Source of the DNA: Bifidobacterium sp.
GTDB lineage: Bacteria > Actinomycetota > Actinomycetes > Actinomycetales > Bifidobacteriaceae
NCBI GenBank assembly: GCA_024104275.1
Contig: JAGGHK010000007.1
Span: 1,654 to 65,653 of the forward strand
Direction: 5' to 3'
Length of the DNA stretch: 64,000 nucleotides
The notes under the pieces are model-generated. The model had not been told where the DNA came from and did not search any database. It worked only from the letters and a program-made list of their open reading frames with translations. Both the position numbers and the translations under genes were made by a program. Numbering within the stretch: position 1 is the stretch's first letter; every line of letters starts with the position of its first letter. Shown here piece after piece: positions 1 through 64,000 of this stretch.

Positions 1-159
1 CGCCCCGTACCGGTGCGGAAATTTCGGAACTGCTTGGTTTGGGCGTGGCTTATACCAAGCGTGTTTATATCAATCCTCTCGTTGCTGAGGGTAGGTTGGC
101 ACTTGGCGTGCCTGGCAGGCCAAGGAGCCACAAGCAGACCTATCGGACGGTTGAATAGC

Positions 160-231
160 AAAAAGTCGGTCGATACGAGTTGGGGAATGGCTGGTTTACG
201 CCATTTCGGATTTCGTATCGACCGACATTTT
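160..231. repeat. REP-like palindromic element, copy 1
   Basis: Perfect 14-bp inverted repeat GTCGGTCGATACGA (165-178) / TCGTATCGACCGAC (213-226), inner TGGC..GCCA stem and A/T-tract flanks; lies just 3' of trpS. Confidence 0.8.
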
Positions 232-254
232 GGTTGGACGAGTATTGTTAAGGC

Positions 255-1364
255 TCAGTACTTCATGCCCATGGCTTCACGGACCTGGTCGAGGGTTTCC
301 TCGGCGATGGCGTTGGCGCGCTTGTTGCCGTCGTGGATGATGTCGCGAATCGAATCCATGTCCTTGGCCAGTTCGGCGCGGCGCTCGCGGTGCGGGGCGA
401 GGAATTCGTTGACGGACTTGATGACATACTGCTTCAAGGCGCCCGCCCCGGCATCGCCGATTTCCTCAGCGATTTCTGCAGGGTCGCGGTTGGTAACGAG
501 CCCGGCGGTGGTCAAAAGCGCGGAAACCTGCGGACGGTTAACCGGGTCGAAGGTGATTCGGCGCTCGGAATCGGTCGGGCTCTTCTTGATGAGTTTGGCA
601 GTCTCCTCCGCGGTGGCGCCGAGCATGATGGAGTTGCCGTAGGATTTGCTCATCTTGCGGCCGTCGAGCCCCGGAATCTCGGGCGCATCGGAAAGGATGG
701 CGGTCGGCTCGGGGAAAACGGGGTTCTTCTTGGCGTAACGCTCGTTGAAGCGGCGTGCGATGGTGCGCGTAATCTCGACGTGCGGCAGGTTATCTTTGCC
801 GATCGGCACGACGTTGGCCTTGCAGAAGAGGATGTCGCAGGCCTGATGGACGGGATAGGTAAGCAAGAGCCCGGTCAGCGCATGGCCGCTCGCCTCGGCT
901 TCGGCCTTGACGGTGGGGTTGCGTAGCAATTCCGCTTCGGTGACTAGAGACAAAAACGGCAGCATCAGCTGGTTTTCGCAGGGAATCGCGGAATGCGCAA
1001 AGATCATGGTCTTGTTCGGATCGATGCCGGCGGCAAGATAATCCAGCACCATGTTGAGCGTGTTGTCCTGAATATGTTCGGTGGTGTCGCGGTCGGTGAT
1101 GACCTGGTAGTCGGCGATGAGCACGTTGGTGTGCACGCCTTTGTTCTGCATCGCGACACGTTCGCGAATCGAACCGAAATAATGGCCGAGGTGCAGACGT
1201 CCGGTCGGCCGGTCGCCGGTGAGCATCGTGAATTTGCCGGGGTCTTTCTCGAGCTTGGCCAAAACCGCGTCAGAACGCTTCTTGGACTCGACAAAACTTG
1301 CGCTTATCTCGTTGCCCGCCGCAGTAACCTGTTCGTTTTCCGCGCCGTTCTGTGTGTCCGCCAT
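255..1364 (-). CDS. trpS: tryptophan--tRNA ligase
   Basis: TGDRPTG-HLGH (HIGH) and KMSKS motifs, VPIGKDNLPH; class I aaRS of TrpRS length. Confidence 0.97.
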   Translation of the reverse strand: MADTQNGAENEQVTAAGNEISASFVESKKRSDAVLAKLEKDPGKFTMLTGDRPTGRLHLGHYFGSIRERVAMQNKGVHTNVLIADYQVITDRDTTEHIQDNTLNMVLDYLAAGIDPNKTMIFAHSAIPCENQLMLPFLSLVTEAELLRNPTVKAEAEASGHALTGLLLTYPVHQACDILFCKANVVPIGKDNLPHVEITRTIARRFNERYAKKNPVFPEPTAILSDAPEIPGLDGRKMSKSYGNSIMLGATAEETAKLIKKSPTDSERRITFDPVNRPQVSALLTTAGLVTNRDPAEIAEEIGDAGAGALKQYVIKSVNEFLAPHRERRAELAKDMDSIRDIIHDGNKRANAIAEETLDQVREAMGMKY

Positions 1365-1502
1365 GACCTGCCCTTAATGTCTGGAATCCTTGAAAATCTT
1401 GTTTTTATGGTAAAAGTCTGAGCCGACAATGAAACGTAACAGATTGGGTGGTATTCTACATATTGATGGATTAATGTAAATACATAATATTCAGGGGGTC
1501 AA

Positions 1503-1925
1503 ATGGGCCGCGGACGGCAAAAGGCGAAACAGAAGAAGATAGCCCGTAAGCTTAAGTATTTGACAACCGATACCGATTATGACGAGCTGGCAAAGGAGCT
1601 GGGCGCGCAGGAACCGGGCAATGGATCGACAGACCCATTCACTGAGGTTGAGAAGCAATATTCACGGACGCATGGCGAGCCTGACGAAGAAACGCACGCG
1701 GATAACGCAAGTAGCGTAGACGACCATGAGGATTCGCCGGTTGCCGACGACGATTTGGATGACTATGCCAAGTGGGCCGCCGAAGCCGCGGCGAAGGCTT
1801 CCAGCAGCGACAACATAAAATCCGCGAGTGCCAAGAAAGCGCCGATGCCCAAGCCGCACAAGCCGATTCACATGCCCGTACCCAGCGCTTTGCGCAAGCC
1901 GAAGCCTAAGGAAGACAAGGCCTGA
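1503..1925 (+). CDS. DUF3073 family protein
   Basis: N-terminal MGRGRQKAKQKKIARKLKY signature of the actinobacterial DUF3073 family; AGGGG SD. Confidence 0.9.
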   Translation: MGRGRQKAKQKKIARKLKYLTTDTDYDELAKELGAQEPGNGSTDPFTEVEKQYSRTHGEPDEETHADNASSVDDHEDSPVADDDLDDYAKWAAEAAAKASSSDNIKSASAKKAPMPKPHKPIHMPVPSALRKPKPKEDKA

Positions 1926-2497
1926 AAGCAGGGCCGAGAGAGCAACAGCAGGTCTGATATTTCCGCGTGACCACATTTTCGTCGGCACGCGGATTTTTGT
2001 ATTCGAAGGACTTGAGCTTTAGTGATTTCGAAGGAATCTGGGGCGTCGAGGATATCGGCGATATCTGGAGTACCGGGATATTTTCTTAATCGACCTCGTT
2101 CGACCTCTGACCGGCCTTGTCGTGCTTCTGCAATTCGCTGATGGCTAAGCGTCGCGACTCACGTTGCGGGCGCGATTGCACGCGGGTTTGACTGTGATTG
2201 CAACCTTTCGATGAAGCGTCATAACTATTCGCGATATCCTTTGAAATAATTTTTCTGGATTGACGCGGCCGCGGCGTTTAGACTTGAACCACAACCGGTA
2301 CGCGACACCAGTCATCTCTTCCCCGAACCCGGCGAAACCGAACCAATTCAATTCAATCCAAGCGAAGCAAGGCATAGTGAAACAGAGTCGGGGACGAGCG
2401 GCTGGCGGGTGTCGCGCTTCGAAGAGGTATATGTGGCGGATTGGCGTGGTTGCGCCGGTTCCGCGACGATAAGCGATAAGGAAGAATGGGAGGGCAC

Positions 2498-3463
2498 ATG
2501 GTGCTTTCGAAATCCAGGAAAAAGGTAACGGTTGGCTTGCTGGCGGCAGTGGCCGCGTTGGGCATCGCGCTTTCGGGCTGCGGTGGCACCATTTCCGCGC
2601 CGGCACCGAGCCCGGCGCCCAAGCAGGCCACGGGCAAGCCGCTCGATACCAAGGCCTACGACAAGCTTGTGAATTCCGGCGAGGTGGCAAGCGGCTCCAC
2701 CGTCAACGCCAACAAGTGGGCCAAGGCCGTCAAAGAGCAGGGCGTACTGAAGGTCGGCGGCGTGAAGTCCTCGGCGCTGTTCTCGCTGCAAAGCCCCGAC
2801 GACAACAAGGTGCGCGGTTTCGACGCGGGCCTCTCCCAGCTGCTCGCCCGCTACATCCTGGGCGACGCGAAGACCTCCGTGAGTGTGGTCGACTCCTCCA
2901 CGCGTGAGGCCGTCTTGCAGAACGGCACCGTCAACACGGTTTTCGCCACCTACTCCATCAATCCGGCGCGTCAGCAGAAGATTGATTTCGCCGGCCCTTA
3001 CCTCACCAGCCAGCAGGCGATCCTAGTCAAGTCCACCAACAAGACCATCAATTCCGTCAACGATCTGGCGGGCAAGAAGGTCGGCGTGCAGGCTGGCTCC
3101 ACCGGCCCGGCCATCGTCAAGAAGTTCGCGCCCAAGGCCAGCGCGCAGGAATTCCAGACCGACGCCGAGCTCGTGCAGGCCCTCAAGCAGGGCCGCATCG
3201 ACGCCTACGTGGTCGACGAGTCGCTTGTGCTCGGCGACATCGCCAAGGAACCGCAGGCTTTGAAGCTCGCCGGCAAGCCCTTCGGCGACAAGGACGAGTA
3301 CGGCATCGGCCTGCCCAAGGGATCCGACGGCGCCGCGTTCGTCAACGCCTGGCTCAAGAAGATCGAGACCGATGGCACCTGGGCCAAGCTCTGGAAGCTC
3401 ACTGTGGGCGAGCGCACCGGCGTCACCAAGGTGCCGACGCCTCCCGCCATCACCAAGGAGTAA
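2498..3463 (+). CDS. polar amino acid (glutamate-type) ABC transporter substrate-binding lipoprotein
   Basis: Signal peptide with lipobox LSGC, GFDAGL, ATYSINPAR and FAGPY motifs; GGAGGG SD before ATG 2498. Confidence 0.92.
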   Translation: MVLSKSRKKVTVGLLAAVAALGIALSGCGGTISAPAPSPAPKQATGKPLDTKAYDKLVNSGEVASGSTVNANKWAKAVKEQGVLKVGGVKSSALFSLQSPDDNKVRGFDAGLSQLLARYILGDAKTSVSVVDSSTREAVLQNGTVNTVFATYSINPARQQKIDFAGPYLTSQQAILVKSTNKTINSVNDLAGKKVGVQAGSTGPAIVKKFAPKASAQEFQTDAELVQALKQGRIDAYVVDESLVLGDIAKEPQALKLAGKPFGDKDEYGIGLPKGSDGAAFVNAWLKKIETDGTWAKLWKLTVGERTGVTKVPTPPAITKE

Positions 3464-3595
3464 ACGCTGGCTCGGGTGTGCGTCCGCGCATAATGGAATA
3501 AACGGCTCGTGCGTGAAGACATATGTGAGAACAGATTCACGCGCGAAACGACGCACGCCGACATGTCGCGCTGGGGGCGATGAGAAAGGGCGGAT

Positions 3596-4279
3596 ATGGC
3601 CACACATCAATCGTTATGGGGGTCGCTGGTGTACCTCCTAGCCCACTACGGCTGGCAGTACGTCTCCAGCTACGGGGTCGCGCTGCGCATCGGCGTGCTC
3701 TCGTTCCTCGGCGGGGTGGCGCTCGCGTTTGTGCTCACCATGTTGCGTGTGAGCCCCATTCCCCCACTGCGCGCCGCGATTTCGTTTTACGTCGAAGTCT
3801 TCCGTAATATTCCGGTGCTGGCGCTGCTCATTTTCATTGTCTTCGCGCTGCCCGAGGTCGGCTTGGTGATCGATTATGAACCCAGCGTCATCGTCACGCT
3901 CATCCTCGTGGCCTCGGCGTTCGGCTGCGACGCCCTGCGCAGCGGCATCAACGCCATTGACCCGGGCCAGGTAGAGGCCGCGCGGTCGCTCGGCCTCACG
4001 TTCTTCGACATTGTCACCTCCATCATCATGCCGCAGGCGCTGCGCACGGTGGTGCAGCCGATGGTCACCCTCTTCATCTCGGTGATCGTCAGCTCCTCGA
4101 CCGGTGCGATGGTGCCGCTGGCCCACACCGAGCTCACGGGCCTGGTCAACCAGATCAACACCAAGGACGCTCTGGGCATCCCCACCTTCTTCGTCGCCGC
4201 GATGTTCTACGTGTGCACGGGCCTGGTGATCGCCGCGTTTGGCCGATTCCTCGAGAAGAAGGTGGCGCTATGTCGATGA
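3596..4279 (+). CDS. amino acid ABC transporter permease
   Basis: FRNIP and EAA-loop (LRSGINAIDPGQVEAARSLGL) motifs; hydrophobic segments. Confidence 0.93.
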   Translation: MATHQSLWGSLVYLLAHYGWQYVSSYGVALRIGVLSFLGGVALAFVLTMLRVSPIPPLRAAISFYVEVFRNIPVLALLIFIVFALPEVGLVIDYEPSVIVTLILVASAFGCDALRSGINAIDPGQVEAARSLGLTFFDIVTSIIMPQALRTVVQPMVTLFISVIVSSSTGAMVPLAHTELTGLVNQINTKDALGIPTFFVAAMFYVCTGLVIAAFGRFLEKKVALCR

Positions 4280-5103
4280 AATCGAGATCGTTGAGCCCCA
4301 CCGAGGCCGCGCTGTTCGAGGCCGGCGGGCCGCGCACCAAACGCCGCATCGCCGTGGGCACCGCCGTGGCCGTCGCCGCGCTGGCGGCGTTGCTCGCGTG
4401 GGTGGTTTATCGCCTGTATATCAACGGGCAATTCGCGCCCATGTATTGGAGCCTTTTCGGCGATCCGAAGGTCTGGGGATTTCTTGGGATGGGCCTCGTT
4501 GGCACATTGCGCGCGGCGTTTGGCGCAGGCGCGATCGGGCTGGTGTGCGGCCTGGTGCTGATGTTCGGGCGCATGTCTGGAATCGCGCCGATTCGCTGGC
4601 TTTCCATCGCCGTCATCGAGTTCGTGCGCGGCACCCCGACCCTGCTCTTCATCTATTTCTTCTTCCTCGTGCCGGCGCAGTTCGGCATCCATATGAGCAC
4701 CTACTGGATGGTGGTCATCCCCGTGGCCAGCTACGCCTCCGCCGTGCTCGCCGAGGTCTTCCGCTCGGGCGTCGAGGCTGTGCCGATCGGGCAGAAGGAG
4801 GCCGCGCTTTCGCTGGGCCTCACCCGTTGGCAGATGTACCAGTCCGTCGTCCTGCCGCAGATGTTCCGCATCGTGGTGCCGACCATGGTCGCCCAGCTCG
4901 TCGTCGTGGTCAAGGACACGACCTTCGGCTACGTGGTCACCTACCCCGAGATGATGCAGAACACGAAAGTGCTGATCGCCAATTACAACAGCCTGCTGCC
5001 GGTCTATTTGGTGACGTCGATTATCTATGTGCTCATCAATTACGCGATTTCGTGGTTCGCGCGCTGGCTTTCCGACCGGATTGGCCTTGATTTTGAGGTG
5101 TGA
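4276..5103 (+). CDS. amino acid ABC transporter permease
   Basis: RGTP and EVFRSGVEAVPIGQKEAALSLGL motifs; ATGA overlap with the upstream permease. Confidence 0.93.
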   Translation: MKSRSLSPTEAALFEAGGPRTKRRIAVGTAVAVAALAALLAWVVYRLYINGQFAPMYWSLFGDPKVWGFLGMGLVGTLRAAFGAGAIGLVCGLVLMFGRMSGIAPIRWLSIAVIEFVRGTPTLLFIYFFFLVPAQFGIHMSTYWMVVIPVASYASAVLAEVFRSGVEAVPIGQKEAALSLGLTRWQMYQSVVLPQMFRIVVPTMVAQLVVVVKDTTFGYVVTYPEMMQNTKVLIANYNSLLPVYLVTSIIYVLINYAISWFARWLSDRIGLDFEV

Positions 5104-5165
5104 TGCCTAGTGGCGTGGCGAGTGGAGACTTTTTGTGTTGAGGTCTAAAAGTGGCCACGCGATTG

Positions 5166-5582
5166 TCAATCCAGCGGCAGCAGTGCGCTCAAATCGTCGC
5201 GCTCTCCTATCGCGCTGATTCGGCCGGCGTCTTTTTCCTCGTTCCATTTGGTCAGACCGCAAGCCAAGCGCAGCCATACGTCCGGGTCAAGTTCGATGAC
5301 GTCGGGCGGGGTGAGATTATGCGGATCCGAAGCCGGGCCGTCGAGGATTTTCACCGCTCCCCACGGTGCCACGCGCACTTCGACGCCGGGGCCGGGGGCC
5401 TTGTTTTCCAAGAGATACAGCGAATACCGCACCGCCATCGCCCACGTATTACGAGGCAGGTCATTAGGCGAAAACTCGAGCCTCGCCTCAAGTGGTTCGC
5501 CGCGATGCGCGTCCGCCGCCTTGCGCCACTGATCGAGCGCCGCCATGCCCTTCGAAATATCCTGTTCCCGTATCGCTGCCAT
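5166..5582 (-). CDS. bacterial sterol carrier (SCP orthologue) family protein
   Basis: APGPGVEVRVAPWGAV..GP..H..TPP.VIE motif typical of this actinobacterial family. Confidence 0.82.
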   Translation of the reverse strand: MAAIREQDISKGMAALDQWRKAADAHRGEPLEARLEFSPNDLPRNTWAMAVRYSLYLLENKAPGPGVEVRVAPWGAVKILDGPASDPHNLTPPDVIELDPDVWLRLACGLTKWNEEKDAGRISAIGERDDLSALLPLD

Positions 5583-5692
5583 AGCGTCATCGTCCCTCGC
5601 CTTATGGACGGGATGAGGTGAGGAACAATGTCTTGTCGGCTATTGCAATTCCGGTTTTCTGGCGGACGGAATGGTGACATATGAGCAAAACA

Positions 5693-5730
5693 AAACCGCC
5701 GCACTGTCAACAAAGGCGATGCGGCGGTTT
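5693..5730 (-). terminator. intrinsic terminator of the 5752-5967 gene
   Basis: AAACCGCCGCA / TGCGGCGGTTT 11-bp stem followed by a T-rich tail on the minus strand. Confidence 0.75.
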
Positions 5731-5751
5731 GAATAATGAAATGAATAAAGG

Positions 5752-5967
5752 TCAGGCGGTAGCGGCTTCCGGGCCCTCTTCGGGCTTCGGATCGGCTTCC
5801 TTATCAAGACCCAAATCGACTGGCGAAGAGCTGTTTTCCCACGGCTCTTCCCACGGATCGTAGTCGGGGTTCTGCTGCTTGTACATATACAGGCCGACGA
5901 CTGCAGCAAGCAGACCGCCGAAAAGCAGCGCAAAGAACTTCCAACCGTTAGAAGACTTGTTCTCCAT
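5752..5967 (-). CDS. small membrane-anchored protein (possibly DLW-39-like)
   Basis: AGAAAGGA SD before ATG 5967, one TM segment, DPWEEPW motif and acidic tail. Confidence 0.7.
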   Translation of the reverse strand: MENKSSNGWKFFALLFGGLLAAVVGLYMYKQQNPDYDPWEEPWENSSSPVDLGLDKEADPKPEEGPEAATA

Positions 5968-6268
5968 GACGGCTCCTTTCTTAAGTGCCGGCTTGCGCGT
6001 CCAAGCCAACGTTGCTTCTATCCTAGCCGATGTTTTGTGACAATTGGGTGGAAAACCCACGAAAAGCGAAAACTTCAAGGTCTGTACACGTTCCGTACAC
6101 ACCCAAATGGAGGTATTTTAAATATGATTGGCGGTTTTCCGCGGTTCTGTTTTTAAATGGTCCTGTTTGGGTGTGCGGCCATAAGTCATAATTCTAAACC
6201 CTGAAAACACAACGAAAACGACGGTTGCCGCAAACGGCCTTGTACCCTTCGGCCGATAAAATGCAACA

Positions 6269-7045
6269 ATGACCAATGAGAGTGACGACATCCTGCGCTG
6301 GTTCCGCAAATTCAAATACCAATGGCGTGCCGGCGGGGCGGTGGTTACGTGGGTGATTGTCGCTGCTTGTGTGGCGGTGTGGCTCCTGGAAGTCCTGCTC
6401 AAATACACTTCGCCGATGCATTTCAACAGCCTGATTTTCAATGGATCGTTCACGTCTGGCCTGGCGGTGGTGAAGCCTTGGATGTGGCTGACGTCGATGT
6501 TCATGCACGATCCGAATGTATTGCATGTGCTGGGCAATATGCTCACGCTGATTATCATCGGGCCGTATCTGGAAGGTCTGCTCGGACACTGGTGCTTCCT
6601 CGCGGTCTACCTGATTTGCGGGCTGGGCGCGTCTGACGGCCAGATGGTCTATAGCTATTTCACCAACGATTGGAACATGTCATCATACGGTGCTTCGGGC
6701 GCGCTGTTTGGGCTTTTCGGCGTGGTGCTGCTCGTTTTCCGGCGTACGCACGAGGACATCCGCGGGATGGTGGTTTGGATTGTCCTTGATTTGGCGATGC
6801 CGCTGTTCGTGCCGCATGTGGCTTGGCAGGCGCACGTCGGCGGATTCATCACCGGTCTTGTGCTGACTTGGTTGCTGCTTGACGGGATTCCCGCGCTGCG
6901 ACGTCGCCCGCTATGGGTGCGGACGCTGGTCTACGGCGCGATTCTCGTGGTGCTGTTGGTGGCGCTGGCGGTGGTGCTGACGCCGCAATGGCTCATTCGT
7001 TTCGAGTTGCGCACCCCGCAGGTCGTTCCGACCTACGTGCCGTAG
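6269..7045 (+). CDS. rhomboid family intramembrane serine protease
   Basis: H..GNM, GASG (catalytic Ser) and AHVGG (catalytic His) motifs. Confidence 0.93.
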   Translation: MTNESDDILRWFRKFKYQWRAGGAVVTWVIVAACVAVWLLEVLLKYTSPMHFNSLIFNGSFTSGLAVVKPWMWLTSMFMHDPNVLHVLGNMLTLIIIGPYLEGLLGHWCFLAVYLICGLGASDGQMVYSYFTNDWNMSSYGASGALFGLFGVVLLVFRRTHEDIRGMVVWIVLDLAMPLFVPHVAWQAHVGGFITGLVLTWLLLDGIPALRRRPLWVRTLVYGAILVVLLVALAVVLTPQWLIRFELRTPQVVPTYVP

Positions 7046-7090
7046 ACCGAGGCCTGGCACCGGGGCAGGGTTCTTACCTGCTTATCCGGA

Positions 7091-8122
7091 CTACTGATCT
7101 GCGCGATGCTGGCGAAGGACGGACTCGACCAGCCGCGAGTAGAGGTCGGCGAGACCGTAACCGGCGGCGATGGCGGTCTGCGGCAGCTGCGAGGTTGCGG
7201 TCATGCCGGGGGCCACGTTCGACTCGAGGAACTGCGGGACTCCAGCCGAATCGACGATGAAGTCGGCGCGGGAGATGTCGCGCAGGCTCAACGTGTTGTG
7301 GGCCGTCAAAGCCGCTTCCTGTGCCGCTTCGAGAACGGCTTCTGGCAGGCGTGCGGGAACGTAGAAGTCCGTAGGTCCTGGGGTCACGCGGGCTTCGTAG
7401 TCGTAGTCGCCGTCAGGAGTGGCCACTTCCAGCGGCGGCAGGACGAGCGGTTCCCCGTCGATTTCCAGCACGGATACCGAGATTTCGGTACCGGTGACTG
7501 CCTTTTCAACGAGCGCGACGTCGCCGTATGCGAAGCTGTTCACCATCGCCTGCGGAAGCTCCGATGCCTTGTCGACGCGGGTGCAGCCCATCGCCGAACC
7601 GCCTTGCGTCGGCTTGACGAAAAGCGGCAACTTGAGCGAGGAGACCAGCAGATCAACCACTTTCTTCGCGCCCAGCTCGCGGAACGTCGATTCGGGCAGC
7701 GCCACCGAAACCGGCGTGGAAAGCCCGCCGAGCTTGCGCACCACGTTCTTGGCGATGGGCTTGCTCCAGGCCGTCCGTGAGGCCTTCGCGCGCGAGCCGA
7801 TATACGGCAGTCCCTCCATCTCGAGGATGTCGCGGATCGAGCCGTCCTCACCGTTGGCGCCGTGTAGCAGCGGCCAGACGATGTCGGGGCGGGTCTCGGG
7901 GTCGCTCAGGTACGGCAGGAGCTCGCTGTCCATATCGTGCGTGGCGACGTTCCAGCCGGCCTCCTCGAGGTAGCCTCCGACACGGTGACCGCTGGAAATC
8001 GAAACGTCGCGCTCGTGGCTCATTCCGCCGCAGATGACGAGCACCTTGGTCGCGGCGCGGTCGATGGGAGCGTGGTCTTTTATTGTGGCTGTGTGCTTTG
8101 TGGCTTTGATGTGCTTTGCCAT
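7091..8122 (-). CDS. ddl: D-alanine--D-alanine ligase family ATP-grasp protein
   Basis: GGMSHERDVS, LHGANGEDG, FVKP..GGS and ESNVAPGMT motifs. Confidence 0.9.
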   Translation of the reverse strand: MAKHIKATKHTATIKDHAPIDRAATKVLVICGGMSHERDVSISSGHRVGGYLEEAGWNVATHDMDSELLPYLSDPETRPDIVWPLLHGANGEDGSIRDILEMEGLPYIGSRAKASRTAWSKPIAKNVVRKLGGLSTPVSVALPESTFRELGAKKVVDLLVSSLKLPLFVKPTQGGSAMGCTRVDKASELPQAMVNSFAYGDVALVEKAVTGTEISVSVLEIDGEPLVLPPLEVATPDGDYDYEARVTPGPTDFYVPARLPEAVLEAAQEAALTAHNTLSLRDISRADFIVDSAGVPQFLESNVAPGMTATSQLPQTAIAAGYGLADLYSRLVESVLRQHRADQ

Positions 8123-8136
8123 AATGTAATGCTCCT

Positions 8137-9501
8137 TCAGTCTTTCTTATCCGTGTCGGCGGTGCGGTCGGCTTGGCGCTCGTCTGCGTCGGCCGACGCG
8201 GTGCCGAAGAGTTCGGCGGTCTTGAGCTCGTTGTTCATCACACCCGCAAGGCGTTTGATGCCCAGCGTGATCTTGTCCGGCGTCGGATAGCAGAACGAAA
8301 GGCGCATATGGTGCGTACCGCTGCCGTCGAGGAAGAAGCCGGTGCCGGCCACGTAGGCGACTTTCGCGGTGATGGCGCGGGGCAGCATTTCCTTGGAATT
8401 GAGGCCCTCCGGAATCTTCAGCCAGATGTAGAAACCGCCTTTGGGCTTGTTCCAGGAGCAATACGGCAGATACTCGTGCAGCGCCGCGTCCATGGTGTCG
8501 CAGCGTTCCTTGTACATGCCCCGATACTGGCTGATCTGGTGCTTCCAGTCGAAGTTGTCGAGGTAGGTGGTGATGGTCATCTGGCTCATGTTCGGCGGGC
8601 AGAGGATCGACGCCTCGTTGGCCAGGATGAGCTTCTTGCGGATTCCCGGAGGCGCCACGATCCACGCGATGCGCATGCCCGGCGCGATGATCTTGGAGAA
8701 GCTGGAAAGGTAGACCACGTTTTCGGCGTCCATCGAGCGCAGCGCGGGGTAGGTCTGGCCGTTGAAACCGAGCAGGCCGTAAGGGTTGTCCTCGACGATA
8801 AGTACGTGGTATTTGCGCGCGATCTCGATGATGCGCGGGCGGCGCTCGACGCTCATCGTCACGCCTGCGGGGTTATGGAAATTGGGCACGGTATAAAGGA
8901 ACTTGACCTTTTTGCCGGCCTTGAGCTGGGCCTTGATGGTCTCCTCGAACGATTCGGGAATGAGCCCATCCTTGTCGGTCTGCGCGTTGACCACATCGAC
9001 CTGGAAGGACGAGAAGACGCCGAGCGCGCCCACATAATTCGGGGCTTCGGCGATTACGACATCGCCCGGATCGCACATGATGCGCGTGACGAGGTCGATG
9101 GCGTTCTGCGAACCGTTGGAAATCACCACGTCGTCGGGCTGCACGTCCTTGATGCCTTCGAGCGCCATGATCTGCAGCACGTCCTCGCGCAGATGCGGAT
9201 TGCCCTGCGCCGAGCCATACTGCCAGGCCACGTCTCCCTTGTCCACGAGCATTTTGGCGATAAGTTCCGAGAGCTCCTTGAACGGCAGGTATTCCAAATA
9301 CGGCATGCCGCCGGCCAACGAGACCACGTCCGGGCGCGAGGCCGTGGCGAACAGGGCGCGGATTTCGGAGGCGCGCATGTTGCCGGCGCGGGCCGCGTAG
9401 GAGTCGTACCACGGGTCGTTCTTGAAGACCTTGGACTCGGTGGCTTTTGCAGCGGCTTTCCCCTCGTTCGGTTTTCCGGAAATGTTCTTGGTCTCAGACA
9501 T
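8137..9501 (-). CDS. PLP-dependent aminotransferase class I/II
   Basis: SLAGGMP, YTVPNFHNPAG, EDNPY and SFSKIIAPGMRIAW (PLP lysine) motifs; GAAGGGA SD before ATG 9501. Confidence 0.93.
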   Translation of the reverse strand: MSETKNISGKPNEGKAAAKATESKVFKNDPWYDSYAARAGNMRASEIRALFATASRPDVVSLAGGMPYLEYLPFKELSELIAKMLVDKGDVAWQYGSAQGNPHLREDVLQIMALEGIKDVQPDDVVISNGSQNAIDLVTRIMCDPGDVVIAEAPNYVGALGVFSSFQVDVVNAQTDKDGLIPESFEETIKAQLKAGKKVKFLYTVPNFHNPAGVTMSVERRPRIIEIARKYHVLIVEDNPYGLLGFNGQTYPALRSMDAENVVYLSSFSKIIAPGMRIAWIVAPPGIRKKLILANEASILCPPNMSQMTITTYLDNFDWKHQISQYRGMYKERCDTMDAALHEYLPYCSWNKPKGGFYIWLKIPEGLNSKEMLPRAITAKVAYVAGTGFFLDGSGTHHMRLSFCYPTPDKITLGIKRLAGVMNNELKTAELFGTASADADERQADRTADTDKKD

Positions 9502-9710
9502 CAACCATCCCTTCCTTCGGTTGCAGCCCCGAATCAGACGAGCGCCGCCTTCCAAACAGATTTCGCGCGACTAACGAATATAAGAGAAGACTCTAGTCGC
9601 CGTCGCTCCCCGCGCAATCCTCGACGGGAAAACAGCACCGCTTCAACACGCTTCCGGTGGTTTTGGCGATGGGTGTTGTGCGTGATGTTTTGTCTGATAG
9701 CGACATGCAT

Positions 9711-9776
9711 TTGACGGATGAAAACACTATAGTAAAATTAAGGTAATCGTAATTACCTTAACTACGATTACCTTAA
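9711..9776 (+). promoter_or_regulatory. promoter with palindromic operator upstream of the ATPase_2/DUF234 gene
   Basis: TTGACG-N16-TAAAAT; palindrome TTAAGGTAAT-CGTA-ATTACCTTAA (9738-9761); second inverted 14-mer TACGATTACCTTAA (9763-9776). Confidence 0.7.
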
Positions 9777-9809
9777 TGATGATTTCCTTATAAGTGCGGT
9801 GGCTGCAAT

Positions 9810-11246
9810 ATGGTGAATGAGAATACGAAATTTGTAGGCAGAGCTAATGAACTTGACGTACTTGAAAATGCCGCTGCGAGGCGTATATTCCAAATGGTCG
9901 TTGTCTACGGCAGACGGCGCATCGGTAAAACTGCTCTCATCGCTCACTTCTGCAAGAACAGACGAACCCTTTGGTTTACGGCGAAAGAGCAAAGCTCGGC
10001 AATGAATCTGCGAGAGTTCTCACAGCAGATTTTCGAGTTTTTCGATGAGCCGGGGTGGCCGGGAGGCTTTCCGAGTTGGTCGACGGCGTTTGAGCGTATC
10101 GCCAAAAATGCGCGCAAGGATTCGTCGCATCCGTTCGTCTTTGTGTTTGATGAGTTTCCATACGCGGCTGCGGCCGAGCCCGGCTTGGCTTCATCGTTGC
10201 AAATCGCGATAGACCATCAGTTTGAAGACACCAACATGATGTTGATTTTGTGCGGCAGCAATGAAGGTTTTATGGAAAGCAGGGTGCTGGGTAGTAAAAG
10301 TCCGCTTTACGGGCGGCGGACCGCGCAGATTCACTTGCGACCTTTCGATATTTTCGACGCTTCCAAACTCATGCCGTCTAACGCTTCCTGGCTTGACCGT
10401 GTCCATTATTATGCGACGTTGGGCGGTACTCCCTATTATCTCAAGCAACTTGATGCATCCAAGAACTTCGAGGAGAACATTGAGTCCTTGTGCTTTAACG
10501 TCGGTGGCATTCTTTATGAGGAACCGATGATGCTCATGCGGCAAGAGCTTCGTGAGCCGATGCTTTACAACTCCGTGATTGAAGCGGTGGGATCAGGCAA
10601 GACCAAGCCCAAAGCCATAGCTGAGCAGGCTGGGATGGATAAGGATTCCGTTAGTGCGTATCTGAGGACGCTGGAGTCGCTGGGATTGGTGGAACGCAAC
10701 GTACCTCTTGGCGAAAATCCTGCACGCTCTCGTAAGGGGCTTTGGACCATTAAAGACCCGTTTTTCGCTTACTGGTACCGTTTCGTCAGCCCGCGCGCAG
10801 GTCTGATCGATATGGGTCAGGGGCATGCGCCCGCCGTTTACGGCACTTCCGGCGGCGTATTCGAAACGTATGTGGGCCAGCAGTTCGAGCGCATGTGCAT
10901 GCAGTGGCTCTTCCAGCAGTCGCGCGAGGGAAAGTTTGATTTCCTGCCCACGTCATACGGCAAATGGTGGGGCAACGACCCGGTCGCCAAGCAGCAGACG
11001 GACATCGACGTGGTGATGGCTGACGATATCAATAAGAAGGTGCTGTTGGGCGAATGCAAGTGGCGCGAATCGTTCAATGTCAACGAGGCCGCCGAAAAGT
11101 TGATTGAGCGCTCGCCGTTGATTACCGAAAAGGGCGAGAGATTGTATTTCCTATTCAGTAAATTGCCGGTTCGCGGCGACGTCCAAGGCAAAACCCGACA
11201 ACTTGGCCCGTTCACTTTCGTCGACGCCGAGACGATGTTCGGATGA
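9810..11246 (+). CDS. archaeal-type ATPase (ATPase_2) with C-terminal DUF234 PD-(D/E)XK-like domain
   Basis: FVGR..EL, Walker A YGRRRIGKT, Walker B FVFDEFP, LYGRRT, DPFFAYWYRF and C-terminal DIDVV...GECKW. Confidence 0.9.
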   Translation: MVNENTKFVGRANELDVLENAAARRIFQMVVVYGRRRIGKTALIAHFCKNRRTLWFTAKEQSSAMNLREFSQQIFEFFDEPGWPGGFPSWSTAFERIAKNARKDSSHPFVFVFDEFPYAAAAEPGLASSLQIAIDHQFEDTNMMLILCGSNEGFMESRVLGSKSPLYGRRTAQIHLRPFDIFDASKLMPSNASWLDRVHYYATLGGTPYYLKQLDASKNFEENIESLCFNVGGILYEEPMMLMRQELREPMLYNSVIEAVGSGKTKPKAIAEQAGMDKDSVSAYLRTLESLGLVERNVPLGENPARSRKGLWTIKDPFFAYWYRFVSPRAGLIDMGQGHAPAVYGTSGGVFETYVGQQFERMCMQWLFQQSREGKFDFLPTSYGKWWGNDPVAKQQTDIDVVMADDINKKVLLGECKWRESFNVNEAAEKLIERSPLITEKGERLYFLFSKLPVRGDVQGKTRQLGPFTFVDAETMFG

Positions 11247-11284
11247 TTGGGATTTCTGTGTTGCGATGGTTGTCGATAGTAACG

Positions 11285-11473
11285 TTAATGCAGGATTATT
11301 AATGTTTCTAATGTCGGATTATTGATGACTCTAATGTAGGATTATCGATATTCCTAATGTCGGATTGTGGCATTCTGTCGATAGGAGAAATGCTGTAATA
11401 TCAACGATTATGGTTTGTTGATCACTTGACAAGTAAAAAATCAACAAATCCTAATGTCGGATTGTTGATGTTT
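11285..11473 (+). repeat. 4 x 23-bp tandem iteron-like array plus a fifth copy at a promoter
   Basis: Units start at 11285, 11308, 11331 and 11354 (core CTAATGTCGGATT); fifth copy at 11451, just downstream of TTGACA (11426-11431). Confidence 0.88.
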
Positions 11474-11483
11474 TTAACGCAGG

Positions 11484-11672
11484 ATCGTGGAGGTCAAGGC
11501 TTCCGGCGATTTCCGTGGGCGGCAGGGCAAAGTCCTGACGGATATCGGCGACGCCCTGGATGTGCCGGATTTCAGCCGGCTGATCGTCTACCGTGGCGAC
11601 GCATCGCAGATGGTGCGCAGGCTCAAAGTCGTCGCCGCCCAGGATTACCTGCGGTTCGAGGACGGGAGCTGA
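11484..11672 (+). pseudogene. C-terminal remnant of an AAA_14/DUF4143 ATPase
   Basis: EVKASGDFRGRQGKVL...YRG...DYLRF aligns without gaps to the C-terminus of 17728-18957 (23/56 identical); in-frame TAA at 11475-11477 shows the gene body is gone. Confidence 0.85.
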
Positions 11673-12018
11673 GCGGGTTGAGACCTATGGCTGCGCATAT
11701 GCCAGAACCCAGATGTGAAGGTGTGCGCAAGGCCGACGGTTGTTTGGCTCGTCGGCCCGCACGCGGTATATGGAAGGGCCTTAGATAACCCCATCGGTTT
11801 CGGTCTGCGGAGTGAAGTCCATGTTGGCCACCGTAAAGCTTCGCAGGTGAAAAGCCTCAACCGACATATCCATTATGCCACAGAAAACAAATCTTGAGGC
11901 TGTCTGCTCCTGGCTTCGTGCCCTCGGCTCCGGTCGGGGGCACGTTTCTCTTTTAGCCGTTGTCGGTGGAGAGGATAGATGCTTGTATGGAATCGGGCTG
12001 GCTCGTCTTGTGGCCTTG

Positions 12019-14903
12019 TCAGTGGCGACTGGCCCAGCGGTTGCGGGTGTGTCGGGTGACGGCCACCACTGCAAGGGCGAGTATGCCTGCGCCGAGGAGC
12101 AGCAGCAGGTTGCGCAGGAGCTGCTCGCGTGTGATGCCGGTGAGCGGTATCGCGGAGACGGGTTCCACCGATGGCGGGAACGTGTAGTTGAAGCCGTTGA
12201 CGATGTACGTTCCCCTTGGGCTGGCGGTGGCGGCGCGGGCGGCGAGGGCGCTGGTGTTGCCGGTCCATGCGGGGCTGGTGATGCCGCTCTTGTCGGTCCA
12301 GGTGTGGTCGGGCATGTTGGTGAAGGCGTTGTTGCCGGCGGCGTTCTTGAGTGTGGTCTTCTTGCCGAGTCTGAGGGCCTGGAGGTTTGCTGGGAACATC
12401 TGGTTCATGCTGGTGGCGCTGCCGGTGTCCCAGCCGTTGAGGTCGAGGGCCTTGAGGTTGGGGTTGTTGTCGAAGACGTAGTGCATGTCTGTGACGTTGT
12501 GGGTGTCCCAGCCGCTGACGTCGAGGCTGGTGAGGTTGGAGAGGTTGAAGGTGTCGCCCATGTCGGTGACCTGGCTGGTGTCGAGGTTCTTGAGCCCGGT
12601 GATGGTGGTGAGGTTGGGGTCCTGCCAGAACATGCCGAACATGTCGGTGTTGCCGGAGCCGTTGAGGTTGGTGACGTCGATGGTCCTGACCTTGGGGAGC
12701 CTGCCGAACAGGAGGCGGCCTCCGGCGTAGGTGGCCTGGCCGGTGTTGGACGCGAGTCTGACGCCGGGCTTGACGGTGGCGGAGGTGACGCTGTCGTCGG
12801 TCCAAGGGACTTTGGTGTCATGGGTGGTGCCGGCTGAGTGGTCGGGCACGGTGCCGGAGTCGAGGCTGAGCACGCATTCCGCGCTCTCGCCCTCGCCGGT
12901 GAGCGTCTCGCTCCAAGTCAGCGTGCCCCAGGTGTGGGTGCCGGGCTGCGTGCACGCCGTCGGGAACGAATAGGAGACGCCGGAGACCACGTACTCGCCG
13001 AGAGGATTGGTGCTCGCGCGCGTAGCCAGTTGGACGGTGGTGCCGCTCCATGGCGGGTTGAGGCTGTCCGGTGGGTTGTGGCTTCCGCTCTTATCCACCC
13101 AAGTGGCGGCCTGGTTGACGTCAGCGAATGCGGCGTTCGGTGACGTGTTCAACAGCTTGGTCTTCTTGCCAAGCCTAAGCGCCTCCAGATTTGGCGGCAG
13201 CATCCCGGTCACGTCGGTAGCGCCCGTGGTGTCCCAATTATATAAATCAAGGGTGGTGAGTTTAGCATCGTTTTGGAACATCCGATACATGCTGTAACCG
13301 GTTGTAACCTTTGCGGTTTCCCATCCACCTATCCCCTTCAACGTTTCCAGGTCAGGACAGTTTGCAAAAAGATAATGCATATCTTCGACGTTTTTCGTAT
13401 CCCAATTGGATAAGTCGAGTTCTTTCAAGCCAGTGGTGTTGAACGAGCCTCCCATGTCTTTAACGGCAGAGGTGTCCCAGTTTTCCAATCCTGTGATTTT
13501 GGTGAGTGATGGATCTTTCCAGAAAATACCGAACAGATCCGTATTCCCAACAGTATATAAGTTGCCCAAGTTGGCAGTTTTGAGCGATGGCAAGGTGCTG
13601 AACAGAAGACGTCCGCCTGTTGGGGCAAGATTGACGTCTTCTTTTACTTCGATATCGATGATACTGTCGTTGACCCAGGGGGTGGGAATATCGTTTGCTG
13701 CGGATGACCCTTGGTGGTCGGGTACAGTGCCGTTGGTGAAGGTGAGGGTGCATTCGGAGAGTGCACTGTCTGGCGTCTCCTGCCAGTCGAGGGTGTGGGT
13801 GTTGTCGGTCCAGTGGTGGCGTCCGGCTTTGGTGCACACGAGTCCCGAATTCTTGTACATGTCGGTCTGGTCAGCGTTAGCGGGTATATCGAGTCCGGGG
13901 TTGCCGATGGTTTTAAGATTGGTGCAGTTCTGGAACATATTGTTCATGTAGACTGCGGCGGCTGTGCCCCAACCGGACAAGTCCAGGGTATTAAGCTTTA
14001 CGTCATTGTAAAACATAAAGCTCATATCGCGAACAGCATCAGTATTCCATTGGGTGATACCGGGCAGTGACGTGAGATTGGGACAATCCCGAAATGCCTC
14101 TTTCGTATCGGTGATGTTCTTGGTGTCCCATTGTTCAAGACCAGTGATTTCGGTGAGTAGTCCGCAGTCGAGGAAAAGCCAGCGTATTGATTTGGTGGTT
14201 GGATTGCTGAGGTCGATGCCGTTGACTTGAGCTGTTTTTAAGGCATGCATGTGAGCGAAGAGGTTGGCGCCGTCCAATGCGACGACGTTGCCAGTGACGA
14301 TGACTTTGGTGACGGTGTACTCTTGGTTGTTTATATGCCAAGGTCCGATTGCCATGTAATTGATGGCGTTGTCAGGTATTGTCCCGCTTTCGAGTTCCAG
14401 CACGCAGTCGTTGCCATCGATGTGCTCGTTCCAATGTAGCGGATCGGTACCGCCGCTTTCTGGCCATTTGTGTTCGCCGGGCTTGGCGCAGGTTACGTCC
14501 TGCGGGCCGACGGCGGTTTTGGCGGGGTTGCCATCGGTTTTCTTTGCGTTGTTGGCTGAAGGTTCCTTGTTGTCGGTTTTCGCTGCGTCGGAGGCTGTCG
14601 GTTTGGTGGTGTCGGAATCTGCTGTCTTGGAAACGTCAGGCTTGGTCTTGCCGGTGTCTTCTTTTGGTGTCGAAGGATTTGTCTCAGTGGGCGTTGAGTT
14701 GTTTTCGCCCGATTCCGTGGTTTTCGGATTCTGCGCAGATTGTGGCTGGGAGGTTATCGCGTTTTCAGCGATTGCGGACGGGGGGTGCTTGATTGTGCGT
14801 TGTCAAGGCCGGATTGCGGTGCGGGGGCGTTGGCGGATAGCAGCGCGAGGGCGGTGAACATGACCGCGATCTTGCCGCCAATACCGTTGTGCCGCAACGC
14901 CAT
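12019..14903 (-). pseudogene. BspA-like leucine-rich-repeat (DUF285) sortase-anchored surface protein, frameshifted
   Basis: AAGGAGG SD and signal peptide from ATG 14903; frame shifts at a C6 tract (G6 at 14780-14785 on plus); downstream frame open 14802 to 12019; three WDT/LDTS-type LRR blocks; IPLTG + TM + basic tail. Confidence 0.85.
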
Positions 14904-15061
14904 TCCGGAGCCTCCTTGTAAAGCCACACCCAACACTGCGTCTAATAAACCATACAAGGTTAAGAATACCGTTTCGACAGTACAACTATGTCTTACGCCG
15001 CGGAATCGTCACAATATGTTCGACTGTGCCGGGAATGCCTCAGCATGACCGGATGTGGCGC

Positions 15062-15361
15062 TTAATCTGAAGCTTGGCCGGCCTTGTGGTTCAGGTAGGC
15101 CATGGCGTTGGCGGCGTTGCCGAACGTCGGCGAATCGTCGGGCACTTTCCCGTCGGCTCTTTCCTGCGCGTATCGCATCGCCTCGAGGGTGGCTTTTCGG
15201 GGGTTGTCGGCGAAGGGGCGCTCGGTGAAGATGCCATCGAGATCATCCATGGTGATTTCCCGATTCGGATGGAGCACCAAACCGATCGTTTCTGGAGTGG
15301 TGTGTGCGTAACTGTCGGAGGTTTCTTCCCCTATGGTCTTATCACCTCGCTGGTTGTTCAT
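15062..15361 (-). CDS. small protein whose C-terminus resembles RelB/DinJ antitoxins
   Basis: GAAAGGGG SD; PF..NP...TLEAM..A..........F....AM..L pattern recalls the DinJ C-terminus; N-terminus not recognised. Confidence 0.5.
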   Translation of the reverse strand: MNNQRGDKTIGEETSDSYAHTTPETIGLVLHPNREITMDDLDGIFTERPFADNPRKATLEAMRYAQERADGKVPDDSPTFGNAANAMAYLNHKAGQASD

Positions 15362-15408
15362 CGTTCCCCTTTCCTGCTTTGCAAAACGGCTGATTGTTTA
15401 TGGGCGGC

Positions 15409-15433
15409 AGTTGGTGCAAATTTTGCACCAACT
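15409..15433. promoter_or_regulatory. perfect palindrome (operator or terminator)
   Basis: AGTTGGTGCAAA-T-TTTGCACCAACT, 12-bp arms, ~50 bp upstream of the 15361 start and at the AlbA_2 gene stop. Confidence 0.65.
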
Positions 15434-17045
15434 AGAATTTCTCTGAGCTCTTCCTTGTTGGTGTCGGCAACGTATAACGCGTGGCCGAGCCTTTACCTGT
15501 GCGGCGCAGAACACCGTCTGCGACGAGCTTGCGTAGGATTCCCTTGGCTTTTGTTGGCCCCGAGCCGAGCAATTGTTGTGTTTCAGCCCTGGTGATGTCA
15601 CTGTGTGTGCCGAGGTAGGCAAGTATGATGTCCCGTTCGTTACCTTTCCGAATTTCAGTGTCGATTGATGTTGAAGCAGCCGGAACGGGTGCGGTGGTAT
15701 TGCCATCAAGGTGAGGCAATTGGGCGTCGGTGTCAATGGCGGTGGGAGGCTCCCCGCTATCAGGATTTTGCGCTTTGCTCTTGCCAAGAGGGTGACCCTT
15801 GCCCTCAGCCGCGCTCAAGGTGAACGCAAGTTGTGTGCGGTCTGGGTCGAACGATTCCGTCAACCGGGGGTCGGGAAGGCCGGCCCAATCGCAACCTGCT
15901 CGCATGGCGTCGAAGCCGCTGCCCGCGCGTTCGGCGATGGAGATGAGCGAGAACATCTTCAGCAACGTGGGGTTGCGGGAATCGGAAATGCCGCCGGCCA
16001 TCGCCACGTCGGCGGGGATTCGCAGGCCGCCGGGGTTGGCGAAGGTGATCTTGTCCTTTTGCAGGATGATGACGGTGTTGCCACGCATGTAATAATCGGC
16101 GTGGATGAGGGTGTTGGCAAGCGCCTCGCGCAAAGCCAGGTGCAGAGGGGTGTCGTCGATCCTGCGTGAGTCGGCATTGACCATGAACGGCCTCGGCACT
16201 GCTTGGGTCAGCCTCTGCCAGACGCGCAGCCAGAAATCATAGAGGTTTCCGCTCCATTCCCCATCGCCGCTGACTATTCTGTGGTCCCAACGATTGGTGC
16301 CGTTTAGCTGCTCCCTGTAGTCGAGGAAAAAGTACGGAAATTCGCGCGTAATCATCCATTCCTTGCCGAACATTAGTAGGCCGGCGCGGGTCGGGCGGGG
16401 TTTGTTGCCCTCGCCTTTGGCGCTCGCTCCCAGGCGCAAGAGGAATTCGTCGGTATCGAGTGTGAGCCAGGGGTGGTTGGGCCGCGCGGCGCTCATGGTG
16501 TTGCGGTACGCGTTGACGGTGCCTTGGTTGAGGTCGTCCAGCGAGAATTTTTCAAGCGGCATCTGATCCAGGGTGATGGTGCCGTCGCCTTTGTCTCGTA
16601 CCATCGCGTGGTATTCCTCTTCAGAGCATTGGTAGTCTCCTTCGCCGTTGCGGCGGTAGGTGCCGCCGATGGGGTTGCGGTTGAGATATAGGGGTTTGGA
16701 CTCGCGTTCCGCGCGTGGAACATGGATCACGACTATGGAAGCGTTGTCGACCGGTTCTATCGAAACATCTTCCTCATCAAGCACGTTGGCGCTGACTTTT
16801 TTGCGATCGTTGGCCGTGTCCCAGAAATTTTTCACTATACGTTCTGGGTCTCTTAAACCTGTAGGAATCAGGTTGTGATGCGTGTCTTCGCTGACGCCGA
16901 GCAGGATTATTCCGCCATTAGTGTTCGCGAAGGCGGAGTAAGTTTCCCAGACGCTTTTGGGAACGCCGCCTTCTGCACTCTTCGCTTCAAGGCGGTTGCC
17001 TTCGTGCCAGTGTCTCAATTCTTTGAGATCGAACATGACTGCCAT
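15432..17045 (-). CDS. Schlafen/AlbA_2 domain + HATPase_c_4 (RecG C-terminal-like) + C-terminal HTH protein
   Basis: EGNRLEAK, SAFANTNGGIILLGV, REALANTLIHADY, NPGGL, RNPTL, ERAGSG and C-terminal ITRAETQQLLG...L..LV..G.L. Confidence 0.88.
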   Translation of the reverse strand: MAVMFDLKELRHWHEGNRLEAKSAEGGVPKSVWETYSAFANTNGGIILLGVSEDTHHNLIPTGLRDPERIVKNFWDTANDRKKVSANVLDEEDVSIEPVDNASIVVIHVPRAERESKPLYLNRNPIGGTYRRNGEGDYQCSEEEYHAMVRDKGDGTITLDQMPLEKFSLDDLNQGTVNAYRNTMSAARPNHPWLTLDTDEFLLRLGASAKGEGNKPRPTRAGLLMFGKEWMITREFPYFFLDYREQLNGTNRWDHRIVSGDGEWSGNLYDFWLRVWQRLTQAVPRPFMVNADSRRIDDTPLHLALREALANTLIHADYYMRGNTVIILQKDKITFANPGGLRIPADVAMAGGISDSRNPTLLKMFSLISIAERAGSGFDAMRAGCDWAGLPDPRLTESFDPDRTQLAFTLSAAEGKGHPLGKSKAQNPDSGEPPTAIDTDAQLPHLDGNTTAPVPAASTSIDTEIRKGNERDIILAYLGTHSDITRAETQQLLGSGPTKAKGILRKLVADGVLRRTGKGSATRYTLPTPTRKSSEKF

Positions 17046-17052
17046 CCTCGCA

Positions 17053-17260
17053 TCGGTCGTTTATCGGTCGTGGTCAAAGTAAAAGGCCTTGGACGCGACC
17101 GATATATCGTATAAATAGTAATTGTATCGGTCGTTCGTGACCGATGCGCGACCGATAAAGCGGTATTTGCGTCCGATAACGACCGAGAGTCGGTCGTTCG
17201 CGACCGATACGCGGGAATTTGTGACCGATACGCGGGAATTTGCGACCGATGTGAGACCGA
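17053..17260. repeat. GACCGA/TCGGTC motif cluster with a 21-bp tandem repeat
   Basis: 12 exact hexamer copies in ~210 bp; 21-bp unit G(C/T)GACCGATACGCGGGAATTT at 17200 and 17221, partial third at 17242. Confidence 0.85.
17082..17171 (+). repeat. ~90-bp direct repeat, copy 1
   Basis: AAAGGCCTTGGACGCGACCGATATATCGTATAAA... aligns without gaps to 18918-19007; internal CGACCGATA/TATCGGTCG palindrome. Confidence 0.88.
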
Positions 17261-17533
17261 TGTGCGACGGGTAAACGTGCAGTTGCGTCCGATACGTGAC
17301 AGTTGTGGTGCCGCTGGCGTCGAAGGTGAATTGCGTGGCCCGCCGGGTCTTGGCTAGAACCAACCATGCCCCGATCCAAAAGAATCGGAGGGCGCAATAT
17401 CGGTATCGCCGTGCCATATAGACACCGCCTAAGACTAGGTCGTTGTAGATTTATGGAAGGCGATCGAATGGACCGTTGAAGTGGGGCGTCTCCCCGCCTG
17501 TTAAAAGTAGGTGATTTTGAATGCTCCAAATCG

Positions 17534-17625
17534 CTATGTCAGTGATTTGAAAGTACCTATGTCAGGATTATGGAGATTTCTACATCAGTGATTTGAAAAT
17601 TACTATGTCAGTGATTTGAAATATG
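17534..17625 (+). repeat. 4 x 23-bp tandem iteron-like array upstream of the AAA_14/DUF4143 gene
   Basis: Units start at 17534, 17557, 17580 and 17603; consensus CTATGTCAGTGATTTGAAA. Confidence 0.9.
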
Positions 17626-17727
17626 ATAAGTCATGATTTTGGAAGTGCGGCAAACGCTAAAGAAACGGTTGCCAAGTCGGAGGCCGCACCTAATCGTCAG
17701 ACAGATTGCCAAGTCGAGGAGGGTCAA

Positions 17728-18957
17728 GTGATACCAAGGACGCTTGAGAGCTATACGCGCAAACTGGCGACGTGGTTTCCTGTGGTTTCCGTCACCGGCC
17801 CCAGGCAGAGCGGCAAGTCCACGCTGATTCGTCACGTATTCAAGGACTATGAATATCTCAACCTTGAAGACCCGGAGGTGCGTAGGGCCGCAGCCTTAGA
17901 TCCGGTAGGATTCATCAGGGATCGCCCGGCCAAGCTCATCATCGACGAAGCGCAATACGTCCCCGACCTGTTCTCCATGATTCAGGTGGAATCCGACGAA
18001 CGCAATACGCCCGGGCAGTACATCATCTCCGGTTCGCAGAATTTCCTGATGCTGAAAAACATCAAGCAATCACTTGCGGGGCGTGTGGGCATCATGAAGC
18101 TGCTGCCGCTTTCATTCGCGGAAGCCCAAGCCTCTGAACGTAAGCCGAGTGTCGACGAATTCATGTTGAGAGGTGGCTATCCGCGGCTTTACGACATCGA
18201 TATCAGTCTGGGAACGTATTTCCGCAGCTACACCGACAGCTATATCGAGCGGGACGTCACCGATTACCTTGACGTACGCAATAGCACCGATTTTCGCACG
18301 TTTCTGCGTCTGTGTGCGCAAAATGCCGGGAATCTGGTCAATTACACCGGCATGGCGGACGATTTGGGGGTCAGTTTCAGAACAGTGAAATCATGGTTGT
18401 CGATTCTGGAATCGAGTTATATAACCTTCCCGTTGATGCCGTATTACAAAAGCGTCGGCAAACGGCTTGTCAAGACTCCTAAACTGTATTTCTATGATAC
18501 CGGGCTGCTCTGCAATCTTCTTGGTATCCGCAGCCTGCAGGAGCTTTTGGTGCATCCCAAGCTCGGTGCGGTCTTTGAGAACCTTATCGTTGCGGAGACT
18601 GCCAAGCGTTGCTACAACGCCGGTGAGGAGCCGGAACTTTACTTTTACCGTGACGAGAGCAAGCGTGAGATAGATCTGGTGGATCTGGCTCGGCCTGCCG
18701 AGCCGCTGCTGCTTGAAGTCAAATCTTCCAGGACATATAACAATCGACAAAGCAAGTCGCTTGCGGAAGTGGGCGAGGAGCTTGGCGTGCCCCCGGAGCA
18801 CAGGGCCGTGATCTATCGCGGCAGTGAACAAGCGCAGATGAAGAAGTCGGCGTTGGTGCGGGCGGCGGATTACCTTCGGTTTGACTATCCGGAGGGTACG
18901 CTGCCCGTGGAGGGCCGAAAGGCCTCGGACGCGACCGATATATTGTATAAAAATTAA
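17728..18957 (+). CDS. AAA_14 ATPase with DUF4143 (PD-(D/E)XK-like) domain
   Basis: GAGGAGG SD before GTG 17728; Walker A GPRQSGKST, Walker B IIDEAQ, GSQ, LAGR, GGYP, KTPKLYFYDTG, EIDL...EVK. Confidence 0.92.
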   Translation: MIPRTLESYTRKLATWFPVVSVTGPRQSGKSTLIRHVFKDYEYLNLEDPEVRRAAALDPVGFIRDRPAKLIIDEAQYVPDLFSMIQVESDERNTPGQYIISGSQNFLMLKNIKQSLAGRVGIMKLLPLSFAEAQASERKPSVDEFMLRGGYPRLYDIDISLGTYFRSYTDSYIERDVTDYLDVRNSTDFRTFLRLCAQNAGNLVNYTGMADDLGVSFRTVKSWLSILESSYITFPLMPYYKSVGKRLVKTPKLYFYDTGLLCNLLGIRSLQELLVHPKLGAVFENLIVAETAKRCYNAGEEPELYFYRDESKREIDLVDLARPAEPLLLEVKSSRTYNNRQSKSLAEVGEELGVPPEHRAVIYRGSEQAQMKKSALVRAADYLRFDYPEGTLPVEGRKASDATDILYKN

Positions 18958-19007
18958 CTATATTGGTCGTTCGCGGCCGATAAGCGTCCGATAAGGCGGC
19001 GTTTGCG
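18918..19007 (+). repeat. ~90-bp direct repeat, copy 2 (overlaps the 3' end of the AAA gene)
   Basis: AAAGGCCTCGGACGCGACCGATATATTGTATAAA... matches 17082-17171. Confidence 0.88.
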
Positions 19008-19014
19008 CCCGCCT

Positions 19015-21507
19015 TTAGTACATCGCAACGTGGTTGATGTAGAGGGAGTGGTTGGGCAGGGAGTCCATGGGGACCCAGAGCAGGAAGTCCTGGGACTTGA
19101 CGGGCTTCTGCAGCTTGACCTCGGTGGTGCCGCTTTGGTCGAAGGTGAACTGCGCGACGCGCTGGCCGGCGTTCGGGTCCTGCGCGGAATTGGCGATGAG
19201 GTAGCCGGTGCCGCCGGACGTGCGGATCTGAACGACAAAGCGGGTGACGGTGGCCGGCTGGCTGATGTGCATGTAATACGCCAAGCCGTCCTGTCCGGCC
19301 GGGCTCTGATAGAACTCCTGCTTGTCGATGGTCAACGGCGTATTGTTCACGGGAATCGAAGGCGTGGGTACGGCGTTGGCGATCTTGTCGGCCCGCTTCA
19401 CCTTGGAGCCGGAACCGGCCTCGGACTTTGACGCAGATCCGTCCGAAGTCTCGGATGAGGAGGTGCCGCCCTGCTTGTTGGAATTGCCGGAATTGTCGCT
19501 ACTGCCGGCGTTTTGGTCCGCGTTGTCGCCTCCGTTGCCTTCCGCTCCGAAAGGCACGTTGTTGAGGTTCATCTTGGGCCACGGGTCGGAGCTGGATCGC
19601 TGGTAGGAACCGGTGCCCTTGCTGTTGTGGTCGATCAGTACGAACGCGGCGACTCCTGCGGCCGCAAGAATCAGCACGATGACGGCGATGATGGCGACGA
19701 CCTTGGTCGTGAGCTTGCCCAAAAGCGGGGTATCGGCGATGTCGTCGCCGGTCGGGTTGTCGGATTCCTGCTGGGTTTTCTGCGCGGGCGTGAAGCTGGG
19801 AGGCGTGATCACCGGGTTGGCGGCGTCGATTGCTTCCTGCTCGGCTTGCAGCGCGGCCGCGGACTCGTGTCCGGGCTCGATGAAATTGCCGTCGGCGTCG
19901 AGCAGCGGGATGCGGCCCGTCGCCTCGGTGCGGTTGCCGGGGGTGGTGTCGTGCGCGTTGGGGGTGTTGCCCTTCATCGCAAAGTCGAATTGCATCGTGG
20001 GATTGGTGGTCTGCACGGTGTTCTGGTCGAAGTCCGGGAAAATGGAATCGTCGGCCGTGGAATCGAAGGATTTGAAAGCGTCCGCCATCTCCGCGGCGGC
20101 CAGATCGTGCAGATCCATGCGCGGGGCTGCGGCGTTGTCGAGGTCGTTGGAAACGGTCTGGTTGCCGCCCGACTTGCCGCGTTGACGCCACCATCTCGAA
20201 GACCTGTCTTGTGCAGGGGAGGCCGGATTCGCGTTTTGTGCGGCAGAGGAATGGACACTTGGGTTGTTTGCGCCGGAAACCGTTGAAACGGCCAGGCTGC
20301 CTGACGCGGCACCGCTTTCGGCGGGCAATGGCGACGAGACGTTTTGCGCTGAAGCCGCGTTTGAAGCGGCCGACGCGTTGCCGATATCGCCGGAATTTCC
20401 GTTGGTGTTCCCGCCTTCGGATTTCGGTTGGTTCGCGGAGCCGAGCTTAACCGGGTTGGCATTCCCTTGCGCGGCGGCAGGTGCTGTAGGAGATGCGGAA
20501 GCGGCGGGAGAACCGGCAGGAGCGGCTCCTGCGCCCGCATGTTTTTGCGCTGCGTCCGCCAGAGCACTAGCACCCGCGGCTGCAGCGACGCCATTGGCCG
20601 CCGCCGACTCTGCGGCGCTGGCCGCCTGACGCGCGCGGAACTGCAGCTGGTTGGTCGAAAGGTTCTGCGGGAAATCAAGCAGATTGGCCGGCCGTGCCCT
20701 GCGCAACCGAAGTCGCGAGATGGAAGCCTCGCCGTCGGAATTCGGCCGTTTCAGTTCTTTTGCAGGAAGTTTCGCCACCGGTTTGGCATCGCCGAGCAGG
20801 GCGACGAGTTCGGAAAGGGAAACCATCGAAAGGGTGGGGCTCCCGTCCGCACCCTTGATGGGCAATCCGCGTTCGCAGATGATGCGCAATTCTTCCGGGG
20901 TGTCTTCCGGAAGTGCGGAAAGGTCGAAATCCTTGATTTCCGCGCTCCATTTGCCGGTGAGCATGGCATAAAGCAGACCGGCGAGTTCGTGGACGGCCAG
21001 CATTTCCGGTTCCAGGTGCTGTTCGTCAGGACTATTGACGAACATCGCTTCGAGCGGGGCATCGGCGATCTGAACGCCCTTGGATGTAATACGTATAATA
21101 TCGGTGCTCAAAGCCCGCATCTTCACGTCGTCGCGAAGCAGCGTTTCCAAGCCATCGGCGACTTCGGCGAGGATGGAACGCATCGCTTCGCTTCCAAGCT
21201 TGCGCGTGCCATGGCCGATGTAATTGTTGAGCGAAAGCCCCTGGTCGAGATGCGTGATGAGCACAGGGATGTCACCGACGTGCTGCATCTGGATGACCTG
21301 CGTGAAATGCGGGTTGCGCGAAAGGGTGAGCGTCGATGCGATGGCCTCGAAGCTCGGAATCGCGGCCTTGTCGGTGACGATGAACAGCTGGCAGTCACGC
21401 GCGAGAACACGGTCGTTGGCCTTCCAAGCTTCGAGCCCGGGTATGCTACGCAGCGGCGACACCAACGTATATCTGCTGATGACGATATCTCCCAGCTGTG
21501 GCTTCAT
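19015..21507 (-). CDS. MurJ-associated pseudokinase-like membrane protein
   Basis: N-terminal kinase-like fold (W.A.D.VL.R) lacking canonical HRD/DFG, long Ala/Ser/Asn linker, one TM and a C-terminal extracellular domain; GAGGA SD; adjacent to murJ. Confidence 0.8.
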   Translation of the reverse strand: MKPQLGDIVISRYTLVSPLRSIPGLEAWKANDRVLARDCQLFIVTDKAAIPSFEAIASTLTLSRNPHFTQVIQMQHVGDIPVLITHLDQGLSLNNYIGHGTRKLGSEAMRSILAEVADGLETLLRDDVKMRALSTDIIRITSKGVQIADAPLEAMFVNSPDEQHLEPEMLAVHELAGLLYAMLTGKWSAEIKDFDLSALPEDTPEELRIICERGLPIKGADGSPTLSMVSLSELVALLGDAKPVAKLPAKELKRPNSDGEASISRLRLRRARPANLLDFPQNLSTNQLQFRARQAASAAESAAANGVAAAAGASALADAAQKHAGAGAAPAGSPAASASPTAPAAAQGNANPVKLGSANQPKSEGGNTNGNSGDIGNASAASNAASAQNVSSPLPAESGAASGSLAVSTVSGANNPSVHSSAAQNANPASPAQDRSSRWWRQRGKSGGNQTVSNDLDNAAAPRMDLHDLAAAEMADAFKSFDSTADDSIFPDFDQNTVQTTNPTMQFDFAMKGNTPNAHDTTPGNRTEATGRIPLLDADGNFIEPGHESAAALQAEQEAIDAANPVITPPSFTPAQKTQQESDNPTGDDIADTPLLGKLTTKVVAIIAVIVLILAAAGVAAFVLIDHNSKGTGSYQRSSSDPWPKMNLNNVPFGAEGNGGDNADQNAGSSDNSGNSNKQGGTSSSETSDGSASKSEAGSGSKVKRADKIANAVPTPSIPVNNTPLTIDKQEFYQSPAGQDGLAYYMHISQPATVTRFVVQIRTSGGTGYLIANSAQDPNAGQRVAQFTFDQSGTTEVKLQKPVKSQDFLLWVPMDSLPNHSLYINHVAMY

Positions 21508-21667
21508 AATGTCCTCGACCCTACGCAAACAAATGTAAAAAGTATCAGGCGGCAAACCGCCCCTCTTATTCTATCCGTGGCTGTAGCCGTGGCGGGAGAT
21601 TTTGTGGCAAAGTTTCGTGTCGATTTGTCGGGCGATTTTGGCTTGGCCTGTCCGGATTCGCGTCGTC

Positions 21668-24280
21668 TCAGCGTGCGTGGTGACGGGCGGCTTTGGAAAT
21701 CTCGGCCTCGAAGGCCGTCTCCTCGTCCAGGGAAGCAGGCGGCAAACCCAACGATGCCGGGGTTAGCCAAGCGAAATTATCGGTTGAGATCGAAGGTTTG
21801 GAACCGGATTCTGCCGGGGGCTGCGGTTGGGCATCTCCATCGTCGCTGGCGACATCGGCGTCGGTTTCGGCGTTGGCATGCCCATGTGCCATGTCTGCGG
21901 CGTCGAAAAGCGGCTTGATCTCAGAGGCCGGGCGCTCGCTATAAGGCGAATCGGCGGAATCGATGGGTTCGATGGGAAGTGGCGGAAACTGTGTCTCGTC
22001 GGCTCTGCTTGATTTTGAAAGCGCGGAAACGGAAGAGAATGTCAGGTCATCGGATATTTCGGAATCCGGGAACGGGCTCGGCTTTTGGGGTTTCGAATTG
22101 GCGGGCGACGGCTTGGCGTCTTGAGACGTTGGTGCGGATTCGGCGATATCGTCCGTCCCTTCGCCGATTGGCTGATTGCCGCGCGCAATATTACTATTCG
22201 ATGAAATATAGTCCAATGGATTGAAACCGACCGGGGCATAATGCCGGGCGCGAACTACTCCGAACGGAAATTTACCGTCCTCGGATTGAGGGGACCTCGT
22301 TTCCGTATCGGTGCTGTTGGCGTTCGTGAAAGGCATGCCCTCTACTGTAGTTGCGTTGTCTGTGAGCGGTGAGCCGGATTTTTCTTGAGTTTGTGCCATA
22401 TTATGGGCATTTGCATCGGGCGCGTCCGGTTCGACTGGATGGGGTGGGTCTGGTTCTGTGGCGTCGGGCGCGTCCGGTTCGGTAGGCACGTCCATATTGC
22501 CGGGAATACCTGCGTTTTCGATTTCCTCCACCTTTGCGGAATCGTCTTTCTGACGACTATCGAAAAGATCCTCGCCATGTTCGCTGCCGCCGCCGGGAAT
22601 CTCTCCTCCGGGAAGCCTGATGCCGAATTTGCCGGCCAGCGAGCGGGCGATCGGCATCAGTTCCTGCGTGCGAAGCACCCATAGCGTACCCACATAAAGC
22701 AGGGCGATGACGATGGCGAGCACGCAGCACACGCCGACGGCCTGGAACCAGTTCATATGCCCGCCGCGCACGCCCGCACCCGGCTCGATGTCGGCTCCGA
22801 ACAGCCCGTAGACTGGATAACGCAGCAGCATGCCGCCTGCGATCGCAACGAGCGAGGCGATGATGCCTTTGGCGAATGCCGTGGCGATGCGCTTGCCATC
22901 GAGCCGGCCGTTGAACCGTTTCCGCACCATATAGACGATGACAGGGAAGGCGAAGATGAACGACAGCGACATCGTGACGCCCACGGTGGTGGCCCAGTTG
23001 AACGGCGAGATGAACAGGATCGCGATGACAATCATCAGCGCCTGCCCGCCCGAGACCAGCAGGGTGAAGAAGAAGGGATGGTAGCCGTCTTCGAAGGCAT
23101 AGAACGTGCGTTGGATGATGAGATAGGTCGAGGAGAACGGCAGGCCGATGGACAGCGCGGCCAAAGGCCCGGCCATCAGTACCGCTTCCTTGACGCTGAC
23201 GCTGGGCAACAGGGCAAGCGTGATCGGCGTGGGGATGACGATGAACATCACGCTGAACAGGCACATCATCAGCCAGACGTTGCGCAGCGAGCCGCTGAGG
23301 TCCTCTCGTGCGCCGTCGATGTCGTGGTCGGCGATGGCCTGCGAGATCTTGGGGAACATCGCCGTGGCGACGGACGTGGCAATCAGCGAATAGGGCAGGA
23401 TATAGATGGTGTTGGCGTTCCAATAGCTCGCGTTGCCGGCCATATCGAGCGCGTTGAGATGAAGTTCGGCCGCCTTGCCAGGCACGCTGGTGAGCACGCG
23501 CTGGTTGACGATGGTCTGCAGCTGGTCGACCACGACGATGCCGATGCCCCAGGCCGCCACCGATCCCATCGAACGCAGGCCGAAGCCGTGGATGCCCCAG
23601 CTTGGCCGGTAATGAAGGCCGATTTTGCGCAGCGGCAGGAACAGGATCAGCGCCTGAAAAGCGACGCCCAGCGTCCATGCGCCCGCGGTCAGGGCGATTT
23701 TCTCGCTGGTCCAGAAGCTCAGGGGTTGCGTGTTCGCGTGGCCGAACATGAAGATGAAGACCGTGAAACCGATGCAGCTGATGACGTTGGCGCCCACCGA
23801 GCTCCAGGCGTAGGTGCCGAAATGGTCTTTGGCAGCGAGAATCTGGCCGAGAACGGTGTAAAGGCCATAGAAGAAAATCTGCGGGACGCACCAGAAGGTG
23901 AACGAGGTGGCGAGGGCCAGCATATCGTGATTGCCGTTGACGTAGAGGCGCGTAAGCGGAGGCGTGAGCAGCGCCACGAGCAGCGTGACGCCCAGCAGCA
24001 AGGCGATGGCGAGGGTGACGAGCTTGTTGAGCCGATCCTGCGCGTCCTTTTTTTTGAGCGTACGCACGATCTGCGGCACGAGCACCGCGTTGAAAATGCC
24101 GCCGGAAACCAGGGTGAAGATGACTTGGGGAATCTGTGAACCGGCTTGGTAGGCGTCGGCTGCCAAGCCCGTCGTGCCGAGGGCCGCGGCGAGCAGGATG
24201 GTGCGAACCTGGCCCGTGATGCGGCTTGCGGCCGTCCCCACGGCCATAACCATCGAATTATGACCTACAGATGAGCTCAT
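21668..24280 (-). CDS. murJ: lipid II flippase MurJ (MviN) with a long acidic C-terminal tail
   Basis: GTAASRITGQVR, SGGIFNAVLVPQIV, PQIFFYG, ATAMFPKIS; many TM segments. Confidence 0.93.
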   Translation of the reverse strand: MSSSVGHNSMVMAVGTAASRITGQVRTILLAAALGTTGLAADAYQAGSQIPQVIFTLVSGGIFNAVLVPQIVRTLKKKDAQDRLNKLVTLAIALLLGVTLLVALLTPPLTRLYVNGNHDMLALATSFTFWCVPQIFFYGLYTVLGQILAAKDHFGTYAWSSVGANVISCIGFTVFIFMFGHANTQPLSFWTSEKIALTAGAWTLGVAFQALILFLPLRKIGLHYRPSWGIHGFGLRSMGSVAAWGIGIVVVDQLQTIVNQRVLTSVPGKAAELHLNALDMAGNASYWNANTIYILPYSLIATSVATAMFPKISQAIADHDIDGAREDLSGSLRNVWLMMCLFSVMFIVIPTPITLALLPSVSVKEAVLMAGPLAALSIGLPFSSTYLIIQRTFYAFEDGYHPFFFTLLVSGGQALMIVIAILFISPFNWATTVGVTMSLSFIFAFPVIVYMVRKRFNGRLDGKRIATAFAKGIIASLVAIAGGMLLRYPVYGLFGADIEPGAGVRGGHMNWFQAVGVCCVLAIVIALLYVGTLWVLRTQELMPIARSLAGKFGIRLPGGEIPGGGSEHGEDLFDSRQKDDSAKVEEIENAGIPGNMDVPTEPDAPDATEPDPPHPVEPDAPDANAHNMAQTQEKSGSPLTDNATTVEGMPFTNANSTDTETRSPQSEDGKFPFGVVRARHYAPVGFNPLDYISSNSNIARGNQPIGEGTDDIAESAPTSQDAKPSPANSKPQKPSPFPDSEISDDLTFSSVSALSKSSRADETQFPPLPIEPIDSADSPYSERPASEIKPLFDAADMAHGHANAETDADVASDDGDAQPQPPAESGSKPSISTDNFAWLTPASLGLPPASLDEETAFEAEISKAARHHAR

Positions 24281-27240
24281 TCGTCGGGATCTTTCTTACG
24301 GTTGAATTGGCGCCACAGGCCGAGCGCGCCCAGGACCAGCGCGATGGCTATGAAAATGATGCCGCTCATGTCGCTTAAACGCAAGGTGCTGGTGATGCGA
24401 GTCGATTGCGGGGCCGAGAACGCATCTCCCCTGCGGTCGGTTAGCGTCAGGTGCGCCGTCGCCGTGCCGCTCGTTGAAACTCGGACGTTGAACGTGGTCT
24501 GGGCCTCGCTGCGCGCGGGTATGGAAAGCGTGGCAAAGCGCGTCGTAACGATTTCCATCGAATCGGAAAGCGAGGAGATTTTGACCGTCACGGGGTAAGG
24601 GTGGTTGTTGCTCACCGTCACCGGCATTTTCGCGGACTCGCTCAAAACGGTGATGGATTCCGACGGAGTGATCTTGATGCCGTCCATCAGCTGGGAGGCC
24701 AGATTCTGGGCGCTCGCGTTCATGCGCTTGGCCATGGCGTCGCTGCTGGAAAGGGCGTGCAAGGCGATGGAGCTTTGCAGGGTGGAGATGGCGGCCATCC
24801 AGTCGCAGCCGTTCTTCGAGCGCTTTGCCGTCGCGTCCGCGTCTTGGCGGGCCAAGGCCTGCGCGTCGCCGGTGTCGGTTTTGCCGCCGTTGGCGTTGCC
24901 GTTCGCGTTGTTAGCGTTGCCATTGGCCTGATTGTTACCGTTGGCGCCGTTGCCGGCATTGGTGTTTGAAGGCGAGGAAGGCGAAGCGTTGCCGGATTTA
25001 TTTGTATTACCGGACTTGTTGGAACCATCCGCCTTCGAGGATGGCGAATTCCCAGGCTGACCCGCTGTTCCTCCTGCGTTCGCAGCCGAGCCGGAGCCGG
25101 AATTCGATCCGGAGCCGGACCCCGTGTTTGAAGCGGATCCCGAGCCTGCCTTGCTTCCGGATTGAGTCCCCGACGAACCGCTTTGCCCGCCTTGCGTTTT
25201 CGAATTGCCCGAATTGCCCGAATTGCCCGAATTGCCCGAATTGCCTGAATCCCCGGACGTTCCCGAGCTTGACGAATCGGACGAAGATTCATCAAGAATG
25301 GAGTTGGTGAACCGGTCGATGTCGTTTTTGCTTGCGGTGAGTGTGGCAAGTGTGTGGCGAATGTCTTGGAGCGTGGAAGCGTGAATATCTGATGAATCGG
25401 GCACCAGCGCGTTCGCTTTTTCCCCGGAAAGATAGGCTTCCGCCTGGCTCAGATCGCCCATATTGCTCAGCTTCAGCCAAGGAGCCTGCTCCACCGTCTG
25501 CATCAGCGTATCCGCGTCCTGTGCGTTGCTTTCGGAATCGGCGGTGGTGGTGTCGAAGCAGACCAGCAGGTTGCGTGTGGCATAGGGGCTTTCCATCTGG
25601 TAGAACGCGCTCTGGGCCATGAATCGTGCAAGCCGTCCGGCGGAACTGGATTCCCCGTCAACGTTTTTGTCCGTTGGCAAGCCTCTCGCCAGACGGCTCA
25701 GCTCGTCCTGAGCGGTGAGAACGGTGACGTCGCCCGCGGTTGTGTGAATGAGGTATTTGCCGGTGCGAATGGTGGAATTTGTATTACCGTCGCCGGCACC
25801 TGTCGCATCGGGCGCGATGACGGTGGAATATCCCTGCTGTCTGGCCGTTGCCAGCGAATTCATCGTCCATTGTCCGCGTCCCGGCCAAGCGTAAGACGGC
25901 GTATTCGCGTTGGCGTCACCGAGTGCGGCGCGGTATTCCTTCAGTCCCGTTTCCGCGTTCCAAGCGGTGTCTGCGATGCCGGCTTTTTCGTAAGCGCTGC
26001 CGTCGTTAACGGCTGAATATGCGGTGATGTCGAAATTGCCGGGCTGCATGATGCCGTTGGTTTTTGGCGGTACAGGAAGGCTTTGGGCCAGTGTCGGGTC
26101 GGTGATGACCTGCAGGCCCTGGTGTTTGTTGACCAATTGCTCGACGGTTTGCGAAAGCTTACGGGTACCGAGGATTTTCGCGCTATCGCCCTCCCCTGCG
26201 GTCATGAACTGCGTGAGTTTCTGGCCGTCGACCTGCCAGCCGTCGCTGGTCAGCGGCATGGCCATCGTGATGTCCATCGGCGGGGTGTTGGCCGTCTGAA
26301 GGCCGTCGGTGGAACGGGTCAGGAACGTGTGGGTGACATTGAGGTAGTTGCCCTGCGGCTTTGAAGAAGCGTCGTTGCCCTCGCTCGAATCCCGAACGAA
26401 GGAATAGTCGATGCGCACGGGCTTTGGACCCCACGAAAGCATGTTTTTCAGGCTCTGCTGGTCGGGGTTCGCGTCGATGGTGACGCTGGTTTTCTCGCCT
26501 TTTGCGATTGGCGGGACATTGGCCTGCCCTATTTGGTTGGGTACCTGGATTCGTGAATTCCCTTGCGCCCAGTCCTGCAGGTCCGTCAGCGAGACGAAAT
26601 TGTAATAGTCATTGACGGCCACGCTCAATGTGCCCGCTGGGATCGCGCTGTTGCTGAGGTTTTTGATGGCCACGCTCAGGTGGTAGCCGGAATTCGACGT
26701 GACCACGGGCGTCGAGGCCGCAACGGTCACTTCGGCTTCATTCTCCGCGTTCTCGCTGTCTTGCTCGCTGGACGACGAGTCGCCTTGGCCGTTACCGCCC
26801 GTCTCGTTTTGGAGCGATCGTCTTGAAAGCGAGGAATTCGAGGAGCGGGGCGATGCTGCTTGCAGGCTCGGCGATTGGTTTGTCGAAGACCCGTTTTGCT
26901 GCGGCGCATTGGGTTGGGTGGGCGTCGTCGGTTGGGGCTTATTCGTATTGGTGCTGCCGTTCGGCGTGGAGGGGGAGGTAGGGGTTTGCGCGGTACCGGA
27001 CCCGCCGGGCTGTGAAGTGCCGCTGGAAGGCGGAGTCGCTTCCCCGGGGTCCGCAGCGAACGCGGCATTCGGGGAAAAAACGAGCGCGGCCGCGCACAGC
27101 AGGGCTATGACGGACGAAACAATCGCCGAAATCCGAGTGGAGACGGGCGATTGTTTCTTGTGTCTATTGGTGCGGGCGACGCAGGGGTGCGAGTGTTTCA
27201 ACCTTCTGCCTGCCTGTTCAGTTTCTTGGCGTAAAGCCAC
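24277..27240 (-). CDS. DUF6049 family membrane-anchored protein
   Basis: Position between NUDIX and murJ, N-terminal signal/TM, PVTVSNNHPYPVTV motif and C-terminal TM; start uncertain. Confidence 0.8.
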   Translation of the reverse strand: MALRQETEQAGRRLKHSHPCVARTNRHKKQSPVSTRISAIVSSVIALLCAAALVFSPNAAFAADPGEATPPSSGTSQPGGSGTAQTPTSPSTPNGSTNTNKPQPTTPTQPNAPQQNGSSTNQSPSLQAASPRSSNSSLSRRSLQNETGGNGQGDSSSSEQDSENAENEAEVTVAASTPVVTSNSGYHLSVAIKNLSNSAIPAGTLSVAVNDYYNFVSLTDLQDWAQGNSRIQVPNQIGQANVPPIAKGEKTSVTIDANPDQQSLKNMLSWGPKPVRIDYSFVRDSSEGNDASSKPQGNYLNVTHTFLTRSTDGLQTANTPPMDITMAMPLTSDGWQVDGQKLTQFMTAGEGDSAKILGTRKLSQTVEQLVNKHQGLQVITDPTLAQSLPVPPKTNGIMQPGNFDITAYSAVNDGSAYEKAGIADTAWNAETGLKEYRAALGDANANTPSYAWPGRGQWTMNSLATARQQGYSTVIAPDATGAGDGNTNSTIRTGKYLIHTTAGDVTVLTAQDELSRLARGLPTDKNVDGESSSAGRLARFMAQSAFYQMESPYATRNLLVCFDTTTADSESNAQDADTLMQTVEQAPWLKLSNMGDLSQAEAYLSGEKANALVPDSSDIHASTLQDIRHTLATLTASKNDIDRFTNSILDESSSDSSSSGTSGDSGNSGNSGNSGNSGNSKTQGGQSGSSGTQSGSKAGSGSASNTGSGSGSNSGSGSAANAGGTAGQPGNSPSSKADGSNKSGNTNKSGNASPSSPSNTNAGNGANGNNQANGNANNANGNANGGKTDTGDAQALARQDADATAKRSKNGCDWMAAISTLQSSIALHALSSSDAMAKRMNASAQNLASQLMDGIKITPSESITVLSESAKMPVTVSNNHPYPVTVKISSLSDSMEIVTTRFATLSIPARSEAQTTFNVRVSTSGTATAHLTLTDRRGDAFSAPQSTRITSTLRLSDMSGIIFIAIALVLGALGLWRQFNRKKDPDE
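25201..25245. repeat. coding VNTR, 5 x 9 bp (Gly-Asn-Ser)
   Basis: CGAATTGCC x5 perfect, inside the DUF6049 gene. Confidence 0.95.
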
Positions 27241-27854
27241 GCGATTTTACGTTCGTTAGGATAGCTCAGCACTCGGTCAAGGTCGTCGAAATCCACCCAG
27301 ATGGCGTCTTCCGCCTCGTGGTCGGGGTCGCCTTCGACGGTCAGGCTGCCGCCGATTTGACGTAATGCAAAATGGTGGACCAGCTTATGCACGCGTTCGG
27401 ACTGGCCAGTGAACCAATAGTCGATGGTGGCGATGGAATCGATGACTTCGCCCAATATGCCGGTTTCCTCGTGTACCTCACGTACCGCTGTCTGCTCGGG
27501 CGTCTCGCCTTTTTCGATATGACCTTTCGGCAGGCACCATTCAAGATGGCCGCTGCGTGAGTGACGTGCAATCAGCGCGACACGGTTATGGGTGTCGAAA
27601 ATCAAGCCGCCGGCTGAATATTCTCGGGCCACGGGTAGTTCCTGGGCGTCCAATGTGGCAAATTTCATCGGCCCATGGACGGCGCGATGGTGTGGCATCA
27701 TCTTCGGCGTCGGCGCTCCGTCGGGCTCGATGAAGCGGACGATATGCCCCTCGGACTGGGAAGTATAAAGGAGTTTGTCTTGCTTATCTTCGTTTTGGGC
27801 ATGGTCGCCCGAGGCATTGGCCATCATGCGGGCCAGGTCTGCGGGCGTAATCAT
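27198..27854 (-). CDS. NUDIX hydrolase
   Basis: Nudix box GHIEKGETPEQTAVREVHEETGI. Confidence 0.93.
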   Translation of the reverse strand: MITPADLARMMANASGDHAQNEDKQDKLLYTSQSEGHIVRFIEPDGAPTPKMMPHHRAVHGPMKFATLDAQELPVAREYSAGGLIFDTHNRVALIARHSRSGHLEWCLPKGHIEKGETPEQTAVREVHEETGILGEVIDSIATIDYWFTGQSERVHKLVHHFALRQIGGSLTVEGDPDHEAEDAIWVDFDDLDRVLSYPNERKIAWLYAKKLNRQAEG

Positions 27855-27975
27855 ACCTCCAGCTTACTCAGAAGGATGTGCAGGTAGGGTAACGGGATGC
27901 TTTTCGGCCTGATGGTTTGTTTTAGCGATGGTGCCGGACCGGTTCGTGCGTATTGTGATACGTTATCTTGCGATG

Positions 27976-28150
27976 TTCTTCAATGATGTCCATTTGCGCT
28001 CGCTAGATGGTCGTATTTGCAGATAATTGCCGAGGAATGTCCATCAGGCTGATGCTTCTGTCAATATATTCTGGTTATTCTCCAAATATGTCCATTCAGC
28101 GACGCTTTACGGACATATTTGAGGGCTATTGCTGAGAAATACCCATAACC
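27976..28150. repeat. degenerate 51-bp tandem array
   Basis: ATGTCCAT at 27986, 28037 and 28088, ATACCCAT at 28139; perfect inverted repeat CAAATATGTCC/GGACATATTTG within the third unit. Confidence 0.7.
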
Positions 28151-28217
28151 CTGCTTGAAATGTACGGAAACCAGAGAGGTCGGCCTAGCCGTAGGTGGCG
28201 CACGTCCGTCGTAGGCA

Positions 28218-28315
28218 CTGGTCTTTCGCTCCTGTGCCCTGCCGCAACCTGAGGACCAATATCCGTGTCAACGAAACCGGCGTCTGGTCTTTCGCTTCTG
28301 TGCCCTGCCGCAACC
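28218..28315. repeat. 32-bp direct repeat with 66-bp period
   Basis: CTGGTCTTTCGCT(C/T)CTGTGCCCTGCCGCAACC at 28218 and 28284. Confidence 0.9.
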
Positions 28316-28445
28316 GTTGCCCGCCATCCGTGCTCTGTTAATGCCCCTAACCGGTCACTAGTGCCACAAGACGTACATTATTTCGATTGAAAACCTACGG
28401 GAGAGGGCGGTATTGACCGGTTTGTGGCATTAAGGATGGTGTGTG

Positions 28446-28531
28446 TCGGGCTGGTTGACGGATGGCCGAGTGGTCGGGGAGGTTGTGTATCGGGCTGGTT
28501 GACGGATGGCCGAGTGGCCGGGGAGGTTGTG
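28446..28531. repeat. 44-bp tandem duplication
   Basis: TCGGGCTGGTTGACGGATGGCCGAGTGG(T/C)CGGGGAGGTTGTG at 28446 and 28490. Confidence 0.92.
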
Positions 28532-28728
28532 CGGATTTGCTGGTTTCCTGCGAGGTGGCAAGTGCGGCTTCTTTGGTCAGTTTCGTCATTGCATACGGCG
28601 TGGGGTCGTCACCGTCCGGCGTGCCTATGACGGCTCGCTCGTTGACGTGTTCCTTGCTGCGGATTGGCGGGGGGCAATGGTGACGGTATGCTGGAAGGCG
28701 CGTGAAATTCGAACGTTGGAGGCAAATC

Positions 28729-30156
28729 GTGGAGTTTGAGGTGTGGCCTGAGGCCATTGAGCTGGGGCACATGTTCGCCGATCAGGGCTATGAGCTTTCG
28801 TTGGTGGGCGGACCCGTGCGCGACTTGCTGTTGCACCGCAAAAGCCACGACCTTGATTTCTGCTCCTCCGCGCGGCCCGAGCAGTTCGAGCCGATTCTGA
28901 AGCGTTTCGGCCACGACGGTTTCTGGGATATGGGCCGCAAATTCGGCACGTTGGGTGCGATGCGGCGACGCAAGGACGGCACCGAGGTCAAGGTCGAAGT
29001 CACCACGTACCGCTCTGACAAATACGATCCTGATTCCCGCAAGCCGGTTGTTGAATACGGTGACTCGCTCGAGGGCGACCTTTCGCGGCGCGATTTCACC
29101 GTCAATGCGATGGCATTACGCGTGCCCGATCTTGAATTCGTCGATCCCTTCGGCGGCGCCAGCGACCTGGCCAAAGGCATCTTGCGCACGCCGGTCAACC
29201 CACGGCAGTCTTTCGAGGACGACCCTCTGCGTATGATGCGCGCGGTGCGTTTTGTCGCCCAGCTCGGTTTCCGCATCGAGCCGGACACCGCCGAGGCCAT
29301 CACTGATATGGTCGACCGCATTTCCATCGTCTCTGCCGAGCGCGTGCGCGACGAGATCACCAAGCTGTTGCTTTCCGAACGCCCGCACGAAGGCATTGAG
29401 GCACTGGTCGATTCCGGCTTGGCCGATATTGTATTACCTGAAATTCCTGCGCTGAAGCTGGAGATCGACGAACATCATCGTCATAAGGACGTCTTCGAGC
29501 ACACGCTGATGGTGCTCGACCGCGCGATTGCGCTGGAAACCGGCCCCGACGGCCCCGTTCCGGCCCCCGATCTGACGTTGCGCCTGGCCGCGCTGCTGCA
29601 TGACATCGGCAAGCCTGCCACGCGTCGCTTCGAGCCGCATGGCAAGGTGAGCTTCCACCATCACGACGTGGTGGGTGCGAAACTGGTGCGTAAGCGTTTG
29701 AAGGCGTTGCGTTTCGATCACCATATCGTCTCCGACGTCAGTGAGCTGGTGAACCTGCACCTTCGCTTCCACGGCTACGTCGATGAGCCTTGGACGGACT
29801 CGGCTGTTCGCCGGTATGTCAAGGATTCCGGGCACCTCTACGAGCGCTTGAACCGCCTGACCCGCGCCGACGCCACCACGCAGAACAAGCGCAAGGCGCT
29901 GATGTTCTCGGACGCGATGGACGAGCTCGAGGCCCGCGTTCGTGACCTGAAAGAGAAAGAGGACTTCGACGCAATCCGCCCAGACGTCAACGGCAATGAA
30001 ATCATCGAAATCCTTGGCATTGCGCCCGGCCCCGAGGTCGGTCGCGCTTACAAGCACATGCTCGATTACCGCTTGGATCACGGCCCCGCCGACCACGACA
30101 CCGCCGTTGCCGAGCTCAAACGTTGGGCTGCGGCTGAGGGCTTGATTGCTGAGTAA
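28729..30156 (+). CDS. cca: CCA tRNA nucleotidyltransferase
   Basis: LVGGPVRD, DLD, RRDFTVNAM, DDPLRMMRAVRF and HD-domain LLHDIGKP; GGAGG SD before GTG 28729. Confidence 0.95.
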   Translation: MEFEVWPEAIELGHMFADQGYELSLVGGPVRDLLLHRKSHDLDFCSSARPEQFEPILKRFGHDGFWDMGRKFGTLGAMRRRKDGTEVKVEVTTYRSDKYDPDSRKPVVEYGDSLEGDLSRRDFTVNAMALRVPDLEFVDPFGGASDLAKGILRTPVNPRQSFEDDPLRMMRAVRFVAQLGFRIEPDTAEAITDMVDRISIVSAERVRDEITKLLLSERPHEGIEALVDSGLADIVLPEIPALKLEIDEHHRHKDVFEHTLMVLDRAIALETGPDGPVPAPDLTLRLAALLHDIGKPATRRFEPHGKVSFHHHDVVGAKLVRKRLKALRFDHHIVSDVSELVNLHLRFHGYVDEPWTDSAVRRYVKDSGHLYERLNRLTRADATTQNKRKALMFSDAMDELEARVRDLKEKEDFDAIRPDVNGNEIIEILGIAPGPEVGRAYKHMLDYRLDHGPADHDTAVAELKRWAAAEGLIAE

Positions 30157-30190
30157 GGTTAGCTGCCGAATAGTCGTAAACAAAAAACTC

Positions 30191-30224
30191 GTGCGGGCCG
30201 CCAGACAAAGCCAGTGACCCGCAC
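30191..30224. terminator. terminator hairpin between convergent cca and LytR_C genes
   Basis: GTGCGGG..CCCGCAC stem with an A-tract on its 5' side. Confidence 0.55.
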
Positions 30225-30387
30225 AAATCAGTCATAAATCAAGGACGATAACAAGAAAACGCCCTATCGGTGAAGCCCAACAAGGCGAAGCTTTGAAGAC
30301 CCGGGCAAGTGCCCCGAAGTGAACTGACTCCAACCGATATTTCGAACATCCACAATGGTGTTTGATTCTCTCCAGCGGCTGTGGTGA

Positions 30388-31017
30388 TTATTGCTTGGGC
30401 TGACGGAAATCCTGCGGGAGTTTGGTCTTGTCGATCTTGCTCGGCAACGTGCAGCCCGGAATATTCTTGATTTGGGCGCCGGCGGTAGGCACCGAGCCTT
30501 TTTTGGTAAGATCGCTGAACGTTGAGCCGATGACCACGCTCACAACGCCGTCTTGCCGATTGTCCATCACCAGTTTCGCGTCCGTGAAGTTGCTATAGAC
30601 CGTATAAGCCTGCCACACATTGTTCACACCATAATAAATAGTGGTCCGTTCGACTTTCCGTGAATTGAAATCGCCGACACCGGAAACGTTGAAATGTCTA
30701 TTGGTCAGAGCATCGCCGACCGCCCGGGCAAGGCCGACCGCCTTCGTCCCGTTGAGGACGTTGACCTCTACGGTATTGTTGGCCTGGTACGTGGCAGGGA
30801 TTTTCTTGGGGTCGTTGGAGGCGCAGACCAGAGGCGCTCCGAAATTGGTTTGCGCCTGCGGCACGTTGGCATTGCTTTTGCCGATGTTGTGGAAGAGGAA
30901 GAAGCAGGAGACCACCATCGCGACGACCAGGACTGCTGCAATCGTTGAAAACACGCGCACCTGACGGTGATGCACATACTGCTTGCGTGCCTGACGTTCA
31001 TCACTATACTGCTGCAT
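30388..31017 (-). CDS. LytR C-terminal domain-containing protein
   Basis: N-terminal TM; V.VLNGT..VGLA..V...L..R.F and V.VVIG..F motifs. Confidence 0.88.
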   Translation of the reverse strand: MQQYSDERQARKQYVHHRQVRVFSTIAAVLVVAMVVSCFFLFHNIGKSNANVPQAQTNFGAPLVCASNDPKKIPATYQANNTVEVNVLNGTKAVGLARAVGDALTNRHFNVSGVGDFNSRKVERTTIYYGVNNVWQAYTVYSNFTDAKLVMDNRQDGVVSVVIGSTFSDLTKKGSVPTAGAQIKNIPGCTLPSKIDKTKLPQDFRQPKQ

Positions 31018-31207
31018 GTTTCGTTCCTGTCAAACCGTGCCCGTGCCAGTTCTTTGCAGGCGGATGGGTGCACCCGCCGTGCGGAAGATTTGGCGAAATA
31101 TCGACGTTTTCACTTTACCGTGAGAGTGTGACGCTTGCTGTTCGGTCGTTGCTAGGCTCACGCTGGCGCGTTTATCGTCATAAATAGGCCACTCAGCACC
31201 ACTCAGA

Positions 31208-31400
31208 GGCTTAAATATGGTGCTAATTTTCACTCCCGCCATTTTTAAGCCGCTGGCCAACGCTAAGTGGCTTGAATGTGGCGGAATTTTTGGGTTTCGC
31301 CATTTTTGGGCCGGTGAGGTATGCCAGGCGGCTTATTTATGGTGCAACTTTTTATTTCCGCCATTTTTGGGCCGCTGCAGCACATCAAAAGGCTTGAATC
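31208..31400. repeat. degenerate 61-bp tandem array
   Basis: GGCTT at 31208, 31269, 31330 and 31391; CGCCATTTTT..GCCG at 31237, 31298 and 31359. Confidence 0.85.
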
Positions 31401-31416
31401 TTGCGCCGCTGTTCGG

Positions 31417-32673
31417 CTAGATTCCGGCAGCAGCCGCCAGCGCGACGAACTCATCAATGGTCAGCGTTTCGCCGCGTCTCGTGGGGTCAATCCCGGCTTT
31501 TGCGAATGCTTCCGCCGGTACCAGCTTTTTCAGGGCCGCGTGCAGGGTCTTGCGGCGTTGACCGAAAGCGGCATCGACGAGCTCAAACACCTTCTTGCGA
31601 TTGGCTTTCGAGGTAATGGGCGAGGCAGGTCGAGCTGAATCTTTCGTGGATTGCAAGCTTTTTGTATTACTTTCTTCGTCGCCATTAGTAACTTGCATTT
31701 TGCCTGTATCGTGTGGCATTTCGGTTTTATTGTCATCATTGTCATTGCCGTAACGCGTAAATGAGACTAACGCGGAATCGACGTTCGGCGCAGGCCAGAA
31801 AACATTACGGCCCACCAGTCCGACGCGCTCGGCCCGGCCATACCATGCCAGCTTTACACTCGGAGTGCCGTAGATCTTGGAGCCGGGTTTGGCCGCGAGC
31901 CGATCAGCTACTTCCTTCTGTACCATGACTAGAAAATGGTCAAGGTTTTCAAACCGTTCGAGCAGTGTCAGCAAAATCGGCGTCGCCACGTTGTATGGCA
32001 AATTCGAGACCAGTGTAAACGGATTGTCGTTGCAGGCAATGTCCGAGTTACTAGACGATGATTTGGCATTGTTCAGTGACGTTTCGGAAGACGACACACC
32101 ATCACTTGTAATATTTTCAATGGAATTGCTGGGTAAAGTCCCAGATAGCGATGCAGCATTGTTCATATTGTCGGTAAGTGAAGCTGCCCTGGTTTTCGGC
32201 AGAGATGTATCGCAATTATGGTTTCCTGCCGATTTACTCGGCGCAAATGCGGGCAACGTTTCAGGGCTCAGGCTCATGGCATCGGCGGTGACCACGGTAA
32301 GTCGGCCGGCCGCTTCCGGCATGAATTCGGCGATGGTTTCCGGCAAGCGCGCTGCCAGCGCCGGGTCTATTTCCACCGCGGTGACGGCAGCCCCGGTTTC
32401 CAGAAGCGCCAAGGTAAGTGAGCCCAGCCCCGGCCCGACTTCGAGCACTTTAGTATCCGCGGTAACGCCGGCCTCGCGCACAATGCGCCGCACGGTTCCT
32501 GGGTCGATAACAAAGTTCTGCCCAAATTTCTTGGTCGGGCTGATCCCGGCTTCGGCCGCGATCCGCCGGATATCCCCCGCCCCCAACAGATGTCCTGTGT
32601 GGAGCAAACCGCCGGTATCCGTTCTCTGTTCGTTCATGCTTCTCAAATTACTCGTAGGCGTGGCGTGGCTCAT
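31417..32673 (-). CDS. rsmA: 16S rRNA adenine dimethyltransferase with two low-complexity insertions
   Basis: [49 protein letters not shown]. Confidence 0.95.
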
Positions 32674-33941
32674 TGTTTTGCTGTCAGCCAGTCGATGATA
32701 TTGACAATGTTGATGCCGTCTTCGGTGGTTCCGGTGGAAAAATGGTCCAAAGTCAGCACGGTTTTGGGGAACGAGTCGCGCAAAGCCTGCAACGGTGCGA
32801 GTTCGCGGGCGCGAACATCAGCGCCGAGCATGGTTTCCGTGACTTGGAAATATTCAATTTTCTCGTATTTACGTGCTACGAAATCGACTTCGGCTTTCCC
32901 GTCGGTGCCGACCTCCACCTTCCAGCCGCGGCGTAAGAGTTCGTTATAAACTACATTTTCGAGTTGGAAGCCTCTGTCACTATCGGAAAAGTTGGTGGTC
33001 ATGTTGCGTAGACCGTTGTCAACCGGGTAAAACTTCCGCTGTGGGTTCAGCAACTGTTTACCTCTGATTCCCGTTCGAGAAGCCTCGTGGACAATGAGAG
33101 CCTGTTCCAAGGCGGCGATGTAATTATCGACTGTTTCGGATGAGGTCTTTCGTCCGCCACTGGTTAGTGCTCCGACCACTTTATTCGTGGAAAAAAGATT
33201 GCCCGAAGTTGAGAACAGATAAACCACTAAACGGTTGAGTAAAGCGATATCGCGAATGTCGAGTCTCTCGGCAACATCTTTGAGAATGACCGTGTTATAA
33301 ATAGAGTCCAATTCGAGTCGGATGATTTCAGGATCCCAGGAATTCAGTGAGAAAAGGCCGGGCATGCCGCCATATTTCAGATATTCTCCGAACAATGCAT
33401 CATATGATTTGTTTTTTAGCTCCCCTGTCTCGCTGTTGGGATTCAAATCCGCGAAATGGCGAACGAAGCTTAAATATTCCGTAAAAGACAGCGGATAGAT
33501 GTCAATCGTGATGGTCCGGCCTGCGAGTAATGTTGCCAGGTCGCCTGAGAGCAGGCTCGAGTTCGAGCCCGTGATATACACATCGGTGTCTGCCCTGGTG
33601 TGGAGGCCGCGCACGACTCTTTCCCAGTTTCTCACCTCTTGAATCTCGTCCAGAAATACATATGTTTCAGATTCGGGTTTGGTTTTTTTGAAGGCATCGA
33701 GCAGTTCATTGGTTAGGGTTTCCTCGGTTTGGAATGGTGCTTGGCCGAGTTCATCGAAGCGTTTGTAGAAAATGTTCTGTTGCGGGACGCCGCTATCGAG
33801 AAGTTGTTTGCACAGCATGCGCAAGATGGTGGATTTGCCGCAACGACGGACACCTTGGAGTACTTTCACCGGTTCAGTGTTGAGAAAGGGCCGCAATAAT
33901 TCTAGGTACTTTGGCCGGGGTACTTCACGGTCTAATGGCAT
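32670..33941 (-). CDS. AAA_14 ATPase with DUF4143 domain
   Basis: Walker [10 protein letters not shown], Walker [40 protein letters not shown]; ATGA overlap with rsmA. Confidence 0.92.
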
Positions 33942-34034
33942 GTCTGTTCTCCTTGAGCTGCTTTCATTCGAAGACTGGACTAATGATGCAAATGTTTTCG
34001 ACGTAGCTGAAATTATATCATGGAGAGGGTCTAA

Positions 34035-34136
34035 ATTTCAGTTATACCTGAAATATTAAAGTAAAATATGTTAAACTTTCAGTTATAACTAAAATTGAAT
34101 AGTTTAAAGACTATAAGTTTCAGTTACACCTAAAAT
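34035..34136. repeat. 3 palindromic operator-like repeats at 41-bp period upstream of the AAA gene
   Basis: TTTCAGTTATACCTGAAAT (34036), TTTCAGTTATAACTAAAAT (34077), TTTCAGTTACACCTAAAAT (34118); first copy has ATTTCAG/CTGAAAT arms. Confidence 0.85.
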
Positions 34137-34551
34137 TTGATGATGCAAATGGTAAAAATATCAGGTATGACTTACATTTCGTATGATCAATACAGGAATG
34201 CAAATTTATCTGACGCTTTTGGATTCGGGAAGATGAAGTTTTAGATGTAGCTGATACTCGTGATGATAATTAGACGTTATTAATTGTGGCTGGCAGATGC
34301 AACGACGTATAGCGAACAGCGTTCTGCTATAGGCGCTTCCTATGTAATACGCTAATGGTAGCTAATTTGACTACACGCGGAGTTTGAACCGAACTGAATG
34401 CTGATGTCGGCTCGGGCCTCAATCCAAGCGGTTTAGTACCGGCTGCCGTGGCCCGAATACGGGGACTTGCATTGAGAAGTCACTTTTCCATACCGCTGAA
34501 GGGAACGTTGGTTGCAGTTTACGGTTTGAATGCGGATTGAAGCCGCATCGT

Positions 34552-35994
34552 TTAATACCAATTATGCGCATTCCAGAAAACGCGGGCGGCGTTCGGGCTG
34601 CCGTAGCGGCCGTTGATGTAGGTCAGGCCGGCGGCGATCTGCGTGGCGCCGTTATCCGGCCAGTCGGTTTCGCTGGTGTAGAGGTAATAATAAAGAATCT
34701 GCGGGATGCCATACGCGGTCGAACTTGGGTTTCCGGCGTTCCATCTCCATCCGGATTCGCGATCCCAAATCCATACCAGATTGCTCCAGTTGTCTCCGGT
34801 CCAGCCATATTGTGCGGCCGCACCTTGGGCATAGATTTGCGCTGCTTCGCGTGATGGATGCCAAAGTCCGCCACCCGATGGGGCTGGAGGTGTGGGGGCT
34901 GGAGGCGTCGGAGTCGGGTCGGGTGTCGGCGTGGGAGCAGGAGCCGGGGTAGGCGTTGAAGGCTGCGAAGGGGCCGAAGGCGCTGGCGTGGACGGAGCCG
35001 AGCTGCTCGAGCTGTTGGGGTTATCCTTGTTGGAATCGCCGTTGTTGCCTGAGCTGGTATCGGCACTGGTGCCGCTGCTTGCGCCGCTGTTGCTGCCATT
35101 GCCGCTGCTACTGCTGCCGGTCGAAGGTGCGGGAGCCGGGGCGGCAGGCCCGACGGCCACGATTTCCTCAACGGGCGCCTGCGTGACGGATTCGGATTTG
35201 AGCGTCGAGCTTTCGGCCTGTCCGTCGACGTAGGTGACGTCGTAGACCTGCTGCTTGTTGCCGTTTTGACCGGCCTGACGAATCGCGGTCTGTCCGGGCT
35301 GCAGACTCGAATCGACCACGGTGCGTGTGGGGAAGGGCAGGGCGACATCCTTGGTCTCCTGGCCATGGGTGACGCGCTGGACTCGCAGGATGGTCTGCCC
35401 GTTTTCCTCGCTCACGCTGACGCGGTCGTCCTTGCCGATGGTGATGTTCTTGGAATCGAGAATCGAGGCGGCCGTAAGCTTGCCGTTGGGTGCCACCGAG
35501 GTCTTGCCGTCGGCGATTACCGTCACCGGGCCCGCCTTGTTGATCACAAATCCGCCGGTAAGCTGGTTGTAGACGTTGCCGACATTGACGGAGACCTTCG
35601 AGGCATTCTGATCGTTGGCCTTGAAGAAGCCGAGCAGCTGGTCGGCGCTGGTGGCGTAGGTCCAGAAGGGTACCTCTCGTCCCTCGATGTTGATGGTGGT
35701 CTGATAGGCGCTGCGCACGGTGACCACGTCGTGGTTGGTCAGCCCCGCCTTTTCGTTGGTGCAGTTGATGAAATCGTGAGATTTGGTCTTCACGCCTTGT
35801 GATTCAAGGAATCTGGGCACGGAAGCGGCATAGGTCGTGACCGTTTTGGTATCGCCGTTGACCGTCAGGGCCACGGTTTTGCGCGCGGTGATGGCGAAGA
35901 AAACGATGCTGGTCAGCAGCACCACTCCCACGCAAACCGCCACGCGAACCCTGCGCAATGTGACGAACCGTCGTGGAGTCCATCGACGTGCCAT
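34552..35994 (-). CDS. rpfB: RpfB-like protein (DUF348 + G5 + lytic transglycosylase-like domain)
   Basis: N-terminal TM, RKTVAL.VNG, G5-type GQNG.KQ.VY.V.Y.DG, Ser/Pro linker and C-terminal RESGW.WNAGNPSS.AYGIPQ. Confidence 0.85.
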   Translation of the reverse strand: MARRWTPRRFVTLRRVRVAVCVGVVLLTSIVFFAITARKTVALTVNGDTKTVTTYAASVPRFLESQGVKTKSHDFINCTNEKAGLTNHDVVTVRSAYQTTINIEGREVPFWTYATSADQLLGFFKANDQNASKVSVNVGNVYNQLTGGFVINKAGPVTVIADGKTSVAPNGKLTAASILDSKNITIGKDDRVSVSEENGQTILRVQRVTHGQETKDVALPFPTRTVVDSSLQPGQTAIRQAGQNGNKQQVYDVTYVDGQAESSTLKSESVTQAPVEEIVAVGPAAPAPAPSTGSSSSGNGSNSGASSGTSADTSSGNNGDSNKDNPNSSSSSAPSTPAPSAPSQPSTPTPAPAPTPTPDPTPTPPAPTPPAPSGGGLWHPSREAAQIYAQGAAAQYGWTGDNWSNLVWIWDRESGWRWNAGNPSSTAYGIPQILYYYLYTSETDWPDNGATQIAAGLTYINGRYGSPNAARVFWNAHNWY

Positions 35995-36193
35995 CCAAAC
36001 CCCCTGAAGTAATGTAATCGGACATACCGCAATTGCACGCATGTCTGCTATCTCATCCAGTCTACAGTCTACCGGTTTCGCCCTGAGGATTGCAATACGT
36101 ATTCGGTCTCTGAAGTCAAGATTTTGCAAAGAAAGCATGGGGTCGGGGCGTATGTGCGATAAGGCTGGTTTAAACCGGTTCTTTTATTGCCAA

Positions 36194-36301
36194 CCAGTGG
36201 CCGTTTTCTTGCATGTACGCCTGCGGATGCTAGAAACTGGCTGTTTGGCGTCGTCCAGTGGCCGTTTTCTTGCATGTTTGCCTACGGAAGCTAGAAACCG
36301 G
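36194..36301. repeat. 47-bp direct repeat with 61-bp period upstream of rpfB
   Basis: CCAGTGGCCGTTTTCTTGCATGT..GCCT.CGGA.GCTAGAAAC.GG at 36194 and 36255. Confidence 0.88.
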
Positions 36302-36415
36302 TCGCTGAGAACCGTTCCATACCTATGCCTGGCCTAAGTTCAGTGGGAAAAGCGCTAAAACGGCCGTGAAATGGTGCTTTTCTCACAAAATTATTCTGCT
36401 TTAAAGAAGGGAAAA

Positions 36416-36447
36416 GGGGCGGGAGAGAAAGGGGATATTCCCGCCCC
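36416..36447 (-). terminator. intrinsic terminator-like hairpin
   Basis: GGGGCGGGA/TCCCGCCCC 9-bp stem followed by TTTT on the minus strand. Confidence 0.55.
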
Positions 36448-36739
36448 TAAAGGGCGAAGCAAATTGGGGGAAGTTTCGCCCTTGGACGTTGCTCTCATAT
36501 GGAAGAGAAGCAACGCTTACTTACTCGAGCACGAGTAATACGTCGGCGCCTCCTTCACGCCGGAATCGCTATGGACGTAAGGTTTACGAACCGCCACAAC
36601 GCACGCAACCCACTCTCGTGGGCCTGCTACAACAAATTCATTACTACTTCAATCGAAGCGAACTGCCCGCTTCAACCGCGAACAACCACAACTCAACTGC
36701 CAACTGCCTATCGTCTCTCACCGCAACATCGCACCGCTG

Positions 36740-36813
36740 AGCCTCCTGTCGGGATCGAACCGACGACCTGCCGCTTACAAGGCGGCCGCTCTGGCCATCT
36801 GAGCTAAGGAGGC
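36740..36813 (-). tRNA. tRNA-Thr(UGU)
   Basis: Reverse complement GCCTCCTTAGCTCAGATGGCCAGAGCGGCCGCCTTGTAAGCGGCAGGTCGTCGGTTCGATCCCGACAGGAGGCT folds as a cloverleaf; anticodon TGT; CCA not encoded. Confidence 0.97.
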
Positions 36814-37343
36814 GTTGGTTTCGATCGTATCCGACAAAACCAGACAGACCATTACTTTAACAGCAAGGCTCGATTACGTGGCGGGTTTCGTGGTGTCCAA
36901 AAGAAAAGAATTCGGAATCGATGATTTCCTCGAGATAAACCCTTTTTATGAGGTAGGTCACTTAAAAGTAAAACGTGGAAAAATCGCGGTAAAACGTAAA
37001 ACGTTCCACTGTTTTTGTACCAAGAATCGCCTTTGATTATCGAAAATTAATAACTACTGTTATTTATTGATTCCTGAGCCATGAAATTTTTTACGTCACA
37101 CCGATTGAAGTTGCGTTTCGCGCAAAACAACTTCGCTAGACGATAGAGGATTCGTTGGCATTTTAACTGGCATTATATTATTAAGAACGCTGCTTCTCGC
37201 ACATCTTGATTGGTGTTGTTCTTTTATGGAAAATGCCACACAGCTTGTTAGGGGTAGGAATGTTAGAACATAATCGGCCGGTAACCAATAAGGTGCCGGT
37301 AAATAGACAACGTTGCTAGCGCATAAGGTATAGAGGACGGGGT

Positions 37344-38339
37344 ATGGCTCGGCATACAAGCAATGGCTACGCACAGTCGTCAGCTAATACTTCTTGGTAT
37401 GGTGGTGTCGACGCCGGAGATTTGTCGATTCAGACGCGTCTGGCCCAGGAAGCCAAGGAGCGTAAGCAGCGTCGTATCATCGGGTTCATTGCCTTTTTCA
37501 TCGTTGTCATTTTCGTAGCCGTCATCGGATTGGTCAGTTACCGCTCCATCGCCAAGCGCAATGCAGCGCAAAATGTCACCGAAGATCAGGCATACACCGC
37601 GTTGCAGAACGTCAAACTGAAGCCGAAATATACCAATGACAAAGGTGGCATTCTTTTCTCGAACGCCGGGTACGGCAAGAAGGCCGCCGACGCCCCGACG
37701 CTCGAAATCTACACGGATCCTATGTGCCCCGGATGTACGGTCCTGCATCAGCAGATGGATTCCACATTGCGTGCACTGCTTGATGCCGGCCAAATTAATC
37801 TTGAAGTCCATCCGGTGACGTTCCTCGACAATATGTCTACCGATCACTATTCATCGCGTGCCGATAACGGTGTGGCCTATATTTCCTCCAATGATCCGAA
37901 CCCCGACCATCTTCTGGACTTCCTCGCCAACATTCATTCCGACTCTTTCCAGCCCGAGGAAGCCGCCAATTACAAACCTGTAAGCAATGATCAGCTGCAG
38001 CAGCAGGCCGTCTCGTCCGGCGTTCCTGCGGATATCGCGGCCAAGGCGTTCGGCAACGAATACGAGCCCTGGCTTTCGGCGGTCGCGCAATACACGCTGC
38101 GCCGGCCCGAGCTCAAGGACGTCGCCGGCCAGTTCAAGGGCAAGCTCACCACCCCCGTGGTCGTCATCAACGGCAAGATGCTTGATATTTCAGGGATTTC
38201 CGACATCGGCCTCACCTATAAGGTGGCCATCCTGCAGTCCATAGGCCTTGCGAATGAGGATATCGGCAGGGCTGGCAGGCAACCGGCCATCGGCAGCAAC
38301 GGCGAGCCCACGTTCCCGAAGACCCAGCCTTCGGCCTGA
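37344..38339 (+). CDS. membrane-anchored DsbA/thioredoxin-fold protein
   Basis: TM anchor, IYTDPMCPGC active site, TP cis-Pro motif. Confidence 0.9.
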   Translation: MARHTSNGYAQSSANTSWYGGVDAGDLSIQTRLAQEAKERKQRRIIGFIAFFIVVIFVAVIGLVSYRSIAKRNAAQNVTEDQAYTALQNVKLKPKYTNDKGGILFSNAGYGKKAADAPTLEIYTDPMCPGCTVLHQQMDSTLRALLDAGQINLEVHPVTFLDNMSTDHYSSRADNGVAYISSNDPNPDHLLDFLANIHSDSFQPEEAANYKPVSNDQLQQQAVSSGVPADIAAKAFGNEYEPWLSAVAQYTLRRPELKDVAGQFKGKLTTPVVVINGKMLDISGISDIGLTYKVAILQSIGLANEDIGRAGRQPAIGSNGEPTFPKTQPSA

Positions 38340-38545
38340 TTCTGCTTTGGGCCTGTTGGCTTTTTATCGTTCTCTCAGCGTTTATGCCGCAAGTTGAACG
38401 GCCAAGTATGAGTTGGGCGATTGGTGCAGGTTTGGGTACTAAAAGCTCTTTTCGTTTGTTTTTGCTCGTTTGTAAAGCGCAAACAGCGTCGTGGATAATA
38501 GTGCATAACGTGTGATGCGCAAACGATAACCGGTGAACAATCATC

Positions 38546-38690
38546 GATAAACGGAAACTGATAAACGGAAACTGATAAACGGAAACTGATAAGCCGAAGC
38601 CGCTGGCGGCGGGAATGGGCTTTCAAGTAAAAGCTCTGGCAAAACGGTCTGGTCAAAACGGTCTGGTCAAAACAGTCCGGCCAAAACAGT
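38546..38690. repeat. two adjacent 14-bp tandem arrays
   Basis: GATAAACGGAAACT x3 perfect (38546-38587); CAAAAC(G/A)GTC(T/C)GG(T/C) x3 plus a partial copy (38640-38690). Confidence 0.92.
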
Positions 38691-38739
38691 GTTGCAACGG
38701 GAAACGATAAGTACCAAAACCTAGCCATAAACAACAAAA

Positions 38740-38782
38740 CCGGCGGCGGGTCACGCATAATATCGTGGATCTGCCGCCGGTC
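38740..38782. terminator. terminator hairpin between the convergent dsbA paralogues
   Basis: CGGCGGCGGGTCACG / CGTGGATCTGCCGCCG stem with A-rich and T-rich flanks. Confidence 0.6.
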
Positions 38783-38839
38783 TTTAGGCGCGCACCAGGT
38801 GCGTGAAGCATATGAAGCTCGTGAAGCCGAATCGACTGG

Positions 38840-39799
38840 TTAGCTCAAGGATTCAGGTGCTCCGGTGCCTATCTTCGGCAGGACGCCCTCCTTGCCGACT
38901 TGGGATTCCTTGATGCCCAGCGACTTCAGCAGGGCCTGCTGCTGCGTGATGCCCAGCTGGGAGACCTCGGACATGTCCATGAGCTTGCCGTTGATGGTGA
39001 CGGCCGGAGTGCTCATCTGCCCGGAGCTATTCAGAAGGTCTTTGCGCCTGACCGTGTAGTTGTAGGATGCCTCAAGCCACTTGTTGTAAGTGCCGTTGAA
39101 TGCCTTGTCGATAACGGACTGGGAGACGCCGGCCGCGAGCGCCTGCTCCTTGATCTTGTCGTTGCTGGTCGCCTTGTAATCGGGGCCTTCGGCAGGCTGG
39201 AAGTCCTTTTTGTAAAGGTTGCTGACGAAATCAAGCAGGTGCTGGGTGCTTGGATCGTGGCTGGAGACGTAAAGTACGGCCCCCGCAGCACGGGTGGAAT
39301 ACTGGTCGGTCGAGTCCGGATCAAGGAAGTTCATGAAATGATAGACAAGATTGACTTGGCCGGAGTCCACCAATTTATCGAGGTCGGTGTCGATTTGGCG
39401 GTGCAACGAACCGCAGCCGGGGCACAGCGGATCCATGTAGATTTCGACGGTCGGCACTTTATCGATTTTCTTGTCGAAGCCGTCCTTGGAAATGAGGATG
39501 CCGCCCTTGTCGTTTGCATATTTGGGCTTGGTCTTTACATTCTGCAGGGTGCTGTATGAAGCGTCGGCGGTAACCTTGTTGGCCTCGTTCTTCTTGCTGA
39601 TTGAACGGAAGGCGACGACGGCGATAACGGCGACAAGGATGATAATGACGGCCACAACAAGTCCGCCGATGAGGGTCTGCTGCTTGCGCTCCCTGGCGGC
39701 TTCTTCTTCGAGCGCCTTTTGTCGTGCCTCTTCTTCGGCTTTGCGCCTGGCTCGTGTCTGGCGTTTTTGCGCTTTTTTATTGCCCTGTTGTGCCATCAT
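38840..39799 (-). CDS. membrane-anchored DsbA/thioredoxin-fold protein (paralogue)
   Basis: IYMDPLCPGC and STPAV.ING motifs; KPKY.NDKGGIL shared with 37344-38339; AAGAAGGA SD. Confidence 0.9.
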   Translation of the reverse strand: MMAQQGNKKAQKRQTRARRKAEEEARQKALEEEAARERKQQTLIGGLVVAVIIILVAVIAVVAFRSISKKNEANKVTADASYSTLQNVKTKPKYANDKGGILISKDGFDKKIDKVPTVEIYMDPLCPGCGSLHRQIDTDLDKLVDSGQVNLVYHFMNFLDPDSTDQYSTRAAGAVLYVSSHDPSTQHLLDFVSNLYKKDFQPAEGPDYKATSNDKIKEQALAAGVSQSVIDKAFNGTYNKWLEASYNYTVRRKDLLNSSGQMSTPAVTINGKLMDMSEVSQLGITQQQALLKSLGIKESQVGKEGVLPKIGTGAPESLS

Positions 39800-40017
39800 A
39801 TGTCCTTCTTTGTGATTGCAAAATGCTGTCAATCGCCAGTTCGTCCACCGTTATAGCGACTAAAGCAACCAACGTACTCAAATAGACTTAATGCTCTCCT
39901 ATTTTGCACGTATGGGTGGATGAAATAGTCTGAGGGCTAAGTGCTTTGAAACTTTCTTGCAGATATTGCCGCGTTGTCTAAATTTCGACGGCGAAGTTTG
40001 TTGATTTCGAATTTGCA

Positions 40018-42618
40018 TTACAATTGAGGGTTTTGGAGGGGAATCCAGTTGATCTGATGGTTGCTAAAGGCGAGCACGAGCGCCGCAAGCGTCACTATTG
40101 CCCAGATTGTCAAAAACACCCAGTGCCGGGACGAATGGTGTTTGGAGCCTTCGGGGTCGTCCGTTTCATCGTCGAAGTCGTCGATATCGTCTGTATCGTT
40201 GTTTTGGCCCGGTGCGTTTTCGTATCCGTTTTCCTCGAGATTCGGGGAATAGGCTGCATCGCCCGGTTCGGGATAAGCGGATCCGCGCAGCCTGCCGGCG
40301 CCGATGCGCAGCAGCGTGTTTTTCGGGCCGAAAACGATGACCAGCCAGGCGGCGGCCATAAGTATTGCCAGCGATGCGCTCGAATACGAAAGGGAAACGT
40401 CGGCTGGTAGGGGAAGCGGGAGGTGCCAGGAGGCGATGGTCAGGGCGACCATGTGCGTGGGAAGCCCCGAGACCAGGTTCACGACCACTGGGCCGACGCC
40501 GGCGATGACGATGAGGATTAGCACTCGCGGAATGGTGAAAATAAGGGCTTTGAGGATGTGCCAGGGCAGGCTTACCGCACGCAACGCCGGGTCGCCCCCC
40601 TTGCGGATACCGCCGCGGCGTCCTTCGCGTTCGAGCTGTCCTTCCTCGCTGTAGCCGAGCGTCAGAAGGAACCAGAGCAGGGCCGTCGCGCAGCATATCG
40701 AGATTACCGGCATCGAGGCCGAAAACAGCGCGAGTGGAATCGCCAGAAGCCACAGCGGCAGTATTGAGCGGGAAATGAGTTTGCCGCGCCTGATGTCTGC
40801 CGGGTTCGCCGTCGGCTGCGCGACAGGTTGAGCAAGTTGGGCCTGTGGTGATGGGTAGCTTGGCTGCACGTTCGGCTGACCATATATATATGGTGCAGGA
40901 TGCGGGGCTCCGTAAGAGGCGCCTTGGACTTGCTGTTGCACTGCGGACTGAGGGGTTGGCGCGACAGCGAGCGGCATCGTGGCGTCGTTGGGCTGCTGTG
41001 AGGTTTGCGGATTCGAAGAGGGAAGGGACGATGTCTGCTCGAGGCTTTGCGTTATCGGTGCGTTAAGTGGCATCGTGGCGGTGGCATTGGCGTTCGCGTC
41101 GTTGCGGGTCATCGCGGAAGTTGCCGTCAGATCTTGCGGGGAAGGAGTTGGCAAGGCTTCGGTTGCGTTTTCGTCTGAGGTTGAGAAGGCTTGCGCCGAC
41201 CGCGTTTGCGTCGGCTGATTTTGGTTGTATCCGGCCTTTTGCGCTGCCATTTGCGGTTTTGTTGTTGATTGTGTTATCGGCATCGCGCGCGTGGAACCGC
41301 GGATTTGCCGGCCTTGCGGCGTAGAGGGCTGTATACGAGAGGTGCCTTGCGATGAAGCGTTATCAGATTGTGATGATTCCGAGAATAAAGGGGCACTGTC
41401 GGTCCAAGCGGTTCGAGGGTTGCTTGTTGCTGGCTTCCCCGAACCGGGACTCGAATCAGGCCGAGGCGTTTGGCCAAAAGGGGGCACCACCCCTGCGGGA
41501 TTGCCGTGACCATTGGCGCTGTTACCGGTACCGTTATTGGCATTTGTGCCGTAATCGTTCATGTTGTTGCTGCCGCTGCCGAACCCATTGGCTGAGCCGC
41601 TGATATTATCGCTGCCATCCTCATCATCAAGTTCGCCGTTTTCGAACGGATTGAGCGCATCGAGCGTGATGGCCTGCAGCAGTTGGTCGGGGCTGCAACG
41701 TTTCGTCGGGTCCGGGTTGAGCGCACTGCGCAGGGCGTTGAGCGTATTCGGCGGAAGGCCTGCGAGGTTAGCGTTGCCACTGGCCTCGCGCTCGAGCACG
41801 GCCATCATCGGCTTGCTGCCGAAAACCGGCCGGCCGGTCGCGGCGAAGGCGATGACGCTGGCGAGCGACCACCAGTCGGTGGCCTCGTTGCTTTCCGCGC
41901 CGTCGATGATTTCCGGGGCGATGAAGCCGGGCGTGCCCATCACCAGGCCGGTGCGGGTGACGTGGCTTTCGCCGGCGGTCATGGCGATGCCGAAGTCCAC
42001 CAGAACAGGGCCTGCGGCCGAGACCATGACGTTGGTCGGCTTGATGTCGCGGTGGATGATGCCTTGGGCGTGCACCGCGCGGACGGCGTCGATGAGTTTT
42101 GCCGCAAGGCGTTGCAGATCGTCGCCGACGTACCGTCCGTTCGCGGCGACGTCGTCGCGCAGGTTCTTGCCTTCGATCAGCTCCGTGACGATGAAGGCGA
42201 GGGAATCGTCAAGTTCCATGTCGACGATGGCGCAGACGCCGGGATGGTTGATCTTGCGCATGGCCACTGCCTCGCGCCGCATGCGCTCGCGAGCCGTGAC
42301 GTGCGGGTCGTGGTTGCGGTGATGGCGCTGTTGGGCTGTGTTGCCGTCGTGGCTGTCTTGGGCGTCACTTCCATCGGCTCCATTACCGAAGCCTCCAGAT
42401 GCATTGTTGTTCGTGGTGTTGTCGGTCTGATAATCCTGGCTGCCGGTTTCGCCATCGTCTTTGAGCGAATCCCGCAGGATCTTCATGGCGTAATCCTGCC
42501 CGCCGTCGTCGCGCACGCGCCAGACCGAGCCCATCGCGCCGCCGCCCAGCCGCGAGATCAGCGTGTACCCGCCGACAATCTGACCCGGTTCCAGGTCCAA
42601 TGCGTTCAAGTCGCTCAT
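40018..42618 (-). CDS. Ser/Thr protein kinase (Hanks type), membrane-bound
   Basis: GGGAMGSV, AMK, HRDIKPTN, DFG, GTPGFIAPE and DWWS motifs; C-terminal TM segments. Confidence 0.93.
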   Translation of the reverse strand: MSDLNALDLEPGQIVGGYTLISRLGGGAMGSVWRVRDDGGQDYAMKILRDSLKDDGETGSQDYQTDNTTNNNASGGFGNGADGSDAQDSHDGNTAQQRHHRNHDPHVTARERMRREAVAMRKINHPGVCAIVDMELDDSLAFIVTELIEGKNLRDDVAANGRYVGDDLQRLAAKLIDAVRAVHAQGIIHRDIKPTNVMVSAAGPVLVDFGIAMTAGESHVTRTGLVMGTPGFIAPEIIDGAESNEATDWWSLASVIAFAATGRPVFGSKPMMAVLEREASGNANLAGLPPNTLNALRSALNPDPTKRCSPDQLLQAITLDALNPFENGELDDEDGSDNISGSANGFGSGSNNMNDYGTNANNGTGNSANGHGNPAGVVPPFGQTPRPDSSPGSGKPATSNPRTAWTDSAPLFSESSQSDNASSQGTSRIQPSTPQGRQIRGSTRAMPITQSTTKPQMAAQKAGYNQNQPTQTRSAQAFSTSDENATEALPTPSPQDLTATSAMTRNDANANATATMPLNAPITQSLEQTSSLPSSNPQTSQQPNDATMPLAVAPTPQSAVQQQVQGASYGAPHPAPYIYGQPNVQPSYPSPQAQLAQPVAQPTANPADIRRGKLISRSILPLWLLAIPLALFSASMPVISICCATALLWFLLTLGYSEEGQLEREGRRGGIRKGGDPALRAVSLPWHILKALIFTIPRVLILIVIAGVGPVVVNLVSGLPTHMVALTIASWHLPLPLPADVSLSYSSASLAILMAAAWLVIVFGPKNTLLRIGAGRLRGSAYPEPGDAAYSPNLEENGYENAPGQNNDTDDIDDFDDETDDPEGSKHHSSRHWVFLTIWAIVTLAALVLAFSNHQINWIPLQNPQL

Positions 42619-42657
42619 AGTCTCCATACTACTGGTGCGTGCGAAAGTGCTAGGTTG

Positions 42658-44031
42658 CTAATTCCGCAATGACCATTGCCATGCCGGGATGACTTCAATG
42701 TTGCGTTCGTCAAGGTCTATCGCCAAACTGCCTTTTTGCCGTAACGTGATGATGGTTCCTTTGATGTCTTTCATGCGTTTCATCGTGGCTGTAAGGCTTC
42801 TGATTTCCCGCAACCGTGTTTTCTCGTTGTCCATATTCGCAGTGACTTGTATGGCTTGATAAGGTTCTGCCCCGAGCGCGTCGCCAATGACAAAATCGAC
42901 CTTCTCTTGTTTTGCGTCTGGTAGGGTCAAAGAAGTGATGAAATCCGTCCTTCTGCCGGCTTGCCGTCTCTGTAATTCCAGATAAACCGCGGTTTCAAGC
43001 CGTTTTCCAATATCCTGTTGATTTGCGCGCGAGACGGAATATACAAGTCCCGGATCCACTGCGTAGATTTTGGGACTTGCTGACTTGGGCTTTAGCGTTG
43101 TGGTGTATTCCCCCACTTCAAAACAGAGAAACGCCTGTTCCAAAAGGTCGAGGATCGCGCGTGCCTTGGTCCAGTACATTCGGTAACCGAGTCGGTCAAG
43201 CTGGTCGGCCAGGTTGTTTACGGAAAGCTTGCAAGCGGTGTTACGCAAAGCAAAGAGAGCGATTTGGTTGGCGGCGGCAATGTCACCGCTGCCCATGCGA
43301 TCAGCCACATCTCGCGCCACAACGTCACGCATGTAGCTTTGTAACATATCCGTTTTGGCTTCTGCAGGCAGGCTTTGGATACCGGGGAATCCGCCTTCGA
43401 TGAGATATCGGTCGAATGCTGATTCCATCGCCGTTGTGGTTTGTGGGGAGAAGGAGTCCGCGCCGGTTTCCGGAGCCTCCATATTGTGGAATTTACAATA
43501 TTCGCGGAACGAAAGAGGCAGCACTTCGTGCGAATACGAGCGGCCTCGGAAGTTTGTCGCGATTTCTTCACTGGATAGTTTTGAAGATGATCCGGTGACC
43601 ACCATCGTGGCATTTTCATGTTCGGCGATGCGCTGGCAGAATCCTTGCCAATGGTTTGCCTCCTGAATTTCGTCGAAGAAGATGTATGTGCCTTGCTTGC
43701 GTGCCGTTGGAACCTGTCGCCAGAATTCATCAAGAACCTGTTGAAGCGCATCGTCCGGCATCGGCTGCAGGCGTTCATCCGAAAAATTGAAATAGAAGAT
43801 GTAGTCTCGTGGGGTTCCGGCTTTCAGCAGATCCTGGATGAGTTGGAAAAGGTGAAAGGTTTTGCCGCTACGACGCATGCCGACGAGAATATGCACCAAA
43901 TTGAACATTGCTGGTTTGGGCAGGCCATCGGCAATGATCGGCTTGCGTCGAATCGGCATAGGGAATCGGTATTCACGCATTTCGCGTACCAAGGTCGGAT
44001 AATCCGGCGCTGTGGGTGGTGTTGCTGGCAT
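42658..44031 (-). CDS. AAA_14 ATPase with DUF4143 domain
   Basis: Walker A GMRRSGKT, Walker B FFDEIQ, TGSSS, RGR, GGFP, KIYAVDPGL, VDFV...IQV; GAGG SD before ATG 44031. Confidence 0.92.
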   Translation of the reverse strand: MPATPPTAPDYPTLVREMREYRFPMPIRRKPIIADGLPKPAMFNLVHILVGMRRSGKTFHLFQLIQDLLKAGTPRDYIFYFNFSDERLQPMPDDALQQVLDEFWRQVPTARKQGTYIFFDEIQEANHWQGFCQRIAEHENATMVVTGSSSKLSSEEIATNFRGRSYSHEVLPLSFREYCKFHNMEAPETGADSFSPQTTTAMESAFDRYLIEGGFPGIQSLPAEAKTDMLQSYMRDVVARDVADRMGSGDIAAANQIALFALRNTACKLSVNNLADQLDRLGYRMYWTKARAILDLLEQAFLCFEVGEYTTTLKPKSASPKIYAVDPGLVYSVSRANQQDIGKRLETAVYLELQRRQAGRRTDFITSLTLPDAKQEKVDFVIGDALGAEPYQAIQVTANMDNEKTRLREIRSLTATMKRMKDIKGTIITLRQKGSLAIDLDERNIEVIPAWQWSLRN

Positions 44032-44065
44032 ATGAACCTCGATTGATGGCAAAAGTAGATAAGCA

Positions 44066-44124
44066 AACTTCTGAATTATTTTAAGAAGATTATATCATAA
44101 CTTCTAAATTATTTTTAGAAGATT
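44066..44124. repeat. two palindromic operator-like repeats at 33-bp period upstream of the AAA gene
   Basis: AACTTCTGAATTATTTTAAGAAGATT (44066) and AACTTCTAAATTATTTTTAGAAGATT (44099); CTTCTAAA/TTTAGAAG arms. Confidence 0.88.
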
Positions 44125-44410
44125 GACTTGATAGATAATCGAGTTCGGGTCTAGAAGGTGCAACGCATAAAATGTGCATTTATGCAAATGGTCTCCGATG
44201 TATTCCTTCGCAAAACGTGCGCTGAAAATGACAGGCTGAGTGCAACGGCGGAAAATCGTGGGATGGGCAGACACAATGAAGATGAACATGAATAGGCATT
44301 ATCGTCGTGCAATTCGATGATGGGCAACACCGCCCGCAAATTGCGTATACGGTTTTGGCAGAGCTGTTGAAGCCGTGATTCATGGACGAGTAAGTAAAGG
44401 AGGACTCATC

Positions 44411-47293
44411 GTGGTGGGCATCAATATGGAGGACGTCATAGGCGTCTTAAAAACGTGTCAGAGCTATATTATTGCTCTTATTGTTGTCATTGCGCTCGTA
44501 ATCGCATGTGTAGTTGGAAGTCACTGGCTGCCGAAACCCAAGCGTGGTTTTGCACGGGGTAGCGTAGCTGTTACTGGGGTCGCTTTGGTCGTAGTTATTG
44601 CCACTATGATTTGCTTGGGGCCCATGTCGACATTGATTAATTTGACAATGGAAAAAGGGGCAGTAAGCGAAAAGACAACAGACAAAGCTCGTAAACTCAA
44701 TGAACGCATTGCGGAAGAGGGAACGGTGCTGCTTAAGAATGAAGATTCTGCTTTGCCGCTATCGCAAGGAAGTAAGCTGAATCTGTTTGGCTGGTCTTCT
44801 GAGAATCCTGTTTACAGTGGTGGTGGTTCCGGTGGGCTTAACGCTCTGTACAAACCCGTTACGATTGAGCAGGGGTTGAAAAACGCAGGGTTTTCAACAA
44901 ATGCTGAATTAGCAAAGTTCTATGCCAATTTCAGTAAGGATCGACCAAAGATGTCGATACAGAATCAAAGTTGGGTATTACCGGAACCGCCGGCTGAACA
45001 GTATTCTAAGGGTCTTATTCAACGGGCTAAGCAATTTTCCGGCACCGCAGTCATCACTCTTTCGCGAGTTGCCAGTGAAGGCCACAATGATTTGCCATTG
45101 GATATGAGTAAGACCAAAGCTGCAAGCAATTCAAAGAAGTATCGAGATTTTGAAGCCGGGCAACATTATCTGCAGCTTTCGCATACTGAGCGTGATTTGG
45201 TTGAATTGGTTTGCAACAACTTTGACAAAGTAATTGTGCTATATAACGGTACAAATCCGATGCAGCTTGGTTTTATTGATGAACATCCACAGATTAAGGC
45301 TGCACTTTGGTGTGCGGGACCGGGCACTGTCGGTTTTAACGGTTTAGGCAATATTTTTTCTGGACGATTTAATCCTTCGGGACGTACCACTGACACGTTT
45401 GTCTATGACATGACCAAGACGCCATGGTGGAATAATGCAGAGAAAACTGATTATTCCAATATGAAGGACATGACCGTTGACGGTATGAATGCCGGTAAGC
45501 TACAAAAGTTCTCTCCTGCATTCATTAATTATGCAGAGGGCATTTATGTGGGTTATAAGTATTATGAGACTGCAGCCGCAGAACATGCTATTGATTATGA
45601 TTCGACAGTACAGTATCCATTCGGTTATGGTTTGAGCTATACCACGTTTAGTCAAAAAATGGGGCCTATACGGGATTCAAACGGCTTATTGCATTTCTCT
45701 GTGACAGTTACCAATACTGGTGACAAAGCTGGAGCTGATGTCGTACAGGTTTATGATAACCCTCCATATACGGAAGGTGGCATCGAAAAATCGACAGCTA
45801 ATCTTTTAAACGAAACCAAGACGAATATTTTAAAGCCGGGTGAATCTCAGCAAATAAATCTCAGTATTAAAAAAGATGATTTGGCTTCGTATGATTACCG
45901 TAACGCGAAGGCGTATGTCCTTGAATCCGGCAATTACACGATATCGATTAATGCTAATTCTCACCGAACACTAGATTCAAAGGTTTATAAAGTCGATCGG
46001 ACCGTTACCTATAATCATGGCATCAAACATGATGGTGATCAAGTTACGGCCGTTAACCGATTCGCCGATGCTAATGGCGATGTGACATATCTTTCGCGAG
46101 CAAATGGATTCGCGAATTATGCCAAAGCCACTGCCAGAGGTAATGATGTCCTCAGCGCAGATTTGAGGGCGAAGTACCACATCAATCGAAACTTTGATCA
46201 CAATACTTACCTCAACCCAAAGGATACAAAGCCTGTAACAAATGCCAAGAATGGTCTAAGACTTGCTTCACTACGTGGGGCTAAATTCGATGACCCAAGA
46301 TGGAATAAGCTTCTCGATGAAATGAGCGTCGACGAAATGGTGAAATTGACTTCACTCGCTGGCTATCAGACTGCGGCGGTGCCTTCTATCGGTAAGGTGA
46401 TGATAAATGACGCTGATGGCCCAGGATCCATCAACAACAACTTTACTGGGCAAGGTTCACTTGGTATGCCTGCTGCGACGATGATTGGTGCTACATGGAA
46501 TCCGAAACTTGTCGAGCAGTATGGCGATATCATGGGGCAAACGGCCCGGGATATGAACGTTGCAGGATGGTATGCGCCAGGCGTGAATCTTCACCGTACT
46601 CCCTTTGGCGGTCGTAACTTTGAATTCTATTCTGAAGACGGCGTGCTATCCGGAATCATGGCGGTGAATGCGATTCGTGGTGCGGCAAAGCATCATGTCT
46701 ATGCATTTATCAAACATTATGCACTGTACGACGGGAATGCCAAGATGGTCTCTATCTGGTCAAATGAACAAGCCATCAGAGAGAACTATCTCAAGCCCTT
46801 TGAAATGGGTGTCAAAGATGGCAAGGTTCCGGCCCTTATGGTCTCATGGAATTACATTGGAAATAAGTGGGTTGGCGAGGACAGCAATCTACTTAAGCGG
46901 GTTTTGCGCGATGAGTGGGGCTTCAAAGGCATGACCATTTCCGACTATTTCCGTAATGATGGCCACGGTTTTATGACGGCAGATGCGGCATTGGCTAATG
47001 GCGTGGACGCAATGCTAGCTACTTATGGGTCTGGCCCGAACGTACCGGCTCAGAAAAATAACGCCAGTACGATGAAATATATGCGCTCGGCGAGTAAGCA
47101 CATCCTGTATACAGTTGTTAACAGCTGGGTTTATGACAACGCTGATCAAAGCGTCGGATTCCCGTTATGGAAGAAGATTGTGGTTGCTGTTGACGCAGCG
47201 CTTGCAATTATCCTGATTGGCTGTGAATATCTGTTAGTCAGAAAATATCGCAAAAATCGAACGGGAATGGTAACCGTTGAAAAAGAAGAATAA
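44411..47293 (+). CDS. membrane-anchored glycoside hydrolase family 3 (permuted domain order)
   Basis: AAGGAGG SD before GTG 44411; EEGTVLLKN, FPFGYGLSY-like YPFGYGLSY, ADGPG, GRNFEFYSED, KHYA and ISDY nucleophile motif; TM at both ends. Confidence 0.92.
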   Translation: MVGINMEDVIGVLKTCQSYIIALIVVIALVIACVVGSHWLPKPKRGFARGSVAVTGVALVVVIATMICLGPMSTLINLTMEKGAVSEKTTDKARKLNERIAEEGTVLLKNEDSALPLSQGSKLNLFGWSSENPVYSGGGSGGLNALYKPVTIEQGLKNAGFSTNAELAKFYANFSKDRPKMSIQNQSWVLPEPPAEQYSKGLIQRAKQFSGTAVITLSRVASEGHNDLPLDMSKTKAASNSKKYRDFEAGQHYLQLSHTERDLVELVCNNFDKVIVLYNGTNPMQLGFIDEHPQIKAALWCAGPGTVGFNGLGNIFSGRFNPSGRTTDTFVYDMTKTPWWNNAEKTDYSNMKDMTVDGMNAGKLQKFSPAFINYAEGIYVGYKYYETAAAEHAIDYDSTVQYPFGYGLSYTTFSQKMGPIRDSNGLLHFSVTVTNTGDKAGADVVQVYDNPPYTEGGIEKSTANLLNETKTNILKPGESQQINLSIKKDDLASYDYRNAKAYVLESGNYTISINANSHRTLDSKVYKVDRTVTYNHGIKHDGDQVTAVNRFADANGDVTYLSRANGFANYAKATARGNDVLSADLRAKYHINRNFDHNTYLNPKDTKPVTNAKNGLRLASLRGAKFDDPRWNKLLDEMSVDEMVKLTSLAGYQTAAVPSIGKVMINDADGPGSINNNFTGQGSLGMPAATMIGATWNPKLVEQYGDIMGQTARDMNVAGWYAPGVNLHRTPFGGRNFEFYSEDGVLSGIMAVNAIRGAAKHHVYAFIKHYALYDGNAKMVSIWSNEQAIRENYLKPFEMGVKDGKVPALMVSWNYIGNKWVGEDSNLLKRVLRDEWGFKGMTISDYFRNDGHGFMTADAALANGVDAMLATYGSGPNVPAQKNNASTMKYMRSASKHILYTVVNSWVYDNADQSVGFPLWKKIVVAVDAALAIILIGCEYLLVRKYRKNRTGMVTVEKEE

Positions 47294-47324
47294 GTAGGCC
47301 ATCGTTCTGATGGCGTGGAATCGG

Positions 47325-47414
47325 ATTTTGCGTATTCGTTGTAAACGAATGGGCGTTCAAAAGCATAGCGAGTATGAGTTTTGACGTTTTGTCCGTGTAC
47401 CGAATACGCAAAAT
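47325..47414. repeat. perfect 14-bp inverted repeat between the GH3 genes
   Basis: ATTTTGCGTATTCG (47325-47338) / CGAATACGCAAAAT (47401-47414). Confidence 0.8.
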
Positions 47415-47540
47415 ATCGAAAACTCAAGTCATAAGTAGCCCTGTGAAAGCGTATCTCAGTGTCGGCGGTGTCTCGACATCCTTGCGTTTTATCGTGAATG
47501 ATGATCTGGGCGATGAAGCCCCAACTGTAAGGAGAAAGTC

Positions 47541-50189
47541 ATGAAACTCGAGGAACTTAGCGTTACCGAGAAGGCGGCGCTGCTTTCTGGCGGGTCCGAA
47601 TGGGACTCGCGCGGCAACGAGCGGGTCGGGATTCCGAGCTTTGTGATGAGTGATGGACCTAACGGCGTGCGTCGCCAACTTGGGGCTGGCGATCACTTGG
47701 GCATCGGTGCGTCCAAGCCTGCTACCTGCTTCCCTACCGCCGGTACCGTGGCTAATTCCTGGGATCCGGCGCTCGCGGAGGTTCTTGGCAAGGCTCTGGG
47801 GCGCGAGGCCCACGACCTTGATGTCAACGTGCTGCTCGGCCCCGGCTTGAATATCAAACGTAATCCGTTGTGCGGCCGCAATTTCGAGTACTATTCCGAA
47901 GATCCGCAAGTTGCCGGACGCATGGCAGCGGGCTTGGTCAAAGGTATCCAGAGCAACGGCGTGGCCGCCTGCCCCAAGCATTTCGCGGCCAACAGCCAAG
48001 AGCTGCGTCGGCAGGCCTCCAATTCCGTGGTCGATGAACGAACGTTGCGCGAGCTCTATCTGACTGGTTTCGAAATCATGGTTCGTGAGGCGCGTCCGTG
48101 GGCCATCATGACGTCATACAATCAGATCAACGGCGTCTACTCCCATGAAAACAAGCATCTCCTGACCGAAATCCTGCGGCAGGGCTGGGGCTTCGATGGC
48201 GCGGTCATCTCTGATTGGGGCGGTTCCAATTCCGCTGTTGCCGCGGTGAAGGCTGGAGGGACACTTGAAATGCCGTCTCCCGGCTACACTTCTGTGCGTG
48301 AACTGGTAGGCGCGGTCGAAGCCGGAACTTTGGCCGAGGCCGATATCAATCTGCGGGCCGGTGAGGTCGCCAAACTTGCCAAACGTACTCATTTCGTGGG
48401 CGTCGGTCGTGACGATTTGCTTAGCGACAAGGTGGTTCGGCAGCATCACCAAGTCGCGCGTCGCGTCGCCGAAAACGCTGCGGTACTACTGAAAAATGAC
48501 GTCGTATCGGATTCGCAGGGCGGCGTCGACAGGAATACAAATGAATGTAATGAAGGTATTACAAGAGCCGATGGCGCTGCGAACGCGACGGCTAGTCGGA
48601 ATGCCGAGAAAGCGCTATCGGATTCGAATAATGAGGTCGAACCGACTTCCGCCAATGAAAGCGCTGCTGCGGTACGTAAACCAAGCAATGCTTCTATGGT
48701 AAATTCGCCAAAGTCCGGCGCTCGCGTCCTTCCCCTGAAGCCCGGAACCCGCGTCGCGGTGATCGGTGACATGGCCAAAACCGCGCGGTATCAAGGTTCT
48801 GGCTCCTCCAAAGTCAACGCGACTAACGAAGAAAACCTGCTTGACGAGCTCAAGAAGATCGACGGCGTGGAAGTCGCTGGTTACCAGCAGGGTTACGAGC
48901 GTCACGGCGGCAAGAACAGCGCTTTGGTCGAGGATGCGGTTGCGCTGGCCGCGGCCGACACCACCGATGTCGTCGTCGCCGTCGTCGGCCTTGACGAACG
49001 CAGCGAATCCGAAGGGCTCGATCGTTCCACCATGGCCATCCCCGAAGGCCAGAACGATCTGGTGAAGGCGCTGGTCGCCACCGGCAAACCCGTCGTCATC
49101 GTTCTCGTGGCCGGCTCCCCCGTCGAACTGCCTTGGTTCGACGACGTTTCCGCACTCCTATATATAGGACTTTCCGGTCAAGCGGGCGCTTCGGCTACCG
49201 CCCGCGTGCTCACCGGCGCTGTCAATCCTTCCGGGCACCTCGCCGAGACCTGGCCGCTGAAGTATGACGACGCTCCCAGCTCTGGCTGGTACCCGGCCAT
49301 CGGCCGCGACGCCATCTACCGCGAAGGCCCGTTCGTCGGCTATCGCTATTACGAGACCGCCGGCGTGCCCGTGCGCTTCCCGTTCGGTTATGGCATGAGC
49401 TACAGCGCGTTCACCTATTCCGGTCTGGCGAGTGACGAAAATGGTATTACATTTACGGTGACCAACGATTCCGATATTCCGGGAGCCACCGTCGCCCAGA
49501 TGTACGTCCGCGGCCCGGTTGGAGGCGCGATGCGTCCCGACCGTGAGCTCAAGGGTTTCAAGAAAGTCTTCCTCGACGCGCATGAGACCAAGACGGTCAC
49601 CATTCCATTTGACCGCTATATGTTCCGTCACTACGACGTCGTACCCGGCGAATGGAAGACCGAAACCGGCGAGCGCGAGATTTTGGTCGGCGATTCCGTG
49701 GAGAACCTGCCGCTTTCCACCACCCAGATGATTCAGGGCGATATCGGCCTCTGCCCGCCGAACCCCGTGCTTGGCCACTATCTCAAGGGGCAGGTCAAGG
49801 ACGTCACCGACAACGAGATGACGGCGCTCTTCGGCCACGGCGTGGTCGCGCCCGGCAAGACCGTCGTCTTCGGCGAGAACGATCCGATTTCCTCGTGGAG
49901 GGATTCGCGTGGTTTTGTGGCGCGCACTATCGCCAAGAAGCTGGCCAAGCACGAGGCCAAGGTGCGACAGAAGACTGGTCAGCCTGACCTCAACACACTC
50001 TTCATTCTCAACATGCCGCCACGTGCGATGTGCAAGATGACGCAGGGCATGATCGATTCCGCGATGGTCCAGGCCGTCGTCAAAATCGCGAACGGCCACA
50101 CCTTCCGGGGTGCCGGTTCGTTCATTGCCGGTTATTTCCGAAATACCTCGGCCAACAAGCGCGTAGCGAAGGAGCTGGAGACCAAATGA
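47541..50189 (+). CDS. glycoside hydrolase family 3 beta-glucosidase (BglX-like)
   Basis: SDGPNGVR, GRNFEYYSEDP, KHFAAN, ISDW nucleophile, VLLKN, ESEG.DR, FPFGYGMSY, fibronectin-III-like C-terminus. Confidence 0.95.
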   Translation: MKLEELSVTEKAALLSGGSEWDSRGNERVGIPSFVMSDGPNGVRRQLGAGDHLGIGASKPATCFPTAGTVANSWDPALAEVLGKALGREAHDLDVNVLLGPGLNIKRNPLCGRNFEYYSEDPQVAGRMAAGLVKGIQSNGVAACPKHFAANSQELRRQASNSVVDERTLRELYLTGFEIMVREARPWAIMTSYNQINGVYSHENKHLLTEILRQGWGFDGAVISDWGGSNSAVAAVKAGGTLEMPSPGYTSVRELVGAVEAGTLAEADINLRAGEVAKLAKRTHFVGVGRDDLLSDKVVRQHHQVARRVAENAAVLLKNDVVSDSQGGVDRNTNECNEGITRADGAANATASRNAEKALSDSNNEVEPTSANESAAAVRKPSNASMVNSPKSGARVLPLKPGTRVAVIGDMAKTARYQGSGSSKVNATNEENLLDELKKIDGVEVAGYQQGYERHGGKNSALVEDAVALAAADTTDVVVAVVGLDERSESEGLDRSTMAIPEGQNDLVKALVATGKPVVIVLVAGSPVELPWFDDVSALLYIGLSGQAGASATARVLTGAVNPSGHLAETWPLKYDDAPSSGWYPAIGRDAIYREGPFVGYRYYETAGVPVRFPFGYGMSYSAFTYSGLASDENGITFTVTNDSDIPGATVAQMYVRGPVGGAMRPDRELKGFKKVFLDAHETKTVTIPFDRYMFRHYDVVPGEWKTETGEREILVGDSVENLPLSTTQMIQGDIGLCPPNPVLGHYLKGQVKDVTDNEMTALFGHGVVAPGKTVVFGENDPISSWRDSRGFVARTIAKKLAKHEAKVRQKTGQPDLNTLFILNMPPRAMCKMTQGMIDSAMVQAVVKIANGHTFRGAGSFIAGYFRNTSANKRVAKELETK

Positions 50190-50758
50190 GTGACAACAAG
50201 AACGAGAACGTACAGCAGATTGAAGGCAAGGGCTTCATCGCCGCCTGCAAGCGCCTGATCAATAAGTATCCGAACCTGTGGGAATTCATCAAGTTCAACG
50301 TGCTTTCGAACATTTCGACCATTACACGCTTTGTGGCCGTGTGGATTCTGACCGCGCTGTTCGTGCACGCTTTGCACCTGACCCAGCCTTTCAGCTTCCT
50401 GATCTTCAACTACTCGAAGCCCAGTACCAACGGTCTCGGCGGCTTCCTCACCTTCCTGATTGCGGAAATCTGCGCTCAGGCCGTCAACTTTGTGGTGCAG
50501 ATGAAGTGGGTCTTCAAGTCTGACGCGAGCTTCAAGTCCGCCGCGTGGAAGTACGCGATTCTGGCCGTCATCATCGTGGTCGTCGGCCTGCTGCTGCCCG
50601 GCTACGTCACCACGCTTTGCAAGGGCTTCGGCTGGAATGACGCCGTTTCCTCTACCCTCGCCTCCGTGGTCAACACGCTTCTGGCCGTCATCATCAGCTA
50701 CCCGCTACTGAAGTGGTGGATCGCCCCCGCCAAGAAAGGCGCCAAAGCCGAAAAATAG
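50186..50758 (+). CDS. GtrA-family membrane protein
   Basis: WEFIKF and NFVVQMKWVFKS patterns, four TM segments; ATGA overlap with GH3. Confidence 0.75.
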   Translation: MSDNKNENVQQIEGKGFIAACKRLINKYPNLWEFIKFNVLSNISTITRFVAVWILTALFVHALHLTQPFSFLIFNYSKPSTNGLGGFLTFLIAEICAQAVNFVVQMKWVFKSDASFKSAAWKYAILAVIIVVVGLLLPGYVTTLCKGFGWNDAVSSTLASVVNTLLAVIISYPLLKWWIAPAKKGAKAEK

Positions 50759-50899
50759 CCGAAAAGTGGTCAATAGGTAACACAGGTCGTCGCCGGTGTC
50801 GGGCTCATCCCAGTGGTTGTGCCGCGCCGGCACTGGCGAGATGCTGCCGTTACCTTCAATGCTTGCGTCGTTACCTACGACGTTATTGTAGTGAAACCG

Positions 50900-50969
50900 A
50901 AAAGTCGGTCGATAGGAAAGTGAGATTGGCGTAATTCCGCCAATTTAGCCAACCTATCGGCCGACTTTT
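50900..50969. repeat. REP-like palindromic element, copy 2
   Basis: AAAAGTCGGTCGATAGG / CCTATCGGCCGACTTTT with inner ATTGGCG/CGCCAAT stem. Confidence 0.82.
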
Positions 50970-51039
50970 TGATTATCGGATTTGCTGCCATTGCCCGTCG
51001 GTGTATTTGTGTCAAAATACTTGCGTGCTAATGGGTACT

Positions 51040-51119
51040 AAGTAAAAAGACACAAATAGAGGCCGTAATTGTGTTTTTTTACTTAGATATACTCCCGACA
51101 AGCAAGTAAAAAGACACAA
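51040..51119. repeat. direct-inverted-direct 16-bp array
   Basis: AAGTAAAAAGACACAA at 51040 and 51104; inverted copy TTGTGTTTTTTTACTT at 51069 (1 mismatch). Confidence 0.88.
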
Positions 51120-51173
51120 TTAGCGGTTCACGAGTACTGGCGTATTCTTAAATGGCTTGCTCGGGTTCCACCA

Positions 51174-52520
51174 TTACCGCGGCAGCAGCACGGTGAGGAT
51201 GAACCAGTGGTCGTGGGCTTTGATGGTGACGTCGCCGTGGTAGAGGGCGGCGATGTGCTTGATCGATTTCACGCCGTAACCGTGGGCGCGTTGGTCGGAT
51301 TTGGTGGTGCGCAGGTCGCCCTGGTCGTCGGTGCGCAGGCTTGATTCGTAATAATTTTCCACACGAATGACCGTGAACTGCCCGTGTGTGTAAAGCGCGA
51401 GTTTGATGAGCCGCCGTTCCGGTTCCGTGACCTTTGAAGCGGCCTCGATGGCATTGTCGAGCGCGTTGCCGAAAAGCGTGGCGATATCCATCGAGCTCAT
51501 ATCAGCCAGCAGCTTGCCGTCGGCTACGGTCGTCAACGTAATACCTTTTTGCGCGCAGGCCTTCACCTTCGAGGTCAGAATGACGTCGAGCACGGAATTG
51601 CCCGTGTGCTCCTGCGCACTGTATTCCTGTACCGAGGCCTCGAGCTGCTCGAAGCCGGCGGCCGCGTGCTCCGGGTCGACCTCGGCCCGCAACGCGGTGA
51701 TCTGGTGCTTCAAATCATGGGCGATGCGCCCAAGAGATTCGATGTTCTCCTTGGACTGCAGGTACTCCTGGTGCTCGCTTTGCAGTTTGGCGTCGATGGA
51801 ATTGAGCTCGACATTCGCCCGCGTCACCCTCGCCTGTTCCTGTTGCGCGCCAAGAATGGCGTAGCCGCACAAATCGACGAGCGTGCGGATATAGAAGATT
51901 TCCTGTCCGACTGATCCGGAGAAAGGCGTGTTGGTCGAGACGAAACTCAGATTGCTCATCGCAAAGGTGACGATGGTGATGATGATGGAACCGGCCACCG
52001 CCGTGCGGCTGGGGTTTGTCGGCCTGTCCCGCTCGAAATTGCGGCGTTCGATGGCCCACGCCAGGCCGAAACCGATCAGGTAGATCGCTGTGGCCAATAT
52101 TGCCGTGCGCAAGTCCAGGCCGGACGCGGAAGCCCGGTCTCGGTCGTGTTTGTTGAATCCGATGAACGTGGCGATCTGCCAGTGCAGCGAGGCCACGAGT
52201 TCCGCCAGCACGAACGCGCGGGCGGCGACATAGAGCCCCTCACGCGGTGTCGTTTGCGCGCCGAGAACAATGACCAGATACATGCCGGCCACCGCGAGCA
52301 GCATGCCGAAAATCCAGAAGTCAAGGCTCATCGCCCCGTCGAAATATTGGATTCCGATAATCGCCGGCAGCCCGATCGCGGCCACCAGCACGCTGCGCCA
52401 TTTCGGCGCACGGCGGTAGATGACCAGCAGGTAGACCAAGCAGGCCATCCATTCGCAGATGCCGGTGTAAAGCCGTGGAATATTGGGCAGTGCGTTGGTG
52501 ATGGTGTTCGCCGTGTTCAT
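51174..52520 (-). CDS. AgrC/GHKL-type sensor histidine kinase
   Basis: Multi-TM N-terminus, HDLKHQI H-box, TGN.VLDVIL, GNALDNAIEA, HGYGVKSI. Confidence 0.93.
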   Translation of the reverse strand: MNTANTITNALPNIPRLYTGICEWMACLVYLLVIYRRAPKWRSVLVAAIGLPAIIGIQYFDGAMSLDFWIFGMLLAVAGMYLVIVLGAQTTPREGLYVAARAFVLAELVASLHWQIATFIGFNKHDRDRASASGLDLRTAILATAIYLIGFGLAWAIERRNFERDRPTNPSRTAVAGSIIITIVTFAMSNLSFVSTNTPFSGSVGQEIFYIRTLVDLCGYAILGAQQEQARVTRANVELNSIDAKLQSEHQEYLQSKENIESLGRIAHDLKHQITALRAEVDPEHAAAGFEQLEASVQEYSAQEHTGNSVLDVILTSKVKACAQKGITLTTVADGKLLADMSSMDIATLFGNALDNAIEAASKVTEPERRLIKLALYTHGQFTVIRVENYYESSLRTDDQGDLRTTKSDQRAHGYGVKSIKHIAALYHGDVTIKAHDHWFILTVLLPR

Positions 52521-53236
52521 TGCAAACCGCCGCTGATGTAGCCGGCCAGTGCGGCGACGAACGCTTTCTTGCGCGGACGGCTGATGCGCAGGCGCTCGCC
52601 GTTGCTCATGATGCAGTCCTGGTCCTCGATGCCGGTGACGTGCCGCAGGTTGACCAGATAGCACGAGTTCGAACGGAAGAAGTCGTGCTCGGCCAGCTGT
52701 GCTTCAAGCTCTTTAAGCGTCGAGGTGACGGAAAGTTTGCCGTCCAGCGTATGGATGATGATTGTATGACGAATTGATTCGATGTAGACGATCGACTTGA
52801 GTTCGACGCGCGTGCGCTGTGACCCTGCCTCGAAGAGCATCGAGTCATCCGCCTGGCGCCGCACCGTCTCGATGGAGCGTTTAATTTCCTGGCTGAACGC
52901 GAAATACGGCACCGGTTTCAGGAGGTAGGAGAGCGCCTGCACCTCGTAGCCGTTGATGGCGTATTGCGAGGCGTTGGTGATGAACACGATGACGACGCTG
53001 CTGTCGATTTTGCGGATGCGCCGCGCCGCCTCCATCCCGTCCATCTGTTTCATTTCGATGTCGAGGAGCAGGATATCATAAATCGGTCGGTAGCCCTCGA
53101 CGATTTTCGCACCGTCGTCGAAAACCGAAACGGTGAAGTTCTCGCCGTTCTCGCTCTGATAGCGGTTAAGGTAATCGAGCACTTTTTGGCATGCGGCGGG
53201 CTCGTCCTCCACTACTCCGATTCTGATGCCGCGCAT
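52517..53236 (-). CDS. LytTR family response regulator
   Basis: VVEDE, LLDIEM and YLLKP receiver motifs; FFRSNSCYLVNL LytTR motif. Confidence 0.95.
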   Translation of the reverse strand: MRGIRIGVVEDEPAACQKVLDYLNRYQSENGENFTVSVFDDGAKIVEGYRPIYDILLLDIEMKQMDGMEAARRIRKIDSSVVIVFITNASQYAINGYEVQALSYLLKPVPYFAFSQEIKRSIETVRRQADDSMLFEAGSQRTRVELKSIVYIESIRHTIIIHTLDGKLSVTSTLKELEAQLAEHDFFRSNSCYLVNLRHVTGIEDQDCIMSNGERLRISRPRKKAFVAALAGYISGGLQ

Positions 53237-53615
53237 CGTCGCCGCCTTTCGCTTGAGGTTATTGCCCCATAGTATTTCTCTATAGCACAGTTTGACAGTG
53301 TCGGTGGGCAGCTTGCTATATTGTCGCTATGAGTTCCCAATTTGTTTTGCATGATTGATAAATAGTTAAAAGACATGTATCTATCTCATTATCGCATATT
53401 TGGTGATATTTGGTAAGGGCCAGAAGCTCTGAGATAAGAAAATTGATGTACATTCATCTTAAAAAATTTGTATGACAATGGTTTCTCAAATGTTTTTCAC
53501 CCTCGATTTTTTACCGTTTACCGCCGATATTGGCCACTAACTGGGCTGGATTGGACAAATCGAGAAAAGAGAGTAAAAAGTTTGACGTTAGGTATTTTCC
53601 AACGGAGGTTGATAT

Positions 53616-55124
53616 ATGAAGAAGACGAAGAAGACGGTCGTTGTCGCGTCGTTTGCGGCGGCTTGCACCCTGTTTGCGGGTGTTGGATTCGCGGCGGCGG
53701 ACGAGACCCCGGCTCCGGGCTCCACTCCGGTGGTTTCGGCGCAGGCCAATTATGATCGCTCAGCTTTGCAGACACAACACGATAGGGCAGTTACGTTACG
53801 CGATGCCAATTCCGGCAAGTTGAGCCAGTACACCCAAAGTTCGTGGACACATCTTTTGAGCGATATTGATACGGCCGAGGCGAAATTGGATTCCAGTAAA
53901 GACGGTAATTTCAGCGCAGGGGGAGCGGCGAGTCAATCGGATGTCAATAGTACTGCCAGCTCAATCAAGACGGACTTGGATTTGGGTATTTTGCAGGCTC
54001 CGCAGGCTGGTGATATTAAGGCGGATGCTCCTTTGCAGACCACCGCGAGTCTTCAGTCTTTCTACAACAAAGTAAAGGACGTTGTTCGTTCCAGCTATCC
54101 TTCGGCCTCGAATGATAAGTGGTCTCGGTTTGATGCTTCCAGAAGCCATGCTCGTTGGACTGCAAGTTCAGGTAGTGATCAGTATTCGGTTACTAGGGCA
54201 TACGACGATTTGTACAAAGATACGTACAACCTTGATCAGAGCCTGCTGCCGACTTCCGCACCGGCTCCGGGACAAGGCGGATCTTCGACTCCTGCTCCCG
54301 CTCCTGTCGACAAGAAGGCCGGACTGCGCAGCGCCTATGACAAGGTGAAGGACTATAAGCAGAGCGACTTCACCGCCGCTTCCCCCTGGGCCGCGTTTGA
54401 CGCCGAGCGTACCGTCGCCAAGGCCTTGCTCGACAGTGCCAGCCCCACCGACGAAGCGCTTGCCGCCGAGACCACCGCCCTCAACACGAAGTCCGGCGCG
54501 CTGATCAGCATCGCCGGTCTCAAGGCCGATCTCGCCAAGGCTGCCACGTTGAAGCCTGCCGATTATACCGAGTTCACTTGGTACCTCGTCACTCTTGATG
54601 TCCCCTATGCCCAAAGTATTGTGGATGATGCAAATGCCACCCAAGAGGACGTCAGCACTGCCCAGAGCATTTTCGACTCGGATCTCGCCGGTCTGAAGGC
54701 CCCGATTGCCGGTCAGAAGACCGGTGCGGATGTTCCCACCACGCCTAAGACCAAGGAAGACCTGAGTGGTTTGGTTGCCCAGGCCGAGACCTTGAAGCAG
54801 GCGGACTATACCGCTGATTCCTGGAAGGTCTTCGCCGATGCGCTCAAGGACGCCAAGGAAGCCCTCAACCCGGACGCGCAGTCTCAGCTGCTGCGTGACG
54901 GCGGCGACTACACCTTCAATTACGTAGAGCTCGAGGACGCCCAGTCCGCTCTGGTCCGCAACGCTTCGCAGCAGCAGGGTCAGGGTGGAGCCGGTGCCGG
55001 CGCTGCCGGTAACAAGTCCGGTCTGGCACAGACCGGTGCTTCGGTCTCCATCGTTGCTGGCATCATGGCGCTGCTCGCAGCTGCCGCTGCCGCCATCAAG
55101 CTCGTTGATCGCAAGCGCGCCTAG
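53616..55124 (+). CDS. secreted sortase-anchored protein with FIVAR-like repeats
   Basis: GGAGG SD, signal peptide, repeated YT..SW..F...L..A helical units, LAQTG + TM + RKRA tail. Confidence 0.82.
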   Translation: MKKTKKTVVVASFAAACTLFAGVGFAAADETPAPGSTPVVSAQANYDRSALQTQHDRAVTLRDANSGKLSQYTQSSWTHLLSDIDTAEAKLDSSKDGNFSAGGAASQSDVNSTASSIKTDLDLGILQAPQAGDIKADAPLQTTASLQSFYNKVKDVVRSSYPSASNDKWSRFDASRSHARWTASSGSDQYSVTRAYDDLYKDTYNLDQSLLPTSAPAPGQGGSSTPAPAPVDKKAGLRSAYDKVKDYKQSDFTAASPWAAFDAERTVAKALLDSASPTDEALAAETTALNTKSGALISIAGLKADLAKAATLKPADYTEFTWYLVTLDVPYAQSIVDDANATQEDVSTAQSIFDSDLAGLKAPIAGQKTGADVPTTPKTKEDLSGLVAQAETLKQADYTADSWKVFADALKDAKEALNPDAQSQLLRDGGDYTFNYVELEDAQSALVRNASQQQGQGGAGAGAAGNKSGLAQTGASVSIVAGIMALLAAAAAAIKLVDRKRA

Positions 55125-55164
55125 CAACCGGTTCGCTCGTCGCTAACGACGGTTTCGCCATTTA

Positions 55165-55235
55165 GAAGGTCGACCGACAGGTAATACGGATTTGGCATGG
55201 ATTTCGCCATTCTGTCAGCCTGTCGGCCGGTCTTT
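55165..55235. repeat. REP-like palindromic element, copy 3
   Basis: AAGGTCGACCGACAGG / CCTGTCGGCCGGTCTT with inner TGGC/GCCA stem. Confidence 0.72.
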
Positions 55236-55386
55236 ATTTGTTTCAGGGCTGGGCGTTGCCCTGACTGAATCTACGAAGACTAGGCAGATTTCGAATTTCG
55301 CAGCATGTGATTTTATTCGGTGATATCGCCGATCTGCGATTAGATATAGATTTAACTATATTGCGAAATGGTGTTACGATTAAGTC

Positions 55387-55647
55387 ATGAGTTCAGATCG
55401 AGTCGTATTCACTGCGTCGGCCGATAAACATGGCTACGACGCGGAGGACGTGTTGTATGCCTACACGCACGTTAAGCGACGTCGTGTATTCCTAAAGAAT
55501 GGCGATGAATATGTGAAGTTTACTGGCGCTCACCACGGAGACTCGTTGGTGCTAAGTATCGAGGTCATGATGCGTATTGGCGCGAATGGCAGAGTGACGG
55601 TGTTTCACGTGAATGCCGAACAAGGTAATTTCTGGGATAAAGACTGA
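55387..55647 (+). CDS. putative type II toxin (small, possibly RelE/BrnT/DUF4258-like)
   Basis: 86 aa; SA.KHG...ED.L.A and terminal VFH pattern; directly upstream of an RHH-type gene; extended -10 TGTTACGAT 6 nt before ATG suggests leaderless mRNA. Confidence 0.55.
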   Translation: MSSDRVVFTASADKHGYDAEDVLYAYTHVKRRRVFLKNGDEYVKFTGAHHGDSLVLSIEVMMRIGANGRVTVFHVNAEQGNFWDKD

Positions 55648-55660
55648 AAAGGGGATTGCA

Positions 55661-56002
55661 ATGGCTAACAAGGACGTGGAAGATATGGAAGGCTGGATGT
55701 GGGATGACGACGCTGCCGTCGAGACCAACGGCAACCAAGCGCAGCATGAAGCTGATATGGACCTTATTCGCGTTACGGGAGCGAACACTGTCGACAAAGC
55801 CGTGGATATGTTGCTTGGCAGACCTCGGGTTTCGGAACGTCGCGAGCCCACGGTTCAGGTTCAGTTCAAGGCGCCGGTTTCGATGCGTGATTACTTGGCC
55901 GAAATGACCCGTAAGGTTGGGCTCAAGAACAAGTCGCAATATCTGCGTCTGCTGGTCGAGCGGGACATGGCTAGCCATGGCAAAGGACTGCAAACTGCTT
56001 GA
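55661..56002 (+). CDS. putative antitoxin with GRP motif and C-terminal ribbon-helix-helix
   Basis: Acidic N-terminus, LLGRPRV, VQVQFKAP.SMRD.L.......GLKNKSQYLRLLVERD; AAGGGG SD. Confidence 0.65.
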   Translation: MANKDVEDMEGWMWDDDAAVETNGNQAQHEADMDLIRVTGANTVDKAVDMLLGRPRVSERREPTVQVQFKAPVSMRDYLAEMTRKVGLKNKSQYLRLLVERDMASHGKGLQTA

Positions 56003-56107
56003 TTTTACAATAATTTAAAACTTAATAAATATATACAAGGCGCCTCGTTCCATTGAAATCTTTGGAACGGTGCGCCTTGTATTGTTTTGTTGCTGCAAAA
56101 TTATTGA

Positions 56108-57808
56108 TTACTCAGTTTCGCTCTTGGCAGCGGACGGACGAAGGCCGCACATGTCGTCGCCTTGGCCGTCTAGCGCGGCGGATGGGGAGAAGCTCAGGAG
56201 GTTGCTGGCGGCGGAAAGATGCAGCGGGCTGGGGGCTGCCGTCGAGGTTTGGGCCGGGGCGGCGCTCGCATCTGTGCTTTCGTTTGCATCGACAGCGGAT
56301 TGTGCATTGGAATCGTTCTGCGTCGCGTTGCCTCGAGCAGAGGCGTTGGTATCTGTACCCATTTCATTGCCGCTGCTTCTGGTAGCTGTTTTAACGTCAC
56401 CGGTCGTTGCAGAGGCGCTGGCGCCGGCCAGTACGTTTGTGGAATCCTGTTCAGGGATCGTGTCCAAAGCGTCCGTGTCCAAATCCGAATCGGCGAACTC
56501 CTTGCGGCCGTCGTAAAGGTCACGGTCGAGCTGGTGTTCGGTGGTGGCGACGATGAAGGCGGTATTGGTGGCTCCGGCCACGTTGAGGGCGGTGCGGCCC
56601 ATGTCGACGATCTGCGAAATCGGCTGGGCGATGGCGATGAAGGCAATCGGCAGGCCGGTGGCCGCGAAGAGCGAGGTCGCGGTGATGGTGGCGGTGCCGG
56701 GCACACCGACGGTGCCGATGGAGACCAGCAGGGTCAGCGCGACGAGCAGCAGATACTGCAACGGCGTGTAATGCATATTCAGCGAGTTGACGGCAAACAC
56801 CGCGAGCAGCGTGGGCCAGACGCCAGCGCATCCGGGCATACCCAGGTTCGCACCCAACGAGGCGACGAACGAGGCGATGTCGTCGGGGACGCCGCCTCGG
56901 CGCAGCTGAAGCACCGTCACCGGGATGGTACCGATGCTGGATTCGGAGGTGAAGGCGACCACGCCGGCTGGCCAGAAGAACTTGAAGAATCGGAACGGGT
57001 TGGTGCGTGTGGTCACGCCGAGGATGGCAGGCTGGACGATGAACATCTGCAGTGCGATGGCGATGTAGGCCACGACGAGCACGAGCAGCAACGGCAGCAG
57101 CGCCACCAGATTGCTGTTCGAGATAGCGGCGGCGATCAGCGCGAGCACGGCGTAAGGAGTGAAGCCGACGATGATCTGTGCGGCCTTGGAAAGCACGACG
57201 TTGCCTGCGTCCACAAAGGTCTTGAACGGCTTGACCGCGGCCTCGCCCTTGGCGGTTGAAGCGGCGGCGTTATAAGCCAGGCCGACGAGGATGGCGAAGA
57301 TGACGACCGGTACCACCTGGTTGGCGGCCCAGTTGGCGACGAGGTTCGAGGGGAAGAGCCCGACAATCGTGTCGAGCACCGCGGGCACGTGCTTGGCTTG
57401 GTAGTGCTGTGGCATGGCGACGTCGAAGCCTTTGCCCACGCCGAACGCCAGCGCGAGCCCGAGTGTGATCAGCGAGGCGGTAAGTGTGTTCAGGAGCAGG
57501 AACACTACGGTTTTCACACCGATGTTCTTGAGCCTCAGCGACGAGCCGAGGTTGGTGATGCTGGCGATGACGCTGAACAGGAGCAGCGGCACGACGATGG
57601 CCCCGATGGCGTTCGACCAGACGGTGCCGAACGCGGCAACGTAGGTGGTGTGCCCCTTGAAAATCAGCCCCATCGCGATGCCGAGCACGGTGGCGATGAT
57701 GACGCGGGCGCTGAACCCGGCCTTTTTGGTGCGGCTCAGCACGGCGAGTCCGGCGAAAAGCAGAACGGTGACGCCGAGCGCCAGCCAGTTCCAGATGGTT
57801 GCGGTCAT
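56108..57808 (-). CDS. dicarboxylate/amino acid:cation symporter (DAACS; possibly cystine, TcyP-like)
   Basis: FTSESSIGTIP, ANLGMPGCAG, GTVGVPG and DMGRTALNV motifs; GAGGA SD; extra ~100-aa low-complexity tail. Confidence 0.9.
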   Translation of the reverse strand: MTATIWNWLALGVTVLLFAGLAVLSRTKKAGFSARVIIATVLGIAMGLIFKGHTTYVAAFGTVWSNAIGAIVVPLLLFSVIASITNLGSSLRLKNIGVKTVVFLLLNTLTASLITLGLALAFGVGKGFDVAMPQHYQAKHVPAVLDTIVGLFPSNLVANWAANQVVPVVIFAILVGLAYNAAASTAKGEAAVKPFKTFVDAGNVVLSKAAQIIVGFTPYAVLALIAAAISNSNLVALLPLLLVLVVAYIAIALQMFIVQPAILGVTTRTNPFRFFKFFWPAGVVAFTSESSIGTIPVTVLQLRRGGVPDDIASFVASLGANLGMPGCAGVWPTLLAVFAVNSLNMHYTPLQYLLLVALTLLVSIGTVGVPGTATITATSLFAATGLPIAFIAIAQPISQIVDMGRTALNVAGATNTAFIVATTEHQLDRDLYDGRKEFADSDLDTDALDTIPEQDSTNVLAGASASATTGDVKTATRSSGNEMGTDTNASARGNATQNDSNAQSAVDANESTDASAAPAQTSTAAPSPLHLSAASNLLSFSPSAALDGQGDDMCGLRPSAAKSETE

Positions 57809-58583
57809 GATCTTCCTCTCAATCAATTTTTGTATAAAATTATGGATATGCGGATATGCGTATGTGTATGAAGTGGAATTTTTTAGTAATGCAGAGCTTT
57901 GTTGGTAACGTGTTCAGTGATTTCGGGTTCAGTTATTCTTGCGAAATAGCAGAAATCAGAAAGGTTTAGCAAAGTACGGAAGGAGTCGGCTGATTTCGTC
58001 ACGAGAACGTTTAGTGTTCGAATATATTCGTAATCCTACGAAAACAGCTACTAATTATTCATACGATTGAATATCGGCTATAGACCGGTACTTCAACTGG
58101 CAGAACGAATATTAAAAGATTACGAAATGAAGCAGCGGAATTATCGAGAAAAATTCAGCGACAACAAGACATCGTCATACAAGACATCATCGTGTGCAGA
58201 CGAGAATTACAGTTGGCGACGGAACGATAGAGTCCGTAGCCATTGCTGCTGTCCGCAGAAGAAATTTGAGATGTCATGAATGCAACGATAACTGATGGGT
58301 GCGATATTTGCAATAGCGAATCCCGGAAAATGAGATTTTCGTATCAAAGAAAAAGTTATGACGCGTGGAACCTATTGGAGCGCACGGGAAAGGACATGTT
58401 CTTATCCGACCGATTCGCAAAGCATGCAAGAAACGGGCTGACGAGCAATGTGCCGTCAGTCCGTTTCTGGTTGCTGAATGTAAATGCCAACCCGGTTGAT
58501 AATGCCAGTAGGCCAGTCTCGCTTCGTGCAGAGAAACCGAGGTGAGACTGGCCTACACCCGAATTGGACTTTACGGATGTGTT

Positions 58584-58964
58584 TCAGGCAGCTTTTGTCG
58601 TGGCGGTTTCCGCCCCGACGCCGCTCGCGTGCTTGTCGTTGCCTTTCAGCTGGCTTTTCTCGGCGTCGCGACGAACGATCTCCGTCGCAATCGACTCGAT
58701 GCTGCACAGGCGCAGGGCATTGTCTCCGCGAACGCCGGAAGCTTCTTCGTTGCTGACGATGCCGGTTTTCACCAGCGCGTCAACGGGGTTGATGCCGTAG
58801 CTTCGTGCGATGGCGATGATTTCGTCGGTCGCCAGTTCGTTTGACTTGAAGCGCTTGTATAAAGTGGCATAGGGGATGCCGGCTTGTTGCGAGATTCTGT
58901 TGATGGAATCGTCGTGCGTGATCTCTCGTAGCCATTCAATGTGATTATGTCGAATTTTTTCCAT
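58584..58964 (-). CDS. orphan helix-turn-helix transcriptional regulator (XRE/phage-repressor-like)
   Basis: SINRISQQAGIPYATLYKR HTH and I.IARSYGINPVDAL; AT-rich flanks. Confidence 0.72.
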   Translation of the reverse strand: MEKIRHNHIEWLREITHDDSINRISQQAGIPYATLYKRFKSNELATDEIIAIARSYGINPVDALVKTGIVSNEEASGVRGDNALRLCSIESIATEIVRRDAEKSQLKGNDKHASGVGAETATTKAA

Positions 58965-59282
58965 GTTGTTATTTTCTGATAATTCGACTAGAAATGTGAG
59001 AGGAAAAATTCGTTAAACGTTTGATTCTTTTTGCCGAATATTTCTTTTAAATTTATACAGATTATTTGGGCAAACGCGCACTTTGTCTAAAGGGCTAAGG
59101 CCGTTGAAAATAGTGGGATACTTTGACATAGCATAGAAGGGAATAATCATTCTAGATATTTTTATCAGGCGATAAAAACGTTTATGCATTTTCTAGATAA
59201 ACAGCAATCGTTTCAAAAAAATTTTAAAAAAAAATTATATAAAACGTTTGTAATTGTGTGATTCAGTTATTAGCATAATTCC

Positions 59283-59500
59283 GAGCGGAGAACAGAGAGC
59301 CAATGAGGTTTGAGCCTCAACCATGCCTCCATTTGGGGGTCTCGCGCAAGTAGGAAGGCAAGGAAGAGACCAAGGGAACCCGATCGGCGGTCAAGGCAAT
59401 CCACGCTTATGGCTCGTCTCCGGCTGGGCCGCGTTTTGGAGATGGCGTCCAAAATAGGTGGTCGCCATTGACTCTGAGGCCTCGGGGGGGGGGTGGAGGG
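59283..59500 (+). ncRNA. candidate structured non-coding RNA
   Basis: Promoter TTGTAA-N17-TAGCAT with upstream A-tracts; nested stems CGGAGA/TCTCCG, GAGCCA/TGGCTC and GGTCTC/GAGACC; no credible ORF. Confidence 0.4.
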
Positions 59501-59753
59501 AACGGTTTGAATCTCCCCGCGCTGATTTTAGACAACCTTCTGCTATGGAACAGAAGGGTTTGAGCCCTATTTTGGCCGCGCATCTTGCTATATGACCTGG
59601 ATTGTTTTGTGGCGTGTTGTGCGATATTTTGGCGCTGGCCGTGTATAGTGGAATTTGCGCTCGACGGGGAAGGAACCCCGAAAGGCCCCATTCATAATGG
59701 AATGAAAGTGCGGAAATCCGCTTGCCGAGGTTGGCTCGCGGGTGGATGCAGAA

Positions 59754-59798
59754 CCCCTTCACTACGGATCGTTCGGCACGTACCTGCCGATGAAAGGA
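59754..59798 (+). ncRNA. msiK RNA motif (5' leader)
   Basis: CCTTCA..CGGCA-CGTACC-TGCCG..TGAAAGGA hairpin enclosing the SD of msiK, matching the actinobacterial msiK leader motif from memory. Confidence 0.75.
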
Positions 59799-59807
59799 AT
59801 ATCAATT

Positions 59808-60935
59808 ATGGCAAAAGTCGTATTTGACCATGTCACTCGTATCTACCCGGGCAATACGGAGCCCTCGGTATCCGATCTCTCACTTGACATCAAAGATGGT
59901 GAATTCCTTGTGCTCGTCGGCCCTTCCGGCTGCGGCAAGTCAACGACCCTGCGTATGCTCGCGGGCCTCGAGGAAGTCAACAAAGGCAAGATTTACATTG
60001 GCGATAAGGACGTCACCACGATGCAGCCGAAAGACCGCGATATCGCCATGGTCTTCCAGAACTACGCACTGTATCCGCACATGACCGTCGCCGACAACAT
60101 GGGCTTCGCTCTGAAGATCGCCGGCGTCCCGAAGGACGAGATTCGTCAGCGTGTCGAAGAGGCCGCCAAGGTCCTCGATCTGACCGAATTCCTCGACCGC
60201 AAGCCGAAGGCTCTTTCCGGTGGTCAGCGTCAGCGCGTCGCCATGGGCCGCGCAATCGTTCGTAAGCCTAAGGTCTTCCTGATGGATGAGCCGCTTTCCA
60301 ACTTGGATGCGAAGCTCCGTGTGCAGACCCGTACACAGATCGCTGCTCTGCAGCGTCAACTCGGCGTCACCACCCTTTATGTCACCCACGATCAGACCGA
60401 GGCTCTGACGATGGGCGATCGCATCGCCGTCATCAAGCTGGGCATCCTCCAGCAGGTCGGTGCCCCCACCGAGCTCTATGACAAGCCGCGCAACGTCTTC
60501 GTCGCCGGCTTCATCGGCTCGCCTTCCATGAACATCAACACCCACCCCGTCGTCAACGGCAGGGCGAAGATCGGCAGCGACACCATCGAACTCGACAAGG
60601 ACGCCGTCGCCAAGCTCACTCCGGAAGACAAGGGCCGCATCGTCGTCGGCTTCCGCCCTGAGGATGCTTCGCTCGCGACTGCCGACGATCCCAATGCCTT
60701 CGCGCTGAAGGTCGAGAACGTCGAGGATCTGGGCTCTGACGGCTACATCTACGGCAACATCGTCACCGATGGCTCCGTCGCTGAGTCCACCGCTACGATG
60801 TCCGACCAGAACAAGCTGACCACGATTCGTGTCAATCCGCGTGATCTGCCGAAGGTCGGCGAGACCGTCAAGATTAAGATTGATCCGTCCAAGATGCACC
60901 TCTTCTCCCCGGCTTCCGAGCTGCGCCTGAACTGA
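59808..60935 (+). CDS. msiK: multiple-sugar ABC transporter ATP-binding protein
   Basis: [57 protein letters not shown]. Confidence 0.96.
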
Positions 60936-60965
60936 TTCGCATCTTCGCGTTTTAGCGTCGTTTAG

Positions 60966-61003
60966 TAAGACCCGTGCATTCGTGCGCGGGTCTTATTTTT
61001 TTT
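60966..61003 (+). terminator. intrinsic terminator of msiK
   Basis: TAAGACCC..GGGTCTTA stem followed by a T-run. Confidence 0.9.
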
Positions 61004-61211
61004 CTTGTTCGTCTTCGGACCATTCTCCCCGGACGTTTTGCGGCTAAGCCGCGGGGCAACTCCAACGGTTGGTTGCGGATGCGACATGTGTGTTGCCTAT
61101 GGCGTCGCGATTGCAATGTGTGATTGCGTTTGTGGGATGAACGGTGGACTATCCTACGCGGGCGGTAGATTGAGAAGTATGGAAATAAGTGGTGGGATGC
61201 AAGGAATGCAG

Positions 61212-62936
61212 ATGGATCCGCGGGCGCTGAAGGCGACGTCCGTAACGACCGCCGAGGCCGGGGATGCCGACGTCCCCGAGCCCAAGGCGTTGCAGATCAC
61301 TGCCGCGAGCTCGAACCCTAAGATGTTCACCCTGCCTTGGGAAAAACCGCTGGCGACCTGGCCCAAGGAGCTGCTGGCGAACCTGCCGCGAGGCATTTCC
61401 CGGCACGTCGTGCGTTTCGTTCACGTCGGCGACGAGATTTACGCGATGAAGGAGATCACCAGCCGCGTGGCCGCGCACGAATACGAGCTGTTGCGCCGCC
61501 TGCAGAAGCTCGAGCTGCCCACCGTCACACCGATTGCCGTGGTCACCGGGCGACATACGCGCGAAGGGGAGCCGCTGGAATCTATTCTGGTGACCAAACA
61601 GCTCAAATTCTCGCTGCCCTATCGTGCGCTTTTCGCCGGAAACTTGCGGCCGGACACTGCCGATCGCCTGATTGACGCGCTCGCGGTGCTTATGGTGCGT
61701 CTGCATCTTTCCGGCTTCTATTGGGGCGACGTCTCGCTTTCCAACGTCCTCTTCCTGCGCGACGCGGATGCGTTTTCGGCCTTCCTGGTCGACGCGGAAA
61801 CCGGTGCGCTATACACAACGCTGACCGACGGCCAGCGCAACTACGACATGGACCTTGCCCGCACCAATATCATCGGCGAACTGATGGACTTGAGCTCCGG
61901 CAAGTTGCTGCCCGACGAGGTCGACGAGGTCGAGGTCGGTGACCGGCTCATCGAGCGCTACGAGTCGCTGTGGGGTGCGTTGACCGATGAGGAGGACTTC
62001 GGCCCGGACGAGATGTGGAAGATCGAGAAGCGCGTCAACAAGCTCAACGACTTGGGCTTCGACGTCGACGAGCTCGAGGTCAAGACCGCCGCCGACGGCA
62101 AGCGTGTGCTCGTTCGCCCTCGCGTGGTCGACGCTGGGTATGCCTCCCGCAAGCTTTTGCGACTCACGGGCCTCGACGTGCAGGAGAACCAGGCTCGGCG
62201 TCTATTGAACGATTTGGACGCCTATCGTGCCTCCACCTGGCGTGACGGTGAGGAGCTGGAAATCGTGGCGACCGATTGGATGCGCGAGGTCTTCGAGCCC
62301 GTCGTGCGCATGATTCCCAAGGAATACCGCTCTAAGATTGAGCCGGCCCAGTTCTTCCACGAGGTTTTGCAGAATCGTTGGTTTATGGCCGAAAAGGCCG
62401 GGCACGACGTGTCCACGGCCGTCGCAGCGAGCGATTACATCAAGCACAACCTGCCCGATTACAATATCGATTCGAAGGCACTCGCCGAAATCAACGCCGA
62501 CGCGGATTCCGGCGTGGTCGACGACAGCTCGACATACGACGAGGCCGCGGATGGTTCCAATGATGAAGAAAACGGCGATGTTGCGGACACCGTGGGGAGC
62601 GACAACGATGATGTCGACAGCATCGGACGCGGAGACTACAGCGCTCTGGGTGACGGCCTGGGCAATCTCGGCGCCACGCAAACCACCAGCAACGATTTGA
62701 ACCTCGAAACCGATTCGGACGTGCCCGAAGACATTTGGCCGACCCAACCGGACCCTGCCACCGTTGCTATTCGTAATGCAAATAGCAAACTCGCAAAGGA
62801 TAATGCCCCGGGAACCGATTCTGCAAAGAAGGATGCAGACGCAACTGCGAACGGTGCTGACAAAGCTGAGGATTCCGATGACGATGGCTACGACCCGGCC
62901 GAATACGATCAGGATGCCGCCGTCTGGAGCCACTGA
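61212..62936 (+). CDS. DUF4032 domain protein with an LPS-kinase-like N-terminal domain
   Basis: LPRGISRHVVRF, FYWGDVSLSN.LF.RDA, LVDAETG, EVL..RWF..E..G.DV; start uncertain (AAGGA SD before 61212). Confidence 0.88.
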   Translation: MDPRALKATSVTTAEAGDADVPEPKALQITAASSNPKMFTLPWEKPLATWPKELLANLPRGISRHVVRFVHVGDEIYAMKEITSRVAAHEYELLRRLQKLELPTVTPIAVVTGRHTREGEPLESILVTKQLKFSLPYRALFAGNLRPDTADRLIDALAVLMVRLHLSGFYWGDVSLSNVLFLRDADAFSAFLVDAETGALYTTLTDGQRNYDMDLARTNIIGELMDLSSGKLLPDEVDEVEVGDRLIERYESLWGALTDEEDFGPDEMWKIEKRVNKLNDLGFDVDELEVKTAADGKRVLVRPRVVDAGYASRKLLRLTGLDVQENQARRLLNDLDAYRASTWRDGEELEIVATDWMREVFEPVVRMIPKEYRSKIEPAQFFHEVLQNRWFMAEKAGHDVSTAVAASDYIKHNLPDYNIDSKALAEINADADSGVVDDSSTYDEAADGSNDEENGDVADTVGSDNDDVDSIGRGDYSALGDGLGNLGATQTTSNDLNLETDSDVPEDIWPTQPDPATVAIRNANSKLAKDNAPGTDSAKKDADATANGADKAEDSDDDGYDPAEYDQDAAVWSH

Positions 62937-62963
62937 ATTGTTCAGCATTTAATATTCGGATAT

Positions 62964-63001
62964 AAAAATCTCCCACGGAGCAATTCCGGCGGGAGATTTT
63001 T
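62964..63001. terminator. bidirectional intrinsic terminator
   Basis: AAAAATCTCCC / GGGAGATTTTT stem between convergent genes. Confidence 0.85.
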
Positions 63002-63066
63002 GTATCGAGCCACTCCATCAATACGATGGAGATTATTCTTATCAGCTACTTTATTGGCTTTATCGG

Positions 63067-64000
63067 CTATTTGGCCTCGTTATCCGCTTTCATTCCGGCC
63101 TTGCTGCGGGCGCGGGCGACGGCGTAAAGACTGATGCCGGCCGCCACCGAGGCGTTGAGGGATTCGACCTCGCTGGAAATCGGGATGCCGGCGATGGAAT
63201 CGCAAGCCTCGCGCACCAGGCGGCTCAGGCCCTTGCCTTCCGAGCCCAGCACCACGACCAGCGGATCGGTTTCAAAACCGCTTTCGCCGACGATGACGTC
63301 GCCGCCGCCGTCAAGTCCGACCACGTAGTAGCCGCGCTCTTTCAGAGCCTCGATGGCCTTGGTCAGATTGACCACGCGGGCAACAGGCAGGTGAGCGGCC
63401 GCTCCGGCCGAAACCTTCCAAGCCGCGGCGTTGACGGAAGCCGAGCGTCGTTCCGGCAGGATGACGCCATTGGCACCGAATGCCGCCGCGGAACGGATGA
63501 CAGCGCCGAGATTCTGCGGGTCGGTGACGCCGTCCAGCGCGATGAAAAGCGGGCGGGCGTTAATACGGGCGCTCTGCGAATCGGCCTCTTCCATGGCGTG
63601 CGACTTCTTATCCGCACGGTCGGCGAGCTCCGCCAACGTGTGGTACTGGTAGGGCTGCACTTTCAGAATGATGCCCTGATGGTTGCGCGAGTGCGCGATG
63701 CGGTCCATCTCCAGCCGGTCGGCCTCGAGCAGGTTGAGCCCCTGCATGCCGGCGAGTTTCACGATTTCGCGGGTGCGGTCGTCGTGCTCGATGCGATTGG
63801 CGATGTAAAGCTGTGTGCTCGGCACACCCACGCGCAACGCCTCAAGCACCGCGTTGCGGCCGACCACCAGGTCGTCGGAATCCGAGGTATATCGTGCCGC
63901 TCGACGACGTGCCGCCAGCCGCGGATCGGCGAAACGGCGCTTTTCGTTCTGCTTCTTGGCGCGATATGCCTTGTGATAGACGCGATCCTCGGCCTTGGGC
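63067..64000 (-). CDS. rlmB: 23S rRNA (guanosine-2'-O)-methyltransferase, 5' end beyond the window
   Basis: GRN.VLEAL, HQG, LDGVTDPQNLGAVIRS, GSEGKGLSR, ESLNASVAAG (SpoU); frame stays open to the window edge (PKAEDRVYHKAY). Confidence 0.95.
   Translation of the reverse strand, partial: PKAEDRVYHKAYRAKKQNEKRRFADPRLAARRRAARYTSDSDDLVVGRNAVLEALRVGVPSTQLYIANRIEHDDRTREIVKLAGMQGLNLLEADRLEMDRIAHSRNHQGIILKVQPYQYHTLAELADRADKKSHAMEEADSQSARINARPLFIALDGVTDPQNLGAVIRSAAAFGANGVILPERRSASVNAAAWKVSAGAAAHLPVARVVNLTKAIEALKERGYYVVGLDGGGDVIVGESGFETDPLVVVLGSEGKGLSRLVREACDSIAGIPISSEVESLNASVAAGISLYAVARARSKAGMKADNEAK

Follow-up and report, generated by a model that had tools for sequence, protein, structure and literature searches.

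Four intact solitary genes (G1-G4) encoding proteins of AAA+/winged-helix/PD-(D/E)xK fold, together with one C-terminal remnant, each have their own upstream repeat array in the 64 kb window (the whole stretch of Bifidobacterium DNA that was analysed), and private upstream arrays are general to relatives of these genes across many phyla. The genes are probably autonomous cassettes, each comprising a promoter, an operator array and an ORF whose product would bind its own operators and repress itself through cooperative assembly of the Orc1/Cdc6 type. [quoted passage not shown] The features are, in order along the window:

9711-9738, + strand: G1 promoter-like site, TTGACG, 16-nt spacer, TAAAAT (10/12 matches)
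9737-9791, + strand: putative G1 operator array, between the -10 and the start codon
9810-11246, + strand: G1, 478 aa; ATPase_2, wHTH and DUF234 (D..E-C-K); PDC-S27
11286-11377, + strand: orphan 23-bp iteron array of the remnant, four units, TAATGTCGGATTATTGATGnnTC
11452-11497, + strand: two extra 23-bp units abutting the remnant ORF, missed in the first-pass annotation
11484-11675, + strand: remnant ORF, the C-terminal 62 aa of a G2-type DUF4143 protein (IVEVKAS...)
17052-17261, - strand: 10 exact GACCGAT/ATCGGTC heptamers, clustered before a fifth solitary gene (tentative)
17534-17648, + strand: G2 iteron array, 23 bp x 4.7, CTATGTCAGTGATTTGAAAnTTA
17728-18957, + strand: G2, 409 aa; AAA_14, lid, wHTH and PD-(D/E)xK domain (D..E-V-K); PDC-S01
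32670-33941, - strand: G3, 423 aa; AAA_14, wHTH and nuclease-fold domain (Q-V-T variant); PDC-S01
33991-34179, - strand: putative G3 operator array, five sites, 41-bp period
34012-34041, - strand: G3 promoter-like site, CTGAAA, 18-nt spacer, TG-extended TATAAT
42658-44031, - strand: G4, 457 aa; AAA_14 and DUF4143 (Q-V-T variant); PDC-S01
44066-44124, - strand: putative G4 operators, two palindromes CTTCTnAA-TTATT-TTnAGAAG, 33 bp apart

The count of four intact solitary genes plus one remnant, as made in the first-pass annotation, was borne out by Pfam and PADLOC matches and by alignment to G2. G1 matches ATPase_2 (1e-23) and DUF234 (4e-21) above the Pfam cut-off, has an IclR/MarR-like HTH at residues 258-297, and is assigned to PDC-S27 by the PADLOC HMM (4.3e-61). 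G2 matches AAA_14 (1e-26) and DUF4143 (1e-45), a combination shared by G3 and G4, and the PADLOC HMM for PDC-S01 is matched by G2 (5.7e-100), G3 (8.9e-143) and G4 (1e-90). The G2 ORF is open from 17623; its start was placed at 17728 because GGAGG and a GTG there fit the homologue length of 385-400 aa. G2, G3 and G4 stand alone, adjoining unrelated housekeeping genes, with the G3 stop codon overlapping the start of ksgA. The remnant is 39% identical to G2 residues 328-386 and retains E-V-K, approximately 327 N-terminal residues having been deleted.

The arrays of G1-G4 and the remnant are not due to chance: their cores gave 2-4 matches in the 64 kb window compared with 0.00-0.03 expected from shuffles, and no copy of any array core was found in the window outside its own array. 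Of the 19 window ORFs preceded by an intergenic region, only the remnant, G3 and G4 gave a clear score in a generic repeat test, G1 and G2 having been dropped from this list by a simple ORF filter. The earlier proposal of an own array for each gene was upheld, with arrays lying in or against the promoters of all four genes and a further one at the remnant.

In G1, ATTACCTT-type sites are arranged as an inverted TTAAGGTAAT followed by direct ATTACCTTAA, ATTACCTTAA and ATTTCCTTA, with a period of 15 bp. The array starts on the final base of the -10; the same layout, with another site sequence, is present in homologues (loci L225, L174-L185, L189 and L227). The G3 array has three strong TTTCAGTTATAACTGAAA-type palindromes at 34034-34137 and one degenerate site on each side (33991-34014 and 34155-34179), such that the 41-bp period given previously was correct, but the number of sites is five rather than three. 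Palindrome P3 contains the G3 -35, and the stretch directly downstream of the -10 falls under the degenerate site P4. The two 26-nt palindromic sites of G4 (44066-44091 and 44099-44124) flank an extended -10, TGATATAAT, at 44097-44089, and the same order of site, -10 and site is seen in a Lactobacillus plasmid homologue (L218). With the promoters assigned by consensus match, the cognate sites of G1, G3 and G4 overlap or flank the predicted core promoter. The 23-bp arrays of G2 and the remnant are, as first proposed, related (G2 unit 2, CTATGTCAGGATTATGGAG; remnant unit, CTAATGTCGGATTATTGATG); the four units originally assigned to the remnant are present, but are not its total, given the two at 11452-11497.

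The window also has a fifth solitary gene from another family, SLFN_AlbA_2 + HATPase_c_4 (15432-17045). The heptamer cluster before it was seen in the window, with a single look at homologues, and may tentatively extend the array pattern to that family.

Relatives were drawn from genomes, metagenomes, viral contigs and plasmids. Of the non-redundant G2-type loci, 22/23 carry 3-8 direct 23-bp units, with 59/62 spacings being exactly 23 bp, in hosts comprising Bifidobacterium, Collinsella, Atopobiaceae, Actinotignum, Trueperella, Fibrobacter and Nomurabacteria. G3-type loci have 2-6 palindromes, mostly 39-42 bp apart (about 40-41), and G1-type loci have short sites or long palindromes on or directly after the -10, including a B. 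dentium homologue in which the -10 is at the midpoint of a palindrome whose arms are 22 bp long. Palindromes also surround the promoter in distant homologues from plasmids and archaea. In the Fibrobacter and Nomurabacteria homologues the -35, as read by eye, is carried by the last iteron. The array is upstream of or over the -35 in many G2-type loci, an arrangement that also fits activation, and lies 70-200 bp from the start codon in the L052 group, L005 and the window G2. The number of units differs (3, 4 or 5) among strains with proteins at least 97% identical. The first-pass annotation had proposed examining homologues and unrelated genes for arrays: most homologues carry them (79/100 family genes by the generic repeat test, some 20% being without an upstream repeat by this statistic) and they are much rarer before unrelated genes (45/172 intergenic controls; odds ratio 10.6, p = 1e-17; about 20% on shuffles), with only 2/107 controls having regular arrays of the type present at 22/23 G2-type loci.

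Array sequence correlates with protein phylogeny (Mantel r = 0.52, p = 2e-4) and paralogues in one genome differ in their sites, both in the window itself and in L225, in agreement with the earlier suggestion that array and protein diverge together. The G3 orthologue of Bifidobacterium sp. ESL0728 is 75% identical and keeps the rpf-ksgA site, with an array of six GTGTCAGGTATAACTTACAC-type sites in which the outer half-sites are changed. We read these sequence comparisons as suggesting that site specificity follows the gene, not the host. Within the 23-bp unit, conservation is universal at positions 3-5 and 11-17, positions 6-10 vary between lineages while being constant within an array (0.86-0.93 agreement), and positions 19-23 diverge even between units of one array (0.64-0.75). 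Had recent duplication been the only cause, all positions would be equally uniform within an array; the pattern resembles that of a binding site. Residue-level covariation failed its control, in that winged-helix columns covary no less with 'free' spacer positions than with specificity positions, and array-protein distance correlations were alike for all protein domains, with none being domain-specific. The most variable HTH residues, 217 and 218 (2.9 and 3.2 bits), lie at the N-terminal end of a recognition helix that is almost invariant elsewhere.

AlphaFold models (pLDDT 86.7 and 87.7) predict an AAA+ domain, a lid, a wHTH and a nuclease fold; the top structural matches are SSO1545 and PAB2304, followed by origin-DNA-bound archaeal Orc1/Cdc6, DnaA and STAND proteins. 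The G3 model matches 2qby_B (E = 4.4e-8) and 2v1u (E = 7.6e-7) with TM-scores of only 0.2-0.35, and that of G2 matches ORC and Cdc6 with E values of about 1e-4 and low TM-scores. The D..E/QxK motif reported for all the genes is present in G1 (D398/D400 ... E415-C-K417) and G2 (D309/D316 ... E330-V-K332), being invariant or nearly so in alignments, but not in G3 or G4, which, like the whole G3 subfamily, have E-V-D-F-V-A then Q-V-T (T/S/C/A/V across 20 sequences) and lack the catalytic lysine. The fold itself is nevertheless predicted with confidence; given the absence of the lysine, the term 'toxic nuclease' may not apply to G3 and G4.

On the reading that we favour, each product combines, in this order, an AAA+ NTPase resembling Orc1/Cdc6 and STAND proteins, a lid, a winged-helix HTH and a domain of restriction-endonuclease fold, and is itself the probable binder of the array. 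The winged helix would read the repeats lying on or beside the -35, -10 or transcription start of its own gene, and the regular spacing (23 bp head-to-tail in the G2 type, approximately 41 bp between dyads in G3, 33 bp in G4 and 15 bp in G1) would place several protomers on one DNA face, where they may oligomerise via their ATPase domains. Occupancy of the array would shut off transcription, so that a potentially toxic ATPase-nuclease is kept under tight, cooperative autorepression, and divergence of the site together with its reading head would insulate paralogues in one genome from each other. The cellular role may be defence against foreign DNA.

Copies in different contexts share only the array and the ORF: homology sets in at the array or promoter, 41-143 bp ahead of the start codon, and stops somewhere from 25 bp short of the end of the stop codon to 56 bp past it. 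These limits support the view in the first-pass annotation of gene plus array as a self-contained one-gene cassette. Its further proposal of mobile or selfish units loading on their own iterons was not sustained, and we consider it very improbable that the iterons resemble transposon ends or origins at which the protein would load in order to mobilise or replicate the cassette. Such mobility would account for cassettes being present in unrelated contexts, on plasmids and on IMG/VR contigs, with tight boundaries, for the imperfect direct repeat of about 25 bp that flanks one copy (L163), and for the 22-23-bp unit length, which is typical of plasmid origins. However, the arrays are on the 5' side only, with no second end; the conserved unit stops at the stop codon and has no transposase, integrase or Rep protein, and recombinase or replication features are likewise absent; Tn7/Mu-like ends (inverted sites on both sides plus a transposase) and identical multi-copy insertions were not seen; and the G3 orthologue at the matching chromosomal site in another species indicates vertical descent. 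Cumulative GC skew, a weak test of origin activity, rises near-steadily across the window, with small dips near 36-38, 48-50 and 60-62 kb and no switch at any array, five arrays lying within 35 kb. Control at the RNA level, by transcribed palindromes forming 5'-UTR hairpins that affect stability or translation, is extremely improbable. The palindromes of G1 and B. dentium, situated at or beyond the -10, could fold, and the opposite strand has a 19-pair stem; however, direct repeats, which are incapable of forming hairpins, make up the arrays of the G2 family and of many G1-family members, and the G3 sites are mostly upstream of the -35.

It is doubtful that the arrays are cis elements read by another factor, i.e. 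host-factor sites, stacked promoter elements or slippage 'contingency' switches. The variation in unit number between strains, the TAnnnT-like hexamer (TATGGT) in many G2-type units and the lack of a domain-specific signal in the covariation test are consistent with another reader, but the sites differ between same-genome paralogues and travel with the gene across phyla, where a host factor would not follow; moreover, the palindromes of the G3, G4 and G1 families imply a dimeric sequence reader, and lineage-specific positions are constant within arrays. An unlikely possibility is that the array is more than an operator, acting as a DNA ligand that nucleates an ORC-/STAND-like oligomer and so licenses protein activity, which could be cleavage or remodelling of same-address DNA, exclusion of incoming cassette copies or release, on infection, of a complex 'poised' at the locus. 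The sizes of AAA+ rings or spirals fit arrays of three palindromes (six protomers) or of 3-8 head-to-tail units, the nearest folds are those of origin-bound Orc1/Cdc6 and of STAND proteins activated by oligomerising, the proteins are without a separate sensor domain, and array copy number varies among nearly identical proteins. Against this, the Collinsella-type G2 consensus array was not found in 2.9 million viral contigs, the window has no extra core copies, self-cleavage at the own locus would require an unexplained safeguard, and plain autoregulation explains the data more simply. A rather improbable version is that of 'addressed' AAA+ machines, in which each paralogue has a private address, the array assembles an Orc1-like oligomer and serves as both operator and anchor or reference, and other DNA with the same address, e.g. 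an incoming cassette on a plasmid or phage, is bound and then cut or silenced. If true, it would explain both the rapid turnover of specificity and the missing sensor domain, and would constitute a sequence-programmed, protein-based exclusion system.

With respect to known systems, G1-G4 share with PDC-S01 (AAA_14+DUF4143, COG1373) and PDC-S27 (ATPase_2+DUF234, COG1672) the single-gene form in which an ATPase is fused to a PD-(D/E)xK-superfamily domain. By frequency, PDC-S01 ranks fourth among the defence types called in prokaryotes (PMC12988326), and the function entry for these families is 'unknown' in PMC3424549. In a published E. coli B test against T4, T5 and T7, four candidates are reported to protect, S01 and S27 not being among them; we found no further published phage-protection tests of either family, and no mention of a cognate upstream site array for them in the searchable literature. 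Both are unvalidated labels without a mechanism.

Orc1/Cdc6 with its ORB repeats and DnaA with its boxes have cognate repeats adjoining their own genes, on which they assemble in a cooperative, nucleotide-dependent manner. The likeness of G1-G4 to these initiators lies in an AAA+ module combined with a (winged-)helix DNA reader, as suggested by the predicted-fold matches to 2qby_B, 2v1u and 1l8q; unlike the initiators, they have an additional C-terminal nuclease-fold domain, they belong to families in which a genome has many paralogues whose sites are private to each, and their sites are on the core promoter, with no sign of an origin. The plasmid iteron initiators RepA, TrfA and pi are winged-helix monomers that bind 22-23-bp direct repeats of variable number and repress their own genes. 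Such direct repeats are a feature of the G2 subfamily only, no replication context was found, and Rep proteins have tandem WH domains without an ATPase or nuclease, whereas G1-G4 have AAA+, lid, a single wHTH and nuclease fold. The controller (C) proteins of restriction-modification systems are HTH proteins that bind operators at their own promoters, limiting nuclease expression; they are, however, small separate Xre-type regulators, whereas here regulator, ATPase and nuclease fold are in one polypeptide. Finally, STAND NTPases with DNA-binding or nuclease modules, such as MalT and Avs, which act by oligomerising, have a core of NTPase, helical and winged-helix domains that G1-G4 may share, and the top Foldseek matches of G2 are Apaf-1, RPP1, MalT and Avs4, with low TM-scores (0.2-0.4). 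The proteins studied here differ from STAND NTPases in being much smaller and in having no repeat or sensor domain, and for G3 the AAA+ group of initiators and clamp loaders is a better match than STAND.

All of the genes proposed in the first-pass annotation are real, namely four intact solitary ATPase-nuclease-fold genes (G1-G4, with domain and PADLOC matches) and a remnant of another, and its placement of an array of repeated sites upstream of each was confirmed. [quoted passage not shown]

Genes and putative promoters (consensus matches) of the window.
9810-11246, + strand: G1, ATPase_2, IclR/MarR-like HTH and DUF234 (domain match; PADLOC PDC-S27)
11484-11675: remnant, C-terminal 62 residues of a G2-type protein
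17728-18957, + strand: G2, AAA_14 and DUF4143 (domain match; PADLOC PDC-S01)
33941-32670, - strand: G3, AAA_14 and DUF4143 (domain match; PADLOC PDC-S01)
44031-42658, - strand: G4, AAA_14 and DUF4143 (domain match; PADLOC PDC-S01)
G1 putative promoter: TTGACG, 16 nt, TAAAAT; the array starts at the -10
G3 putative promoter: CTGAAA, 18 nt, TGaTATAAT

The array positions stood, but the three palindromes ascribed to G3 are in fact five sites with a period of 41 bp. The best description of the G1 array is a single inverted site plus three direct ones with a 15-bp period, and the remnant array has two further 23-bp units, at 11452-11497, absent from the earlier annotation. Each array core is confined to its own array within the 64 kb, where 0.00-0.03 matches are expected; these core counts, together with a generic repeat test, rule out chance or low complexity as the source of the arrays. 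One exact 12-mer match to the G1 site (53166-53177), apparently inside coding sequence (by eye, minus strand), was taken as chance. The window has a GC content of ~0.58, the closest homologues are from Bifidobacterium sp. ESL strains, and the gene neighbours are MurJ, DUF6049, NUDIX, CCA-adding enzyme, KsgA, G5/DUF348 protein, Ser/Thr kinase and GH3 enzyme genes; taken jointly, these features assign it to a Bifidobacterium-like chromosome. The GH3 glycosidase gene adjoining G4 (44375-47293), with a GC content of 0.43-0.50 compared with ~0.58 for the genome, was probably acquired horizontally. Other repeats in the window include two 14-bp tandem arrays between a pair of DsbA-like thioredoxin genes (38546-38592, GATAAACGGAAACT x 3.4, perfect; 38635-38687, TCTGGTCAAAACGG x 3.9) and a 44-bp unit (x 2.1, 95% identity, 28440-28531) in the divergent intergenic region of the NUDIX and CCA-adding enzyme genes.

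The association of these genes with arrays is confirmed across phyla. Virtually all of 80 G2-type loci, obtained by an alignment-based scan with one genome per species, have direct repeats in the 300 bp upstream that were inspected; 22 of 23 non-redundant upstream regions have a 16-mer present three or more times, with a unit spacing of exactly 23 bp in 59 of 62 cases, whereas a regularly spaced triple was found in only 2/107 control upstream regions taken from these loci. Taxa represented include Bifidobacterium, Collinsella, Atopobiaceae, Actinotignum, Trueperella, Fibrobacter and one Nomurabacteria MAG. Among 80 metagenome loci, G3-type genes have two to six ~20-bp palindromes, most often spaced 39-42 bp apart, with distant members having a single palindrome abutting the -35. 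Two layouts occur among the G1 relatives, which comprise 53 IMG/VR loci and three genome loci: 10-12-bp sites at ~15-bp spacing directly after the -10, or long palindromes centred on the -10, and the B. dentium homologue has perfect 22-bp palindrome arms around TGTATAAT. No close relatives of G4 were obtained; its comparison comprises eight plasmid homologues, all <31% identical (Sulfuricurvum, Calditerrivibrio, Bacteroides, Lactobacillus, Acinetobacter, Moraxella and two methanogens), most of which have promoter-flanking palindromes or direct repeats, so the 33-bp architecture is known from G4 itself. Single-protein scans of viral contigs with G1 and G4, and a search of viral contigs with a two-unit G2-type iteron pattern, gave no match.

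The first-pass annotation had recognised that the proposal would fail if most homologues lacked arrays or if arrays were equally common elsewhere. A generic statistic (recurrence of a 14-mer within 60 bp, in direct or inverted orientation and with no more than 2 mismatches, over the 150 bp upstream) scored 79/100 genes of the three families pooled and 45/172 intergenic controls (odds ratio 10.6, p = 1e-17); ~20% of shuffled sequences scored. Two control genes with regular upstream triples (L005 2052-2726 and L080 1910-3283; periods 22 bp and 33 bp) may be further private-array genes. On the Calditerrivibrio plasmid (L215), (T)GAACGTT octamers, about ten in tandem, occupy ~180-260, upstream of a PDC-S01-type gene that also has a palindrome over its -10. 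The design of a gene plus a private array may reach beyond the AAA-nuclease families, as suggested by ten exact GACCGAT/ATCGGTC heptamers, plus degenerate copies, in the 210 bp at 17052-17261 of the window (18 matches in the whole window vs 10.4 expected). They directly precede a fifth solitary gene (15432-17045, - strand) of a distinct family, with SLFN_AlbA_2 and HATPase_c_4 domains (COG2865 type), a homologue of which in locus L222 has CCTATAACCCA twice upstream, 42 bp apart.

Alignment of the 23-bp units of 22 lineages in a common register reveals an inner pattern. Positions 3-5 and 11-17 (A-C-T ... A-T-T-A-T-G-G) are conserved in all lineages; positions 6-10 are almost uninformative between lineages but show 86-93% agreement within an array; and positions 19-23 vary even inside arrays (64-75%). 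Recent duplication alone would predict all positions to be equally uniform within an array. Because there are three tiers of uniformity, the units are better regarded as putative binding sites than as slippage products, and the pattern fits a site in which a shared core is combined with a patch of lineage-specific specificity and a free spacer.

The relationship of the arrays to promoters, the positions of which are consensus matches only, bears on their likely role. At G3 one palindrome lies over the putative -35 and a degenerate one over the region just downstream of the -10; at G4 TGATATAAT lies between the two palindromes, a layout shared by the Lactobacillus plasmid homologue. In the Fibrobacter and Nomurabacteria G2-type homologues the -35 is inside the last iteron (by eye), and in many actinobacterial members 10-35 bp separate the last unit from the start codon, which requires the promoter to be within the array. 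These positions favour repression, although for the G2-type array a role as an activation site is conceivable. With respect to expression, the window sequence was matched only in DNA-like sequencing runs; for a Collinsella locus the only matches were fragmentary contigs, which came from a wastewater run labelled as RNA and from assemblies with no recorded library type. The stop codon of G3 and the start codon of ksgA share bases (ATGA; window 32670-32673, L222 5260-5263), placing the G3 cassette inside a conserved rpf-like/ksgA gene pair, an arrangement also present in Bifidobacterium sp. ESL0728; ksgA may thus be transcribed from, or through, the putatively autoregulated G3 promoter.

The proposal that the arrays track protein phylogeny is borne out for the iterons, whose distances correlate with protein distances (Mantel r = 0.52, p = 2e-4), similarly for all four protein domains. 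The ESL0728 orthologue of G3 (75% identical, in the same rpf-like/ksgA interval) has six sites, with outer half-sites GTGTCAG..CTTACAC in place of TTTCAG..CTGAAA. A G2 homologue with 70% identity carries eight units, and in a G1 homologue with 68% identity the 15-bp layout is retained, the sites being TTATATTAAT. Paralogues within one genome have differing sites (the window; L225). Three Collinsella loci at the same chromosomal site (L035, L037 and L045), with proteins at least 97% identical, have 3, 4 or 5 units, implying gain and loss of units over short time scales. Between related copies in unrelated contexts, homology starts at the array or promoter, 41-143 bp before the start codon, and stops between 25 bp before the end of the stop codon and 56 bp after it. 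Together with the co-divergence of site and protein, these limits support the one-gene cassette of the earlier annotation, with the gene plus its cognate array as the unit of inheritance and transfer. One G1-family cassette (L163, IMG/VR) lies between imperfect ~25-bp direct repeats (aggaggGgatgcgtatggGctacaa and aggaggAgatgcgtatggActacaa, at 2360-2390 and 3950-3985) spanning an RBS and a gene start, which may reflect either a recombination scar or a target duplication.

We consider the most likely mechanism, with moderate confidence, to be cooperative autorepression by an Orc1-like AAA+/winged-helix protein acting on predicted private operators. The more ambitious reading, in which the array is the assembly ligand of an 'addressed' nuclease, is considerably less probable, and the mobility through iterons raised in the first-pass annotation is unlikely. 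The D..E/QxK motif described there holds for G1 and G2 (full D...ExK) but not for G3, G4 and their whole subfamily of DUF4143 proteins, the alignment of which has Q-V-(T/S/C) in place of the (E/Q)xK lysine; the nuclease fold of this subfamily may be inactive, or its lysine relocated. The G2-family recognition helix is near-invariant (T-V-K-S-W-L-S-I-L-E-S-S) except for its first two residues, 217 and 218, the most variable HTH positions. By raw mutual information the highest-ranking pairs were these two residues vs iteron positions 9 and 6; in permutation z-scores, winged-helix columns were enriched equally for spacer positions, the negative control.

COG1373/PDC-S01 and COG1672/PDC-S27 are among the most numerous uncharacterised genes of bacteria and archaea, and we know of no ligand, target or regulation for their proteins. 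In roughly 48,000 genomes, about 39,000 PDC-S01 and 8,000 PDC-S27 calls were reported, PDC-S01 being the fourth most common 'defence' type called (PMC12988326); DUF4143 and DUF234 are described as PD-(D/E)xK members of unknown function (PMC3424549). [quoted passage not shown] No mention of cognate upstream arrays was found in the searchable literature, the scope of which excludes subscription journals. If correct, a conserved, paralogue-specific array provides a predicted DNA-binding sequence for every family member, making simple experiments possible, including EMSA, reporter assays, ChIP and helix/site swaps. The arrays may also be useful in annotation, marking cassette boundaries and true start codons and flagging decayed copies, such as that represented by the orphan array at 11286-11497.

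Confident AlphaFold models of G2 and G3 (pLDDT 86.7 and 87.7) comprise an AAA+ domain, a helical lid, a winged-helix HTH and an alpha/beta nuclease-fold domain. PDB and NCBIfam sequence searches identified no characterised relative. Foldseek searches with the G3 model had as best matches SSO1545 and PAB2304, both archaeal ATPase_2 proteins, followed by Orc1/Cdc6 bound to origin DNA (2qby_B, E = 4e-8; 2v1u) and then ORC, DnaA, RuvB, RFC and STAND/NLR proteins; the top matches of the G2 model were Apaf-1, PAB2304, RPP1, MalT, ORC and Avs4. If the present interpretation is correct, the proteins would recognise specific DNA sequences and share the build of replication initiators, and models of their action would be constrained accordingly.

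Follow-up and report, generated by a model that had tools for sequence, protein, structure and literature searches.

Introduction

PDC-S01 systems, in which an ATPase is fused to a PD-(D/E)XK domain, are very common in prokaryotes and have not been validated experimentally (PMC12988326). PDC-S01 is reported to rank fourth in abundance among defence systems and candidates across all prokaryotes (PMC12988326), and its orthologous group, COG1373, belongs to the PD-(D/E)XK proteins (PMC3424549). Together with PDC-S27, it has been treated as an abundant, unvalidated ATPase-PD-(D/E)XK candidate (PMC12988326, PMC3424549). In the papers searched, we found no description of repeat arrays located before DUF4143 genes.

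Arrays of phased direct repeats are known from theta plasmids. The iterons of P1, F, R6K and pPS10 adjoin autoregulated Rep genes, and orphan sets of such repeats can titrate Rep.

Here, we describe a locus in the genome of a Bifidobacterium strain of the bee-gut group (G000), contained in a 64,000-nucleotide stretch of DNA that was analysed as a whole (hereafter, the window). At this locus, an array of 23-bp repeats is fused to a 61-codon open reading frame (ORF) that is homologous to the last approximately 60 residues of PADLOC PDC-S01 (COG1373; AAA_14 + DUF4143). The ORF, referred to below as the stump, extends from beta3 to the C-terminus and lacks the ATPase, the winged helix and a complete active site; it is a remnant of the family rather than a member of it. 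The scar, i.e. array plus stump, is an ordinary kind of gene remnant, in this case of a candidate anti-phage ATPase-nuclease gene.

Materials and methods

Remnants were sought in 151 species of the genus using a profile of the C-terminal 59 residues, after which every short open frame was inspected. The substitution pattern of the stump was evaluated on three sequences (147 aligned bases) by a permutation in which the realised mutation types were kept and the sites were shuffled. This permutation replaced a simulation based on the four-fold-site spectrum, which overstated significance. The structure of the protein encoded at 17728 (the 17728 protein) was modelled using AlphaFold2 (pLDDT 83, pTM 0.85).

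Results and discussion

Organization of the scar and its surroundings

The scar lies in a chromosomal island. This island is bordered by an aminotransferase gene on the minus strand (8137-9555) and by a large gene of the pseudokinase-like type (19015-21555). The coordinates of its features are listed in Table 1.

Table 1. Features of the scar and neighbouring loci in the window
Feature	Position	Strand	Remarks
ATPase_2/DUF234 gene (PADLOC PDC-S27)	9810-11246	+	Intact; directly upstream of the scar
Repeat units u1-u4	11286-11377	+	Operator-like array of the presumably lost PDC-S01 gene; core TAATGYnGGATTnTnGAT
Spacer	11378-11451	+	G000 only; contains a degenerate unit (11396-11413), palindrome arms and TTGACA
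Repeat unit u5	11452-11474	+	TAATGTCGGATTGTTGATGTTTT; kept in G015 and G101
Junction unit u6	11475-11490	+	Degenerate sixth repeat; core TAACGCAGGATCGTGG; missing from the first-pass annotation
PDC-S01 gene stump (61 codons)	11487-11672	+	GTG 11487 to TGA 11672; start codon probably created at the junction
Terminator-like hairpin and T-run	11917-11944	+	Detected by terminator scan
Intact paralogue locus	17533-18957	+	Private 23-bp array (CTATGTCAGTGATTTGAAA type) at about 17533-17645; PDC-S01 gene at 17728-18957

The first-pass annotation of this DNA had described four 23-bp repeats, a fifth repeat further downstream, and a TTGACA sequence flanked by a TGTTGAT/ATCAACA palindrome, and had interpreted them as an intact array and promoter. 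All of the sequence elements were recovered. The four units start at 11286, 11309, 11332 and 11355, at a spacing of exactly 23 bp, and u5 is the fifth repeat, although it starts 97 bp past the start of u4 and is therefore 5 bp out of phase with u1-u4. TTGACA is located at 11426-11431, between palindrome arms at 11407-11422 and 11440-11455 that are 88% complementary. The promoter itself, however, was not recovered: a consensus scan of 11150-12050 detected no sigma-70-like promoter and no -10 sequence at 16-18 bp past TTGACA (TAATGT lies 20 bp downstream of it), and segment 11371-11451, which includes TTGACA and the palindrome, is present in neither of the two other species that carry the scar (G101 and G015, see below). 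As judged from this comparison, the segment is not a conserved part of the element. An alignment of the three scar species likewise revealed no conserved -10 sequence, and in intact relatives the array directly adjoins the ribosome-binding sequence (RBS).

The array contains at least three direct repeats with a 23-bp period and a conserved core, and a search for its two-unit pattern identified a single site in G000 (the reversed control pattern yielded 0 hits). No intact DUF4143 gene is present within approximately 100 bp downstream; instead, the array is fused to the stump. A structured RNA was also considered as a candidate for the scar region and rejected, as all of the Rfam matches were far below the threshold.

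The product of the gene directly upstream matched Pfam ATPase_2 (1e-23) and DUF234 (4e-21) as well as PDC-S27 (4e-61), and this gene has a different array of its own, located upstream at 9720-9790. Because the scan of 11150-12050 detected no terminator-like site between the last approximately 100 bp of the PDC-S27 gene and the array, the PDC-S27 transcript may read into the array and the stump. The hairpin downstream of the stump probably served as the terminator of the lost gene originally, and it is shared with a convergent adhesin gene.

The stump corresponds to the end of a PDC-S01 gene

The first-pass annotation had also noted an in-frame stop after the array, followed by a fragment in which 23 of 56 residues are identical to the C-terminus of the 17728 protein. 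Both observations were reproduced: a TAA codon at 11475-11477 closes the frame upstream of the stump, and BLASTP aligned the stump with residues 329-386 of the 17728 protein (23/58 identities, E 4e-14), which is itself a clear PDC-S01 protein (PADLOC, 1e-99). Profile searches, which had been proposed as a check on the relation to DUF4143, gave a divided answer. The Pfam and PADLOC HMMs produced no hit with the 61 amino acids alone (0 Pfam families at E up to 1), whereas hhalign aligned them, with 83% probability (E 9e-6), with the C-terminal columns in a profile built from 10 paralogues of G000. The failure of Pfam is expected because the DUF4143 model (PF13635) ends at ExK, where the stump begins. 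An alignment with 12 intact relatives showed the stump to be homologous to the C-termini of the family past ExK. Of the PD-(D/E)XK domain, it retains beta3 (E-V-K), the next helix, strands beta4 and beta5, and the C-terminal helix.

In the model of the 17728 protein, the predicted nuclease core consists of helix 279-297 (E284), strand 304-308, strand 314-319 (D316), strand 327-332 (E330, K332), helix 339-352, strands 359-363 and 375-378, and helix 379-384. The top PDB fold match to the full model was 2qen, a Walker-type ATPase of Pyrococcus, and the next matches included Cdc6/Orc1 and STAND proteins. Of the catalytic set, the stump retains E-V-K only, and the residues corresponding to E284 and D316 are in the deleted part. 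The 61-codon ORF contains no AAA_14 P-loop ATPase domain, and the 240 bp that separate the stop codon of the upstream gene from the ORF showed no N-terminal homology. AlphaFold2 predicted no confident fold for the stump alone, for which the alignment is shallow (mean pLDDT 52.4, pTM 0.33). The GTG codon is conserved among the scar copies, but GGA located just 2 nt 5' of it does not constitute a good Shine-Dalgarno sequence. The G + C contents at the three codon positions (GC1/2/3) of the stump are 0.71/0.40/0.81.

The genome of G000 contains a second PDC-S01 pseudogene outside the window (contig C3:6624-7630). It retains residues 1-300 with two frameshifts, is preceded by a 3-unit 23-bp array (CTATGTCATGATTAnC) and an RBS, and is 68-75% identical to the 17728 protein; it stops after ...FENLIVAETAKQYCNEGKT, and the nuclease strands are missing. 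We ruled out this pseudogene as the missing half of a split gene, as its array is of another type and residues 301-328 are found in neither piece.

Repeat arrays accompany PDC-S01 genes

Nine arrays with a 23-bp period were identified in G000; five of them immediately precede DUF4143 genes and have a different sequence in every case. The array at the scar and that of the 17728 gene have the general core alone in common. Arrays with the core of the scar (CTAATGTnGGATTnTGG) and the same period are found 10-60 bp before the start codons of intact PDC-S01 genes in five other species (G027, G098, G062, G019 and G035), where they comprise 3 to about 13 units; the array type is therefore native to this family of genes, as the first-pass annotation had assumed. 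Other PDC-S01 clades possess related yet distinct cores, such as CTAAGTCATGATTTTAC, CTATGTCAGGATTAYCC and CTACAGCATAATTATGG, and the core co-varies with the gene clade. This co-variation in sequence suggests that each array may be bound by the protein encoded downstream. Among intact members of the clade, the N-terminal part shows 60-76% identity and the C-terminal 60 residues show 27-56%; given such a fast-evolving C-terminus, the 29-41% identity of the stump fits a lost member of the clade. The array of G062 (L009, about 1493-1745) is expanded, with approximately 13 alternating A and B units of 23 bp (TAATGTAGGATTGTGGAGCTCGC / TAATGTATGATTGTGGAGTTTTC) before an intact PDC-S01 gene.

The same junction is present in three species

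Among the 151 species of the genus and the 236 species of the family, the stump was found in just two species in addition to G000, namely G101 and G015. The junction, GGAT[TC]GTGG joined to AGGTCAAGG, is identical in all three. In the window, it falls between 11490 and 11491, with a margin set by the shared GTGG(AG), and lies inside a repeat unit.

Synteny between G101 and the window extends over the entire island, from which G101 lacks the PDC-S27 gene and segment 11371-11490. Because its four units align in register with u1-u4 (9 differences in 83 aligned bases, 11288-11370), the sequences are most simply explained by a loss of 120 bp from G101 between the GTGG sequences of u4 and u6. The array has diverged by 11%, as compared with 29% at four-fold sites, a difference that overstates its conservation inasmuch as AT-rich non-coding DNA may mutate more slowly. 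G101 has lost the 17728 gene and kept both arrays. At the locus orthologous to 17533-17645 (L023, 14177-14260), four CTATGTCAGTGATTTGAAA units are followed by the end of a convergent core gene. In the stump of G101, the last approximately 12 codons are inverted (L003, about 1676-1735, orthologous to 11629-11661); this inversion is bounded by inverted AGGCTnAGGCTCGTC copies and looks like a template-switch or hairpin mutation.

In G015, the scar is located approximately 100 kb from the syntenic genes, between sulfate-symporter and fatty-acid genes and just past a PDC-S27 gene. Its homology to the window comprises the stop codon of S27 and the spacer, a single unit and the junction unit, and the ORF; most of the alignment consists of the units plus the ORF (11452-11658), together with the stretch from the S27 stop codon through the spacer to u1. 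The S27 gene is in the equivalent position, and its protein is 52% identical to that of G000.

The first-pass annotation had expected that an intact allele might be found in related strains, which was not the case. No intact allele was detected by DNA and protein searches of the 151 genus and 236 family genomes, by a word-indexed protein search, or in metagenome contigs searched by protein and DNA pattern, and in a search of 1.84 billion protein representatives the sole matches were the stump and a 74-aa piece at the edge of a 635-bp contig. Contigs with close homologues of the flanking aminotransferase contain no intact allele and mostly show an empty site (L036-L048). The slot corresponding to 9700-19010 is empty in G099, G102, P0005 (L036) and several bee-gut metagenome contigs, P0005 being the closest to G000 by the flanking aminotransferase (90% identity), and it is occupied by different genes in G096. 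This slot is an insertion/deletion hot spot. The turnover of these cassettes that had been proposed earlier is thus well illustrated by an island that changes fast and is empty in the closest relatives.

Homologues of a flanking gene are present in Bifidobacterium sp. ESL0745 and ESL0769. The island edge of ESL0745 (L038, about 5500-5750) carries an orphan PDC-S27-type array (ATTACCTTAATCGTG) with neither an S27 gene nor the scar, as well as an adhesin gene and other genes; repeats of the ATTACCTTAATCGTG type are those found at 9720-9790 in the window.

Truncated remnants across the genus

The genus-wide search identified 14 independent 5'-truncated remnants in the 151 species. Their similarity to the full-length protein starts at approximately residues 118, 122, 177, 259, 262, 270, 310, 311, 318, 324, 327, 328 (the scar), 336 and 356, and, apart from the first few codons, none of them retains any N-terminal portion of the protein. 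An array is present at or near the junction in eight of the 14: it is fused in or just past a unit at the scar and in G013, G060, G050 and G076, lies close by in G150, and is kept with the RBS, the ATG and a few codons before the deletion in G095 and G020. Array-anchored deletion is therefore the commonest form of 5'-truncated remnant of the family in the genus, and either deletions end preferentially at the gene-proximal edge of the array or there is a preference for keeping arrays. A programmed deletion site was considered and rejected: none of the 11 intact genes inspected holds an internal copy of the array core. At one orthologous locus, two units are fused to a remnant that starts at approximately residue 122 in G050 (L061). 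In G059 and G075 (L005 and L006), the same locus consists of four TAATGTnGGATTATGG units followed by a terminator hairpin only, with no gene.

Since the junctions of independent remnants normally differ, the identity of the junction sequences supports a single event as the source of the scar in the three species.

Substitution pattern of the stump

If one old deletion produced the scar, the differences among its copies postdate the death of the gene, and a neutral pattern would be expected. The observed pattern is different. Of the 32 substitutions among the scar copies, 19 are synonymous as compared with 10.2 expected (permutation, P 0.0006); by branch, the permutation yielded P 0.003 for G101 and P 0.04 for G000 plus G015. 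The numbers of differences at the first, second and third codon positions are 4/4/15, 2/5/8 and 6/7/16 in the three pairs. Third positions have diverged at about the neutral rate (15/49, 31%) and first and second positions by only approximately 8%. The dS and omega values between G000 and G101 are 0.60 and 0.12 for the stump and 0.39-0.67 and 0.05-0.18 for the four flanking core genes. The GC3 of the stump (0.80-0.82) is similar to that of core genes, as compared with 0.56-0.66 in intact PDC-S01 paralogues. No indels occur in the 147 bp aligned among the three species, whereas the flanks are unalignable. An in-frame 3-nt insertion in G015 preserves the natural QDYLRF end. On this sequence evidence, the stump is not decaying neutrally and appears to have changed more in the manner of a working gene than of junk DNA.

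The most likely alternative is that the scar has the origin proposed here but is now a neutral relic that has so far escaped deletion, with chance or base composition accounting for the synonymous excess and the conservation of the repeats. The lack of an RBS and of a conserved promoter and the absence of an independent predicted fold of the stump are in line with this interpretation. The same can be said of the G101 copy, which looks relaxed because its last approximately 12 codons are inverted and its GC3 has decreased to 0.63, and of the G015 branch, which is near-neutral when taken alone (4 synonymous and 6 non-synonymous substitutions). In addition, the sample is small, as the selection signal comes from three sequences and 147 aligned bases; small remnants may outlast others under a deletion bias, and eight of the 14 remnants start after residue 300. 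Simple neutrality is, however, difficult to reconcile with the permutation results, both overall and on the G101 branch, with the concentration of divergence at third positions, with 147 bp free of indels between unalignable flanks, and with the persistence of the scar in three species and two genomic contexts when the island is empty in the closest relatives. We therefore place this alternative on the unlikely side, without dismissing it.

Origin and possible roles of the scar

The scar very probably originated by an array-anchored internal deletion of a PDC-S01 gene. The first-pass annotation had inferred the loss of the 5' part of the gene with retention of the array, and this conclusion stands: approximately 328 codons and the leader, roughly 1.0-1.1 kb in total, are missing. 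In our preferred reading, a PDC-S01 gene encoding an AAA_14 ATPase, a winged helix and a DUF4143/PD-(D/E)XK nuclease would once have stood behind its own 23-bp array. One old deletion of about 1.0-1.1 kb, probably at the short GTGG(AG) microhomology, would have joined position 16 of the last unit to the V-E-V-K codons (ExK), removing the RBS and approximately 328 codons and creating the GTG codon at the junction, and the scar would then have passed into at least three bee-gut Bifidobacterium species.

The array may well still be bound by a PDC-S01 paralogue through its winged helix. Such a binder would be non-cognate because none of the three scar genomes contains an intact gene with the array type of the scar. 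The first-pass annotation had suggested that the array may act as a binding site or decoy for the paralogue at 17728; the arrays of the two loci, however, have no more than a general core in common, and G101 keeps both arrays after losing the 17728 gene. The array type is unique in each of these genomes, and a role as a decoy for the cognate protein was rejected on this basis. The stump is probably transcribed, either by read-through from the PDC-S27 gene or from the array region, and its low-level translation may yield a 61-aa peptide, which would be unable to cut DNA. We consider this reading as a whole, in which an old deletion spread and left a scar that is not inert, to have slightly better than an even chance of being correct; whether constraint acts on the array plus the ORF is, in our estimation, close to an even question. 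A more specific version of it holds that the array and the stump form a maintained mini-module and that arrays are recurrent hot spots at which stumps are made. The stump, expressed under the retained repeats or from the PDC-S27 gene, would then modulate full-length PDC-S01 paralogues with its half nuclease fold, for example as a dominant-negative partner or decoy. We regard this version as unlikely.

It is also conceivable that the gene was intact until recently and that two or three independent truncations occurred at one microhomology, or that the junction was spread by recombination onto intact alleles. In that case, the low omega would reflect selection on the full-length gene, and no function of the stump would be needed. 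The 5' ends could indeed differ, as the junction unit of G101 (TAATGTCGGATTGTGG) equals u4 of G000 and both G000 and G015 use u6; moreover, array-anchored deletions are frequent, and an independent remnant in G095 starts one or two codons away, at L-V-E-I-K. The G101 unit is, however, equally well explained by a later 120-bp deletion from unit to unit, and the gene-side junction is base-identical in all three scar species, whereas those of the other remnants are scattered from approximately residue 118 to residue 356. Furthermore, no intact allele was found in the 236 family species, the 1.84 billion protein representatives or the metagenome contigs searched, and none of the 11 intact genes inspected contains an internal copy of the array core by which a repeatable deletion could be directed. 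We consider such parallel truncation improbable. Finally, we give very little credence to a scenario in which a resident DUF4143 gene had its 5' part displaced and replaced by an inserted PDC-S27 cassette (C-terminal displacement): although the PDC-S27 gene is immediately upstream in G000 and G015 and gene-end relics are found elsewhere in the island, G101 has the identical junction without an S27 gene, the DNA joined to the stump is a DUF4143-type repeat unit rather than S27 DNA, and the different array of the S27 genes sits upstream of them, at 9720-9790.

The scar and the related remnants outline a route by which PDC-S01 genes are lost, namely deletion from their own repeat array into the nuclease-coding part with the array left behind. 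This pattern of loss suggests that the array is a site of either fragility or protection, and gene-less arrays provide natural substrates for binding tests. Should further genomes bear out the coding-like conservation of the stump, the stump would represent a fragment of a defence gene that has been kept for a new role; otherwise, the scar is a pseudogene remnant of the ordinary kind, in an island that changes fast.

Comparison with known systems

The arrays of DUF4143 genes have a 23-bp period, 3-14 units and a private, clade-linked core, and are located just before the start codon in intact relatives. The array at the scar differs from the others in having no gene, in the fusion of its last unit to the stump and, in G000 only, in containing an out-of-phase insert. 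Like the iterons of theta plasmids, these arrays consist of phased direct repeats of approximately two helical turns beside the gene of a presumed binder. Unlike iterons, the scar is chromosomal and has no replication gene, and the presumed binder would be an ATPase-nuclease rather than a Rep protein.

The scar resembles ordinary pseudogenes created by microhomology deletion in that few bases are shared at the junction and the slot is empty in close relatives. It differs from ordinary pseudogene remnants in that the junction is common to three species, the substitutions are coding-like and the 5' end recurs at the array. What is new here is that the junction is shared, that the stump has evolved in a coding-like manner and that array-anchored deletion is the commonest form among the 5'-truncated remnants of this family in the genus.

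Follow-up and report, generated by a model that had tools for sequence, protein, structure and literature searches.

The window analysed here is a 64,000-nt stretch of Bifidobacterium sp. DNA, in which a 9.4-kb variable island (positions 9663–19014) lies between an aminotransferase gene (8137–9555, minus strand), the island's other flank, and the MurJ-linked pk gene (19015–21507, minus strand, stop codon at 19015–17), which an earlier note on this DNA called a pseudokinase. The pk gene has no Pfam match and no match in a PDB sequence search, and its homologues carry the name 'kinase' in Gardnerella or occur as MurJ fusions in other bifidobacteria. The cargo of the island comprises PDC-S01 twice, PDC-S27, an AlbA_2/Schlafen-like gene and an orphan RelB-like antitoxin. 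A Pfam search of the main island open reading frames (ORFs) returned ATPase, DUF285 and AlbA_2 families only and no recombinase family.

The AAA_14/DUF4143 gene (17728–18957, plus strand), hereafter the AAA gene, encodes 409 amino acids from GTG 17728. Both of its domains score above the Pfam gathering threshold (PF13173, 93.9 bits; PF13635, 155.8 bits), the protein matches the PADLOC PDC-S01 model PDLC04790 with E = 1.1e-99 and its Walker A, Walker B and E-x-K residues are intact, and we regard the gene as a PDC-S01 candidate defence gene. GTG 17728 is the most likely start because all homologues begin MIPR/MTPR there, and a ribosome-binding site (AGGAGG) lies ahead of it at 17717–17722; the alternative start, ATG 17623, is unlikely. 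The nearest protein in a database of 5.8 billion is 70% identical, a PDB sequence search gave no match, exact look-ups of the pk and AAA proteins, made with two alternative starts apiece, were without result, and protein P0237 is likewise not on record in an exact look-up. As the earlier note stated, the ORF runs about 13 codons into the right-hand member of a pair of direct repeats before its stop at 18957. The same note set this end against a remnant homologue that stops at DYLRFEDGS*, a comparison that needs correcting: the closest homologue (P0117) also continues past DYLRF (DYLRFDYPDATLPGTRPTTK*), so that family homology reaches about 18907 and the foreign part consists of the last ~16 codons only. 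Compared with P0117, the AAA gene is clipped at its 3′ end, and translation runs on into foreign DNA in place of the native C-terminus.

Upstream of the AAA gene lie a block termed U (17356–17533, plus strand; 72–84% identity to ESL0732) and five phased 23-nt tandem units with the core CTAnGTCAnGATT (17534–17648, plus strand). In ESL0732, block U has the same left boundary as in the window and adjoins pk with no AAA gene; the conserved part of U had 0 matches in a scan of JGI metagenomes. The same kind of array stands ahead of AAA paralogues in ESL0800, where the close paralogues are solitary 'array + gene' units of ~1.4–1.5 kb between housekeeping genes. Among distant homologues, those on Runella and Moraxella plasmids have palindromes instead of 23-nt arrays, and a Thermus homologue has no obvious upstream array. 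In a decayed second PDC-S01 copy (11286–11672, plus strand), a 23-nt array is followed directly by the final ~62 codons of the gene (…DYLRFEDGS*), to which it is fused; in the same-species strain X8, the contig leaves enough space at this position for an intact PDC-S01 gene. Phased short repeats precede several genes of the island, as 23-nt units for PDC-S01, as 15-nt units for the PDC-S27 gene and as 7–9-mers on one helix face for AlbA_2/HATPase_c_4.

The gene of the last type, a Schlafen-like AlbA_2 + HATPase_c_4 gene (15432–17045, minus strand; Pfam E = 1e-12 and 2e-12), is preceded by an operator-like array (17046–17304) with 12 GNCCGAT/ATCGGNC motifs in 259 nt, compared with 0.66 GNCCGAT per kb elsewhere. 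The array is built of helically phased GCGACCGAT-like motifs around an AT-rich palindrome, with motif spacings of 11, 21 and 31 nt, 21-nt and 11-nt tandem units at 17200–17268 and an internal repeat (17139–17178 against 17255–17294, 80% identical). This pattern suggests that the array is an upstream control region with an operator-like role. In the relative L008, an 84% AlbA_2 homologue adjoins pk and its upstream region carries nine copies of GNCCGAT, and in L012 a 58% homologue of the gene, in an unrelated context, has 10 copies of a different 8-mer at the same position.

The two direct repeats, reported earlier as ungapped and about 90 bp long, are slightly longer. The left copy, L (17082–17175, plus strand), occupies the interval −37 to −130 relative to the start codon of AlbA_2; the right copy, R (18918–19011, plus strand), is a 94-nt truncated copy of an AlbA_2-type upstream region with three motif copies. 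They align without gaps over 94 nt at a spacing of 1836 nt, with 78 of 94 positions identical (83%; 17% divergence; blastn E = 3e-22) and a longest identical run of 17 nt. L is the native upstream region of AlbA_2: L008 aligns with the window continuously (84%) from AlbA_2 through the repeat to 17207. Homology of R to L and L008 ends at 18918 and 19011, and both of the latter extend further on either side; R is thus truncated at both ends. The single L008 copy is identical to L at 82 of 94 positions and to R at 74 of 94; in this three-way comparison, where the repeat tree is unrooted, R has 12 private changes, L008 eight and L four. These counts are also compatible with an old in-place duplication. 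Across the sequences and loci covered, the repeat is not dispersed, as the earlier note had allowed it might be: a 34-nt core pattern has two sites in the 64-kb window (0 expected from shuffles) and 0 matches in the JGI metagenome scan, the unit has no copy downstream of pk in four related species, and blastn found none at the other AAA loci examined. The repeat is part of the AlbA_2 module, since GNCCGAT is enriched here, recurs in nine copies in L008 and is paralleled by the 8-mers of L012. L and R are old, diverged copies of the AlbA_2 upstream control region, rather than the neutral target sequence of the earlier account.

On its left side R is joined to the AAA gene at the latter's clipped 3′ end (18908–18917), where AAA family homology meets the repeat, and on its right side to the pk stop codon. 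A short GCGCCCG overlap can be read by eye at the R/pk joint. Directly after the pk stop codon, a GC-rich hairpin (18993–19014, minus strand; fold z −3.2 and −3.8) consists for the most part of substitutions peculiar to R, and its sequence pattern makes it a probable terminator of pk. A scan for consensus promoters and terminators gave no enrichment, and an Rfam search of 16900–19200 gave nothing above gathering score, its sub-threshold matches being chance ones inside the coding region.

A diverged copy of the pk 3′ coding end (QFTFDASGTT) had also been described to the left of the AAA gene, and it is recovered as an isolated 42-nt fragment (17305–17346, minus strand), 81% identical to pk 19124–19165 at a spacing of 1819 nt. 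In local alignment it scores 26, whereas shuffled sequences average 6.4 and reach at most 13, and tblastn with pk as query picks up 17345–17289. Identity of the fragment to the pk genes of six genomes is 79–86%, values too close to name one of them as donor. Both edges are non-homologous joints, with a GT/TG short overlap at 17304–17306 on the left. The 129 nt between L and the fragment (17176–17304) have no significant match in the final 112 nt of pk, whether of this genome or of five related ones, and on the basis of these six pk genes a degenerate pk 3′ end was rejected for them. Since this stretch is not derived from pk, no single block of ~260 bp was duplicated, as had been proposed; the duplication consists of two separate pieces, and the pk fragment is a separate scar flanked by two further joints.

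Six different contents are found between the same flanking genes, in ESL0784, ESL0732, ESL0728, ESL0690, L008 and same-species metagenome strains; a search of genome contigs with pk yielded ESL0784 only, and other relatives were found through protein matches. ESL0784 lacks the island, with ~95 nt between pk and the aminotransferase gene, and ESL0732, ESL0728 and ESL0690 have other genes at the site. Compared with ESL0732, the window has two extra blocks (15019–17355 and 17644–19014). As previously suggested, the AAA gene counts as an addition when other genomes are compared. Same-species metagenome contigs, with 98.8% identity in pk from 19016 onward, lack AlbA_2, both repeats and this AAA gene, and join 19016 to 15330 through 373 unrelated nt; their island measures 4.8 kb. 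In the AAA-less L008 a single copy of the repeat lies between AlbA_2 and pk, in agreement with what the earlier note predicted for such a strain; between this copy and pk stand ~260 nt (array tail and an AT-rich spacer with a hairpin) missing from the window, so that the empty allele is not a clean join at the repeat. A 65-nt spacer of ESL0732 has marginal similarity to R (p about 0.03), too marginal to count as a relic of it. In an index of sequencing runs, no run matched this strain (best word share 0.21; 0.07 for the AlbA_2–AAA part). The AAA/R joint is present in contigs of the X16 metagenome at ~94% identity, in a strain diverged by ~6%; the AlbA_2 and AAA contigs of X16 are unequal in both depth and identity, and more than one strain may have contributed them. 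The locus is a defence-type variable island at a core-gene hot spot of a bee-gut Bifidobacterium. That DNA of another lineage took part in the recombination is plausible, as the island in its entirety is unlike that of same-species strains while their flanks are ~99% identical; import of an AAA cassette between AlbA_2 and pk is not supported as the only event, given the two blocks absent from ESL0732 and the same-species strains that lack AlbA_2.

L and R are not the ends of a cassette able to hop out. The AAA gene is the single gene that they enclose. No terminal inverted repeats pair the segment ends, no integrase is present, the nearest tRNA is at 36739 and, among same-species contigs, no empty form joined at the repeat was found, the join seen being 15330/19016. 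Precise excision or amplification across the repeats, which the earlier note thought possible, is unlikely, as 83% identity and a 17-nt longest run leave L and R too diverged to drive it efficiently. The AAA/R structure is stably inherited, since the joint is kept in the ~94%-identical X16 strain.

We consider it probable that the island is a composite of defence-type modules built by successive non-site-specific recombination, with L and R as scars and R as an array relic beside the AAA gene. In the order of events that we infer, two alternative island alleles, each abutting pk, would have been joined in tandem by an illegitimate crossover without an element-encoded recombinase. One allele would have had the order AlbA_2–array–pk, as in L008, and the other the order U–23-nt array–AAA–(array relic)–pk, of which ESL0732 would keep U and the array without the gene. 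The pk stub, non-functional after such a fusion, would then have been trimmed by deletion to the present fragment, and R-specific substitutions at the pk end would since have come to form the hairpin, probably terminating pk. This history is the most economical of those considered; the U–AAA–relic–pk allele on its own was found in no genome compared. The near-equal offsets of the two duplicated pieces (1836 and 1819 nt) are left as a coincidence in it.

The earlier proposal has a single recombination that brought the AAA cassette of a related lineage into the AlbA_2/pk junction and duplicated ~260 bp of target (the repeat and the pk 3′ end); possible routes would include Campbell-type integration, with a circularised fragment as donor, and homology-facilitated illegitimate recombination. 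Both pieces are in the same order at nearly the same offset, L008 has the predicted single-copy allele, and the divergence of L/R and of the pk fragment (17–19%) is similar to that between lineages at this locus. We nevertheless judge this proposal unlikely, in view of the 129 nt between the pieces that do not match the pk end, the ~260 nt that keep the L008 repeat from being adjacent to pk, and ESL0732, where U stands beside pk without AlbA_2, so that the U–AAA module has a history of its own there. Furthermore, the homology requirements of RecA make crossover within 94 nt of 83%-identical DNA very inefficient. It is also conceivable, if doubtful, that the arrays cognate to each solitary ATPase gene act as recombinogenic borders for the gain, loss and shuffling of 'array + gene' modules, a reading that would cover L/R, the orphan array of ESL0732 and the array-to-3′-end deletion at 11286–11672. 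Rather improbable is an in-place tandem duplication in the AlbA_2 operator array that gave L and R, with the pk fragment, U and AAA inserted later: the array is internally repetitive (the 80% internal match; the 21-nt and 11-nt tandem units) and the private changes (L four, R 12, L008 eight) would fit duplication after the split from L008, but more events are needed, the AAA block must land exactly between the copies, R is cut precisely at the AAA joint and the pk stop, and L008 has no second copy. That the array and AAA gene form a mobile cassette, moved for instance by nuclease-driven homing or site-specific insertion, with the 94-nt repeat as attachment or target sequence, is very improbable, for despite the solitary units of ESL0800 between housekeeping genes, the same left edge of U in two different contexts and the PD-(D/E)XK-type domain of the AAA protein, the repeat is missing at the other AAA loci examined and belongs to the AlbA_2 module, terminal repeats and an identical target duplication are lacking, and decayed copies and an orphan array indicate loss by deletion rather than clean excision.

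The repeat-flanked 'cassette' is a case of ordinary genome plasticity that calls for no new mobility mechanism, and the locus offers a worked example of the stacking and decay of candidate defence genes in the bifidobacteria of the bee gut: stubs and clipped ORFs are left behind, and regulatory DNA has probably been turned into a terminator. The conserved phased arrays upstream of PDC-S01 and AlbA_2-type genes are the more useful by-product and offer a concrete starting point for experimental work on DNA binding, autoregulation or sensing.

Compared with known systems, the segment differs from a transposable element with target-site duplication in having no transposase, no inverted ends and 94-nt repeats of 83% identity. 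With a composite transposon or insertion sequence it shares the placing of a gene between direct repeats of similar length, but the repeat here is functional-looking upstream DNA of a neighbouring gene. Site-specific integrative elements have an integrase and an att-like or tRNA site, which are missing here, and recombination-competent direct repeats have long perfect identity, which is at most 17 nt between L and R. Homology-facilitated illegitimate recombination, a possible parallel, leaves microhomology joints; the foreign segments here meet at short overlaps (GCGCCCG; GT/TG), with gene stubs and clipped ORFs at the joints. The AAA gene matches PDC-S01 (AAA_14 + DUF4143; COG1373) in both domains and in the PADLOC model, and differs in its 70% identity to the nearest protein and in a C-terminus read through into foreign DNA. 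In this architecture an ATPase is fused to a PD-(D/E)XK-type domain (PMC12988326; PMC3424549), and the family, which is reported to rank fourth in frequency among the candidate defence systems of prokaryotes and has no known mechanism, is listed as unvalidated for defence (PMC12988326). The locus also resembles defence islands and integration hot spots, where the same core gene pair (here the aminotransferase gene and pk/MurJ) encloses different cargo in each genome and the cargo is of defence type, whereas in the present island the modules are apparently stacked by illegitimate joints that leave gene stubs and duplicated regulatory DNA behind.

The locus comprises an AlbA_2 + HATPase_c_4 gene (15432-17045, minus strand), an AAA_14 + DUF4143 gene (17728-18957, plus strand; the AAA gene), the gene pk (19015-21507, minus strand; the 'pseudokinase' gene of the earlier note), homologues of which carry the name 'kinase' or are fused to MurJ, and a MurJ gene (21668-24280, minus strand). 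Pfam and PDB searches with pk gave no match, and every orthologue is from a Bifidobacterium sp. ESL isolate; the source organism is a bee-gut Bifidobacterium. By its sequence the AAA gene, 70% identical to its best database match, belongs to PADLOC PDC-S01 (E = 1e-99), an abundant candidate defence family, as yet unvalidated, in which an ATPase is fused to a PD-(D/E)XK-type domain, and its start is most likely GTG 17728, since AGGAGG precedes it at 17717-17722 and all homologues start there. A repeat search of the window gave an ungapped direct repeat of 94 nt (L, 17082-17175; R, 18918-19011; 83% identical, spacing 1836; blastn E = 3e-22) and a 42-nt match, 81% identical at a spacing of 1819, between 17305-17346 and 19124-19165 in pk (alignment score 26 against a shuffle maximum of 13). 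The window contains just two copies of a 34-nt core of the repeat, where chance predicts none, and the AAA ORF stops ~13 codons into R. The earlier note had described the repeats, the copied pk end and the ORF running into R, correctly according to repeat search, blastn and shuffles alike.

The repeat had been taken for duplicated target sequence, but its nature appears instead to be that of an operator/promoter-type region of AlbA_2. AlbA_2 has its nearest homologue (84%) on contig L008, which derives from another ESL isolate, lacks the AAA gene and reads, in order, pk 3' end, AT-rich spacer with a hairpin, motif array, repeat, AlbA_2 and a homologue of window 14809-15072. Window and L008 align unbroken at 84% from within AlbA_2 across L to 17207. 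Over the 94 nt, L and L008 share 82 identities, L and R 78, and R and L008 74, with 12 private changes in R, eight in L008 and four in L; R is alignable at 18918-19011 only, whereas L and L008 still match beyond on both sides. GNCCGAT/ATCGGNC motifs upstream of AlbA_2 (17046-17304) number 12 in 259 nt, in both orientations and at spacings of 11, 21 and 31 nt, where the remaining window averages 0.66 per kb; L008 has nine copies (1500-1700) and R three. On contig L012, where the surroundings are unrelated (a transporter gene on one side, a glycosidase gene on the other), a 58% AlbA_2 homologue has the equivalent position (2837-2982) filled by ten copies of another 8-mer, GCGGACAC. From the L008 alignment, the motif arrays and the equivalent L012 array, we infer that the repeat unit is part of the AlbA_2 module, its putative operator/promoter region, with L probably native and R a displaced, truncated copy. 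Dense upstream arrays of a 7-9-mer accompany AlbA_2 + HATPase_c_4 genes and look like a co-evolving operator array. A hairpin, CAGTTGNTGCAAA…TTGCANCAACTG, is conserved at window 15406-15435 and L008 1432-1462 with compensatory G:C to T:A substitution. The window copy overlaps the stop codon of AlbA_2, the L008 copy comes after that of pk, and 15407 is also a point where metagenome contigs break or join; the hairpin may be a shared terminator or module border.

Four joints can be placed. At (a), ~17305, the L array gives way to the 42-nt pk piece; the 129 nt ahead of this piece have no pk likeness in any of six genomes, which argues against the duplicated ~260-bp block of the earlier note, and, by eye, have GTGACAGTTGT in common with the hairpin of the L008 spacer. 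At (b), 17346-17356, the pk piece ends at 17346 and is followed by 9 nt and then, from 17356, by U, a block upstream of the AAA gene. ESL0732 has U and four 23-nt units immediately beside the pk stop without the AAA gene, and the left edge of U is identical in position in both. At (c), 18908-18917, AAA homology with P0117, the closest homologue (…DYLRFDYPDATLPGTRPTTK*), extends to ~18907 and R begins at 18918, the gene having lost its final few codons and reading 16 new ones. At (d), ~19011, R meets the pk stop with a GCGCCCG overlap, which is also found downstream of the ESL0732 pk (read by eye). The joints thus show two extra blocks relative to ESL0732 (15019-17355 and 17644-19014), not one cassette. 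The left part of U (17356-17440; ESL0732 locus 12723-12807) includes a 43-nt stretch, …GTATCGCCGTGCCRTATAGACACCGCCTA…, nearly identical in ESL0732 despite the absence of the AAA gene there, which has no match in JGI metagenomes.

These blocks lie in a variable island between an aminotransferase gene and pk. In ESL0784 only ~95 nt separate the pk stop from the aminotransferase gene (homologous to window 9662-7091), so 9663-19014 (9.4 kb) is extra in the window; in other relatives the island holds a DUF285 gene (ESL0732), three small genes (ESL0728) or RelB/YafQ (ESL0690). Insect-gut metagenome contigs are from the same species, given 98.8% identity in pk (30 differences in 2484 nt) and ~99% in the aminotransferase flank; in them, 19016 (pk stop codon) is linked to 15330 by 373 nt of unrelated sequence, and the island measures only 4.8 kb and lacks AlbA_2, L, R and this AAA gene. 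Further content of the window island comprises a PDC-S27 gene (ATPase_2 + DUF234; 9810-11246) accompanied by 15-nt repeats (9752-9790), a decayed PDC-S01 copy (11286-11672), a DUF285/LRR surface-protein gene (12019-14403, minus strand) and an orphan RelB-like chimeric ORF (15062-15361, minus strand). The DUF285 gene differs strongly among relatives (1643 aa in ESL0732), and its region has numerous internal rearrangement joints in contigs of metagenome sample X16. In the RelB-like ORF the C-terminal half (47 aa) is 72% identical to the ESL0690 RelB antitoxin and the N-terminal half bears no relation to it; a YafQ-type toxin gene is absent downstream. The same-species X8 contig has ~1.8 kb between the aminotransferase gene and a homologue of 11478-12163, with an AAA_14-like piece inside and space enough for an intact PDC-S01 gene; window 9663-11672 instead has the PDC-S27 gene, then just the array and 3' stub of that PDC-S01 gene.

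In the simplest scheme, two alternative island alleles, each abutting pk, would have been joined: AlbA_2-array-pk, as in L008, and U-23-nt array-AAA-array relic-pk, of which ESL0732 would retain U and the array. An illegitimate crossover would have fused the left edge of U to a site ~150 nt inside one copy of pk, and a later deletion would have cut the dead pk stub down to 42 nt. Rival histories persist, because the database search gave no orthologous AAA gene, the best match being only 70% identical. The single duplicative import of the earlier note holds for the foreign origin of DNA, for recombination and for the single-copy allele that L008, a relative without the AAA gene, shows; it fails on the duplicated block, on what the repeat is and on excision. 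Another rival has the repetitive array duplicating in place, with insertion later. Self-mobility of the AAA module is much less likely. No recombinase families were found among the main island ORFs, and the nearest tRNA is at 36739.

The proposed excision or amplification through the repeats is also doubtful. L and R are 17% divergent, with a longest identical run of 17 nt, and RecA-dependent exchange needs ~20-30 nt of perfect identity and drops steeply with divergence, so excision via L/R should be rare. X16 contigs ~94% identical to the AAA gene include its joint with R, which has thus been inherited across ~6% divergence; the joint contig covers 18853-18945, with differences listed to 18915 and none beyond, contig-end differences going unreported. 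An X16 AlbA_2 contig (89%) ends within L at 17118, and may or may not be from the same strain. R folds strongly on both strands (z -3.2 and -3.8), and its last 22 nt, mostly made of R-specific substitutions, form a GC hairpin right after the pk stop, suggesting that R was co-opted as a pk terminator.

Ahead of the start of every close PDC-S01 gene examined, at a distance of 60-105 nt, stand four to eight tandem units of 23 nt in exact phase (core CTAnGTCAnGATT). Such arrays lie at window 17534-17648 and 11286-11480, at 3759-3942 of L009 and 3782-3896 of L010, and at 12544-12640 of the ESL0732 locus, where the array is kept without a PDC-S01 gene; in the decayed window copy it is fused to the last 62 codons of the gene. 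In distant homologues on plasmids (Runella, Moraxella) its place is taken by a large palindrome. A third AAA_14 + DUF4143 gene (32670-33941, minus strand) is distant (24% identical); its AT-rich upstream region (34040-34130) holds three GTATAACTGAAA copies at intervals of ~40 nt. What deserves further attention is the conserved, phased arrays that precede PDC-S01 and AlbA_2-type genes. The locus did not pass as a transposon, an integrative element or a pair of recombination-competent repeats; its structure is ordinary, and it behaves like a defence island or core-gene hot spot.
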